Assembly: GCF_003918875.1 (NCBI RefSeq)
Contig: NW_025767523.1
Span: 1,426,001-1,490,000, forward strand
Reading direction: 5' to 3'
Length of the DNA stretch: 64,000 bases
Origin: Haliotis rubra
Lineage: Eukaryota
The notes below the pieces were generated by a model. The model made no database searches. It was given only the letters and a program-made list of their open reading frames with translations, and was not told the DNA's origin. The translations under genes and the position numbers were made by a program. This document shows, piece after piece, positions 1 through 64,000 of the stretch. Numbering within the stretch: position 1 is the first letter of the stretch; every line of letters begins with the position of its first letter.

Positions 1-1166
1 GTTTCTAATCCAGAATCAAACAATACCTGCAACAAATACAGTTTCAGCTTCTTCCAGCTCCAGCAATCAACTCCAAGTGAACCCTGGACAAACCATCACA
101 AGTCCCCCATCTGTACACACTCCGCCCAGCAATAGAAAATCATCTGTAGGAAATGGAGCTGTTCTTGGATTGGGAAGTCGTGGTCAAGGTTGTGGTGATC
201 AACAGTCTTCTCCTGTGCAGCTTGTCCCAGCTGTACCATCCCCGACAGCAGCACCCTTCGTAAAATCTACTGGAAACTCGTTTCTAATCCAGAATCAAAT
301 AATACCTGCAACAAATACTAGTGTTGCCAGTGCTTTGAAACACTATTCTCCTGTGCAGCCTGTCCCAGCTGCACCATCCCCGACAGCAGCACCCTCCATG
401 AAATCTACTGGAAACTCGTTTCTAATCCAGAATCAAATAATACCTACAACAAATACCAGTGTTGCCAGTGCTTTGAAACACTCTTCTCCTGTGCAACCTG
501 TCCCAGCTGTACCATCCCCGACAGCAGCACCCTCCAAGAAATCTACTGGAAACTCGTTTCTAATCCAGAATCAAACAATACCTGCAACAAATACAGTTTC
601 AGCTTCTTCCAGCTCCAGCAATCAACTCCAAGTGAACCCTGGACAAAACATCACAAGTCCCCCATCTGTACACACTCCGCCCAGCAATAGAAAATCGTCT
701 GTAGGAAATGGAGCTGTTCTTGGATTGGGAAGTCGTAGTCAAGGTTGTGGTGATCAACAGTCTTCTCCTGTGCAACTTGTCCCAGCTGTACCATCCCCGA
801 CAGCAGCACCCTCCACGAAATCTACTGGAAACTCGTCTCTAATCCAGAATCAAGCAATACCTGCAACAAATACAGTTTCAGCTTCTTCCAGCTCCAGCAA
901 TCAATGCCAGGTTAACCTTGGGCAAAGCAACATAAGTGCTTTGCCTATACACACTCCACTCCGATCATCTGTAGAAAATGGATGGATCATCTGCTGTCCT
1001 TGGATTGAGTCGTGGTTGTGGTCGTGGTCGTGTTCGCGGTCAAGGTTGTGGTGATCCATGGTCAATGGTCGATGATCTTTCTGAAGCGAAGAAAACCATA
1101 CGTACAGGGCGCCGTTCAACTAGAATTCGTCCTATTCTGATGAAACGTTTTCGAATGCAGAATTGA
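1..1166 (+). other. Internally repeated Ser/Pro/Thr/Asn-rich reading frame, open from before the window and apparently frameshifted near 975; product unknown
   Basis: ORF 77-1054 has no stop upstream in the window. It has a 555-nt period (gtttctaatccagaatcaaacaatacc at 1 and 556) with ~138-nt sub-units. The repeat motif AVLGL..RG..QGCGD continues in another frame (978-1166). Confidence 0.35.
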
Positions 1167-2831
1167 GGTTATTGGATCCTATAAATCACAGACCTGTACA
1201 TGGGCAATATGTCCTTTCTCAGAAATATGATTCTACATTGGCCACACCCACATTGAGACAGTCAGTATTATCTCAGGAAACGTCACCTAATGCAGGTCTG
1301 AGCACCTTAAACAACCACAATGAAATGGATAACTCACGCGCTTGCTCCCAGAACAATCAAAGTCAAGGTCTACTACAAGATCAGTTCCACAAGAACTACA
1401 GCCATATATTCCGGGCCGATGACGATGGCAAAACAACAAATTCAGCAACATTTACACGTTTTCTCACTACTGTAAGAAACTTAAAACCTGTCCCGTTTAG
1501 TCCTGAGGAAAAAGGACAAATTGTACTATATTGTTAAAAAAGACAGTTGTGCTCTCCCATAGTTGGCAACAGCCCATGTTGCATTCACAGAGACTCTTGG
1601 GTTAACTCCCTTGCTTTTGAGCATCTGGATGCAGGAATACAGTGCCTGTTTATACTGTCAAATAACCGCTGTTAACGACCTATGAATGTTCCTACCACCA
1701 ATATAAGTTTCATATGGTTTCATATGTGACGAAATGGCAAGTGATTGAGCACAGAAGTCTATCTCGCACTTTCCATTGCGAATGAGAACCAAGGTAGGGG
1801 CGGATCTAGAGGGGGCTTGCGGGGGGAATCGAACCCGGGTCTAGGGCGTGACGAGCGAACGCTTTAACCACTAGGCTACCCCCACATCCAATTCGAAACG
1901 TCACGTGTAACGTCATGAAAGCACGGTAATGTTCTCATTCAACTTCTGATGGCTCTCGCCATTATCTCTTTATTGTTGTAATGTTCTTAATGAGTGTGTA
2001 CATCTGAAACTAGAGCGACTTTTTATCATTGTATAGAATCACGTTGTTATGAAACATGTGTAGGTTTTTCTGTTGTTGCAATATCGAATAGGGCAATTGC
2101 ATAGGTGATTGTAAAGTTGATTGTAGCAGCCGGAGGTCGATTGTGAGTAATACTGCTCTTTTCAATGGATATTATAACAGAACAGGGTTATGTCACTTGG
2201 GTTGATGAATCACTTTCCTCACTTCTGGCTTAAACGTACAGACTTATATCCACGATAGCATCAGTCATTTACGTGGAGTGGAACAAGGACACGTGCCTTT
2301 CACTGAGTGACTCAGACAAATTTGACTGTGTATTTTGCCAATTCTGAACTTCACCAGGCGCATGGTGGGATGTTAGGTCAGGCAATATTCCGGTGAAAAC
2401 ACACAACCGGTGAAAACAGAAAGTAAACACTAGTTCTGACAGGTAAGAGTAGATGGTATCAGTGCACAAATGTGTGGACTTGTTTGCAACTTGTGTACAG
2501 GCGTAGACACATTTGGTTCGACCACGTTTCTAGAAGGCGGCTATAACCATATCTATATCCAAGCATGGAACCTGGGCCCTTCAGGGGCGGAGCATGTGCT
2601 TCTTTCGTCATGGCATTCGACATTCGATTGTGATATGTTCAGGACATTTGTCCACAGACTTGTACTACTGCTGACCCGATGTGGACTTAATCTCATGATA
2701 TCTCTTAAAATTGTTGATTATTCGTTGGTCTGGTTACTTACTTGTTTCATAATTTATTTCTGTACGTACTTTTTTTCATAAACCTTGCGTTCTTTTACAA
2801 CGTATCTCCACGAGACATTCTTTTTTGTTTA

Positions 2832-3143
2832 CAGTCGAACCCCAATATCTCGAACTCGGTTGAGTCGAATTCTCGGTTGTGTCGAACTCATCTCGCGGTC
2901 CCCTTACATGTATCATTATTTTTACCTGATGTCTCGAACTAGATGTGTCGAATTCCCGGTTGTGTCGAACTCATTTTATTTTGGTAAATTACATCTTTTT
3001 GTATGCATATTTATTTGTCATGAATAAAGTGATAGAATTGATTTATATTTTTATAATTATATTTTAATTTAATGATCAGTACTGATGTAAACGTCAAACT
3101 TTTGCCTTGGTCTCGACGAGTTCGACACAACAGGGTTTGACTG
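2832..3143. mobile_element. Tc1/mariner-pogo-like MITE
   Basis: Ends are ta|cagtcgaaccc and agggtttgactg, with repeated internal gtcgaact motifs. Confidence 0.6.
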
Positions 3144-3884
3144 TTATTTTTATATAACATTTTAATACCAGCGTCCCCGACATAACAAAGTTGTAAAGAA
3201 GAGGTTTACAATTTAAAATGGAATTTAAAACAAGACAATGTTTGTGTGTGTTGTGTGTCCGCCTGTTCATAATTACGAAGGATTCCGTGAGACCGCCCCT
3301 CCCCGGAAAGGAAGGAAGTGTAGATTGTTTCCCAGTTTTCAATGAAGAACAGCTTTCCGACAACATATCGTTGTTCCTAAATGCCCGTGTCATTCAGCAC
3401 AAATCGTCTCTTTCCGTAACCTTCAGAAACACAAGTGTTACGCGAACTCAAATCGACACTTGCAAACAGAAGATAGTATGGCCCAAATTATGGTTCCACA
3501 TTTAAGCTACCATATACCATGAGAAACAAAAGCTACTAGTTCGCACATAATATGCAGTTTATTACATTGTATATGATAATGGGTCTACTACATGGCATGA
3601 GAATGAGTGTTGGTCGATCAACGCATCCAGTCTCAACTAAGGAGTGTCTCTCTCACTTCTGTGTTATATCGAGTCTGGTCCGAGCGAACCACGGTTTGAT
3701 CTCATGAAGAAACACCACGTCATCAACTCACGATTAAAACATTCACCCACGTCACACATTGTTACACCGATCATAACAAGTAGGACGACAGTCTCCATAT
3801 TGCAATGGTTAGAGTGTCTGCCCTTAGAGAGGAAGGTCGAAACAAGTGAAAAGATGATATGTGACGGAGCATGGAGTGTGTACT

Positions 3885-4846
3885 GTGTCTGAGTTGGGTA
3901 TCCCTGTGTCTGAGTTGGGTATCTCTGTGTCTGAGTTGGGTACCCCTTTTAAAGTATGACATGGTACATTAATGTACATGGAATACACTGTGTCTGAACT
4001 GGCTATCCATGTTAAAGTATGACATGGTACATTAGAGTACATGGAATATACTGTGTCTGAACTGGCTATTCATGTTAAAGTATGACATGGTACATAAGAG
4101 TACATGGAATATACTGTGTCTGAACTGGCTATTCATGTTAAAGTATGACATGATACATTAATGTACATGGAATATACTGTGTCTGAACTGGCTATTCATG
4201 TTAAAGTATGACATGGTACATTAGAGTACATGGAATATACTGTGTCTGAACTGGCTATTCATGTTAAAGTATAGCATGGTACATTAATGTACATGGAATA
4301 TACTGTGTCTGAACTGGCTATTCATGTTAAAGTGAGACATGGTACATTAGATTACATGGAATATACGGTGTCTGAACTGGCTATCCATGTTAAAGTATGA
4401 CATGATACATTAATGTACATGGAATATACTGTGTCTGAACTGGCTATTCATGTTAAAGTGTGACATGGTACATTAGAGTACATGGAATACACTGTGTCTG
4501 AACTGGCTATTCATGTTAAAGTGTGACATGGTACATTAGAGTACATGGAATACACTGTGTCTGAACTGGCTATTCATGTCAAAGTATGACATGGTACATT
4601 AGAGTACATGGAATACACTGTGTCTGAACTGGCTATTCATATTAAATTATGACATGGTGCATTAATGTACATAGAATATTCTGTGTCTGAACTGGCTATT
4701 CATGTTAAAGTATGACATGGTACATTAGAGTACATGGAATATACTGTGTCTGAACTGGCTATTCATGTTAAAGTAAGACATGATACATTAATGTACATGG
4801 AATGCACTGTGTCTGAACTGGCTATTCATATTAAAGTATGACATGG
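3885..4846. repeat. 63-bp minisatellite (~14 copies) preceded by three 21-bp units
   Basis: Unit ctgtgtctgaactggctattcatgttaaagtatgacatggtacattagagtacatggaatata, e.g. at 4051 and 4114. Confidence 0.95.
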
Positions 4847-5073
4847 TGGATTAGTGCCCTCGACTAGTACAACCAGCCACATATGCGAGCACTCGGCTGT
4901 ATAAATTCAATGATCTTGAGCCCGATGTTAAAGCCCCACTTCATCTCATCTCAGTAGGGAGATGAACCAAGCATCAACCCATCCTGTCCCTGGCATACAA
5001 CGGTCCGCCAAATCATATGAGACAGATTCTGTTGTTCTTTTGAAAATGCTATATTTCTAGTTTCTAACAAGTG

Positions 5074-8000
5074 TTAAATTTCCAGCTGCTGTCTTTCCTC
5101 TGCCATTTCTGACTGGACATCTGATGAATCTGTATCAAGCGACTCCTGAACGAAGCCATTTTTAAACAAAAGGAAAGCCACAATGAAGCAAGCTGACGAC
5201 AGTACTTGAAGTCCGATATCCATAGACTTCATGCGATAGCGCAGAAGTGGGAGATCATACAGTGCGCATGCGCCAGTCTCGCCACACTTTATTTGCCACA
5301 GTCTGCACGTGCTGTCAATCACCATCCCATACACAACAGGTGATGGGAGGAAACCTGAAAACAAACGAAATAAAACCAATTACCAAATTTAAGAAACGTC
5401 AGTGCCTCCCTTAACACAACACAATACTATGGCGGGACGTGGTCGTTCTTTATTCTCCCATTAATTATCGATTTGATTTCAGGAAACACCAATAATGGTT
5501 GATTTGTATAAGATTTTCTGCCCGAAATGCACGTCAATTCATGGATTAACCACAATCGTATACGTTTAGTCAAAATGTTCACAATGTTTGTGACTTTAAA
5601 ATCACAATCAAAACACCTTTTATATTATTTACTTTCTTCCTTTGAAAATAATCCCAAAACACCAAGTGTGTACTTTCTTTTGTACGTCAGTTTATTTCTA
5701 AATTCCTTTCGATTTTGACTTGAGATTTTGAAAAAGTACCATAAGTATAACTGTTTCAATCAGAGATATTTATAGTGACTCTAAAGATCTAGGGAAGCGA
5801 TCAGAAAAAGAGTTTTCCCAAACATTGGCAGACTGATACCTCTTATGCCATTAATTTAATTACAACGTCGTTACCATAGAAATATTCTCTATGTTTAACA
5901 CGAATACCCACCTACAGCACCGTTCAGGAAAGCCGATATAGCTAGACCCATTGATTTGTCACGCGGCTCAACAGTCCTAAAAGATGAAATTAAAACACCA
6001 TCAACTCATTGTCAACTTTAGTTTGAATAACACTGCAGAAATAAATAGGTCTGTCATCGGGAAAAAAGTGACACAGGTCGTATACACTGATACTACTTTG
6101 ATGAATGCTGTATTTTCAAGCCGAAGATCACAGCCTGGGACTCGATCCTAACCTGGCTAAGGGGCGCAACTCTACAAAGCCATGTGCAACGCACTAGATC
6201 AATGGCCACAGTGCTCTAAAATATATATTGGCTTCGACGTATCAGGTCATCTCATAAATAAGGGACAATATCTGTGTGACACTGATGAATGAAAGCGAAT
6301 TTAGCTCATCCAAGTATCTTTTGATACGTATACACAAGAAAATGAAACCTTAAGTGGCATCACTTATTTGTATCCATGCGAGGATGTAACTTGTTTCGAG
6401 GGCCTAGTTGTAACATATATGAATACAGCATAATAAAGGCGAGCGAAAGTGTTTGCATATTGTTTTACACCGCATTACTCCAGTAGGGGCGTAGTATGAA
6501 ACCAGAATTGGACTCAAAACATTGAACCCCATGATCGGTGAACCTTTTACCATGAGGTGACCGCAATGTCTCATGCACCGCACCTGCAAAACAGTGAACC
6601 CCATGATCGGTGAACCTTTTACCATAAGGTCACCGCAATGTCTCATGCACCGCACCTGCAAAACAGTGAACCCCATGATCGGTGAACCTTTTACCATAAG
6701 GTCACCGCAATGTCTCATGCACCGCACCTGCAAAACAGTGAACCCCATGATCGGTGAAACTTTTACCATAAGGTCACCGCAATGTCTCATGCACACCTGC
6801 AAAACAGTGAACCCATGTCAGGATGAACAACGAATCCCATTTAGCGCCGTTGACACACCATGGCCTTGATGGTGAATCACACAAGCTGTGCCGATACTGA
6901 TAGTGACACTGATGTTGATGCTGATGCTGGTTCTTGTGCTGGGTGCTGATACTGGCATGTGAAAACTTTTGAAACTTTTATTCGAAACCACCTCCATCGG
7001 CACTTACAAGGCACTGACATGGTAATACTCCACTCAACATAAAACCTATGCCATACTAAGTACATGCTTTGGGTGTTGTCGGATATGACTTCGAAATTCG
7101 ACCTACTTGATGATGATCATGAAAACAGGAACTATGGACACTGTCGCCACGGTGCCGGCTACAAGGTCAACGAGTAGGTAGGGGTACAAGAAGGGGCAAT
7201 CTCTCTGGCACCATCCAGCCGTCCCCTCATCCCCAGGAATCTCGCTACATCCCGTATACGTCTGAAATATTGGTCAGGAGAAATACATATTTCATCTTCA
7301 AGAGGAGTACTTTCATATAAAAACGTATTCCAAAGGCAATGATTCTTTTAAAGAATTCAATAAATGCATGAATTACAAAAGTAGAAATGCAGTACAGTGT
7401 TCTTTTTAGACTGGAATCCTGCCACAGAGACTGAAATACTCACAGTTCCATTCTGAGACTGACATCCTGCAAGACAGGGATTGATGTATGTCTCCCCGTC
7501 AACCCCACACAGTGGCAGGAATTCGTTTGCATCACAATTACAAACGGAAGTGCTGTTCATCATTCTGAAATACAGAACCAGATGGTTTTGTTTTAATACG
7601 AGAGTAATAATAAATTTGTAGAGTGCTTAATATCCACCTAAAAGATGATCAAATACAAACAGTTATTAATGATGTCTTTGATTGAAGTTTAACTTAACCC
7701 TTTAACTTATATGTATTTTCATGAACTGTTCAGAGACTTCTTACAAAAGAAATATGGAAGTGTAAGTATAATTGTACTCTTCTCAGTATATTGTTTGTAA
7801 GCTTGTGTTCTATTGTTAATATTGTGTCGGACCAATAAATGTGCATTATGCTACAGATAACCTCCCTATGTCGCTAAAATCCGCCCCAAGTCTACCAACT
7901 TTTCACTGGCCTATCTATTTCAACTGAGAACATTAACTGATTATTACAGATAATGGATATTTATCACAGTGACAACTGCACTCTTGATGTCCTGATTATT

Positions 8001-11000
8001 TCAACTGATATTTACCTCTAGTCACCATAACCCTTGATGTCCTGATTATTTCAACTTCAATCTACCTCTCGTCAATATAACCTTTGATGTTCTGATTATT
8101 TCAACTTGCATTTACCTCCCGTCACCATCATGTTCTGATTATTTCAACCATTTTCCTCTCGTCATATAACCTTTGATGTTCTGATTATTTCAACTTGCAT
8201 TTACCTCCCGTCACCATAACGCCTTGATGATCTTTGCATTTTACCTCCCGTCAATATAACCTTTGATGTTCTGATTATTTCAACTTGCATTTACCTCCCG
8301 TCAATATAACCCTTTGATGTTCTGATTATTTCAACTTGCATTTACCTCCCGTCAATATAACCTTTGATGTTCTGATTATTTCAACTTGCATTTACCTCCC
8401 GTCAATATAACCCTTGATGTTCTGATTATTTCAACTTGCATTTTACCTCCCGTCAATATAACCTTTGATGTTCTGATTATTTCAACTTGCATTTACCTCC
8501 CGTCAATATAACCCCTTGATGTTCTGATTATTTCAACTTGCATTTACCTCCCGTCAATATAACCTTTGATTGTTCTGATTATTTGCATTTACCTCCCGTC
8601 AATATAACCTTTGATGTTCTGATTATTTCAACTTGCATTTACCTCCCGTCAATATAACCTTTGATGTTCTGATTATTTCAACTTGCATTTACCTCCCGTC
8701 ACCATAACCCTTGATGTTCTGATTATTTCAACTTGCATTTACCTCCCGTCAATATAACCTTTGATGTTCTGATTATTTCAACTTGCATTTACCTCCCGTC
8801 AATATAACCCTTGATGTTCTGATTATTTCAACTTGCATTTACCTCCCGTCAATATAACCTTTGATGTTCTGATTATTTCAACTTGCATTTACCTCCCGTC
8901 AATATAACCTTTTGATGTTCTGATTATTTCAACTTGCATTTACCTCCCGTCAATATAACCCTTTGATGTTCTGATTATTTCAACTTTACCTCTCGTCAAT
9001 ATAACCTTTGATGTTCTGATTATTTCAACTTGCATTTACCTCCCGTCAATATAACCTTTGATGTCCTGATTATTTCAACTTGCATTTACCTCCCGTCAAT
9101 ATAACCTTACCTCCCGTCAATATAACCTTGATCTGATTATTTCAACTTGCATTTTACCTCCGTCAATATAACCCTTGATGTTCTGATTATTTCAACTTGC
9201 ATTTTACCTCCCGTCAATATAACCTTTGATGTTCTGATTATTTCAACTTGCATTTTCTGATTATTTCAACTTGCATTTACCTCCCGTCAATATAACCTTT
9301 GATGTTCTGATTATTTCAACTTGCATTTACCTCCCGTCAATATAACCTTTGATGTCCTGATTATTTCAACTTGCATTTTCCTCCCGTCAATATAACCTTT
9401 GATGTTCTGATTATTTCAACTTGCATTTACCTCCAGTCAATATAACCTTTGATGTTCTGATTATTTCAACTTGCATTTTCCTCCCGTCGTCAATATAACC
9501 TTTGATGTTCTGATTATTTCAACTTGCATTTACTTCATCCTCCGTCAATATAACCTTTGATGTTCTGATTATTTCAACTTGCATTTACCTCCCGTCAATA
9601 TAACCCTTGATGTTCTGATTATTTCAACTTGCATTTACCTCCCGTCAATATAACCTTTGATGTTCTGATTATTTCAACTTGCACTTGCATTTTTCAACCT
9701 CCCCGTCAATATAACCCTTGATGTTCTTTTTTTCATTACCCGTCAATATAACCTTTGTGGTCACTTGCATTTACGTCAATATGGGTAGTTCAACTTGCAT
9801 TTACTAATCTCGTACGTCACACGAGTGTCGTATCGCGTTGACCTGTGTCGTTACGACTTGACCTGAGATTCGAACGATTTGATTGGATAACCGATGACCT
9901 CTCAATAAGGTCACATTCTGACGTAACTATATTTTCATTCATAACGAACACGTAAATTCATTCATTTTACAACTTAAATGCATTGTGGGAATGTAAGCAT
10001 CGAGAACGTTGCCGTGTCGCTGTTTTATTGTGAGTCGAACTGAGACATTATATCCGTCGAAAAACATAAACGCAATGTTTCCACCAGTGATGTTAGCCGA
10101 ACGAAGCAACTGCAAACCAAGAAACGGTGTGCTACGGAGTAGTTTACTGTAGGAGGCTGTTCGAGGCGATGACAACTGACATGCATCGTGACGTCGGTTA
10201 CCAAGGCAGTGACGTCATTTTGGTGTGACGTCATGCAAATATTGTACTACAGTACAAAACTCTTCCGCAACCCTTTATGAAACCGGTTTCGGTTTGAAAC
10301 CAAAATATGAACAAAAATACGCTATTTTGTCAATTTAATGCATGTAAGACGTGGGTAATAAATAAAATACCACACTCGGTCTCATTACATACGAATTATA
10401 CGAAACTCTTGGCCTTCCTATGTTATCTGACCTCGCTTTCGCTTGGTCAGATACCACAGGAAGGACACTCGTTTCGTATAATTCGTATGTAATGAGACCT
10501 CGTGTAGTATTCTCTATTGATGTTCTGATTGTGTCAACTTGCATTTACCTCCCGTCAATATAACCCTTACTGTCCTGACTTTATCAGCTGATATTTACCT
10601 TACGTCACGATAGCCCTTTCTGTCCTGAGTATTTCAAAAGGCATTTACCTTACGTCTCCATAACCCTTGACGTCCCGACTTCATCAGATATTTACCTCCC
10701 GTCACCATCATAACCCTTGATCTTCTGACTTTATCAGCTGCTATTTACCTTACGTCACCATAACCATTAGTGTTCTGATTATTTCTACTGAGATGTACCT
10801 TAGATCGACATGACATATGGTGACCTGAAAACCAGTTTTCCAGCTGACACTTACCCATCGCCACCTAGACCATTGATGTTTGGGTTGTCACATCCAAAGG
10901 CCCACATGAGGGTGTAGAGGACTGTGCCAAAGGCTGTAAGAACGGCTATCAGCTTCACGCATCCCCTGTTGGTCAGCTTGAGTTTGCTCGTGAGGATACC

Positions 11001-14000
11001 TCCAAGTAATGTCCCCACAATGGCCCAGAACAAACCTATAATACCTAGATTGTGACATAAAGAAACAAACCCGCTTTAATATGATTAGCACCATAGATAT
11101 TCACGCACTTATACATGCAACGGTATGTAAACGAACCCACATCAACGCCCCACCCTCCACAACATCGGCGCACGCACGGACATGCACAAACACCCATCCG
11201 CGCCGAAGAAGTCAAGGGCAAAGAGTCACACAAGGAGACTTATCTGGAAATGGTTTCATATAAGATAAAGGCAAGATTGTATGGATATCAACTTCTTTAT
11301 TTTGATGGACACGACGCGTCGAAGTATATTCTTATTCCTTCATCGGGTGAATGAGGGATATATTCAGGTGAATGATGAAGGGGTAAGAATATACTCCGAA
11401 ACGTCGTATCCATCAAAATATAGAAGTTGACATCCATAAATTCTGGCGTTTATGCGTAATAAATGCTGTTCAAATACTGTAATGAAATTTACTCTTCACA
11501 GCTTGTCTGCGTATGTATGTGGTGTGTCACAGGTGTATGGTCACGTTGAGTTACAAATGTATGTGAACAAGGTACAGTGAACAATGGAATAACATATTAA
11601 GATATAATGTCCGTACATATAGTAAAAGATTGAAAGTGATAAATATATACTGAGTTGTTATTTAAACAAACACCCATATCAATGGACATGCCTCATTAAA
11701 CAACACATTACCAAATACATACCATAGATGAAATTTGCTTCGGCAGCCGTTGTGCCAAATTGGCTCTGAATGTATTTAGGTGCAAAACTCAAATAGCCCC
11801 CAATAAAGAATAAGGCACTGCAATCGCCCAGAAGGATACAGGCAATTACTGGGTTCTTCACAACCCGTAATACCGATCTTGGTAAGTCTGCGGAAGGAGA
11901 AAATTATACATGTTCTTTTACACTGATGTTTATTCCATGAAAATCAACACAAATGCATGATAATGATGTGTGGGAGGTCATTACAAAATGACTCAGTGGA
12001 GACCAGTACATGCAAATCTGCTCAGCGACTTTAGCCTTTTCGTCTTCAACAACCCATGCTTGTCGTAAGAGGCGACTAACGGGATCGGGTGGTCAGGCTC
12101 GCTGTCAACATGTCATCGTATATTAACTGCGTAGGTCGATGCTCATTATGTTGATCACGGGATTGCCTGGTCCAGACTCGATTATTTACAAACCGCCTCA
12201 ATATAGCTGGGATATTGCTGAGGGCAGCGTTAAACAACAGACAAACTTCATCAGACGTGACCCCGCTCTCTAACCTTACGTTTTATCACCGAAGAGCACA
12301 TCCGACACAACGTTGTCACATCCCCCACCTGATATACAAGCTCCAAAGAATTCTACTGTTCGTTACCACAGGGGACATTTCACCTTTTAATTGTCCAGGC
12401 ATTTTCAATCAAGAAAACATGAACCGGCAAGTGTTCGAAAAGAAGTAGATGTACTTTGTAAACTATCAATCTGCTTCGTCCGTTTCCCCACCTTACAAAG
12501 ATCACTTAATTTGAAACGTGCTTTCCATGCTGTTACGGATAAGTAATACACCCAAAACAGACACTTTAACTTTAATTTTACAATCTGAATATACACATTC
12601 ACGATAAGAATGTTTTCACGAATCTGCAGAGGCAGCCAGTTTCATCTAACAGTAAAACACGACACCGGAGCCACCTAACAATTGCTCTACCTCGGTGTTG
12701 ATTCTCAAGTCATACCTGTAATATACTTTTTCGTTCCACTATAGGATCCCAAATTTATAGACTCTATTCCAAATGAGAATGCCCGTTTCGCTTTTTAAGC
12801 AACCGTGTATATCATCCAATTTGCTAAGCAAGATCAAAATAACGTCCCTCAGATCGATCTAAGTGTGAAAACAGACTTCTAAGCAACATAGAGATGCAAT
12901 ACCTACCCACAATATCTCTCTTAAGTGAGGTTGTAGTTTCCAGAACATGGACTGTGTGTTGGTCTTTGGGTGCCCGTATGTGTTTTGGGAAGCAGCCTAA
13001 AGGTATAGCCAGAACGAGAGCGGCACATCCGAACAACAGGTAGCCAATCCACCATGCCCCAATCCACTCAGGATGAAGCGGACTTAACTTGGAATCTTGA
13101 AATTAAAGCATGGCAATACATGTGTTAATGAAACGTCAGATGTGATTGGCATTTAGTTTATTCATTGGAACGTTTTACGAGTCCGTTGCGTGCTTTTAAA
13201 CAAGAACGCACGTTGCTCGGGAGATTCTGCAAACATCAGCGCCTCGTCAACATTTGGGTTAAAATTGGTCTTCAGCAAGATTGCGTGTCGTAAGAGGTGA
13301 CTAACGCGATATTCTGAGGTTTGCTCACTTGGTTCATGCATTTTATCCCCACAGCTTCCAGCCCTAAGAGACAAAACCGCTTGACATGCCGGGGTCCAAG
13401 GGCCGTCCTCCCTGGCCGGTCATGAAGCCCCCATGAAGCCAACGCATATTTGCAAATTCTTTTCTCAGACAAGGCACTGACAACGATTTGTACAGACCCA
13501 TTTGAGTGATTTTTAACGGATTTTGATTTTGATCTTTCATATGAATCCAGTTTGGCGTGAGGTTTATCAGTTTTGTCGTGAGAGCGTGACATGAGTCATA
13601 TGTGTGAGTCTCATGCAAATGCGTGAGAGTTGGCAGGTATGCATCCCAAGTGCGTAGATCGATGATCATGATGTCGTAACATTCTGTCCAGACGTAATAA
13701 TTTACAGACCGCCGTTGCAGTGCAGCGTTTAACAACAAACAAAAACCAAAAAAACCCTAAAAAAACGCCATTGTGTTGTCTCTACAGCTGATGGCGTAGA
13801 TAATTACATTAAGACACGGTTTGTCATGTCTGTTTGATTACCAGGCCACCGTGGTAGATTTATAATACCTCTCTGGATGCGGCATAAAACAACATTTACT
13901 AACTCACCACTCAGATCCACGGGTATGTTGCTCAATACTCCACCCAGCCCGAATGCTAGAACTGGTCCAAGGAATGTGATAGTCATGATGATACCTGCAG

Positions 14001-15427
14001 TAGGAACCACTGGACTAAAGACAAAGTCACTGCCAGAATGTGACCGAAAAGGAAATATATGTGAAGCTCTGCGATGTTTCAATATTAAAACCATTGGGCT
14101 AGGCAACGGCATTATACGCAAAGGGAAACCACTCCTATCTAAAACTAAAATATACTGCCCTTGGTGTATTGGAAAGGTCACGGCCATTGCTAATCGCTTG
14201 CAGACACCTTTCGTTGTAATTGTTTTTTTAAATGGAATGTTGTTTCACAATTCTTGCAACACCGAATGGCGTTAGAATAGAACTTTTAGATATTGACTCG
14301 ATAAATATGTGGTTCACAACCGCAAATAACTATCACTATCCGGTTTGAAGACCCGGTTCAATAGTCAAAATCTTTTGTTAAGTGATGTTTCTGTCAGTCA
14401 ATCCTGAATGAATGAATATTGCTATACGCCGCGACAGCAATGTTCCACTTATTTTGGGCGAGATTTTTGGTCGGCTGATATTATACACAAGTTATGTATA
14501 GGTTAATCACCCTTACAAGGTAGTTATTTAAATAAACTCTGCGAGGGCTTTATTGTTATTAAATAGAAATATTGCCCTAGGGCAGTTATTCAGTTATGCT
14601 AATAAAACACTTCCAAGAACAATGGACATAACCTTCCCTAGTGGTTTAAATCGTGTTATCGTTGAGGCCCTAGACAAATAGTTATCAGCTGTCTAAAATG
14701 CCTTCAAGGAATAACTGGCTTTATTAATGGCTGGTATCTACTTTCGAATGAGAATTTACTGGCTTTGCAAATATGTGACTCTTTCACCCAAACTCTTTTA
14801 TTCAAATGTAGCATTTGGAAACGCACCTGTGAATAAGCTTGACTGTTGTTTATCACGGGAGTTATTGTCAAGATAGGGAAGACCCAGGGAAAGACGTGGT
14901 GATTTCCCAATCCCTTGAAGCACCATGCACACAGCAAATACATTGAACATCCACTGACTAGTGCCGGTCCTTTCATCCTCCACATCAGGACATCGTTCGC
15001 TGACATTTGCTGAATCCTCACAAAGCCGGACAGTGTGAGTGGAGGAGTGATTGAAAGATGCTTCATCTATACCAGGAAGTGACGTAGGGTTTATGAAGCG
15101 CAACAGTCCCAGCATGCAATTAGCCAAGCCAAACAACACCAGTGCGCAAGACAGGATCCTCGGTATGAACCGCTTTCCTCCAAAATGGCCGAAAAGGAAA
15201 ATGGTCGAAAGGAAACCGATTTCATTGCAGCTTACTAGAAAACCGCTTTTGGTGCTACTGAGCCCAAACTGTGTCTCTAACGTCGTAATCTGGGACACCG
15301 TGTACGTCTTTACTGTCTCCACAACAAGAGACGCTACGCTGAAGACGCTAGCGAAGCCGATGATGTTGCTGAAACAATGACGTCGACGTCTCCCCGTCTC
15401 ATTAATGGTTGCAACGTTCGACGACAT
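5074..15427 (-). CDS. Organic anion transporting polypeptide (OATP/SLCO family), 9 coding exons, ~614 aa
   Basis: Exons: 15427-14827, 13994-13908, 13095-12907, 11887-11723, 11035-10855, 7564-7444, 7261-7107, 5976-5912, 5354-5074. All are GT-AG with consistent phases (1845 nt total). Motifs: ITTLETQFGLSS, LGLPYLDNN, OATP signature HPEWIGAWWIGY, Kazal-like CNC..PLCGVDGETYINPCLAGC, and PSPVVYGMVIDSTCRLWQ..CG..GACALYD. Subfamily not assigned. Confidence 0.93.
6515..6817. repeat. 72-bp tandem repeat (x4) in an SLCO intron
   Basis: Unit aaaacagtgaaccccatgatcggtgaacctttt...gcaccgcacctgc; it explains the spurious repetitive ORFs 6404-6802 and 6573-6869. Confidence 0.9.
7984..9805. repeat. 50-bp minisatellite (~35 copies) in an SLCO intron; degenerate continuation at 10515-10800
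   Basis: Unit ttgatgttctgattatttcaacttgcatttacctcccgtcaatataacct. Confidence 0.95.
9806..10517. mobile_element. ~700-bp insertion interrupting the 50-bp minisatellite, with a subterminal inverted repeat
   Basis: Satellite units resume after 10517. Inverted repeat ggtctcattacatacgaattatacgaaac (10378) / gtttcgtataattcgtatgtaatgagacc (10471). Confidence 0.55.
11280..11438. mobile_element. Palindromic relic resembling an inverted Penelope-like pLTR
   Basis: Arms tatggatatcaacttctttattttgatgga... / ...tccatcaaaatatagaagttgacatccata, containing tgatgaag..ccgaaacgtcg. Confidence 0.5.
12030..12240 (+). mobile_element. Nin/Deu-domain SINE (family B), degenerate copy
   Basis: catgcttgtcgtaagaggcgactaacgggatcgggtggtcaggctcgctg core; further decayed copies at ~16815-17010 (-), ~17590-17780 (-) and ~63270-63430 (-). 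Confidence 0.7.
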
Positions 15428-16140
15428 CGTGATATTCCTGAAACATGTAACAGCTGATTGAATATTTATAAGATAAAGGTATCCTTATTTAGCCGCTCTC
15501 TGTTGCTGTTGAACATTACAGTCCGATGAACATCAAAAGATTATTTATATCATTAGATCACAACAACAAAAAAACAAAACAAATGACACATATGTATGCG
15601 GAGAACAATTTGATAATTTACTATCAACAACACAGCATCTAAGCCTTTAGTTTCGTTAAATTGTTCCGCCTGAAAATTATGATACTGTTGATATGACAAT
15701 GTGCATTACTAGCACACACGTTTATCGCTTCACCTGAGCTGAAAACCACGAATTACAGTAAATTGAAGCATACATCTTGCAACAATATTAGCTGATATGC
15801 TTCATTAATAAATGTATGAAACGGAAAGTAAATTACCACATGCTAATTACTCTTCCATGTTACATGAAGACATTTATGTATGAGTGACAAAACCCTTGAA
15901 AAGGTTTTTCAAGGCTATTGAACGAGATTAGAATAGCGATATACCTGCGGCTCAAATTAAACATCGAAAACCAGATCACCTGGTTCAGATTTCGCCAATC
16001 CGAACAGACATTCTGAATCACGTGCATAGAGAAACAGATGCACAAGCAGCAGAGCATAATTGGTCCTTGGTGATGCCTATTTGTTTGAATGATTTTGTCA
16101 ATGATGAGGTCCAGCATTTCACATATTGTTTCAAAGTAAA

Positions 16141-16553
16141 CTTCACAAGATAGGTAAATTGCTCTAAAAGTACCAATAAACTTTACTTACAAATAACGAT
16201 CAAGGACTTAACCTTTTCCTAAAGGTTTGTCGTGTAGGAGAGATATGCACACAAGATAGATAAGTTGCTCAATGCGAACCACGTTTGTTTACAAATGATT
16301 ATCAAGGAAATAACTTTTTCCTAAATTTGTCGTGTAGGTTAGATATGCACAAAAGATAAATAAGTTGCTCAATGCGAACCACGTTTGTTTACAAATGATG
16401 ATCAAAGAAATAACTTTTTCCTAAATTTGTCCTCTAGGATAGATATGTACAAAAGATAGATAAGTTGCTCAATGCGAACCACGTTTGTTTACAAATGATG
16501 ATCAAAGAAATAACTTTTTCCTAAATTTGTCCTCTAGGATAGATATGCACAAA
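16141..16553. repeat. 100-bp tandem repeat (~4 copies)
   Basis: agatatgcac/agatatgtac recurs at 16241, 16341, 16441 and 16541. Confidence 0.9.
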
Positions 16554-19189
16554 GTTCAGCAGTACCAAACTCTGACAATTCCTGTGACTGTTAACATTTA
16601 AGCAAATCATTCAGTTTTGAAAATTCCACACGGTAGTAATTCCGCTTGTTTCAAATACTTTCTGAGAATCCTTCTTCAGGATCTGGTTAATCTTTGAGAC
16701 ATGCATTTGGTTGCATTTGCTATTTGTGTGGATCTTTGGAATTCAGTACAAAAGAGAAATCGACAAGGCATGTATGGACATGTGCCGTCTGAGCACGAGT
16801 ACCACAAAAAGAGTGGGTGAATGCGTGCGTTTAGTTTTACGCCGCACTCAGCAATATTCCAGCTATATGGCGGCTGTATGGTAATGATCGAGTCTGGACC
16901 CGGACGTTCAGTGATCAACAGCATGAGCATCAATGTACGCAATGACATACGATGACATGTGCCAATGAAGTCAGCTAGCCTGACCACCCGATCCCTTCTG
17001 TCGCCTCTTACCAAAAGAAGAGACATTGAGTAGGTGATACATGCACTACTGTTAAAACAGTACTATCCCGGTCCTTTAATATAAACGTTGATACGATATA
17101 GCAAAAGAATACTTTCTAATGACCTTTCTCTTACTGTGAAGAATCGTACATTTATTATAGGTTGCTAGAAATTATGATAGGTTGCAAGGATGAACAGTCG
17201 TAATCGTACTTTACCTCATGCCTCGGTGTGCCTTCTGTGGAAGAATGTGTCCGAGTGCCTAAACAAACCTCTGGACACATTATACATAGCGGTGCTTGTC
17301 GGAGAACACATGTTACGTTTCAATCAATTTACGTTGCATCATTAACCACATTATTGGTACCTAATCAGTCCTCACCTGATCACTGGATTGTCCATTTAAT
17401 TAAACGTTGCTCTAAATGCCCTATAATTTGTACCGACTGACCCTGGCATTAGCCTGTTGATCACAACAATCGTTTGTCTTAGTATTATTGAATTCAATTA
17501 TATGAACGATTTTATTGGGTCAATAAAAGCGTCAAGTTCAGATTTGTTGATGACATCTAAGACTGTACTCTGAGTCTGTTTAAAACTTATTTTTGTTTTG
17601 TTTGTTTGTTTTTTAATGCCGCGCTCCAGCTATATGACGGCGGTATATCAATAATCATGTCTGGACCAGAAAATCAAGTGATTGACACCTCAGCATCGGT
17701 CTACACAATAGAGATACGATGACATGTGTCAGGCAAGTAGGTAAGTCTGACCACCTGATCCTGTTAGTCGCCTCTTAAGAAAGCACGGCGCATAATTATT
17801 AAATAAGCATTATTTAGGAATTGTTGTTGACGTGTTCATTTATAAGCCATGACAGCGACTTAAAACTGTATTGCAGGACTTTCCAATAGTTACCTTTCTG
17901 TTCATCTCGGGCTGTATCCCGGGAGCTCCAGCTCTTGGTCGTCACGGTATGGCTGAGATATTGCCGATGTGACGTTAAATATTAACTCACTCACTCCAGC
18001 CCTTGGAGTGTACATTTCATCACATTTGAGGAACAATCAATGGTTTTTCCATTACCTGTTGCTATCATCTTTTGGTGGTCATTAATGAAGACTCATGATA
18101 TAGTCGGAATCGTAGAGATGACTCTGCTTTTAGCGGGATTTCTTGTGGATATAGGAACGGGCTTTGTGGCTTTAGCTTATCATTACAAATCAAGTTTAAA
18201 ACATGACGGGAATGTAAAGAGGCTTTGTGCATTGGCTGAATGTGAATTTTAATCATTTCACACATTAACTGTAACAAGCATACAACTAGCAGATATATGT
18301 TTATATATGTCATATGTATATATATACGCATTCTTGTCAGGCGGTGAATTTGATCTTCATGTCTGTTTACAATGAATGTGCATATTGGCACGAAGGTGTG
18401 TCTGGTACACCCTCTTCGATATTTCTAATAATCTAATTATGATATTTCCATTCATTAGATCGATTTATCATTACCGCACCAGCAGTGTAGATTGCACCTG
18501 AGCATTTTATTGTCTACGCTATTAAATATCGATATGACTGAGCCCGTATTCACGTCACAGATGGTAACAAGGGGATGCCAAATCAACACATCAATGATTT
18601 GATCATTTAAAATTGACAGAGCCCTTTCGTCTAATTACACTCGTTAGTTACCTTTAATAAGATCCACAACTTAAATATCATTTTGTCTTGCCTGGTATGT
18701 ATAACCTGGAAGGTTCATTAAATGGGGCAGTAATAATTATATACATTACCAAAAATATATGTCAATATTGTCATATGTTATATTTGGGATTACACTTTCT
18801 TAGTAAATGTTATATTTGTACAGATTCTAGTACTTTTACTTTGGTTGAGTCCCATCCGATTCGAACCCACACCCTCAGAGAATCTACCAGTTTGAACTAA
18901 GGGCTAACGATTCTTAAGTGTGTTGGAATATAACTACAAACTGTCAGTCCTACTATTCGGGCTTCAGTTGAGGCTAATTCCTCCTTTTCAATCATGAATT
19001 GTGTATTCACCCACCTGAAAATTCTGACGGTTGACTTGTAAATTTAATTACGTCATCCCAAACACAGACACTTCTACATTGCTTCTTCAAAGCATGCAAG
19101 CCATCAATATACTGAAAATAAGTTAAATCGGCAATCAGCAATATTGCCCACTGGTCGACATGTCTTCATGTAAACAGCTGAGAACACGT

Positions 19190-19594
19190 GAGTGAGTGTG
19201 TTAAAGTTTTAAGTCACATCGGCAGTATTTCAGCAATATCGTGACTATATCAAGTTATATATTTATAATAATTATAGGTAAATTATAAAAACCTGTCACC
19301 GAAGGATAGTAGAACAGCTAGTTTATCACAGATGGAAATTTAAAAACTAGTAATTAAACTTAAAACATTTTAACTATAGAAGACGATGCAATGTAAAAAC
19401 AGGCTATAGACTGCTAACAACTGAAGGTAGATCACCATACTAAGGTGCCATGGGTACTTAGCTGGATTTACACCATCCCTTCAGCTATTGGCAATTTTAG
19501 ATAATCTAGCCATAAATTAAAATACCATATATAAACTACGATTAAAAATAGTAGTAGGTTTAAATGAACTTTGAATGTTTGGGGACTTACGTAC
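19190..19594 (-). mobile_element. 5'-truncated non-LTR retroelement 3' end
   Basis: (actc)n-type tail with gctgaaatactgccgatgtgac, flanked by direct repeat gagaacacgtg; the same tail occurs at ~17950, ~29740 and ~33730. Confidence 0.6.
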
Positions 19595-20261
19595 CGAGAA
19601 CACGTGCGAAATGTATAAGAATCATCATAATATTCCTCCAAAACAGATTCTGCAAACGTTTCGTCGACAGATGACTACGAGTGTTGATAATTACTCACAA
19701 ATGAATGGAGATCAGAAGTCCTCACCTTCCTAGTTTATGTTCAACGCGTAGCTTTAGATCCATGTGATACTCGACCATTAACGCAGACCACCAGAAAGTG
19801 TGAGAGTAGGCACGGCTCTCCGTTATTGACATCAACTCTCATGACGGACACTTGTCAAACATCCACACAGATAAATGACACGTGTCATAACACCAATGAA
19901 TATCACATTTTGTCTGACCTGAAATATTAACTATTCGTTTCAAGTTTAATGTTTATGAAATAGAAAATTAAATAAAGCCAGGGCGAGATAACAAAACATC
20001 CGTAACCAAGGAAACCTTGTCTACTCACAGAGATGATGTCCCCAGTGATATTGCAGGAATATTGCTAAAAGCGGCGTAAAACCATACTCACTCAATACTC
20101 AGAGAAGTTGTACATGTTTCGGTTTAAAACATGTCTTTTAACTCAGTCTTTAGTGTCCTTCCTTGTGACACGTTCAATCATGACACAATAGTGTATCACT
20201 TCCCTTTATGATGTTATGTTTTTGTTTACGATAAAGAATGTCAGTGCAAAAGAATAGTATA

Positions 20262-20368
20262 CTCATGCCAATAATGGTTGTCACCCCCTTCAATTTTTAA
20301 ATTGGTGAGGGGTGTGGGGAGTAATGAGGGTTGGGGTGGGGAGGGGTGACAACCATCACTGGCATGAG
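20262..20368. mobile_element. Short TA-target MITE; second copy at 41913-42036
   Basis: TIRs ctcatgccaataatggttgtca / tgacaaccat...gcatgag, flanked by TA. Confidence 0.75.
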
Positions 20369-20747
20369 TATATTACCCAGTTTTGACTCAGGATTTAGAT
20401 TTAGTCTTAGATAGTTATCTTACCTTTACTGCGTGACGACCATGGCATACTTAGAAGATAAATAGTTTGGTTTGTTCAATATTATGTACCACACTGTTAC
20501 AGTTTTATTGTTTTCAAGTTCCTGAAATGTAGTGTCAACAATTTTGTCGTTGGAACAATATGACGCAATCTATCGTCCATGACGTGACAAGATGTTATCC
20601 AGCCTCATGTAAGAATGATATACCTGAAATTTGGAATACACAACACAATGGCCAGTGGACCCTGCTGCCATGGGGTGGCCAGCCCAGTCATGTGAAACAC
20701 ATGTGGAAATAACTGCAGGTCTTCTCACGACCCACTGTCTTTCCGCA

Positions 20748-20914
20748 GGGGCGGTGGGGTAGCCTAGTCGTTAAAGCGTTCGCTCGTCACGCCGAAGAGC
20801 CGGGTTCGATTCCCCACATGGGTACAATGTGTGAAGCCCATTTCTGATGTTCCCTGCCACGATATTGCTGGAATATTGCTAAAGACGGCGTAAAACTAAA
20901 CTCATTCACTCACT
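20748..20914 (+). mobile_element. tRNA-derived SINE (family A, ~165 bp)
   Basis: ggggcggtggggtagcctag.. A box, gggttcgattccc B box, and tail gctggaatattgct...gtaaaac followed by an (actc)n-type repeat. Confidence 0.85.
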
Positions 20915-22881
20915 GACTTTCGTTATCTCTCCGGGAACTTGGCAGTGCTCTTACTGTAGAGTGGAAAAGGCTCTTTGCTACCGTCAGACACGGATGACGA
21001 TACTGCAAGGCTGTGCCGACATCCCATATGTACTACTGAGTGTTTTAACGATGTATTTGTTGATACCCTCATTTTAAAGAGTGGCCCGACTGACCCAACC
21101 TGATGCTGCCTGGCATTGTGCCATACATGATTTTTGTTCAATAAATATTTCTTCACGAACTACTGTCAACGGCCATTTCAAGAAATGCACGCAGTTTGAA
21201 GCAGTACCTTGATGATGATATTTATCAATGCGTCAGTGGTATGTATCAAATGCTATGCACACTTGGATCTATTACGAAAACATTTTGAGACACCCCGTAG
21301 TCAAATCCAAAATCGTTATGGAGGGAGCTGCTCACAGATGCGATTATCTGTACCAAAGTAGATCATCTAACAGCACTGTACTAAAAATACACATGGTGTT
21401 ACAGCGGAGATCATAGCAATGGCAAAATGGGATTGATCCAGTTTACGGTTTCAAAAAAATCTAACGTGTGTTTTAAATATTAGTCAGTTGACATGATATT
21501 ATGACATGGTATGATAAAACATCACGGTATAAAACACAGAAAGGGGACCCGAATCAATCTCAGTCATCATACCATCCATTCATCAGAAATCGTAAAATGC
21601 TTGTACTGCTGGGATACTGTATTAAAATCACACTAGAACCGTAAGGGGTACTTTCAAATAACGGCTTCTGATAGGCATCCTTTGTTCTTTTTGTCTATTT
21701 GTTTAAGTTGAAGAAATAAATGAACACCCGTGTTTGATATGCATATAGGCATATAGGTTTTTGTCCGCTGTACTTACAGACAGTTGCTCAATTGCGTCCG
21801 ATGGCAAATCGTCTCCCGGCAGCTGAGGCCTGGGTGGCAGTGTTACCTTAAACCTTGTTTACCTCACATGACCAACAATAAAATAATATGGATGATCATT
21901 TTTATTGCGTTTTGCTGTAGATTGTACCATTTCATCAAGTGAGTGAGTGAGCTGAAGTAATATCGGCATTACTGCAGCCATAATTTGTGGATGACAGTGA
22001 CGAAATTACATAGTGAGCTATTAAATACCTGCATATGTGCAAAAATAAATTATCAACGATATACGGAAATCGCACAGTAATTGCACAAAATGTGATGATA
22101 ATATATATATAAAAGGGGGTTGAAAACAAGAGGAAGTAACTGGAAGTGAATAAAAGTGTTTTGAGCGTGTTAAACATGATCAACATAATTGTGAAACCAG
22201 AAGCGTCATATACAAGGCGAAGCAATACATATATACACACATACTGGCAAAATAAATCCGTGGTTTGAATTTAAGGTCACTTAGGTTAATATTTCAGTAA
22301 GATCAGCTTCACCGGTAGAGAAGTCCAGTTTGGCTAGTCCTTGACGTTTACCACTTCGCGGAAACCAACAAGCACGCGTAGGATGCTGGCAAACCCAGAA
22401 CTATAATCAGGAACACGTGGAATTTGGATTCGTCTATTATACATGTGCTCCTCAAAACAAGGTAATATAACAAAATGGACGCCGATGACACAGAAGAGTT
22501 ATAATTGGTTTTGATTATATTGTCTAATCTGTTCTGGTAAGCTAATGGGATATTGCAGACTTGACAACCTTTTAGGATGTTGAATGTTGAAAGACTTCTG
22601 TAATTTCCTTTCCAGACGGAAACTTTTTGGACGGAAACTTTTTGGAGGCTGGTAATTCGGTTCTGGTGTTCTTTAACTCGCCATCTGGTAATGGGCTGGA
22701 TGTTTCTATGGATGTCTGGATCCAGACAAGATAACAGCAGCAATGATCGACGATGTCGGTGGACATTCTACCGATCGCATCGCATCACTTTACGTCACCG
22801 CCCGATCCATGCAGTCGTCTCTATGGACGGGTAAGAGTTGAAGGATAATGTAGACGAATACGGTTCTCAAACGGTCGAACG

Positions 22882-25800
22882 TTACATTAATATACACGAC
22901 TTCTTCTTGGGTATGTTCTGCCGATCTCCAGCAACATTGTCTGAGAAGGAGGAACGAGAGGAGAAGATGCCTGAGTTTCGACTAACAGGCATTTCTCCTC
23001 CGGAAAAGCGGGTGGGGTTGTGCCCTGCAGAACTGCCATATGCCTGGTTACTGGGAGGCGCTCTCGTCCTGAATGACGGTGTGTTGCTGCTGGAGACGGG
23101 CGATGGGTAGGTGGGGGAACTGGATCCAATATATGCATGTTCGTATGTTGACGCACTCATTGAAGAGGGCCTGGTGATACTGGGGCCTGAAGATGACACA
23201 GGATTGACGACTTTAGCAGGTTGTGTTGGAACAGGCGGAGGCAATCTCGTCCTGATTGACGACGTGATGCTGGAGTAGGTTGGGGTACTGGATCCAACTG
23301 GAGCAGGTGGAGCCGGTTTTCGGATCATAGAGGGAACTGGGGCGGTCTTGGCTGGCGCACTAGCACTCGCAGGTGATCTTGTCACATTTCCAATACTTCT
23401 GCTCACAGACACGGATTCGTCAACAGTTTCATCTCTGTACTCGACAAGGTACTCGGGGTAGCACTGATTCCGCTCAAATATAACAAATATTGAAGGGTTG
23501 TTAATGTCGTTGACGCAAGAATCGTACAACACGTGGCCTTTTCTCGGTGGAGGCCTCGTGTAGCTGCTGTCTCCCAGTGTGTACTTACCAACAAGCACTC
23601 GGGCTAGGAACATGTACCTATTCCTGCCTTTGGTGTAACTGTGACTATACTTAGCGTCACGGGCGAAATACGCCCCCTTGCCGTACACCGTGGCGTTCTT
23701 GCCGCTGACTCTGAAGTCAAAGTTGTTGATGCAGATGTTGTTGACCACGTCTAGAGTGTCTGTGCCGTGGAAGAGTTGTCGCTGATCAATGCTCTCTGTG
23801 CTATGAGACATCTGAAGTGTCTTCTTCATACTGAAACATCATGTTTATATTTAAATAGGTGATTTCTAAGCGTTTTTATGCATCTATGAAATATAGTTTT
23901 TGTATATTTTGATAAACCCATTTTCCGTTTTCTAATAATTTAAGCAGGATTGATCTGAAGGTTAGCCCAGCATTTGTTTCGTTCAGAACTAAATATGAGA
24001 TCAGTAAATGGAATGTTTCATAAGACATATTCATACACACAGGATTATGATGCCACGCAAAAAAGACACTACAATGGGTAAAATCTGTCACAGTGACAAT
24101 ACATAACACGCCCTAAAACAAATACGAGTTTCCTGAAACAAGTCACTGTCGATTGCCTTGAGAGTGCCAAGTGCTCCGTTTTGAATCCGGAAACAGTGTC
24201 AGACTGGTATAGTAATATTGCAAACTGGACAACCTGTACCCATGAGATCTGCACCTGAACGTTTTCGGCGGTATCGAACCCACATATTGGATAACATGTA
24301 CCCACTCATATCTAATCAACTGGATGACTCGAACCTAAAAGTAAGATAGATAAGATTTGAAATTTGACTTGCAATTGTGTTCACAAATAGTTTCATACCG
24401 ACTGTGTAAATTCCTTCCACCGACCGACTTCAAGGACAATGTGAAACCATGACTTATTGGTTATTCATTACCTCATGTTACTGTATATTACAGTCCGCCA
24501 GATAAGCAATAAACCTACCATTTCAGATGCTGATTGAGTTTATCTGCCAGGGCCACTTGAGGACATTGGTGGAGTTAATTGGTTGATTAATTTAATGAAT
24601 GAAACCATATAATGCATAAAGGTCGGTGTAAATGTTGATGAATGAGTGAGTGAGTTTAGTTTTACGCCGCACTCCGCAATATCCCAGCTATATGGCGGCG
24701 GTCTGTAAATAATCGAGTCTGCAGTGATCAACAGCATGAGCATCGATCTGCGCAATTGGGAACCGATGACATGTGTCAACCAAGTCAGCGAAACTGACCA
24801 CCCGATCCATAGTCGCGACAAGCATAGTCGTCTTTTATGGCAAGCACATGGGTTGCTGAAGACCTATTCTACCCCGGATCTTCACGGTCGTTGATGAATG
24901 AACGACATTGTTACCAGTATATTACAGACTGCCAGATAAGCAATAAACCTACCATTTCAGATGCTGATTGATATTATCTGCTACGGCCACTTGACTAAAA
25001 TCACAGACATTGTGGAGTTCATTGGTTGATTGATTTTAATGAATGAAACCAGAGGTACAGATAAGCTGCGTATCTGCGTAAATTACGCAAATATTTATGT
25101 GAAAACTCAATTCCTGTTTAGTCCATTGCGTACAAGTACGCTTCATTTTTTTAAATACTCAATAAATCTGATCTTACATGTGTACAAACAAAAAAGATAA
25201 AATAACTGAGGTATATTAAAGGGTTCTATTTCAGCACCTGACCTTGGCAACTTGCAGTCTTTCTTATCGTTTCTCATGTTAACAGATCCAACATAAATAA
25301 CAAACACGTAAACCAACACATAAACTTTACTATAATTTTACAATTAATGGAAAATGGCAAAATACCCAATTGAGTTTGAGTGAGGTGGGTACAATTTATT
25401 TGGTTACTCAAAGGAAAATTAGGATACCCAATTGAGATTGACACAAGCGAGTACATAACTCAATGACCCAAGAAGTTATCTGTAGCTCTGTAATGAAACC
25501 ATAAAATGCATAAAGGTCGGTGTAAATGTTGATGAATAACGATATTGCCTTACAGCGAGTCATCCATATTTGTGTGTGTGTGTGTTCTCCAAATTTGAGT
25601 ACGGGTCACCAAAATAACGGATGAATGTAACAAAAACAGTTTAAGTGAGGGTTTATCATTTTCTTGGGTACGAATCGTGTATAAGGTCACTGGACAAGTG
25701 GATAAGTCGCAGAACTCGTTGTTCTCAACCAGCCAAGAAGAAATTGTTACCTCACGATACTTCCCGAATGTCTCGAATATCGGCCCATCCGGACACTGGG

Positions 25801-28800
25801 TAGGGATGTTGAAACTACTATAGGCGGAGACAGATGAAGTTAACAAGTATTTCTGTCAGTTTACTGCCAATAACACTACAGACTAGACTGACTGACTGAC
25901 TGAGTTTAGTTTTACGCCGCTTTTAGCAATATTCCAGCAATATCACGGCGGGGACACCAGGAATGGGCTTAACACATTGTGCCCATGTGGTGAATCGAAC
26001 CTGGCCTTCGGCGTGACGAGCCAACGCTTTAACCACTAGGGCTACCCCACCGCCCCTACAGACTAGAACAAAATCCACCGCCATGTAACTTTTAATAAAC
26101 TGTCAGCGAGGGCTTGACAGCAGCTGGCAGTGACGTGTAGACACTCGGCTGCTGGTGTATATATTGCACATTCTGTATGTACATGCGTTATGTATAGAAG
26201 ACCTCAATACTTTACCTGAGGAAATTGTGCCAAAGTAAAGCATTCTGCAGTCTGTATACTCGCTGGCCTTGACATCTATTCGCTGACAGAGTTTTGTAGA
26301 TGGATGACATCACAGTGGTAAATTCATCGGAGCTTGTATCCAGTTCCACTTTTTCACTGTTCTGATAACGGTCAAGTGGAGTCCAGTTCGAGGGGACGTC
26401 AGCTGGTGTTACTGCCGACAGGGACATCAATAAACTGGAACTGAATTATAGTTCTGGAAATTACAATGTTATCGTATGTTATTATGTATGGCTTTGTGCT
26501 GAGCAAGTGGACAGAATCGTAGGATATTTTCATATCAACTTACTTAATTGTTAATGAATATGACACCTTGCTAGGACACCAATGAATATGACACCTTGCT
26601 AGGACACCGGTCTCTTGTGAAAGGCATCAGTGTCCATAAATGTCACTTGTTTTACCACATCTGCTGTTAGTGTGGGGGGTGAGGTGAAATTGGGTTTAAC
26701 GTCGTGCTTGAGAATATTTCGCTCATATGACGACCTGCATGCGTGTGTATGTGTATGTGCAGCTGCTTGTACTTGCCCAGACTTAAGCTGGTTTTATAGT
26801 GCTAGCTCACTGAGATACCATGCCGCAGTGAAGCATGAATACCCCACTCAGACACAGTATACTGACTCCGAGCCGACCAGTCCTTGTTGTACCAATTAAT
26901 GCCGAGCACCAGGCAGGGACTGTTAGTGTGGGGCGTGTCGATAGACACAAGACAGGTCTCCAGTGAAAGGCCTCAGTGAACACACTTAACTGTCTCTAGT
27001 GAAAGATCTCAGTGAACCTACATAGCACTGATTCCCAAGATATCTTACCACGTCTGTTGGTAGCTCCTGGCAGTATCAAGAGATACAAACATCGGCCTCC
27101 TCTGAACTGGCCTCCGAGTTAGATACTTCCTGTTGACCTGAACCAGAGAGGTGAAGTCCAGGCGGTATTCCTGATCTGCGATAGTGTAGAAGTAAGCGTC
27201 CTGTCCAGCCAGGTACTTGGTCTCCAGGGTCAGCTGAAGTTCCGGCTGTAGGAGCAGAATGATGTGGATGAGGGATGTTTTCATCAATATTTCCTCAGCT
27301 ATACCTCTTATCCTGAAAATCCCCCCTAGCCTGCACGAAGCCTACCTAGTTTTAAAAGTCATTCAGACGTCCTTTTCAGCAAAACGATTTTTGAGTGTTT
27401 TTTGTGCTGTTGCTTATTGTATCAAACATAAACAACATCCTTATCAGTGGGACTGGGCGCCATGTTGTTGAAACTGCCAACCCAACATAGAGGTTTGTTT
27501 GGAACCCGCATTCTGATTGGTACCTTAGACCTAGCGTTGCCAGTCAAACTGGCAAATTTAGTAGGTTATGCGAGGAAGGAGTGTCATGGCGGGACATTCC
27601 AAGTCATGGTTACCGGTATAAAGGGCGACCACTCTTTACTGTTGTCCTGCCAGTACCACACCCACTGCGTGTAACGAGATATGTCGTCAGTTCCGGCTTC
27701 CACGTAAGATCGGGTTGACAGTCGCCGGAAACTGAGCTTGTTGTACGACTTCTGCCGTGGTGGGTCAAGTATTTCTTCAAAGTTTACTTCTGATGATGCA
27801 ATTTCTCCATGTAACCGGACCTGAAAATTATATTACATTAGATAAAACTTTGTGGGTTCTTCATATAAGTCAATCCCAAGCACAGAACAGAAATAATAGT
27901 GAATAGTGTGTCCTTCAGTAACGGTGAAATACTCATTACATACACAGTGCGGAATTCCCTCACCATTGATGAAAGATGCACAAACAGAAAGACGTTTAAA
28001 CTTGTGTAGGGCTCACAAAAAACAAGATTGGGAAAATGTTTTCTTTTCTGATGAAAGTTCTGTCTGGCTTTTCCCGATCTGTGTGAAAATGTGGACAAAA
28101 GATACCGTGAAACCTATCTACCAATGCTCAAAACATAGCCCGAAATTTCATATGTGGGGTGGGATATCATCTTGTGGAGTGACGCCGTTGTGCATTTGCA
28201 CTGGAAATTCGACGAAGATATGTTGACATCTTAAATGATCACTTTCTTCCGACGGCCCGAACACTGTATGAAGATAATTAGATTTTCCAGCATGATATCG
28301 ACCCAAAAACACACTGCGGGCTACATAAAACAGTGGTTGTCCGACGAAAAAGTTCAAGTTTTAGACTGGCCAGCCCAGATCTTAACCCTATTGAAAATGT
28401 TTGGAGACTAATGAAGGACAGAATAAACCAAAATGGGCTTAGAAATATTGAGGACATGAAGAAAAAAGTGGTCCAAGATTGGGATAGGCTGTCACACGAT
28501 TTCATGAAAACTTTGATCGGTAGTGTACCTAGACGCATTTAGTCGTGTATTGCTGGGCAGGGAGGTCTCACAAAGTACTGAAAAGACACTTAGACTGTAA
28601 GAGAACTCATATCTCAACATATTCATTTTATTAAAACTTCTATAGTTTATATACATGTATTAGATATTTGCCGAAACAACTTTCTCAATAATTTCTGGGA
28701 ACAATATATCACCTCGTGAGGTTCTTGAGAGGCATACAGATGTTGGTATTCAAGTATAAGACAAAAATTATGGATGTCAATTTGTTTTTATTGTACACAC

Positions 28801-30497
28801 GTTCTGGGCTTTTCCTTGTGTTGTGTATACAATATACAATAAGGAAGTTGACATCCATAATATATATATTTTGTCTTATATCACCTCAATACAAGATCGC
28901 AATTAGCAATTTCATTTTAATTTTTTTTCGTAAAGTTACACAAGCAAATATATACAAACTAAGAAGTAAAGCAGCATTATGAGTTACAGCCAGTATTTCC
29001 CCGCTTGGCAAATATATAGATCGTTTGTTACTGTTCAAATGCAGCAATCACATGCAAAAAGTCTACAGAAGTGAGGAATGCAAAACGCCGTTTCGCCTCG
29101 CCTTTTTCAACCTAGATATAATCGTTGTGGTAAGAAAAAAGTTGTGCAAAACCGATGTCCCAGAATGAACATTCATGAAGTGTTTGTAAAAAGATCCGCA
29201 CATGGTCTAAAAATACCCACTCAAAAGAATGGAATAATCAACAATAAAATTCCTTTGATCAGCTGTGAGGAGAAAGGCACCAGAAATGGTAATTGAACCC
29301 CATTCATCGGTGTGGTTACGTAAAGGATTGATAGAACTCACCTCAGCCACTGTGCTGTCGTCATTGTCACAGAACGATTCCTCCACCTTCTCCATCTCAC
29401 TGTTGGACAACAGTTTCCAATCGCCAATGTTGTCCAGGTACTGCCACACATACGGAGCCTTCTTCTGGTGGTGGACACGAGGACAATAACAAGTGTCCCC
29501 TATGTATCGTTCACACAGTTCCCTCGCCCCTCCGGTCAGGCCTCGTCTTACACTCTGTACTAAAACATCAGTCACATTCTTTATTGTTAAATGATTTGTT
29601 TATCTGCCCTAAAGGTCACCGTTAAACGTTTTGAATGCATTTGCCTGTTGTTTAATGTCCCGGCATGTTTTGAATGTAAACGACCCGTGAAGGTCCGGGT
29701 TTGAATATTGATGTTCAGTAACTCATGCTTGAGTTAGTGAGTTATTATTTAACGTCACATCGGCAATATTTCAGCCATATCGTGACGAAACTCATGCTTG
29801 TCGTAAGAGGAGACTAACGGGATCGGGTGGTCTGGCTCGCTGACTTGGTAGACACATGTCATCGGTTCCAAATCGCGCAGATAGATGCTCATGTTGTTGA
29901 TCACTGGATTGCCTGGTCCAGATTCGATTATTTACAGACCGCCGCCATATTGCTGGAATATTGCTGAGTGCGGCCTAAAACTAAAGTCACTCCCTCACTA
30001 CCCCACTCAAGCGAACCCCAATAGAGTTATGTCCTTTGGAGAGCTCTTTACAAATATCCTATAACGCAACATGTGATTGAAACCAGTTCGGCAAACATCG
30101 ACAACACCGCGTGCGACAGTTTTCGATGTACGGAGCAATTGTTTACATTCCATATATGGCATGTGTTACTGTTTTGCAGCTGTTCGCACCGAAGTTTGAA
30201 TTATCGATTTCAGGCAAGTCGTAAAGGAAAATAAGTATTTTATTGCATTAGTACGAGCTTAAGTGAGTACATATTCCGAAATATATATAATAGAGGCCAA
30301 AATATTGTCGAAAATATGTGACACTGTGCTTTTAACAGGTCAGTCTCACCAGTGACTTCTGTCGATTCATCTGTGTTCTCTGATGAAGCCACACCTCTTC
30401 CCCTACCCCTGCCTCGTCCTCTGCCCCTCCCTCGTCCTCTACCACGCCCTCTTCCTCTTCCCCTCTCAAAACCTTGTATTCCTGTGAAACCGCTCAT
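22882..30497 (-). CDS. PARP12: PARP12/ZAP-like mono-ADP-ribosyltransferase, copy 1 (GR repeat, CCCH-like finger, 2 WWE, ART domain, S/P tail, CaaX), ~645 aa
   Basis: Coding exons: 30497-30350, 29559-29342, 27820-27614, 27245-27049, 26434-26216, 23830-22882. GT-AG with consistent phases (1938 nt). Motifs: PYVWQY, FRRLST..TQWVWYWQD, YRLDFTSLVQVN..RRPVQRRPMFVS, LQNALLW, LFHGT, YGKGAYFARDA, MFLARVLVG, DSCVND..PSIFVIFE..QCYPEY. The symbol means '-like'; orthology among PARP7/11/12/13 is not resolved. Confidence 0.9.
24643..24889 (-). mobile_element. Nin/Deu-domain SINE (family B) in a PARP copy 1 intron
   Basis: Family consensus from gaccgtgaag to (actc)n; TSD gttgatgaatga. Confidence 0.8.
25050..25490. 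mobile_element. MITE with 15-bp TIRs
   Basis: cagaggtacagataa / ttatctgtagctctg, flanked by gaatgaaac / taatgaaac. The uninterrupted site is visible in the local duplicate at ~24590-24640. Confidence 0.75.
25885..26056 (-). mobile_element. tRNA-derived SINE (family A)
   Basis: Consensus match; TSD tacagactaga; empty site in the paralog at ~48790. Confidence 0.85.
26678..26920 (-). mobile_element. Meta-domain-type SINE (family C), 5'-truncated
   Basis: Reverse complement of the 3' part of 45673-46021; flanked by ctgttagtgtgggg repeats. Confidence 0.75.
27900..28581 (+). mobile_element. Decayed Tc1/mariner transposase in a PARP copy 1 intron
   Basis: DWENVFFSDESS, KFHMWGGIS, FQHD, SPDLNPIENVW and ..GGLTKY* spread over several frames with stops. 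Confidence 0.9.
29682..30003 (+). mobile_element. Nin/Deu-domain SINE (family B) with a nested ~60-bp retro-tail insertion
   Basis: gacccgtgaaggtccggg start; nested piece ~29732-29788 flanked by aactcatgcttg duplication. Confidence 0.8.
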
Positions 30498-31391
30498 GTC
30501 GAGGAACATATGCACTGTAAGGAGAATAATTATGCCAAAATAATTTTCTCCCGCATGGGATGTCACTTTCAATCCTGCGCGTCAGGCCATAATTTATGCT
30601 AATACAAATATGAAGATGAATATGTCATAAATATAATGAACACAAATATGTTTTGTTTGAAACAAAGTGCCTCGTTAAGTTTGTTGCTATTCTTATTGGG
30701 AAAAATTGTTCTTCATCACGCTCGTTTCCAACAAAATATATACGAAAACAATAGATTCTCACTTTCACGAAAAATGAGGCCTGAGAATCCTTTATGTTGC
30801 TATATATAGCCTTATTGTGCAATGACGTCAGTTACACTGCTGGGGCGGCACTTGTGGTGCAAGTGTCACGCGAATGCCCGGGTTCGATTCCCCACATGGT
30901 ACAATGTGTGAAGCCCATTTCTGGTGTCCCCCATCGTGATATTGCTGAACTATTGACGTAGAACCCAACTCGCTCACACTTACTGGCTCAAACAACAAAT
31001 TATCGGTTATTTGGAAAAACGTAACAGATGTCTCCCATGCTTAAAACTTCACTCAGTGTTTGTCATGCTTGTTACTTTGACCAGTGTCTCAGACAGTGTT
31101 TGATTTGAACATTCATCCTGTCAGTGACTTGTCATACATGTAACTTTCATGTTGACCCTGAAATACAAATCATTTCGGAAGAGCGCGTAAAACCTGCAAA
31201 TCAGCATTATCAATACGCATTACATTAATCAGTGTCTGACATACATGTTGCTTGAATCAGTGTAGTGTCTGCCATGGATGTTACTCTTATCAGGATCTCC
31301 TGTGTCTATGATTTAATCTGTGACACGAGGCACATATGACGCATTATCGATTCTGACACCAGTATATTGACCCTGTACAACAGTAAACATA

Positions 31392-31460
31392 CCTGCACGC
31401 TTACGGATCAAGATTGAATTTCACCGTTCAGTCAGATCAACTGGGATTATGGAGCTACAC
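31392..31460 (-). other. Probable non-coding 5'UTR exon of PARP copy 1 (a further donor at ~31570)
   Basis: tttcag|gtgtagctccat...gcag|gtatgt; conserved island in copy 2 at ~58255-58310, and donor gcgg|gtaag conserved at ~58405. Confidence 0.5.
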
Positions 31461-31697
31461 CTGAAACACAATATGCCTACTAAATTACATACATGTATTT
31501 CTCTGTAAAAGTCTCTCCTAATCAAATTTGAAGTGTTTACTGTTTTCGACATTGTTCAGTATACCTTACCCGCTGGGTGGTCTTGCCCGACAGAATCCGA
31601 CTGAGGCAGTAAGAACGGGATCCTCTCACTAAGGACAAATGACACTATACTAACCCTATCCACCATGTGACTTCCGAGTATGTGAACGAGTGTTACT

Positions 31698-31776
31698 TTC
31701 TTGGAAAACGTGGCTAATATATCACTGATAAACACCATCGCGCTCTCTCGGTTTCGGTTTGCAAGACTTCCTAGAA
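31698..31776. promoter_or_regulatory. GAS (TTCTTGGAA) + ISRE-like (GGTTTCGGTTTG) + GAS (TTCCTAGAA) cluster upstream of PARP copy 1
   Basis: Motifs at 31698-31706, 31750-31761 and 31768-31776, just upstream of the first predicted exon; the first GAS is conserved in copy 2. Confidence 0.55.
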
Positions 31777-34700
31777 ACACCAAGCTCCGTGCAGCGACAG
31801 CTCATTCGCGGCGCTGTACAGCAGTTTTCACAGCTCTCCAGTGAGCTTGGCTTCTAGTCTGTCTCACAGTCCCTGAACCACATTAATTTCCCTACTGCCA
31901 AGCCCTCTCTGCAGTGCTAAAGCCCTAAATAAAGCAAGTCTAGATTTCCTAGGTTCATCTCTGGTCCTTCTAGGGCTCCTTTTCAATTTAAATGGGCTTG
32001 TTTGTTATTATCAAAATTATATATATTCATAGACTAAGCATAAGTCCATGATGATGTAAGCAGCGGGATTTGCATCATACCTTATATGTAAAGCGACCGT
32101 TGCTCAACATGTGACCAATGGTCACCCGCTGTGCCCAATATCACGCATTAAATTACACACTCAACCAGACCCATCTTCACTATAAATACCAAGTGTCTAG
32201 CTTGACTGCTCTGCAACTGCTTCATCATCAGTATAGTGATAACAAACTTGTTTCCATGGAAACAGAATACGTTTAAAGACATTAAACTTTCCAAAACGGA
32301 GAGTCGTGCCATTCCTGCTGCTTGCACCTAACGGTCAACTCGGAGGTTATAGTCTTGCATCAGATCAGATTGTAGTAATTGTTTTCATTACTTTGGGATT
32401 TCGTGGTGAGGCAAACTTGCCGTGCTGCACATCCACAGAAACACTGACCCTATTTATAAACCTGCTGGAATACGGCTTTGTCTGTGTGCTGTGTCGACAA
32501 GACAGAAGATACTCCTCAAAGCATCGGGCAGGACACACGCTCAGTGGGATTCTATACAAAAACCCTACCTTGTTGGTAAGACCTTCTACCATCCTAATAC
32601 CTTAACTTACTTAATACGTTTAACTTATTTAATCATTTTGATGTTTTAATGAATTTAATTGATCTATTTTAATTCACTTTATTAAACACATGCGTTCAAA
32701 TCCATTATTAACTTGAAGATGTTTTCCAGCGAATCTTGTTAATGGAGACTTGATGTGCTTGTTTTCATAATGTGCTTAAATCATAAGTAAAAGTGCATGT
32801 AGATGTTTTGTCGCTTCCTTTTATTGAAAGGTATATTTCGGTGCAAAGCTCACCATCTCCAACTGGCTCCTTCACTCTTTAGTATGACGTTTCCCTCGGT
32901 AGGAGATAGTCTATATGAGACAACGCCTCACTTACAGCTTACTATATAGGCAATGATATGTTTTGTGTTAATGAATATGACACGATGTTAACCTTGAACT
33001 TAACGCCTCGCGTGGCCTTCCAGGGTGACCTTGCCTCAAGTTGGCGTCATAAAAACGTCAAAAGACACATCTTGACACTTTTGTTAAAAATCTTGACGAA
33101 TTGACAGCGCAGTGACTGGAAGATACACGAAATATACACTTGGCCGTTTCAGAAAAACCTGTTTCAATATAACTTATCTTTGTAGTTTTGTTTCTCTCTA
33201 AAGCGTCTATTTAATATACAATCTGGCTCGTATATGTTTATTTGATGTGTTTATATTGCATTCTTGACTGTAATCAACATGCCCATAATGTGAATCTCGG
33301 ATTAGTGTTCAACTATTAGGTTGAATGGTCTTATCAGTGTTAATTTGTATTTTTGTCAAGGGAAGTTTGTTTGAAACACTTTATTGTCATCTTTTAGCCG
33401 CAAGGTTATTTGGACCAAGCGGTAGTCTGAATCTCTGGTCTCCCTAGCTTGGCTTCCTACATCCACACACGGACGCGTTTAATGATACGCTGAACAGCGC
33501 TACAACCCATACGTTATATCGTACCGTACATGTACATGTTTTCGCTCGATATGTATTTCGCTCAGCAATTTTGAATCTCTGTTCACGTTGGGGGTTGTGT
33601 TTTTTTATATATTTTATTTATTTCAGCCATTTTACAATATTTTACAATTTCCACACTATTTCATGACAGTAGGGGTAGGTTCCTTTTCACAAATAGCCAT
33701 AGTAATTTATTGTATTTAAGTCACAATATGGCTGAAATATTGCCGATGTGTCTATAAATTTGAACTCACTCTCTCACTATTGTAGCAGTTCTTTCGGCCT
33801 TTTTTGATACTGTTGGTGTATTTGGATATGTATTCTTCAATAGATTTAGTGTCCTTGAGAATTTTCACAAAACATTGTTTTTTAAATTCGTGATATAAAC
33901 ACATCTTATAGCTGATAGAAGAGTGTGATTGAGGAACTTGCGTCTTCTATCAATACCCAGCGTATATCAAAAACTGAAAAGTTTTCATCGATATTACATT
34001 TTCTTTGTATACATGTCCTGTTTCAAGCTATTCCAAAACTCTTTCACACATGTACAGGCAATAAAGACATGCATTATACTCTCAGGTTCAGACTTACAAA
34101 AAGAGCAAACATTGCTATCTACCAAATTCATTCTTAGCATATTATTTTTCAAACACACAGTTATAAATGAATCTATATTGAAAGTCCAGAAGCTTTGTGG
34201 CCCTGGAATATTTTCCGTAGATTGTGAAAATATTTTTCCAAGGGATATCTATGATAATATGATTTTCCCATTTAAAACAGGGCTTAAGCATGTGATACTC
34301 TGGCAGTTTAGACAAAACGCAGTAGAACGTCCGACAGCCTTTTACAGAGAGATCAAACTGCAGTCAGTTTGACTATAAGGTGTCCCCATGAATTTCTAAA
34401 TATAACAGTTAGAAATTGCCATGCATCACAGAAAAAGTTGTTTAACAAACTATCATCATTGTGTACATAATTGTTGACAGTCGACGCAGAGGGGATCACG
34501 GCAAGCAACGGGAATAGACAGGTGGGAAGGGGAGCGTCTCAAAATCTATTCTGAGTGATCTGTGACTTCGTCATCAGGGGCATCATGTGTAGTCAGAGCT
34601 GATGGAGATAACAAGCGATGCGACAGTTGCCTGTTGAAGACCATCACGATATCATCTTGCAACTTTATAATTAACTTTCATAAATATAGCAATAGTACAG

Positions 34701-35646
34701 ATATAATTTTTATCACAAGTTGCAATGAAAGTCATTTTGATAATAAATATGAGTAAAACATCAAGATTAACAACCCCAAGAAGGACAAAATATTCACAAA
34801 GAATTATGTCAAGTTTTCCACATGAAATTGTGTTTATTTTAGATATGTGACAGAGTTTTTACCACTGGTAACGGATAATTTTAGATTTTATGAAAGATGA
34901 TGGTAACGAAAAAATTTCTATTATTTTGTGTTCATTCAGGATAAGGCAATAAGTTGTTTTTTTTGTATATAAACATTTCCTTGGGCAATAAATGGTGAGC
35001 ATCATGCAATTTCAAGTCGTTCAAATGAGCAAGTCCTTAGATGAAATGACTTCTATATTATCCCAAGGGAAATTTGGTGTGCATCATATCATTTACAGTT
35101 CTCCAGTTTTCACATTCTTAGAGCATGTCTACATAACATTTTATAATGAGTACCTGCAAGTGATTGCAAGTCACAACGTCATTGCCTCTCGAAATGGAAC
35201 ACATACAAATAGATAGTACAAAGCCCCATTCAATATGCTTAACTTACAGAGTCTGTACAAACACAAATATTTTCAGAAGAAGACAATTTAGTCAATGTTC
35301 ATGATGATTTTGATGATGATTGTAGATGATTGCAGATAATGATGATTATCTGTCAATCATAAATAGATTTCAAAACGTAAAATGTTGTCTCATGTAACAC
35401 ACTAGGTAAATAAACACTACAGACTTGAGGAATGGACTAGACGTTTACATTCAAGTGGCAATTCATAGTGTTGGGAATTAGTTAAAACATCGTAATTGAT
35501 GATTGGTTTATTACAACCGATCATTCATCAAAAATAATTGGTTAGCGTCATTTATCAAATTTTCCTGTAATGTGTCTTAATGCACACAAAAAAGAAAGAA
35601 AGAGAAAACATGTAATTCTTTAGGGGTTTTTTTCACATTTTTAAAG

Positions 35647-35802
35647 GAGTGAGTGAGTGAGTTTGGTTTTACGCCGCTTTTAGCAATATTCCAGCAATAT
35701 CACGGCGGAGGACACCAGAAATGGGCTTCACACATTGTGGGCTTCGAACATTCATCAGCGTGACGAGAGAACACTTTAATCACTGGGCTGCCCCACCGCC
35801 CC
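35647..35802 (-). mobile_element. tRNA-derived SINE (family A)
   Basis: Consensus match; TSD ttttaaagga. Confidence 0.8.
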
Positions 35803-37299
35803 ATTTTAAAGGATGACAAGTATGTTAGGAACATATATTTTCTGGAGTCATTAAGATAAATTCAACCATGATCTGGAACAAACGTGTAGTGCTTATGCAA
35901 TGTAAATTTAATGACAGACAAAACCAACCTTGTGAAATATATTGTTAATGCAAACAAGTGTTCCAAAAATGTTTGTGTTCGATTATGAGAAAACATGATC
36001 AGTTGCTTGGTGGTTTAGTCACTGCAACCAATCTTCGATTATTTCAGTAAATCGGACCACCACTAATGATTCATGGCTCTTTTAATCCCATAGGTGGATT
36101 CATTAGATTGTTTTTTACTGAACTATAATATTTCCAGAATACTGAAGTAAATCTAAGGATAGAGAAAACTATGCGAAACAGGAAGGTATGACAGGTATGC
36201 CTTACAGCAATATTTATGCCAGGAGATTTTCAACGAAAGTGAACCGATTCTGCACAATTTTATTATAAGTAACTCAAGCAAACGTCATACGCTTCCTGAT
36301 GGAAATAAAAGCATATGACATTATACTTGACCACTTATGATGTTGTAGTCAACAATGTTCTGACATGGAAGAGTCTAGAGACGAAAAATGACAATTTTAT
36401 GTACAATTGAAATCACCTCGAATTATAGCTTCAAACATTCTGACGATCTTTAGACACTATGGATACATTAATAGAAACGTCCAATTCCGATTCATGAACA
36501 AGATTTTACAAATTGTGTCCTGTCAGTTCCATTTTTGTGATTGTGAATTATCTGTGACCATGAATGAATTTTCCGTTACATCAACTTCATAATCACAAAT
36601 TTTCGGTCACATTAGACCAATTCAGTGTTTTAAATATGTGTCTTCTTTTGGCTGCTAAAACAGCACATGCCTCTTTATAGTGGGAGATAAACCCAATCAG
36701 AATACTGACTTTTTATGCTACAATATTTTTATTTAATCATTGTTTTAAATATATCAATTCATTAATTAAAAAAGTATAAAAATCTTAACAATTTATGACT
36801 TTACACGATTATCAAGGGTTTTCAGAGTAATCTAACTATATTCTGTCCTAAAGGAACTTAGCATTGAGGTAAACGTGAAATTAATTCGGTTCTAAAGTTG
36901 ATTTCGGATGTCTACAGGCCATATATTGCAACTTACCCTCGCCTTGCAGTTGCTAAAATCACAAAGGCTCTGTCACAAATCATAAAGTTTCTGTCGCAAA
37001 AATCACAAAGCCTCCACTCTCACTGTAACCAAGTTCCCTACCAGTGATTCACACCGAAATAAATTAGAAAATGTTATGTCATGTTATGTTTTGGTAGAAA
37101 TGATAAATGTAAAATGAAGGAGGGAAAAACATAGAATTGACTCCACTAAGTTTGCCTGGAAACAAAACTATATGTTTGCAACACATCTTTTATTTCTTTG
37201 AAATTTAGTGAACAAAACTTTCTTTAACACATAAATCGATGATGATGGAATGTTCCAGGAAGAGCTAGGCAGTGAAATAGCTGTTAAACGATCACATAA

Positions 37300-38900
37300 A
37301 TTTCGATGATGAGTATATAACGCAGCTGGAATGGGTTTTCTTCCCAAACTTTCAGCGACCAAAATCATGTGGCAAGTGTTCCTGAATGTTAGTCCAGCCT
37401 TGTCACCAGGTCATCTCGTTCTTATGGTTGATTTCAATATCCATGTTGATTCTGTGTCTGACTCCTTTGCTAAATCCTTCTGTGACATCTTTCAATCTCC
37501 TACAGCACGTTTCTGGACCAACTCACCGACCAGGTCATACACAACTAGTCATCACCAAGGATAGTTGTGATATTCTGGATGTCGTTGATGTTAGTGACAA
37601 ACAGTTATCTGATCATTCACTTATTCACTGCTCTGTCAAACTTACTACTCCTAAGCAAGTGAGAAAAGACATTAGCTACAGGAAGACTTGAAATATAGAC
37701 ATTAGACAGGTTTCTAATGACACTAAATCTTCTGAGCTGCTACAGTCACTCTCTGATTCTTGTGGAGTTGATGATAAGACTGATGTGTTGCTTATCACGA
37801 ATATTGGATAAGCATGCTCTTCTGCATTCTCTTCCCACAGAGGTTACTCCTGTCATATCTTCCTACGTAACCTCTGTTCTAATACGGCCCTTTCATGGTG
37901 TGAGCGATCAAGACTCGTGATTGGAGGCAATCAGATTTAGTTGTGCAATCAGCGACGTTGTTTCAAAAGTGATCATTCGCAAGGCCTCGGTAATTTCCGT
38001 ATACTTCGAGAAAACTAAACCTCTTCCCCTGCGCGATGCGCAAACGTTTCTTCTAGACAGAACTCAGTCATGTTATGGCGGATCAGTGGCGTCTCTTGTG
38101 TATAACATCAACACAAGTCCCCGGCAGATGGGGGATATTTGTGGCCTCACATTTGCTTGTGTTAGTCTAAGTTGAATCTAAGTCGATGTAACAGGTGTTC
38201 TGATTGGATAGAAAGAATTCGTTTTGCGATCTTTTGCCGCTAGGGGATTTTACGAGAACCGGGAAATATGGCCGTATTAGAACAGAGGTTCGTAGGAAGA
38301 TATGACAAGTAACCTCTGTGGGAAGAGAATGGCTCCTCTGAAGTCTAGTTCTGTTGTCATTCGTCCTTGTTCTGTTGTCATATATTCCTTGTTGAACAGT
38401 CTGTTGAAGCAGGATACAAATTGTACTCTAGCCAATAGTTTTGCCAGGATTTTTCAACGCCAAGATATGGGATATACGCCAAGAACTTGACATTAGACTT
38501 CTCTGCAGAATCAATTTTCAATGAGTAATATTTCAGTAGTACATATTTGTCTGAACTCTCCTTAACCTATCCGGAAGAAATAAGTCAGATCATGTAAGCA
38601 AGCTTGGATTCTCTCATCAGCCCCTTATCCATTTGAGGGATGCCAAAGTTTTCAAACAGGCAGTCCTCTAATTAAAGAGGCCAATTTAAATTCGGATGAG
38701 TTAAAAAACTACCGGCCAGTATCTAATGTATCTTTCATTTCAAAATGTTTGGAAAACAATTTTCACGAAGGCTTGAAGAACACCTACTCAATAACAACCT
38801 GCTTGAACTCTTTCAGAGTGCTTACAAATCAAAACGTAGCACAGAGACTGCAGTTGTTCGTATCCATAACGATGTCATGAGGGCAATGGACCAGCATTGA
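37300..38900 (+). mobile_element. Decayed L2/CR1-like LINE ORF2 (endonuclease and RT fragments)
   Basis: DFNIHVD, QHVSGPTH..GHT..LVI, LSDHSLI, LKNYRPVSNVSFISKCLE, FQSAY...STETA....ND; many frameshifts. Confidence 0.8.
37825..38331. mobile_element. MITE with ~65-bp TIRs and 9-bp TSD (Mutator-like) nested in the LINE
   Basis: cattctcttcccacagaggttac...aatacggcc / ggccgtatt...gtaacctctgtgggaagagaatg; TSD gctcttctg / gctcctctg. Confidence 0.85.
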
Positions 38901-39629
38901 TTTATCCTTCATACTTGATGTATTATACCCTTCAAGAAAGAAACTTATAGTAAGAGGGGTGGTGGGGTTAATGGTTAAAGCGTTTTCTCATTTCTGGTGA
39001 TATTGCTGGTACATTGTTAAACCGACTTAAAAACTAAACGGCATGAGTCCAACCAACAGTACTAGTAGGTCAGCCTTCTACATCAAGGAAGCAGTAGGCG
39101 ACCGCAGTCACTGAACAGAATTAATCAAGCAGAAGGTCAAGTCCGTCTTCAGTGCCAAAAGAGAATAATGCAGGTATTAACTTTCATCAAAAATGTTGTT
39201 TCGGGAATTTTCAATTACACTTACTTCTTTTGTCTGAAATCGTTAATACTTCATTATATCCAACTTCATTTTATTCAGACTGAGAGAACGACACGTGCTT
39301 CCTCGGTTCAGATGTTAGTTACAGGTTTAAGTCCCTAATTGGTAGAGCCTCTTAATCTTTGAAGAAAAACATTAACTAAACGTTGTGCATGATAGTTCGT
39401 GGTATATTTTATATGCTTCTCATTTACTGTCGATGAGTGCTTTTAAGTAACATATAAAGTTTATGTATATTCCACGTTCAATGCAAATTTACGCAACATT
39501 TATAGAAATGAATACGCAAGTTAAAACTGTTTTACTGCACATTATTATTATTTTTATTTATTTATTTATTTCTTTGTTTAATTATTATTTACTTCTTTAT
39601 TCCTTTTGGTTTTGTTTTGTTTTTTGTTA

Positions 39630-40858
39630 GGGTCCTTGGACAGGAGGCGGAGAATGCATTTCTGTGGAGAAACACTTACTGATAGCAATGTGGTACCTGG
39701 CAACACAATTCACAACATATCTGACGGCTTTAACATAACTGAGTCATCTGTTGTACGTTGTGAAAGGGTGCATCATGTTTTGTTGAATGATGTTAAACCA
39801 AGCCTCGAGGTCAAGAACGACAACAAGTCATTGATAATTTCTTTGAAAAGCGAAACTTTCCCGGGATAGTTCGCGCAACTGATGCATCGCACATCAAGAT
39901 AAAAGCTCCCCATGAACACAGTCAAACATATGTTATCCGACTGGGGTTTCATTCAGTTGTCTTGCAGGCTGTTTGTAGAGATGACATGAGGTTTATTGAT
40001 TGTGTAGCTGGTTGGCCAGGAAGTTGTCATGACTCGCGTGTTTTGAAAAACTCTGATCTTTGGACACATGGACAACAGTTGTGTGGTCAAGGTCACGTGC
40101 TTGGTGACGCTGCCTATCCACTGACTGCTAACACCATTTAGGGACAACGGTCACTTAACACAAGAACAGAGACATTACAATACTAGCCAGAGTTCTGCTC
40201 GCACTGTAATTGAGCGTGCATTTGCACTTCTGAAAGGACGGTTTCGCAAGCTTCAGTATCTGGACACCCAGCAACAGAAAACAGCATTCGTAACTTTCGT
40301 CCCTTCCGTAACCTATCCCTCTTGTAGACGTTTTATTGAACGTGGCTCTGTCTGAGCGCAAAAGCGCAGAGAGAAAGAATTATTCTAGTTGCCGAACTAT
40401 TTTCAAAGGGCATGTAACTCTTGTTTACTTTGAAAACAAACCTGGCATTCACGCCAAGGAATTTTTTTCCGAGTGAACGGTGAATAGTTCCCTACGCTAT
40501 AATTTAAATATACTTGAAGTGTGTAGGGAAAACTTATCCAAGCCGAAATGAAAATTATTTCAAACAAATATTTTGACCCAATTTTTTCTCTACATACGCG
40601 CATTCTGATTGGCTGGGGGATTATTTCTCCCGGACACGGCTAAGACAGGGGTACGATTAGTTACGAGTGCTGAAAACAGCAGTGAACACTATCATGGTAT
40701 GTTGTATCATACACAACATTTGTATCTCAACACATGAAGATCTCAGAGACTTTATTCTGGATGGCCCTGCTCAAAACATTGACAATGGCTACCTTGCTCA
40801 ACAGAATGATGTTGAGGGTACCACTAAACGCAATCATATTGTTAGAAACCTGAATTAA
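39630..40858 (+). mobile_element. Decayed PIF/Harbinger (HARBI1-like, DDE_Tnp_4) transposase
   Basis: FNITESSVVRC, GWPGSCHDSRVLKNS, LGDAAYPL, LTPFRDNGHLTQEQRHYN..SSARTVIERAFALLKGRFRKL, CCIIHNIC; frameshifted and interrupted. Confidence 0.88.
40282..40672. mobile_element. MITE inserted in the Harbinger transposase
   Basis: TIRs cagcattcgtaact / agttacgagtgctg with an aaaa duplication; removing it restores YLDTQQQKTAVNT. Confidence 0.75.
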
Positions 40859-40994
40859 AGGTTATGCACAGTGTTCAAAAAGTTATCAAATTACTAGCTA
40901 TGTCAAGAACTGCAATTCTTAATCGACCTGTTTCTCATGAACAACAAAGAGAAATTTCAATAAAATAGTTTATTCAGCAAACAATGTTGTCTTT

Positions 40995-41283
40995 CAATGT
41001 TTCATGATACATCGGTCATACAATGTTTGACAATGCTTCATGATATGGTCATACGATGTTTGACAATATTTCATGGTATGGTCATACAATGTTTGACAAT
41101 GTTTTTGACAATGTTTCATGGTATGGTCATACAATGTTTGACAATGTTTGATGGTATGGTCAGACAATGTTTTACAATGTTTGATGGTATGGTCAGACAA
41201 TGTTTTACAATGTTTCATGATATGGTCATACAATGTTTGAACAATGTTTCATGATATATCGGTCATACAATGTTTGACAATGT
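40995..41283. repeat. 33-bp minisatellite
   Basis: Unit caatgtttcatgatatggtcatacaatgtttga, ~8 copies. Confidence 0.9.
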
Positions 41284-43250
41284 GTGCCATAAACACACAA
41301 CAACATTTGATGCATTAACGGTGACATTGGAACCAACAATGTGTCACTGAACAAATTTGACCAGAAATCACGCAAGTAAAGGGTTAAATTACCGGTAAAT
41401 AGAAACTGAAATAACATAAACAATATTGCACATTGTCAACTTTTAAAGGTGACAAATAAAATACATAGCCAACTTCTTTTGAAAATGAGTATCACAAAAG
41501 CACAAAACGGTGCAACCTTAACAAAAACAACCAGTTAAAAATATAAACAAAGAGTCATCTGAAAAAATGTTATACTCACAAAAAGTAATCAAATACTTGC
41601 ATTGTGTTACTCTTGTGTTCTTCTCAGCATAACAGACAAACAATTTAAAAAACTACACTAAGAAAATAGCTTTGCCCATTCAGCGTTTGATTTTTTGTTT
41701 GATTGATACCATCTTCTACATGTTGAAAATTGTCAGTGCTTGATTTATCTGCAAATAGGTCACTCCTTGCACTTAATGGCAGCTATAACTGGCAACCATG
41801 TAAAGGCACAACACAAAAAGGCACAACATATCAATTAAGTGGTGAATTACGTTATTTAGAAATATATCAACACTTTTGTTGTTTCAAGAACAGAGAAACA
41901 TCAGCAACTTCACTCATGCCAATAATGGTTGTCATCCCCCTCACCACCCCAACCCCCCACACACCTCACATCCACACCCAACACCCCCTCTCAAATTAAA
42001 AAAATCGAAGGGGGTGACAACCATTATTTGCATGAGTATATTTAAAAAATACAATAGACATGAGCTTTGCCCATTCACTGTAACAAATTGGGTATTTCTT
42101 TGCATATTTTTACATTTTGAAAACTTCTAGCGCTTAAGCAATAGAATACCTACACTTTGGACATTCCTTGCATTTAATTGCACAACTATTGCAGGCTACC
42201 ATGTGGCCGCAAGGTACAAAAACAGTGTCAGTCATGGAACATGGAATCCTTATTCATTTTCACAATAGGACATATTTATTTCTCTTTGTCCCCAAAAACA
42301 TTTTAAAATTCCCTGAAGAGTCCCATTCTCTCTTTGTGCATGGTTTCCTGTCTGTGTTTCTTCATGTGTCTCGGTTTCTTCATCGTGGCTCTGTTTCTTC
42401 TGTTTCGCTGTTTCTTCATCGTGTCTCTCTTCCTGCATTTGAATGTAGGTCTGCATTACCTCCACTACTTCAGACGCACAACTCTTTACCCGTCTGCCTT
42501 TCGGCAGCATGTCAAACAGTCTCGTGTTGATTACACAGTCCAGAGTCTCGTATTCCTGTATTATGACATCTAATTATTTGGGCTCCTTCTAATCCTTGCA
42601 AACACGTCGTGTGCTCTGTCGTAACTTAGTACAAAATCGTAACCAGTCCAGAGTTTTGAGACTTGAACTCATTCAACTGGATATATTAATATTATTCAGT
42701 ATTATTTAAATATGAAAATATTTCATCTAATTATTTGTATTATCTTAGCTCAAAGGAAAAATACCATCATAGACATTTAATAAAGCGCAAACAACACATA
42801 ACATGTCCCTTGCCAGGTTGGCGATCTTCACCACATGGCTTTTTTTCTCAACTTTCCCTGTTACCAGGTTTTCGTTACTGTGGTACAAGTCTATAAGACA
42901 AAATGTGGCATGCCGTGTCCAGATGGTCGGAGGTCCAGAGGATCCAGTGGAAGTGGATGCTTGACTGTCGGTGTCAGTGGGCGTGGGTTGCAGAGCCAGA
43001 GCATCTTACTTTTCGAACAATGATTCCGCATCAAAGCCTCCATAGTCTACAACACAAACATGTAAAATATAAATTCTATAAACATTTTATAATGAGTACA
43101 TTGTGTACATTAATGAATATATTAAGACACACTAATGCATAAACCTGTCAAGATATTAGCTAAATTTGAAAATTACCGCAAACAGGAGTTTAGTTGAATA
43201 TAACTCGTGCTTGAAAGCATGCTCACACATCTGCTCTAAACTTACATGAT

Positions 43251-43409
43251 GAGTGAGTTCAGTTTTACGCCGCTTTTAGTAATATTCCAGCTATATCACG
43301 GCGGGGGACACCAGAATGGGCTTCACACATTGTACCCATGTGGGGAATCGAACCCGGGTCTTCGGCGTGACGAGCCAACGCTTTAACCACTAGGCTACCC
43401 CACCGCCCC
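43251..43409 (-). mobile_element. tRNA-derived SINE (family A), near consensus
   Basis: A and B boxes intact; TSD ttacatgatga. Confidence 0.88.
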
Positions 43410-43598
43410 TTACATGATGAAATCACTAAGTCTTCGTTGCCCATCTGTTACTCTTACATTGACACTAAAACAACTTTCTTCACAGAAAGATGGAAAATAA
43501 AGTCTTTGGTGGGTTTTTTTAACAAACAAACCTCAATCCTTTTGGTAATGCGCAATGTGCATAAAAAGTTTTGGAGTTTATGTTGCCATTAAATCTGA

Positions 43599-43868
43599 TG
43601 TGAGTGAGTGAGTGAGTTTAGTTTTACGCCGGTCCGGGTTAGAATATTGATCTTCAGTAACTCATGCTTGTCGTAAAAGGCGACTAACGGGATCGGGTGG
43701 TCAGGCTCGCTCGCTTGGTTGACACATGTCATCGGTTCCCCATTGCATTGATCGATGCTCATGCTGTTGATCACTGGATTGTCTGATCCAGACTCGATTA
43801 TTTACAGACCGCAGCCATATAGCTGAAATATTGACGAGTACGACGTAAAACTAAACTCACTCACTCAC
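43599..43868 (+). mobile_element. Nin/Deu-domain SINE (family B) with an inverted tail at its 5' end
   Basis: gtgagtgagtgagttttagttttacgcc is fused to ggtccgggttagaat...; the 3' end is gtaaaactaaactcactcactcac. Confidence 0.8.
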
Positions 43869-45005
43869 AAATTCAATCATTATGCAAGCTCACGTAGACC
43901 ACGTGAATCACATATTGGTGAAACAAGACTAATATGTTGTTTTAGAGCCAGAAAAGCATTGTCATTGGAACATAATCAATAGGTAAGTAAATGTGTTATG
44001 CTTACCAATGTCACTACATTTGTGAAGATTGAAAGCTGATACATCGTTGAAAACTCGTTGACAGATTTCGCACTGAAACACAGTTTTGTGCTGCGACGCC
44101 ATGTTGGATTCTGTCTGCACCACCTCAAACTCGCGCGCAGACGTTACGTGCTCCATTGAACCGGCGGCCCACGTTCTAAGAGTTCTCGCACTGTCGGCAC
44201 AACCAATGGCATAGACCTAAGGTGTCACCATGCGAAGGCTAACTGTTTTATTCCAGATGTTGCCTGGCCGTCAGCTGGGTATGTGGTCAGTTGCACACTG
44301 TGATGACGTTGCAGTTTGAAAAAAGAACGTACATACATTGTACGACAAGTGTCACCACGTAACCAAATTGTATAACATATATCGTACAGTATATGTCCCT
44401 CCTCATCAATCTTCACTTTGATATGTCGAAACCGTATCCAAATACATCACGAAGATACATCCAATTCGCAGTTTTGAATTCTGTTTGAACCGTTTTTCTA
44501 TGATACCATCCGCTCATTGTAGGACAAGTTTAACCTAACTCTTACCCTAACCATTCAAAGTGAACTTTCAGCCATACTGCAAAGTGTTTATAAAATCACG
44601 TCTAACGTATGTCGGTTATGCTTCGCCCATTACATCACAACTATTTCATTCAAAACCACCATCTGTACAACGAATCCCTGAATTCCTCATACAGTTCAAA
44701 ATAAGTTTACAAATTGTCTTTTGTCACCAATACCAAGTGTCTAAGTGAAATCTAGCTTAATATATCTGATGTCGTGCTAGGAAAGGACCACTGAGTCTTG
44801 TTTGAAATGCAAACAAAGCCAATCTCAGATTTTACACTGTGTGTCACGTTCTCATACTGTGAGAGAGGCGTTCTCCTATTCGTTGCATACGCTTGATCCT
44901 ACGTTTAGAACATGGATAGGAAAGGTATCGTAGTAAGACATAGTTATATAGAAATAGGTGTATTCAAATGGTTCCCCAGATCGATTCAACACAATATACA
45001 GTGTA

Positions 45006-45567
45006 TACTGAACCACAAAAACAGTTGCTTTTCAAAACCAAATGTAAATTTTATTCTAGCAAGGCTTTTATTATGATTGTACCGTTTTGTTATGATGTTT
45101 TTGAATCCAAATTGACAGGTATTACCAACATCAGTGTGTTTTCTGATGAAAAAGCATATCGACCAAACACACCGAAAACAGCAGATTCGATAAAAGGTTC
45201 CGTATGACATTCGTGGAAATGAAAATGCGGCCGACAACTGCGGCTGGACTCGATCAGGCATTTCGCAGACTATGGACCCAAGTGCCTATGGCCTTCATCA
45301 ACCGGATAATTCATTCCATATACAGACGGTGCAACGCTTTCATCGATGCCCATGGAGGCCACACACGATACTGACTTTGGGGCATCTTAATGGTATCATT
45401 TTTGGTGATTTTGTTTGTGTGAACTCTAAATGTGAATCTCGAAAATGTGTTAACCATATTTGTCAAGTTGGAACTCAGTCCTCCGTTTTGATTGCTAATT
45501 AGAGTGAATTGAAGTGTGTGCTTTAAGAAACCGGTATCGGTGCAACATTTATTTTGTGGTTCAGTAC
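45006..45567 (+). mobile_element. Internally deleted Tc1 element
   Basis: TIRs tactgaaccacaaaa / ttttgtggttcagta; transposase C-terminus ..LWTQVPMAFINRIIHSIYRRCNAFIDAHGGHTRY*. Confidence 0.8.
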
Positions 45568-45672
45568 ATTACAGTTTCCGCAAGCGTGACACCACGACTG
45601 ACGCTAACTCACGCACAACGATGAAAAACTGTGAAAATGAAGTGTGCACCCCCCTTTTCTCAATAGTGCACA

Positions 45673-46021
45673 GCGTGGTGTAGTGGTTAGAGCGTCCGCC
45701 CGAGAGCGGAAGGTCGCGGGTTCGATCCCCGACCGCGTCATACCAAAAGACGTTAAAATATGGTACTTATTGGTCCCTGCCTGGCGCTCGGCATTAATGG
45801 GTACAACAAGGACTGGTTGGCTCGGAGTCAGTATAATGTGTCTGAGTAGGGTATTCATGCTTCACTGCGGCATGGTATCTCAGTGGGCTAGCACTATAAA
45901 AACCAGCTGAAGTCTGGGCTTAGTACAAGCAGCCGCACATACACATACACACGCATGCACGTCGTCATATGAGCGAAATATTCTCAAGCACGACGTTAAA
46001 CCCAATTTCATCTCACCTCAC
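45673..46021 (+). mobile_element. tRNA-headed SINE with Meta-type central domain (family C, ~350 bp)
   Basis: tggtgtagtggttagagc A box, gggttcgatccc B box, ccctgcctggcgctcggcattaa core, (cacct)n tail, TSD ctcaatagtgcaca. Confidence 0.85.
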
Positions 46022-46988
46022 CTCAATAGTGCACACACACACACACGCGCACGAACGCACGCACGCGCACACCGCTCTCAAAAAGTATCCGATCCTGCTT
46101 CTCCTCATTTCCGACTATTTCTTATCAGAATGTTTCGGGCTACTTACATGTGACATTTATGCATATACGTTGCTTCATACAACGAAAGTTTCCTTCAAAA
46201 AATCCCGCGTACTCGTGTCAGTGAACACGCCATTTTCAGGAAGTCGCTTCCCGATAGTGATGTCATACGTACGTCAACATTGTTACATATTTGGTATTTT
46301 CACTGATGTGAGGTAATGAATGAAAATACACACGATCATTTCTATCCTATTGCTTACATTTTCAGTTCTAATGCTTCTTTCGTATTTTTACTTGCTTTTT
46401 TTAATGTCAGTATTTATATTTTTTGCTGTGAGACTAGACAGGAGACCAGTCTAAATCAATTGGCACCTATTACGTCATAATCAAAGGGCGGTAACTCTCG
46501 CCTGTTAAGCTCGGTAAACAAAGGCCTCATAATGGCATAACATTTCAGTACTTATATTGAGGGTTATATTTTCATTGTAAGAAAAATGAGTGTATATTTT
46601 CAAACACTGACATTAACTAATTGAAAAATTCCATTTTGTTTCACATAAGAATAAATGTGATGTTTTCGTGTACACTTCCCCATTTAGGATGTTGAATGTT
46701 GAAAGATCTCTGTAATTTCCTTTCCAGACTGAAATTTGTTTTAAGGCTTGTTTGGTAACTCGGTTCTGGTATTCTTTAACTCGTCATGTAGTCTGGATGT
46801 TTCTTCAACATAAGTCTGGATCCAGACAAGATAGAAGACGCAATGATCAACGATGTCGGTGGACATTCTACAGATCGCATCACTTAACGTCACCGCCCGA
46901 TCCATGCAGTCGTCTCTTGTGACGGGAATGAATTGTTGACCCATGGGAAAGGCAATGTAGACGAATACGGTTTTCAAACGGTCGAACG

Positions 46989-49900
46989 TTACATTAATAT
47001 ACACACTTTCGTTTTGGGTGTGTTCTGCCGAGCATGATTCGCTGGAGCTGCAACATTGTCTGAGAAACGGGAACCAGAGGAGGAGACGCCTGAGTTTTGA
47101 CTAACAGGTATTTCACTTCTGGAAACCTGAGTGGTGTTTTGCCCAGCAGCACTGCCATATGCCTGGTTACTGGATGGCGCTCTCGTCCTGAATGACGATG
47201 TGTTGCAGGTGGAGTCGGACGATGGGTAGGTTGGGGAACTGGATCCAGCATGTGCACCTCCGTATGTTGACACACTCGCTGAGGAGTACCTAGGGGTGCT
47301 CGGGGGTGAGGATGACGCAGGCGGATTGATGACTGTAGCAGGTAGTGTTGGAACAGGTGAAGGCGCTCTCGTCCCGAATGACGATCTGTTGCTGGTGGAG
47401 ACGGACGATGGGTAGGCTGGGGAACTGGATCCAACAGATGCATATCCGTGTGTTGACACACTCCCTAAGGAGGGGCTGGGGTTCCTGAGGCCTGATGATG
47501 ACGCAGGATTGACGACTTTAGCAGGTTGTGTTGGAACAGGCTGTGCCGGTTTTCGGATCATAGAGGGAACTGGAGCGGTCTTGGCTGGCGCACTAGCACT
47601 CGCAGGTGATCTTGTCACATTTCCAATACTTCTGCTTACAGACACGGATTCGTCAACACTTTCATCTCTGTACTCGACAAGGTACTCGGGATAGCACTGA
47701 TTTCGCTCAAATATAACAAATATTGAAGGGTTGTTTATGTCGTTGACGCAAGAATCGTACAACACGTGGCCTTTTCTCGGTGGAGGCCTCGTGTAGCTGC
47801 TGTCTCCCAGTGCGTACTTACCAACAAGCACTCGGGCTAGGAACATGTACCTATTCCTGCCTTTGGTGTAACAGTGACTATACTTAGCGTCACGGGCGAA
47901 GTACGCCCCCTTGCCGTACATCGTGGCGTTCTTGCCGCTGACTCTGAAGTCAAAGTTGTTGATGCAGATGTTGTCGACCACGTCTAGAGTGTCTGTGCCG
48001 TGGAAGAGATGTCGCTCATCAATGCTCTCGGTGCTATGAGACACCTGAAGTGTCCTCTTCATACTGAAACATCACGTTTATATATTGTGATTTGTCATCG
48101 TTTTTATGCATCGATTAAATACAGTTTTGTATATTTTGATAAACCCATTTTCCACACATCTATTAATTCAAACAGAATGTGGTCTGAAGGTTAGCCCAGC
48201 ATTAGTTTCGTTCAGAACTAAATGTGATATCAGTAAATGGAATGTTTCATAAGAAAAACACAGGATTATGATGCCACGCAAAAACCCACAACAATGGGTA
48301 AAATCTGTCAAAGTAACAATACATAACAGGCCCTAAAACACATCCGAGTTTTCAGAAAAGGTCACTGTCGATTGCCTTGAGAATGGCAAGACCTGGAACC
48401 AGTGTTGGAGACTGGCATAGTGATATTGCGAACTGGAGAACCCGTACCCACGGAGATCTGAACCTGAACATTTTCGGCGGTCTCGTACCCACACATAACA
48501 TGTACCCACCCATACCACAGGCCCTCGTGGATTAAAAATTGCGAAGATTAAAGATTAAAAAGACAAAAATATTTTTTAGATGACCCCCGACACGAAATGC
48601 TACACAGTACAATGCATTATAATGTATTGTACTGTGAAGCATTTCGAGTCGGGGGTCATCTCAAATGTTAAAAAAATTTAACATCTTTAATCCTCGCAAA
48701 GACACGAGGGCCTGTGACCCATGCCTAATCAACTGGATAACTCGTAACTAAAAGTAAAATAGATAAGATTTGAAACATTAATTAATACTACAGCCTAGAA
48801 CAAAATCCACCGCCATGTAACTTTTAAAAAACTTTTAGCGACGGCTTGACAGCAGCTAGCATTAACGTGTAAACACTCGGTTGCTCGTATATATATTGCA
48901 TATTCTGTATGTACATGCTTAATGTATGGAACACCTCAATACTTTACCTGAGGAAATTGAGGCAAAGTAAAGCATTCTGCAGTCTGTATACTCGCTGCAC
49001 TTGACATCTGTCCGCTGACAGAGTTTTGTAGATGGATGACATCACAGTGGTAAACTCATCGGAGCTTGTATTCAGTTCCACTTTTTCACTGTTCTGATAA
49101 CGGTCAAGCGGAGCCCAGTGCGAGGAGACGTCAGTCGGTGGTACCGTCGCCGGGGACATCAATAAACTGGAACTGAATAACAGTTCTGTAAATTACAACG
49201 TTCTCGTATGTTACCACGCATGGTTGTGTGGTGCGCAAGTGGATTGAATCGTATGGTAAGGTAATGAATTTACGGACACAAACAATTGTCGTTTGTGAAA
49301 GCCTCAATGAACCTACATGTCTTACCACATCTTCTGCAGGTGTCGGGGCGGTGGGGTAGCTAAATGGTTAAAGCGTTCGCTCGTCACGCCTACGGGTTCG
49401 ACAAACAATTGTCGCCCATTTCTGGTGTCCCCCGCCGTGATATTGCTGGAATATTGCTAAAAGCGGCGTAAAACCATACTCAGCCAGTCAGCCAGTCTGC
49501 AGGTGTCGAGCCTCGCCAGCAGACAAGGTCACGGGTCTTTTGTGAAAGGATTCAGTGGGCATACATGACACAGAAATCTTACCACATCTACTGTCGCCGT
49601 TTGGCATCGCCAGCAGACAAGGTTACAGATCTCTTGCGAAAGGCCTTAATGAACACTTTTAATTGTCAGTGAAAAATTACCACATCTTGTGGGGATGTTA
49701 GGTGTTGTCAGCAGACACAACACCCTGTCTCTAGTGAAGGATCTCAGTGAACCTACATATAACTGATTCCCCAGATATCTTACCACGTCTGTTGGCAGCT
49801 CCTGGCGTCATCAAGAGATACAAACATCGGCCTCCTCTGGACTGGCCTCCGAGTTAGAGTCTTCCTGTTGACCTGAACCAGAGAGGTGAAGTCCAGGCGG

Positions 49901-52900
49901 TATTCCTGATCTGCGATAGTGTAGAGGTAGGTGTTCTGTCCAGCCAGGTACTTGGTCTCCAGGGTCAGCTGAAGTTCCGGCTGTAGGAGCAGAATGATGT
50001 GGATGAGGGATGTTTTCATCAATATTTCCTCAGCTATACCTCTTAGTCTTATCCTGAAAATCCCCCTGGCCTTCACAAGGAATACCTAGTAGGTTTAATA
50101 AACATTCAGACGTCCTTTTCAGCAAACAGATTTTTGAGTGCTTTTTGTGAGGTGGGTTTCCAGTATTGTATTAAGCACAAACGACATCCTTATCATTGGG
50201 ACTGGGCGCCATGTTGTTGAAACTGCCAAGCCAACATAGAGGTTTGTTTGGAACCCGCATTCTGATTGGTACCTTAGACCTAGCGTTGCCAGTCAAACAG
50301 GCAAATTGAAACCAAGGGCAGGTAACTTGCAACTGCATGGGGTAGTAGGTTATGCGAGGTAGAAAAGTCATGGCGGGGGTTAACGGGTGTCCTCTCACTT
50401 AGCCATGGTCAGATTCTGTCAAAACAGGTCTCTCACATTGCCAGAGTGGGATTTGGCTGACTAGGGTTAGTGTTTGATAAAACCTTGTCCAGATGAGCCA
50501 TAGTCTGTATCAACAAAATGCTCAATTAGTGAGATTAGTGAAATTTGTATCAAAGTGAGATACATGTACATTGGTATTCTATTATTGGGTTAATGAGTTA
50601 TGCCAGGAAGAAGTGTCATGGCGGGGCAATGCAAGTCATGGTTACCGGTATAAAGGGCGACCACTCTTTACTGTTGTCCTGCCAGTACCACACCCACTGC
50701 GTGTAATGAGATATTTCGTCAGTTCCGGCTTCCACGTAAGATCGGGTTGACAGTCGCCGGAAACTGAGCTTGTTGTACGACGTCTGCCCTGGTGGGTCAA
50801 GTATTTCTTCAAAGTTTACTTCTGTTGATGCAATCTCTCCATGTAATCGGACCTGGAAATTATATTACATTAGATAAAACTTTGTGGGTCAATCCCAAGC
50901 ACAGAACAGAATAAATAGTGAATAGTGTGTCCTTCAGTTACGGTGAAATACTCAATACATACACAGCGCGGAATTCTCTGCCCATTGATGAAAGATGCAC
51001 AAAAAGAAACACGTTTAAACTGGTGTAGGGCTCACGAAATCAAGATTGGAATAATGATTTCATTTCTGATGAAAGTTCTGTCTGACTTTTTCCGATCTCT
51101 GCGAACATTTGGACAAAAGGTACAGTGAAACCAACGCTCAAAACATAGCCCGAAATTTCATATGTGGGGTGGGATATCATCACGTGGAGTGACGCCGTTG
51201 TGTATTTTCACTGGAAATTTGACGAAGATATGTTGACATCTTAAATCATAACCTCCTTCCAAAGGCCCAAACACTGTATGAAGATAATTAGATTTTCCAG
51301 CATGATATCGACCAAACGCACACTGCGGGCTACACTAAACAGTGGTTGTCCGACGAAAATGTTCAAGTTTTAGACTGGTCCTGCTACAGCCCAGATCTAT
51401 TTGAAAGAAGAAAGAATCATAAGTGTGCATTTTGTTATAAGATGTTACATGGCTTAACACCAGCGTACTTAACAAGATTAGCTCCACAAAACTCACTATT
51501 GCCTTCGTAATGCCAGAGATATTCAGCCAGAAAACACTAGACAAGTACAACACTCTAAATATTTTCTTCCATCAGTCATACAAGCCTGGAATAATCTCGA
51601 CGAATCTGTTAAATCGGCGGAATCATTGTCTAAATTTAAATCACATCGATCTTACTAATTACACTCTTAATCCCAGAACTATAAAATACTTTAACTTTTT
51701 CCAAATCATCATGTCCAAACTGAGACTAGGATGTAGCGATTTAAACTTGCACCAATTCGAAAGACATCTAAAAGAAATTAGTTCATGCCAATGTAGCTTT
51801 TCAACAGAATATATCTCGCACTTCTTTATTTTCTGCCCGCTTTATAGTCATATCAGACATATCCAGTACCGCAATAGATTCTCTGATGACGAGACTAAGG
51901 TTTTGTTTGTTTTGAAAGTTGCCTCATTGAATTATATATCGCTTTTGCACAATCTTAATTTGTTTAATTTGTTTTCTCTCGGGAGAGGCATTAATATAGC
52001 CCTAGTTCGACCTGTTTGCCAATCCTTTTTGTTCGTTCTGTATTGTCTTTCTAATGTATTGTCTATTTTCTGAATAAATACTGTTTAAACCAAAATGTTC
52101 AAGTTTTAGACTGGTCCAGCTACAGCTCAGATCTTAACCTTAATGAGAATGTATGGGGACTAATGAAGGACAGAGTAAACCAAAAAGGACTAGAAATATT
52201 GAGGATCTGAAGAAAGAAGTGGTCAAAGATTGGGATACGCTGTCACACGATTTTTTGTACAAACTTTGATCGGTAGTGTACCTAGGCGCATTCAGTCGTG
52301 TGTTGCAGGGCAGGGAGGTCTCACAAAGTACTGAAAAGACTTAGACTGTAAGAGAACCATATCTCAACATATTCATTTAATTAAAACTTCTATAGCTTAT
52401 ATACATGTACGAAACAAAATATGTATACGTATCCATTTTCTGTCAACTACACTTCGTTTCGAGCGTGGGTAGATGCAATATGACAGTGATTGCTGTGACT
52501 AATGCAGGTCGAAGTAAATAAAAATATAGGAAAGACACACGGTTTCATTGCAGCTGATAGAAACATTCTTTTTTAACATTTTGAGTAAAATTACCGTCTC
52601 GTTGACAGTTATCGTTATGATATAAAAAAGAAAACCAACACAGATTCCCTCGTTAGGGGTCAGTAAAATGTTTAATGTTGGCCGCGATTAGGACCCCAAC
52701 AGAAGTAACAGAGATGTCTATTCAACGGACTGTTATTATGGTCAGCTAAGTCCGGATAACAAAGCATTGTTCTCATTGCAAGTTGATTGTTGGGAGTAGT
52801 CCGGATTGTGGAGAAACCGGATTACACAGAGTCTGGATTTGACAGATTCCATTGTATTTGATATTTGCCGAAACAAGTTTCTCAATAATTTCTGGGAATA

Positions 52901-55433
52901 CTTTTGTGGGAATAGGTTTTTGAGAGGCATACAGATGTTGGTATTCAAGTATAAGACATAATATCGTGGATGACAACGTCTTTATATTGTATACACAACG
53001 TTTCTGGGCTTCTCCTTGTGTTGTGTAGGCAATAAAAAGAAGCTGATATCCATAATATTTGGGGCGGTGGGGTAGCCTAATGGTTAAAGCGTTGGCTCGT
53101 CACGCCGAAGACCCGGGTTCGAATCCCCACATGGGCACAATGTGTGAAGCCCATTTCTGGTGTCCCCCGCCGTGATGTTGCTGGAATATTGCTAAAAGCG
53201 GTGTAAAACCAAACTCAGTCAGTCAGTCCATAATATTGTGTGGTATACTATATCACCTCAATACAAGATCGCAATAATCAATTTCAATTTAAGTTTCTTT
53301 CGAAATATTACACAAGCAAATATATATAAATTCAGAAGTAAAGCAGTATTTCCCCAGTATTTCCCCGCTTGGCAAATATGTTTCCTTCTAGATCGTTTGT
53401 TACTGTTCGCATGCGGCAATCACATGCAAAAAGTCAAATCTACAGAAGTGAGGAATGCAAAACGCCGTTACGCTTCGTTTTTTTCCACTTAGACATAATC
53501 GTTGTGGTAAGAAAGCCTAAATAGACATAATCGTTGTTGTGAAGAAGCCCAGTTAGATATAATCGCTGTTCTAAGGAAGCGCAGCTTAGAAACAATCGTT
53601 CAAAACAGAATGGACATTTAAACAATGCTTGTAAGATCTATTCATAGTCTAAAAAGATCCATCAGATGGCACTCAAAAGGGTAATACAAGCTTAATAATC
53701 AAACCAAAAGTCACTATTGATTGGCTGTGAGAGGAAGGACACCAGGGTTTGACACCAGATACGGTAAAGACCCCTTTCGTGATTTACGGAAAGGGTCGAT
53801 TGCTGCTGAATGAATTCACCTCAACCTCTGTGCTGTTGTCATTGTCACAGAACGATTCCTCCACAATTTCCATCTCACTGTTGGACAACAGTTTCCAATC
53901 GCCAATGTTGACCAGGTACTGCCACACATACGGAGCCTTCTTCTGGTGGTGGACACGAGGACAATAACAAGTGCCCCATATGTATCGTTCACACAGTTCC
54001 CTCGCCCCTCCGGTCAGGCCTCGTCTTACACTCTGTACTGAAACATCAGTCACATTCTTTATTGTTTAATGATTTGTTTATCTGCCTTTGCGTTCACTGT
54101 TAAACGTTTTGAATGTATTTGTTTGTTTCTTGTTAAACGTCCCACCACGTTTTAAATGTAAACATATACAATACATGTCCAAATATACAGTTTTCAGAAT
54201 TGTTATAGAATCATGAACGGTAGCTAGATTTGGTGAGTTACCTCCAAGGACTTTCAGGATCTAAACAGATGAAATTTGCCATTTTACAACAACTTCAACG
54301 GTCGGTACTGGTCAGTCTGAATGTGAACACGTTAAGCTGTCAAAGACAATCTTAAACAGCCCCCAGAAAAGTTACTATATGATTAATTCAAACGAAATTA
54401 CGTATTTAGATTACAATATTAACTTACAAAGTTCGTATGAATTAATGCAGGATTGCATTAAATCGACTCTCGCGCCCACTACTGGCCGAGCATTATTTCA
54501 AGCGAACCCCATTGACATGATAGAGTTATGTCCCTTGGAGAGTTCTTTACGAATACTAGACCGCCTCCGTGGTGTAGTGGTTAGAGCGTCCGCCCGGAGA
54601 GCGAAAGGTCGCGGGTTCGATCCCCGACTGCGTCATACCAAAAGAAGTTAAAATATGGTACTTTTTGGTCCCTGCCTGGCGCTCGGCATTAATGGGTACA
54701 ACAAGGACTGGTCGGCTCGGAGTCAGTATAATGTGTCTGAGTGGGGTATTCATGCTTCACTGCGGCATGGTATCTCAGTGGGCTAGCACTATAAGTCTTG
54801 GCTAGTACAAGCAGCCGCACATACCCATACACACGCATGCACGTCGTCATATGAGCGAAATATTCTCAAGCGCGACATTTAATCCAATTTCACCTCACCT
54901 CACCTTTACGAATACGAAACTTGTGATTGGAACCAGTTCGGCAAACACCGACAACACCCACTCTCCTACCCAGAGTTCCATGCGGTCAGCCAGCATAGTA
55001 CATTATGCTGAGTCATCGCTGCGCCGGTGTGTGCGACAACACCGTGTGCGGCAGTTTTCTATGTACGGAGCAATTGTTTACATTATGGCAAGTGTGATCT
55101 ATTTGGAAGTATTCGCCTCGAAGTTTCAAATATCGATTTCAGGCAAGTCGTAAGGGATAATAAGTCTTTTATTGCATCAACAGGAAGCTTAAATGAGTGT
55201 GTATGCCCCAATATATGCAATACAGGCCAAACTATTGTAGAAAATATGTGACATTGTGCCTTTAATATCGTTAACAGGTTAATCTCACCCGTGACTTCTG
55301 TACATTCATCTGTGTTTGTCTCTGATGACGTCACACCTCTTCCCCAACCCCTGCTTCGTCCTCTGCCCCTCCTTCGTCCTCTACCACGCCCTCTTCCTCT
55401 CTCAAAACCTTGTATTCCTGTGAAAACGCTCAT
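46989..55433 (-). CDS. PARP12: PARP12/ZAP-like mono-ADP-ribosyltransferase, copy 2, ~686 aa
   Basis: Coding exons: 55433-55289, 54037-53820, 50852-50646, 49980-49784, 49166-48948, 48063-46989 (2061 nt). Internal exon sizes 218/207/197/219 are identical to copy 1, no stops seen, same motifs, ends KTKVCILM*. The symbol means '-like'. Confidence 0.9.
48516..48716. mobile_element. Fully palindromic MITE with 8-bp TSD (hAT/P-like)
   Basis: cacaggccctcgtg / cacgagggcctgtg; TSD acccatac / acccatgc; empty site in copy 1 at ~24305. Confidence 0.85.
49345..49495 (+). mobile_element. tRNA-derived SINE (family A)
   Basis: Consensus ends; TSD tctgcaggtgtc. Confidence 0.8.
50920..52334 (+). mobile_element. 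Decayed Tc1 transposase, paralogous to 27900-28581, interrupted by a LINE fragment
   Basis: Same intron and position as in copy 1, with shared lesions (e.g. gaagatatgttga, gataattag). Confidence 0.88.
51399..52091 (+). mobile_element. 5'-truncated LINE 3' end (CR1/L2-group-like)
   Basis: SKLRLGCSDLN..C.C..E...HFFIFCPLYSHIR zinc-knuckle-like ORF2 end, aataaatactgtttaaac terminus, flanked by a 43-bp duplication. Confidence 0.75.
53061..53227 (+). mobile_element. tRNA-derived SINE (family A)
   Basis: Consensus match; TSD tccataatatt; empty site in copy 1 at ~28855. Confidence 0.88.
54558..54903 (+). mobile_element. tRNA-headed Meta-type SINE (family C)
   Basis: Close match to 45673-46021; TSD ctttacgaatac. 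Confidence 0.85.
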
Positions 55434-55775
55434 GTCGATCGTCTGAAGAAGATATGCACTGTTTGCTGAATATTCATGCCAAAATAATTTTCGCCACTTT
55501 TAAATCATGCGCGTCAATCAATTTAATTTATGCTCATACAAATATCTTTCAAATTAAGCTGAATATGTCATTGATATAATAAACACAAACATGTTCTGTT
55601 TGAAAGAAAGTGCCTTGTTTGGTGTGTTGCTATTCCTGTAGAGAAAAAAGTTCTTTATCACTTTCGTTTCAAACAAACAAACAAAAAACAATCGTAACAT
55701 TAGATTCCCACTTTGGCGAAACATGAGGCCTGAGAAACGTTTATGTTGCTTTTATAGCCTTATCTTACGAAGGCG

Positions 55776-56640
55776 TAAAGTACTCAATGAAATAGAAATA
55801 AAATGTTTGAAAGTTAAATATTCTATTACTATCGTTTTTCCCAAATTTGGTTTTTAACACTTTTTGTGAAATCCTGCGAAGTAGATGAGTTTACAGGAGA
55901 GCGAATCTTGTCATTTTATCACTTAACCTTTCATCAAAGTCAAAATATACGTGTCTGATGCTAGTTGTAGTATGCAAATGAGATGTGTTCCGCGTACATA
56001 TTTTTTTTATACCATTCATCCTTTATTTCTTTTATCCTAATTGATGTACAAAATAATTGATTTAGGGATTTTCTTGGTACATTTATTGTGCCTGTACTTG
56101 TTGAAAGTTTACAATTTTAACACTTCCATTCTTAGCCTTGATTGTCAACTGCACAACCGCTATGGCAACGCATGTGCAAATGCATCTTCCGGTCGAAACT
56201 GTGCTGAAGGTAGTTGTAACTCGCATTGTTGATTGTGACGTAAGCTATGACATGTTTCTAGAGTTGCTGATATTATGCAAAATTTATATTTTTACCTGTA
56301 AAATGGTATTTTGGGTGATGATAAAAGGACCAAATTAAAAGGCTTAATTGAGAAACTAAGTTGAAACTAAAGGAAAACTGATTTCTATGGATAGTCAACT
56401 TCTTTATTTCAATGCGTGCGACGTTTCGGTGTATAGGTACTAACACCGTTACCAAGCAAGTGAGTACCCACACCGAAACGTCGCACGCATCGAAATAAAG
56501 CAGTTGACTATCCATAGAAATCAGTTTTCCTTCATCTTCACAACTTCTAAAATGCCTCTCAAAGAAAATAAGTTGAAACTACCTATTTTAATGAAGTAAT
56601 AAACAAAAAACGTTTTATTTCTATTTCTGGGAGGACTTTA
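55776..56640. mobile_element. Non-autonomous TIR element containing a nested palindromic Penelope-like relic (56369-56565)
   Basis: Imperfect ~33-bp TIRs taaagtactcaatgaaatagaaataaaatgttt / aaacgttttatttctatttctgggaggacttta; the nested piece is flanked by taagttgaaacta. Confidence 0.6.
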
Positions 56641-56946
56641 GTTCAAGCAACGGCCGGGTTCGCTTCCCCATGTATAGTTATTCTATCTTTTAAAGTGGCA
56701 AGTCTAGATAACCGTCTGTTATTTATACTTTTTAGAAAAATATCATTTAAACTATTAATTATTAGCTTAGAGACTTGTGCAAGTCTAGAGCCTACGTAAA
56801 GATTTATTGAACAGACCTGTTTGTGCACTTGAAAACAACATGTGCAATTATACGTGAAATCAGTACAAACTATTTACGATTTTATCAAAATGAAAATGGT
56901 AGTGGCTATTTTTCTTTTCAGTTATGGTCAATCACGGGAATCCAGA

Positions 56947-57520
56947 GCTGTAATCTAAATATAGATTTGTGACACTCACTAGTAGGATAATAGGATCATG
57001 GTTACAGGTTACATTAATCAGTTTCTGACGAACAAGCGAAGCTGGTATTTCCGCGCGTCCGGTAATTCTGCGCAGCTGCAATAGCGTACTTCCGTATCTA
57101 ATTTAACATCGTCTGCTGTCACATCTACGCTTGAAATCGGGATATTTATAAAGGGACTGGCTTTTAATCACTAAAGGTAATTAAGTACTAGTAACAGTAA
57201 TTGACAGATAAATTGACAGTTTTATGAAAATTCGTTTTCTTCAGACTTTTAAAACTTTTTCATCATTATTTATAATTGGATTTAATATGAAACACTCTTC
57301 CTTACATTGATGAAGTGATTTTTGAAAATAATCTGGCCCTAATACGCGTCCATACTTCAAATCTCCAGCTGGATGTTATGCGCATCAGTTGCAGCGCAGA
57401 ATTACCGGACGCGCGGAAATACCAGCTTCGCTTGTTCGTCAGAAACTGATTAATGTAACCTGTAACCATGATCCTATTATCCTACTAGTGAGTGTCACAA
57501 ATCTATATTTAGATTACAGC
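56947..57520. repeat. Perfect 127-bp inverted repeat with 320-bp spacer
   Basis: 56947-57073 reads as the reverse complement of 57394-57520. Confidence 0.9.
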
Positions 57521-58517
57521 AAGCGATGTCGTCAGAACGCTGGTAAGGTCAACCGTACAGCATAATGCAACGTTAGAATCTTATATATATAATGCATACC
57601 AGCATGTTTAGTCACGTAAACCACACAATATTTGAGACTTTAGTTGCCGTGTTGCGATCGATGTGCTTAGGTGCGCTGAATTGCCGGACGGCATTGTATA
57701 TGTAGTGTCTGTCATGGGACGTTACTCTTAACAGTATCTCCTAGGCCTGTTACTTAATTTTGTACAAACAACATATACAAATTATTATTAAAGGGGGGGG
57801 GGGAAGATTGATTTTGTACATGCAGGGGGAGATCATTTACTTTGTACATAATTTTTGATTTTATTTATTTATTTATATATTTATTTATTACTTAACCGAG
57901 GGTTTTGTTTCAGGCGCACATTTTCTTAAGGATTTATAGGTGAACCATGTGCGAATTGCGCTCGCGTGGCCGAAGATCTGCGTACGGCTATCAAATTCAA
58001 CGGAAATGTAAAATATTAAATTTCCTATCCGTTGGTATAAATATAAGTGCAAATACCTTTGCGGTTTGAGAAATAGTCACTGCTAAGTGTTGTCCAAAAT
58101 TTTGTTGTGCGTATTGTGTCAAATATGGCGACATTTACGATGAAGCCTATTTTGAAAGGTCTTTTACAGCACTTTAGGCTAATTATGTGTCCCTCTGGCA
58201 CCCAGGGAGTTAACCCGGCACAAATATAAAGCAAACATAATCTGCGCGATTACAGATCAAGATTGAATTTAACAGTGCAGTCAGATCATCAATGATTATG
58301 GAGCTACACCTGACACATATATTTCTAATTTGCATTTTTCTCTGTACTCTCCTAACCAAATTTGAAGTGATTTCGACATTTTGTCAATGTAGGACTACAA
58401 CCTTACCCGCAGGGCGCTCTTGTCCGACAGAATCCGGCTGAGACAGTAGCAACGGGACCCTCTCAAAAAGGACAACCGAAACTACCCGTACTTCCGAGTA
58501 TGTGAACGGTTGTTATA

Positions 58518-58526
58518 TTCTTGGAA
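58518..58526. promoter_or_regulatory. GAS-type motif TTCTTGGAA upstream of PARP copy 2
   Basis: Paralogous to 31698-31706. Confidence 0.45.
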
Positions 58527-59193
58527 AACGTCGCTAATACTATAGTAAACATTCAATAATCCATTCCTGACCAACTCGTGTTATTCCGGGACAAGCCGTC
58601 TCCTTGGTGGTTACGGAAAGGGGCGAGTGGTGGTGAATGTCAATAATCGCGCTTCCTCGGTTAGAAGCTACGTGCAGCGACAGCGCGTTCGCAGCACTAT
58701 AAAGCCTGTTGTCCCTACAGCGGATGTTAGATAGCGTTGATAATTAGTGTAAACGCTGGCGTTTAACTATTAATAAGAAGAAAATGTTCTTCTTATTAAC
58801 ATAGTCTCATAGGCCATATGGCCAGATGTTATATTTTATATTGAGTGGTTTAAGGTGTCTATGTTTGTGTTATATATAACATGTGACACACAACTAAAAA
58901 TACTTTCTTTCTTCTCCATAACCATACGTAAATGCTATTTGTAGTCATGTAATTAAATATACAACACTCCATTGTTGCTTACAAAGCTGTGTTATTTTAT
59001 TTACTACTATCTGTTTTAGATATAATGTAGTGTCTTGTGTCTCATATGCCATATTGCCGGATGTTATATTTTACTGAATGTTTTAAACTGTCTATATATG
59101 TTTTATATATAACATGTGACACACCAATAAAAATATTTTCTTCTTCTATAATATGGCAGTCAGTATTCACGGTGCTTGGCTTCCTACATCTAT

Positions 59194-59357
59194 NNNNNNN
59201 NNNNNNNNNNNNNNNNNNNNNNNNNNNNNNNNNNNNNNNNNNNNNNNNNNNNNNNNNNNNNNNNNNNNNNNNNNNNNNNNNNNNNNNNNNNNNNNNNNNN
59301 NNNNNNNNNNNNNNNNNNNNNNNNNNNNNNNNNNNNNNNNNNNNNNNNNNNNNNNNN
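59194..59357. other. Assembly gap (N run) followed by a CATA/CA microsatellite
   Basis: Directly visible. Confidence 0.99.
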
Positions 59358-59557
59358 ATCCATGCATGCATACATGCATACATGCATACATACATACACA
59401 TACACATACACACACACATATATATGCGTGCGTGTGTGTATATGTGAGTAACTTTCGATAGGCAAACTATGAATATCAGTTTGATGAAGTTCCAACTCAT
59501 ACGGATCAAACTTGTTTTCATGTCCATCACAACTTAGCAATCCAGCAGCTGCATTTC

Positions 59558-60600
59558 TTACATGGGCAGGAACCTTCTTTGTTGACCTTCCTCATTGTCC
59601 CTATAAGCAACATCAGCATTTTCTTCCACCTGTTCAAGGTAAATAATCAAGTTGTGAAGAGCGCAAGCTGTTATAATGACACTGGGAACCTTGCCCATCA
59701 AATCCATGTCTAAGTATTTGAGTCTTCTCCGTGTACCTTCCATTAAAGCCAAGCTTCTTTCAATCACTGATCGAGCTGAAATGAATTCTGTAGTACTTTC
59801 TTTTCTATGTCGCTTAAATGACCATTATATAGGGTCATCAAACTGATCTGAATTGGATACGCACCACAGCATACGATGTGGGAATGAATTTTTTGGCAAG
59901 AAATCTGGTCGAGCAAGATGTAAAGTCAATGGGCTGTTCGGGACATGCGGGCATCGTGAACTGAGCCAACCTACCCAGCCACCGTAAATGTCCTTACAAC
60001 GCAATGTTTGAGTGAGTGAGTGAGTTTAGTTTTACGCCGCACTCAGCAATATTCCAGCTATATGGCTGTGGTCTGTAAATAATCGAGTCTGGACCAAACA
60101 ATCCAGTGATCAACGACATGAGCATCGATCTGTGCAACTGGGAACCGATGATATGTGTCAACCAAGTCAGCGAGCCTGACCACCCGATCCCGTTAGTCGC
60201 CTCTTACGACAAGCATGGGTTACTGAAGATCAATATTCTAACCCGGACCTTCACGGGTACGCCAGTGTGATCACACACTGCCTGAATCTTCATAGAAGCT
60301 GTACCAGCCTGTTTATGTAAGTTACATTACATCAGAACTCTGTTCTGATTAGGTGGATCCATGGGTACCTCTGTGCAATCAATAGCACCGACTGTATTAG
60401 GAAAGCTTCACCTTTCTGCAAATGTTTGAATATTTACAATCGTATCCTCCTTTAATGGCCATTTGATATATTCATCTCAGCTGGGCATTCTCACAGAAGC
60501 TTCTAAAGATCCTCTGCAGCTGTCCCCTCTCTATGCCAAACCGGCCCCCAACACCTCAAAAATACTCCTGATTTGCCATGGTCCACAGAGAAGGTAAAGT
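59558..60600 (-). mobile_element. Second decayed PIF/Harbinger transposase
   Basis: FPNTVGAIDCTEVP, VGSVHDAR, ARSVIERSLALMEGTRRRLKYL, ITACALHNL; split by a SINE. Confidence 0.8.
60009..60259 (-). mobile_element. Nin/Deu-domain SINE (family B), near consensus
   Basis: acccgtgaaggtccgggttagaat...gcttgtcgtaagaggcgactaa...(actc)n on the minus strand. Confidence 0.85.
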
Positions 60601-62200
60601 TTTCTTTTATAGTGTTAATGTCCGCTTGGTCTGTAACGATGCATCAAACTATCGATGCATTGCAATCGTTGTATCTCGGATAGCAATTAATCGACGGTAG
60701 AAACGAAAAAATATCGATGCATCGATAGTAAGTAAGACTATCGATAGTTTTAGCAATTGACTTCCGTTGATAAATGCGCAGCGCAAAATACAGGATGTTT
60801 GGGTGTAGACATGCAGCTTCACTGAGCTTGTTTGAACTGTTTACTTGATCTGGGTTTCAAGTTTCTTGTCAGTTATTAAAAGAGACTGAAACTACTTCAT
60901 CATGTTTTTATTTCATATAAACTATGCATTCATTTGGGAAATGACTTGAAATGAGACAATTCAAGGAGAAAAACACTATTGCAATGGTATTGCAATAGTC
61001 GGTAGCTATAGACTATCGCTGTCGCAATAGTATGTTGGACTAGTCACCCCTACTGACCGCCTTGGAGATGTGCCAGCAATATGTCCCATTAACACATAAA
61101 ACAATATTATTGTTCTGATTAGCTTGAGTAAACCTATATGAAACAAATCATTTTATTGAATGTTTTAAGATGTGAGCAAACATTGCAAATGAGACACCAA
61201 TTCACGAGAATTAGGATTTCCTTTCAGTAACAATACATACATTTTCAGGAATTTGTAAGACTGTCAAATCATGGTTCTCAAATTCCTGAAAATGCATTAA
61301 AGTATTATTCTATTCTATTCTATACAATAGGGTGTACACTGATGGATTTGTAATTGAAGGACAAACAATCATACAGATATATACACTGTATGAGTGACGC
61401 AGCACACCTTGTTATAGCGAAAACGTATGATTCCTGGGGAACTTTACTGAGGAAGTGTAAACCCAAATATAACATATGTTACATTGGGAAAATATTCTAA
61501 AACGGGAATAACTATTTCTATGTGCGTATTCATCCTTTGTTTACTTACAATGGTTGCACGGATCCCCAAACATACATCAAACACGTTTGGAAATCTAGTG
61601 ACACTTTCATTTAATCGCCGCCGACTGCTGGGTTGTCTGGCTATGAATGTAGATCCCAGGAATGTGTACTTGTATAAGACGAGTATATGGATGGCAACTT
61701 CTTGTTTATTGTATAACGCCATATGTATGTACTTGTTAGTTAAGGCAAAATGGACCAAGTGGTGAACTCATTGTCCTGATGGGTTGATGCTCATAATCTT
61801 AATCACTGGACTCTCTGGCCCAGACTCTGTTATTACATTACATCATCACAACTGTCATATATTGTCGAGTGTCGCTTAAACAAAAAAAACTCAATGTTTC
61901 CATATCATGTATCTGAGGCGCACATAAAATCTCCTAATCCTCCTCTCCAGCGCAAGTTTTTTACGAAAGTTACCTCCCCTGCCGTTTCTAGGGAGCGTTA
62001 TTATTTGTAACAGATTATCCAACCTCATAAAATGGTTCTGATACAGGCGAAACTCTTCATATACTGCTGGTTTTCAAGGATAGATGAACAGCTCTGCCGC
62101 TAAATGTTTTGCTGTAAATGTACACACGTAATTTATTTGACGTAGTTTCATTTGGATTTAAGATCAATAACTGAGTTCTCCCTCTCACGAATTTCCCAAC

Positions 62201-63149
62201 ATGGCCACTCATCCTTCACAACTTGCAGTCGACATGGAACTAAAAAAGGTATCGTTTGTGTCCACGTTAACTGATGTACGAGAGATACTTTAAAAAACGA
62301 TCTAAGTTTTCTTATATGTTAAACCTTAATTCTTGAAGTTCAATCAATGAGGTAATTATTTGGAAATATTTGATTTGTGTCCAATTTTCGATCGTAATGT
62401 CATGTACTAACTTGACTCTGGTGTTGATGAACCTGTAACCATAGTATTTTCATATTCTATGGCTTTATGATTTCCATCAAGAGACCTCTAAATTACATTT
62501 TCGTTTTCAGCCGAAGTTGGGAATTCTTTTTTTTAACGAGATTAATCTTACAAATAGATGTGGTTAAAATTATTCCACAGAACACGCATGATCACAATTG
62601 ACATGCCGAAATGAAAAGTAAAACAGCATGATATATAAAACCCAACAGATCGTGTCAAATAAGAATGGCGTATATATAACTGAATTGATCATTTTGTGCG
62701 CCATCAAAATTTCCAAACATTATCAGAGCACGATACGTTGATTTACGTTTCTATGCAATGAATGCGATGTTGCAACCAAAAATGTAAATGTTGGATTGCT
62801 GTATTTCGATTGACGGCCTATACCCAATCTGTTGATGTCCACCAACTAAAACAACAACAACAGCCTAAATGCTGTTTAATCATGTGTCCTCATGAGAATT
62901 TGCAACTGGATATGCTGATGAAAGGTCATGCAGTGCATGTTATGTGTCTGTTTTAATTAATGAAACTTCATAACCTCAACAGGCTTTTCAAGAGATGCAA
63001 TCAAAGATGATTGCAACAACACAGCAACTGAAGATATCAGATGCCCAGATTGAGACACTGAAGAGGACCATGGCACACTCAAAACTGGTGGACTCAGAGA
63101 TCTCACAGCTCCCTGGGGGAATTAGAGTGTATGAGGGGGTGGGGAGGAT
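62201..63149 (+). CDS. PFDN1: Prefoldin subunit 1, exons 1-2 (gene continues past the window)
   Basis: Exon 1 62201-62248 (MATHPSQLAVDMELKK|gt) and exon 2 62983-63149 (AFQEMQSKMIATTQQLKISDAQIETLKRT...RVYEGVGRM). VD.ELKKAF and YEGVGRM are PFDN1 hallmarks. Confidence 0.92.
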
Positions 63150-63552
63150 GTACGTACTCTCTGTCATCATCCAGGGTGTAATTGCAATAAAGGGGGAAAC
63201 ATTTATGGATATCAGCTTCTGTACAACAAAGATTTGTTTGTTTAACACCACACTGAGCAATTTTCCAGTTTTACACGGGCTGTAAATATTCGGGTCTGAC
63301 CAGAAAATCCAGTGATCAACATAGCAACTGGGATGCGATGACATGTATCAACCAAGTCTGTGAGCCTGACCACCAAATCCCATCACCCTTCTTACGGCAA
63401 GCATGGGTTGCTGAGGACCAATTCGAACCCAGATATTTATAATGAGGAGGGCGTTGTTTCGGAGTATATTCTGACTCCTTCATCAGATCATCTGTTCCTC
63501 ATTATACAACAGATGACATCCATAAAATTCCCCCTTTGTATGTACATGTATT

Positions 63553-63863
63553 CAGTGTGCGAAATAGTTTCCAAATTTTGCTAGCCAGTCGGGCTAGCTA
63601 TGCCTGAAAGTTACTAGCTCACAACATAATTCACTAGCTCGAAATTTGAATGTAGAAACTAAGCAAAATATTACAGAAAGGTAAACTACCATCATTTATC
63701 AGGCCATAATCTTGCATGATTTAAAAGTGTATTATAACTTAACAAGTCGGAGAGAGTGATATATTTAAGAAATGGCCCCATGAAACATCATCAGCCAGTT
63801 GGGCCAGTGACTGTGGAGATTTACTGACCTGACTGGACTGACCCAGTGGCTATTTGCACACTG
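63553..63863. mobile_element. hAT-like MITE in PFDN1 intron 2
   Basis: TIRs cagtgtgcgaaatag / ctatttgcacactg; 8-bp TSD catgtatt / cctgtatt. Confidence 0.7.
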
Positions 63864-64000
63864 CCTGTATTACTTCTATTTGCTATTCAAAGGTTCGTAA
63901 CATGCCTCTTTTCACCCAGAAGAGCATACCGGTAAGGATGAGATGGTAATTTGGTTTACATGCAAGAATCACTCAGGACTGATAATCCATTATTCTACAC

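What the first reader, a model, noticed from the sequence alone, without database searches (positions are those of the whole stretch)
22882..55433. Tandem pair of catalytically intact PARP12/ZAP-like genes that both end in a basic CaaX prenylation box
Seen: both paralogs encode finger-WWE-WWE-ART with the H-Y-I triad intact (LFHGT / GAYFA / PSIFVIFE). A divergent Ser/Pro tail follows, but the last residues are conserved: PKKKSCILM* and PKTKVCILM*. Established: CaaX ending in Met is a farnesyltransferase substrate, and adjacent lysines act as a second membrane signal (as in K-Ras4B). Vertebrate ZAP-L/PARP13 needs its C-terminal CaaX for endomembrane targeting and full antiviral activity but is catalytically dead, whereas PARP12 is an active H-Y-I enzyme. 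Inference: this is an invertebrate, membrane-anchored, active mono-ADP-ribosylating antiviral effector family. It is either an ancestral PARP12/13 state or a convergent gain of the ZAP-L anchor, expanded by tandem duplication.
Basis: partly seen in the sequence, partly recalled or inferred. Interest (0 to 1): 0.85.

Follow-up and report, generated by a model that had tools for sequence, protein, structure and literature searches.

The report
Prenylation-tailed PARP12-like genes in abalone
Two neighbouring abalone genes encode PARP12-type ADP-ribosyl transferases with an intact active site and a lipid-anchor (CaaX) signal at the end of a long floppy tail, and this signal turns out to be widespread in the family from molluscs to fish rather than special to mammalian ZAP.

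Summary
Two same-strand paralogs on the minus strand, g1 (647 aa) and g2 (688 aa), encode a GR repeat, a shortened CCCH finger, two WWE domains and a PARP domain. The H-Y-I triad matches human PARP12. A disordered Ser/Pro tail of about 180-220 aa ends in PKKKSCILM or PKTKVCILM followed by a stop. The g2 model is residue-for-residue identical to NCBI "PARP12-like [Haliotis rubra]". Intron-skipping RNA contigs confirm four g1 exons and three junctions, and run unbroken through the tail and stop into the 3'UTR.

The refutation test on homologs fails clearly. Of 348 homologs, 189 end in CxxX, and a2 is V/I/L/M in 186 of those 189. They include molluscs, a brachiopod, a hemichordate, teleost PARP12-like proteins, a lungfish and some tetrapods. 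Mammalian PARP12 and fish PARP11 lack the box. An intact triad plus CaaX is therefore common and probably ancestral in bilaterians, not an abalone novelty or a convergent gain.

Prenylation, catalysis and an antiviral role remain untested inferences. RNA support for g2 is weak. H. rubra has at least four intact CaaX paralogs, and a fifth has a decayed end.

The parts
22882..30497 (-). Gene g1, a PARP12-like protein of 647 aa. Coding exons are 30497-30350, 29559-29342, 27820-27614, 27245-27049, 26440-26216 and 23830-22882 (stop included).
   Evidence: The GT-AG model gives one complete ORF. RNA contigs skip the introns exactly at 23830|26216, 26440|27049 and 27245|27614 (X1 record 3, X2 records 17 and 19, X4 records 21 and 25). 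The E1-E2 and E2-E3 junctions are predicted only.
46989..55433 (-). Gene g2, a PARP12-like protein of 688 aa. Coding exons are 55433-55289, 54037-53820, 50852-50646, 49980-49784, 49172-48948 and 48063-46989 (stop included).
   Evidence: The GT-AG model translates to a protein identical over all 688 residues to P0121, NCBI 'protein mono-ADP-ribosyltransferase PARP12-like [Haliotis rubra]'.
22882..22911 (-). g1 terminus: PKKKS (22897-22911), CILM (22885-22896) and the stop codon (22882-22884).
   Evidence: One search lists no variant in these codons in 3 RNA runs and 1 DNA run, although 61 more differences were not shown. The rest of the tail is polymorphic.
46989..47018 (-). g2 terminus: PKTKV (47004-47018), CILM (46992-47003) and the stop codon (46989-46991).
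23488..23769 (-). g1 catalytic triad codons: His 23767-23769, Tyr 23668-23670 and Ile 23488-23490.
   Evidence: The motifs are identical to those of the human PARP12 catalytic domain in a phmmer alignment (E 1e-48). The triad reads HYI in the domain alignment.
47721..48002 (-). g2 catalytic triad codons: His 48000-48002, Tyr 47901-47903 and Ile 47721-47723.
   Evidence: The AlphaFold ART domain superposes on PARP12 structures 8xpx and 2pqf with TM 0.91 and rmsd 1.8 A.
22897..23424 (-). g1 disordered Ser/Pro-rich linker tail of about 180 aa between the ART domain and the CaaX box.
   Evidence: Composition is 63% S/T/P/A/G/N, with 18 K/R against 6 D/E and no hydrophobic segment (max KD19 0.84). 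The equivalent g2 residues, about 474-685, have pLDDT below 50 and no secondary structure. dN/dS between g1 and g2 is 1.07, with 45 gap columns over the whole protein alignment, nearly all in the tail.
47004..47660 (-). g2 disordered Ser/Pro-rich linker tail of about 220 aa. It carries one extra internal repeat unit relative to g1.
29342..29559 (-). g1 exon 2: the shortened CCCH finger (C-x7-C-x-C-x3-H) and the start of WWE1.
   Evidence: It aligns to PARP12 ZnF5-WWE1 with a 4-aa deletion between the second and third Cys. WWE_4 matches at E 2e-5. The ligands fall on columns that are at least 90% conserved.
2..1534 (+). 3' end of another cluster member, paralog B. Its ART exon lies at G000:C2633:1419798, outside the window. 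The tail is built of 138-bp tandem repeats.
   Evidence: The tail's reading frame is broken several times. The end reads ...PFSPEEKGQIVLYC stop, where paralog P0249 has ...PFSPEKKRKDCTIM stop, so the CaaX box has decayed.

Best explanation
g1 and g2 are paralogous PARP12-family mono-ADP-ribosyltransferase genes of the abalone Haliotis rubra. Each protein has a disordered Gly-Arg N-terminus and a folded core made of a ZnF5-like finger, WWE1, WWE2 and an ART domain with the H-Y-I triad. A 180-220 aa disordered, net-basic Ser/Pro linker follows and ends in a canonical CaaX box, CILM. The likely mechanism is inferred from established CaaX biology. Cytosolic farnesyltransferase is favoured because X is Met. 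It would lipidate the Cys, RCE1 would then remove -ILM, and ICMT would methylate the new C-terminus. The farnesyl group together with the nearby Lys/Arg residues would hold the protein on the cytosolic face of endomembranes or the plasma membrane. The long flexible linker would let the WWE/ART module reach and mono-ADP-ribosylate targets near the membrane. What is shown: the gene structure, transcription of g1 through the CaaX box, the intact catalytic motifs and fold, and deep conservation of the CaaX end in the family. What is inferred: lipidation, localisation and enzymatic activity. An innate-immune or antiviral role is the weakest inference and rests on family analogy only. The CaaX end is most likely inherited from the bilaterian PARP12/ZAP ancestor, not newly gained.
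For: Motifs and the single last-exon ORF are confirmed. Complete GT-AG models were built, and g2 is identical to an independent public model. RNA contigs splice at the predicted sites. X4 record 21 runs 26333-26216|23830-22736, and X1 records 1-3 tile 22881-23830 without gaps, so the mRNA carries the whole tail, CILM and the stop. The best solved relative is the human PARP12 catalytic domain (E 1e-48) with identical H, Y and I motifs, and the fold match has TM 0.91. Pfam finds WWE, WWE_4 and PARP. The core is predicted with confidence, the tail is disordered and there is no TM segment. Of 348 homologs, 189 end in CxxX. In those, a2 is V/I/L/M in 186 of 189, and X is Q/S/M/A/C in 163 and L/F in 25. 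K/R reaches 33-40% at positions -3 to -6 against a 12% background. Triad HYI plus CaaX occurs in 52 of 115 named homologs across six or more major animal groups. On the ART tree the CaaX state is clustered, needing 17 changes against 38.8 for shuffled labels, and it is present in the lophotrochozoan, hemichordate and vertebrate clades. Other H. rubra paralogs also end in CTIM and CVVM. Three prenyltransferase beta-type loci and an ICMT gene exist in the genome.
Against: No direct evidence of lipidation, localisation, activity or immune induction was obtainable. The basic patch is modest. RNA support for g2's tail is weak: its word share is about 0.10 in the RNA runs against about 0.4 in DNA runs, so g2 may be poorly expressed. 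The g1 E1-E2 and E2-E3 junctions are unverified. The WWE region has dN/dS near 1, which could mean relaxed constraint. About 45% of homologs lack CaaX. Some of these are probably truncated or mis-modelled, but real losses exist, and one neighbouring paralog has lost the box. Tree counts cannot tell gain from loss.
Confidence: 0.72

Rival explanations
1. The proteins are prenylated and membrane-tethered, but they work in general membrane, Golgi-trafficking or stress biology rather than as antiviral effectors. Human PARP12 is reported at the Golgi (PMC5656619, title seen).
For: The upstream GAS-ISRE-GAS element noted for g1 is real, but only its proximal GAS half is conserved upstream of g2. Human PARP12 has Golgi and stress-granule roles.
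Against: PARP12 and ZAP are interferon-stimulated antiviral genes in vertebrates. An Aplysia PARP12 ortholog co-varies with IRF1, RIG-I-like and ZNFX1 transcripts (PMC8195618). The lineage-specific multi-copy cluster, fast-evolving tails and dN/dS near 1 in the WWE region fit immune-gene dynamics.
Confidence: 0.3
2. The terminal CILM is an unmodified or functionally irrelevant sequence that persists by descent, and the proteins are soluble.
For: No biochemical data exist. The tail otherwise evolves neutrally (dN/dS 1.07). One paralog has lost the box without obvious loss of the ART ORF.
Against: The box survives at the very end of tails that have diverged beyond alignment across phyla. It keeps Cys at -4, an aliphatic a2 in 98% of cases and prenyltransferase-type X residues. 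The expected chance frequency is about 3%, against 54% observed. No variant was listed in the CILM codons among four runs, while the tail nearby is polymorphic.
Confidence: 0.07
3. The CaaX box of molluscan PARP12-like proteins is a convergent gain independent of vertebrate ZAP-L and fish PARP12-like proteins.
For: A four-residue C-terminal motif is easy to evolve. The minimum number of state changes on the tree is 17, with at least 9 forced by well-supported branches. Direction cannot be inferred without a root. The single cnidarian sampled lacks the box.
Against: The same composite layout recurs in lophotrochozoans, hemichordates and vertebrates: ART domain, then a disordered linker, then basic residues at -3 to -6, then CaaX. 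Loss by truncation, frameshift or mis-annotation is far easier than repeated gain, and a loss in progress is visible in paralog B.
Confidence: 0.2
4. g2 is a weakly expressed or decaying duplicate, and only g1 is functional.
For: RNA runs hold only about 10% of sampled words of g2's tail and 3'UTR, against about 50% for g1. DNA runs hold about 40% of both. The ISRE upstream of g1 is not conserved at g2.
Against: The g2 ORF is complete, with all splice sites, the triad and the CaaX box intact. ART dN/dS is 0.40, which indicates purifying selection since duplication. A public annotation predicts the same protein.
Confidence: 0.15

Closest known systems
Human/vertebrate PARP12 (ARTD12)
   Same: The ZnF5-WWE1-WWE2-ART order is shared. 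The catalytic domain is about 45-50% identical, with identical H-Y-I motifs (LFHGT, G[AS]YFA, PSIFVIFE) and the same fold.
   Different: The abalone proteins lack the N-terminal winged helix and the tandem CCCH RNA-binding fingers, and a Gly-Arg repeat stands in their place. The remaining finger has a 4-aa deletion. Mammalian PARP12 ends ...FFGxRQ about 20 aa after the domain and has no CaaX box. The abalone proteins add a 180-220 aa disordered linker that ends in CILM.
ZAP-L (PARP13/ZC3HAV1 long isoform)
   Same: [quoted passage not shown] Farnesylation of that box targets it to endomembranes and is needed for full antiviral activity (PMC8568172 and PMC9888277).
   Different: ZAP-L deviates from the catalytic triad and cannot ADP-ribosylate (PMC8568172). 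Its CVIS box closes the PARP domain, according to the same paper, and its function depends on an N-terminal CpG-binding finger array. The abalone proteins keep H-Y-I, lack the array and place the CaaX box on a long tether. They fall in the lophotrochozoan clade of the tree, not with tetrapod sequences.
Teleost PARP12-like (si:ch73-252i11.1 / PARP12b-type) and other invertebrate PARP12-like proteins
   Same: They share the intact H-Y-I triad, a linker of 13-140 aa in fish or 30-470 aa in molluscs, and a terminal CaaX box. Examples are CIIS, CVIA and CIIC in fish, and CSIQ, CVLQ, CVIS and CTIM in molluscs.
   Different: Most keep the zf-CCCH_PARP12 tandem fingers (Pfam column; P0265). The Haliotis cluster has lost them. 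All four intact H. rubra paralogs use X = Met.
K-Ras4B-type polybasic-CaaX membrane anchor
   Same: It has a Cys-aliphatic-aliphatic-Met box preceded by lysines. This rests on established knowledge of K-Ras4B, not on a test here.
   Different: Only three basic residues lie in the eight before the Cys (KKK or K-K plus one Arg), whereas K-Ras4B has a much longer lysine run. Family-wide, K/R is enriched only to 33-40% at -3 to -6, and acidic residues are often next to the Cys.

Membership tests
PARP12-type mono-ADP-ribosyltransferase | PARP catalytic domain (PF00644) above the curated cut-off | tested here: met
   78.8 bits against a cut-off of 26.7 for P0121 (= g2). The g1 last exon scores 70.6 bits.
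PARP12-type mono-ADP-ribosyltransferase | H-Y-I triad at the NAD+ site (mono-ART type) | tested here: met
   The alignment to human PARP12 structures shows identical H, Y and I motifs. The triad reads HYI in the multiple alignment.
PARP12-type mono-ADP-ribosyltransferase | Closest solved and named relatives are PARP12, not PARP7, 11, 13, 14 or 15 | tested here: met
   PARP12 scores E 1e-48, against 4e-31 for PARP15 and 3e-30 for ZAP. Foldseek ranks PARP12 first. Public names of the nearest full-length homologs are PARP12-like. No PARP7 or PARP11 structure appeared in the list, so those two were compared only through fish PARP11 sequences on the tree.
PARP12-type mono-ADP-ribosyltransferase | Two WWE domains upstream of the ART domain, preceded by ZnF5 | tested here: met
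   WWE (PF02825) scores 61.6 bits at residues 174-239. WWE_4 scores 21.8 bits at residues 85-138, just under its 24.5 cut-off. The region aligns to PARP12 residues 274-476 at 32% identity and includes the finger. It is folded with pLDDT 84-96.
PARP12-type mono-ADP-ribosyltransferase | N-terminal winged helix and tandem CCCH RNA-binding zinc fingers | tested here: not met
   P0121, P0249 and P0127 have no PF25261, PF24356 or PF00642 hit, while chimpanzee PARP12 and oyster P0265 do. Residues 1-58 are a disordered GR repeat.
PARP12-type mono-ADP-ribosyltransferase | Measured mono-ADP-ribosylation activity | not testable with these tools
   This needs an auto-MARylation assay of the recombinant protein.
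CaaX-prenylated protein | Cys exactly four residues from the translated C-terminus, followed directly by a stop | tested here: met
   CILM plus TAA-type stop is present in both genes. The g1 mRNA contigs cover it without splice or gap.
CaaX-prenylated protein | Aliphatic a1 and a2, and an X residue that selects a prenyltransferase | tested here: met
   a1 is Ile, a2 is Leu and X is Met. By the established rule, X = M/S/Q/A/C selects farnesyltransferase. No predictor such as PrePS was available.
CaaX-prenylated protein | Evolutionary conservation of the box at the terminus | tested here: met
   189 of 348 homologs end in CxxX, and a2 is V/I/L/M in 186 of those 189. Paralogs end in CTIM and CVVM.
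CaaX-prenylated protein | Second membrane signal (polybasic stretch or palmitoyl-Cys) | tested here: inconclusive
   Net charge is +3 in the 12 residues before the Cys. There is no nearby second Cys. The family-wide enrichment of K/R is modest.
CaaX-prenylated protein | Prenylation machinery present in the organism | tested here: met
   Three loci carry prenyltransferase beta repeats and one carries ICMT in G000.
CaaX-prenylated protein | Covalent isoprenoid on the Cys and membrane localisation that depends on it | not testable with these tools
   This needs metabolic labelling and Cys-to-Ser localisation experiments.
ZAP-L / PARP13 | Degenerate, inactive triad | tested here: not met
   The triad is H-Y-I.
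ZAP-L / PARP13 | N-terminal CpG-RNA-binding CCCH finger array | tested here: not met
   It is absent.
ZAP-L / PARP13 | Orthology to the tetrapod ZAP lineage | tested here: not met
   The genes sit inside a well-supported lophotrochozoan clade (SH-aLRT 95), separate from the vertebrate clades.

The most novel reading that the evidence does not exclude
C-terminal prenylation on a flexible tether is the ancestral condition of the whole bilaterian PARP12/ZAP lineage. Under this reading the original enzyme was a membrane-anchored, catalytically active mono-ADP-ribosyltransferase. Mammalian PARP12 lost the anchor, while ZAP-L kept the anchor and lost catalysis. Molluscs and fishes still carry the original combination, which abalone has amplified into a fast-evolving cluster. 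ZAP-L's farnesyl dependence would then be an inherited trait, and membrane-proximal MARylation would be an old innate-defence mechanism open to test in non-mammalian models.
Probability: 0.55. Interest if true: 0.72.

Novelty: new variant of a known kind. Interest (0 to 1): 0.6.

Why it matters
In the papers I could search, the CaaX box is treated as a ZAP-L feature that its paralogue PARP12 lacks (PMC8568172). The main paper on ZAP/PARP12 origins does not mention prenylation at all (PMC8102003). Here more than half of roughly 350 PARP12-like proteins, from molluscs to lungfish, carry a canonical CaaX box, usually together with an intact H-Y-I triad. This changes the question of where ZAP-L's membrane targeting came from. 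It also predicts a class of membrane-tethered active mono-ARTs that is absent from mammals. Natural test cases include fish PARP12-like genes and the abalone and oyster genes, in species hit by herpesvirus epizootics. For abalone, it flags a lineage-specific cluster of four or five paralogs as candidate innate-immune effectors.

Tried and rejected
1. A word-indexed homolog search with the 318-aa last exon could not see full-length relatives because of its length window. The exhaustive representative search and a search with P0121 solved this.
I replaced it with P0121:270-520.
Its exons were scanned one at a time, and g2 (= P0121) was used as proxy.
4. g1's product did not appear among public proteins, so its annotation status is unknown.
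5. For g2 only word shares could be obtained, and they are weak.
6. Literature searches found no report of a CaaX box in non-ZAP PARP12-like proteins and no expression data for these genes. The term sets were PARP12+CaaX+farnesylation, PARP12+prenylation+zebrafish, parp12b, abalone+herpesvirus+PARP and PARP12+oyster. The library is incomplete, so this is not proof of absence.
7. The ISRE of g1's upstream element was sought elsewhere in the window with up to 3 mismatches. Only the g1 copy was found, and about one shuffle in three gives a match. It is not conserved at g2.
8. The Foldseek hit list was filled by PARP catalytic domains, so the ZnF5-WWE part was not compared structurally.
9. The reading 'secreted or mucin-like Ser/Pro tail' was rejected. 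There is no signal peptide-like or TM segment, and the domains are cytosolic PARP and WWE domains.

Full report
OBSERVATION. For g1, LFHGT, GAYFA and PSIFVIFE lie at 23761-23775, 23662-23676 and 23473-23496. For g2 they lie at 47994-48008, 47895-47909 and 47706-47729. The proteins end in PKKKSCILM (stop at 22882-22884) and PKTKVCILM (stop at 46989-46991). In both genes the C-terminal two-thirds of the ART domain, the Ser/Pro tail and the CaaX box lie in one uninterrupted last-exon ORF of 318 and 360 codons. The tail could therefore only be avoided by a splice inside that exon.

GENE MODELS. I combined exon-sized open frames, tblastn with molluscan homologs and a splice-site scan. The g2 translation is identical over all 688 residues to P0121, which a source names 'protein mono-ADP-ribosyltransferase PARP12-like [Haliotis rubra]'. 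The window is G000:C2633:1426001-1490000. The two loci are 80-91% identical at the DNA level, introns and 3'UTR included. Both carry the same Tc1/mariner remnant in intron 2, so they are true segmental duplicates in the same orientation, about 24 kb apart.

RNA EVIDENCE. Contigs of three small runs of the same species (X1, X2, X4) cover the exons. They give zero depth in unique intron sequence and jump exactly at the predicted junctions 23830|26216, 26440|27049 and 27245|27614, so they are transcript assemblies. X16 covers the introns and is DNA. X4 record 21 runs from exon 5 through the entire last exon and the stop codon and 146 nt into the 3'UTR. X1 records 1-3 tile 22881-23830 with no gaps. 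No joint inside the tail was listed. No variant in the CILM or PKKKS codons was listed in any of the four runs, although the tail a few dozen bases upstream is polymorphic. The tables were cut short: 520 joints and 61 differences were not shown.

There are caveats. X4 record 21 differs from the window by 10 gap letters whose positions were not listed. The E1-E2 and E2-E3 junctions were outside the laid stretch. Only one read-laying run was available. For g2 I could only compare word shares, which were about 0.10 in RNA runs against about 0.4 in DNA runs. For g1 the shares were about 0.5 and about 0.4. g2 is therefore weakly expressed in those samples, or poorly assembled.

WHAT THE PROTEINS ARE. 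Pfam on g2 finds WWE_4 (residues 85-138), WWE (174-239) and PARP (from residue 293), but no CCCH or winged-helix domain. The segment before WWE1, LCERYIWGTCYCPRVHH, aligns to the ZnF5 of PARP12 with four residues missing between the second and third Cys. Its C/C/C/H ligands sit on columns conserved in at least 90% of 44 homologs. This agrees with scan note s1-329714.

The ART domain's best solved relative is human PARP12 (E 1e-48). It shows identical LFHGT, G[AS]YFA and PSIFVIFE motifs, and so an H-Y-I triad. An AlphaFold model built on a 44-sequence alignment gives a confident core (about residues 60-470, pLDDT mostly 84-96). Its ART domain superposes on PARP12 crystal structures at TM 0.91 and rmsd 1.8 A. 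Residues 1-58 (a Gly-Arg repeat) and 474-688 (the tail) have pLDDT below 50 and no secondary structure.

The tails are 63-67% S/T/P/A/G/N and net basic, with 17-18 K/R against 5-6 D/E. They contain no hydrophobic segment (max 19-residue Kyte-Doolittle mean 0.84). The CaaX box plus nearby Lys/Arg is therefore the only membrane determinant visible.

IS THE CaaX BOX CONSERVED? This was the decisive in-silico test, and the result is clear. Among 120 word-indexed homologs of the last exon, 62 end in CxxX. Among 128 further 50%-identity cluster representatives from an exhaustive HMMER search, 72 do. Among 100 further full-length homologs, 55 do. Pooled, 189 of 348 end in CxxX, against about 9 expected from the 2.7% Cys content.

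In those 189 the a2 position is V/I/L/M in 186. X is Q, S, M, A or C (farnesyltransferase-type) in 163 and L or F (GGTase-I-type) in 25. K/R rises to 33-40% at positions -3 to -6 against a 12% background.

By named taxon, the counts with CaaX are as follows:
- Mollusca 25 of 39
- Brachiopoda 1 of 1
- Hemichordata 2 of 3
- teleost and holostean PARP12-like 24 of 42
- lungfish 1 of 1
- amphibians 1 of 2
- reptiles 1 of 3
- birds 1 of 5
- shark 0 of 1
- Nematostella 0 of 1
- mammalian PARP12 0 of 10
- fish PARP11 0 of 7

In 52 of 115 named sequences the box coexists with an intact H-Y-I triad. On an ART-domain tree that excludes the tail, the trait is clustered: 17 changes at minimum, against 38.8 for shuffled labels, with 0 of 500 shuffles as low. 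It occurs in the lophotrochozoan clade, the hemichordate pair and both vertebrate PARP12 subclades. The tree cannot give direction. However, the same layout recurs in all three superphyla: ART domain, then a disordered linker of variable length, then a basic patch, then CaaX. Loss is also mechanistically easy. I therefore favour inheritance from at least the bilaterian ancestor, with about 0.55-0.8 confidence depending on how strictly 'ancestral' is defined.

THE LOCAL FAMILY. A six-frame search of the genome finds four ART exons on contig C2633 and one closer relative on C413.
- P0249 (966 aa) ends KRKDCTIM, and P0127 (1180 aa) ends SPDSCVVM.
- The fourth cluster member, paralog B, has a tail expanded into about 6.5 kb of 138-bp tandem repeats. 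Its frame breaks several times, and it runs into window 2-1534.
- Paralog B ends ...PFSPEEKGQIVLYC stop where P0249 has ...PFSPEKKRKDCTIM stop. A remnant TGT ACT ATA sits out of frame, so the box has decayed. Assembly error in the repeat array cannot be excluded.
- On the tree g1, g2 and P0249 form an H. rubra-specific group (SH-aLRT 96) inside a Haliotis clade (100). The expansion, or homogenisation by gene conversion, is therefore recent.

Between g1 and g2, dN/dS is 0.40 in the ART domain, 0.97 in the finger/WWE region and 1.07 in the tail. The whole alignment has 45 gap columns, nearly all in the tail, while the final block RQN-PK-K-CILM is kept. dS is about 0.05 in the 5' half against 0.22 in the tail, which hints at gene conversion. 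The counts are small.

MECHANISM. The shown parts are the gene structure, transcription of the g1 CaaX isoform, the intact catalytic motifs and fold, the disorder of the tail, the conservation of the box, and the presence of prenyltransferase beta-type loci and ICMT in the genome. The following steps are inferred from established CaaX biology:
1. Farnesylation of the Cys, because X is Met.
2. Removal of -ILM and carboxyl-methylation of the new C-terminus.
3. Attachment to the cytosolic face of membranes, helped by the modest basic patch.
4. The 180-220 aa linker acting as a flexible tether for the WWE/ART module.

By family analogy only, the protein would mono-ADP-ribosylate membrane-proximal targets and play a role in innate defence. 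Support for the immune reading is indirect:
- PARP12 and ZAP are vertebrate interferon-stimulated genes.
- An Aplysia PARP12 ortholog co-varies with IRF1, RIG-I-like and ZNFX1 transcripts.
- The cluster evolves quickly.
- The GAS-ISRE-GAS element noted upstream of g1 (s1-329624) exists, but only its proximal GAS is conserved upstream of g2, and such a match is not rare by chance.

COMPARISON WITH THE KNOWN. The genes are members of the PARP12 family by their ART, WWE and ZnF5 features. They fail the N-terminal finger and winged-helix criterion. They are not ZAP orthologs, since they have an active triad, lack the RNA-binding array and fall in the lophotrochozoan clade. They work like ZAP-L only in the predicted anchor.

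The papers I could read state that PARP12 lacks the CaaX motif of ZAP (PMC8568172). The origin-of-ZAP paper does not mention CaaX, farnesyl or prenyl (PMC8102003). No paper in the searchable library links a CaaX box to fish or invertebrate PARP12-like proteins. The library is incomplete, so the point may be known elsewhere.

VERDICT. The 'antiviral, membrane-anchored, active' part remains a well-founded hypothesis. The abalone genes themselves are a new variant of a known kind. The wider pattern, CaaX as a family-wide and probably ancestral feature lost in mammalian PARP12, is the more interesting result.

Noticed in passing
window 2-1534 (+), continuing upstream to G000:C2633:1419798 (L035): This is a further PARP12-like paralog. 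Its tail is a roughly 6.5 kb array of 138-bp (46-codon) tandem repeats that is open in two frames and broken by several frame changes. Its end reads GQIVLYC stop instead of the KRKDCTIM stop of its relative P0249. It is either a decaying copy or an assembly problem in the repeats.
   Followed up: partly
window 5077-15484 (-): A multi-exon OATP/SLCO organic-anion transporter gene, with OATP and Kazal domain exons, lies between the plus-strand and minus-strand PARP12-like genes.
   Followed up: partly
window 28282-28539 (+) and 51292-51507 (+): The same Tc1/mariner-type transposase remnant (DDE_3) sits in intron 2 of both g1 and g2. The insertion therefore predates the duplication.
   Followed up: partly
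window 31698-31776 (-) versus 58540-58664 (-): The GAS-ISRE-GAS-like element upstream of g1 is present. At g2 only the proximal TTCCAAGAA is conserved, and the ISRE part is replaced by an unrelated insert. A conserved GCGG|GTAAGG donor at about 31566 and about 58400 suggests a noncoding first exon in both genes.
   Followed up: partly
window 24608-24975, 25896-26079, 26632-26999: Interspersed repeats in g1 introns, probably tRNA-related SINE-like given the ...GGGGAATCGAACCCGGGT loose ends, reach very high summed depth in both RNA and DNA runs. Copies also occur near g2 and in the intergenic region.
   Followed up: no
window 39797-40352 (+): A PIF/Harbinger-type DDE_Tnp_4 transposase fragment lies in the g1-g2 intergenic region. 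ORFs at 37313-38172 nearby gave no Pfam hit in the one ORF tested.
   Followed up: no
g1 versus g2 coding alignment: Synonymous divergence is about 0.05 in exons 1-4 and about 0.22 in the tail. This suggests gene conversion over the 5' half, or much faster turnover of the tail.
   Followed up: no
window 62974-63282 (+); window 59194-59357: There is a prefoldin-subunit exon at the right end of the window. There is a 164-base N gap at 59194-59357, which was left untouched.
   Followed up: no
G000:C2257, C902, C668, C325 (L006-L020): Many more distant PARP catalytic exons, 43-54% identical to the query, occur in local clusters elsewhere in the genome. This indicates a large PARP repertoire in H. 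rubra. Their termini were not examined.
   Followed up: no
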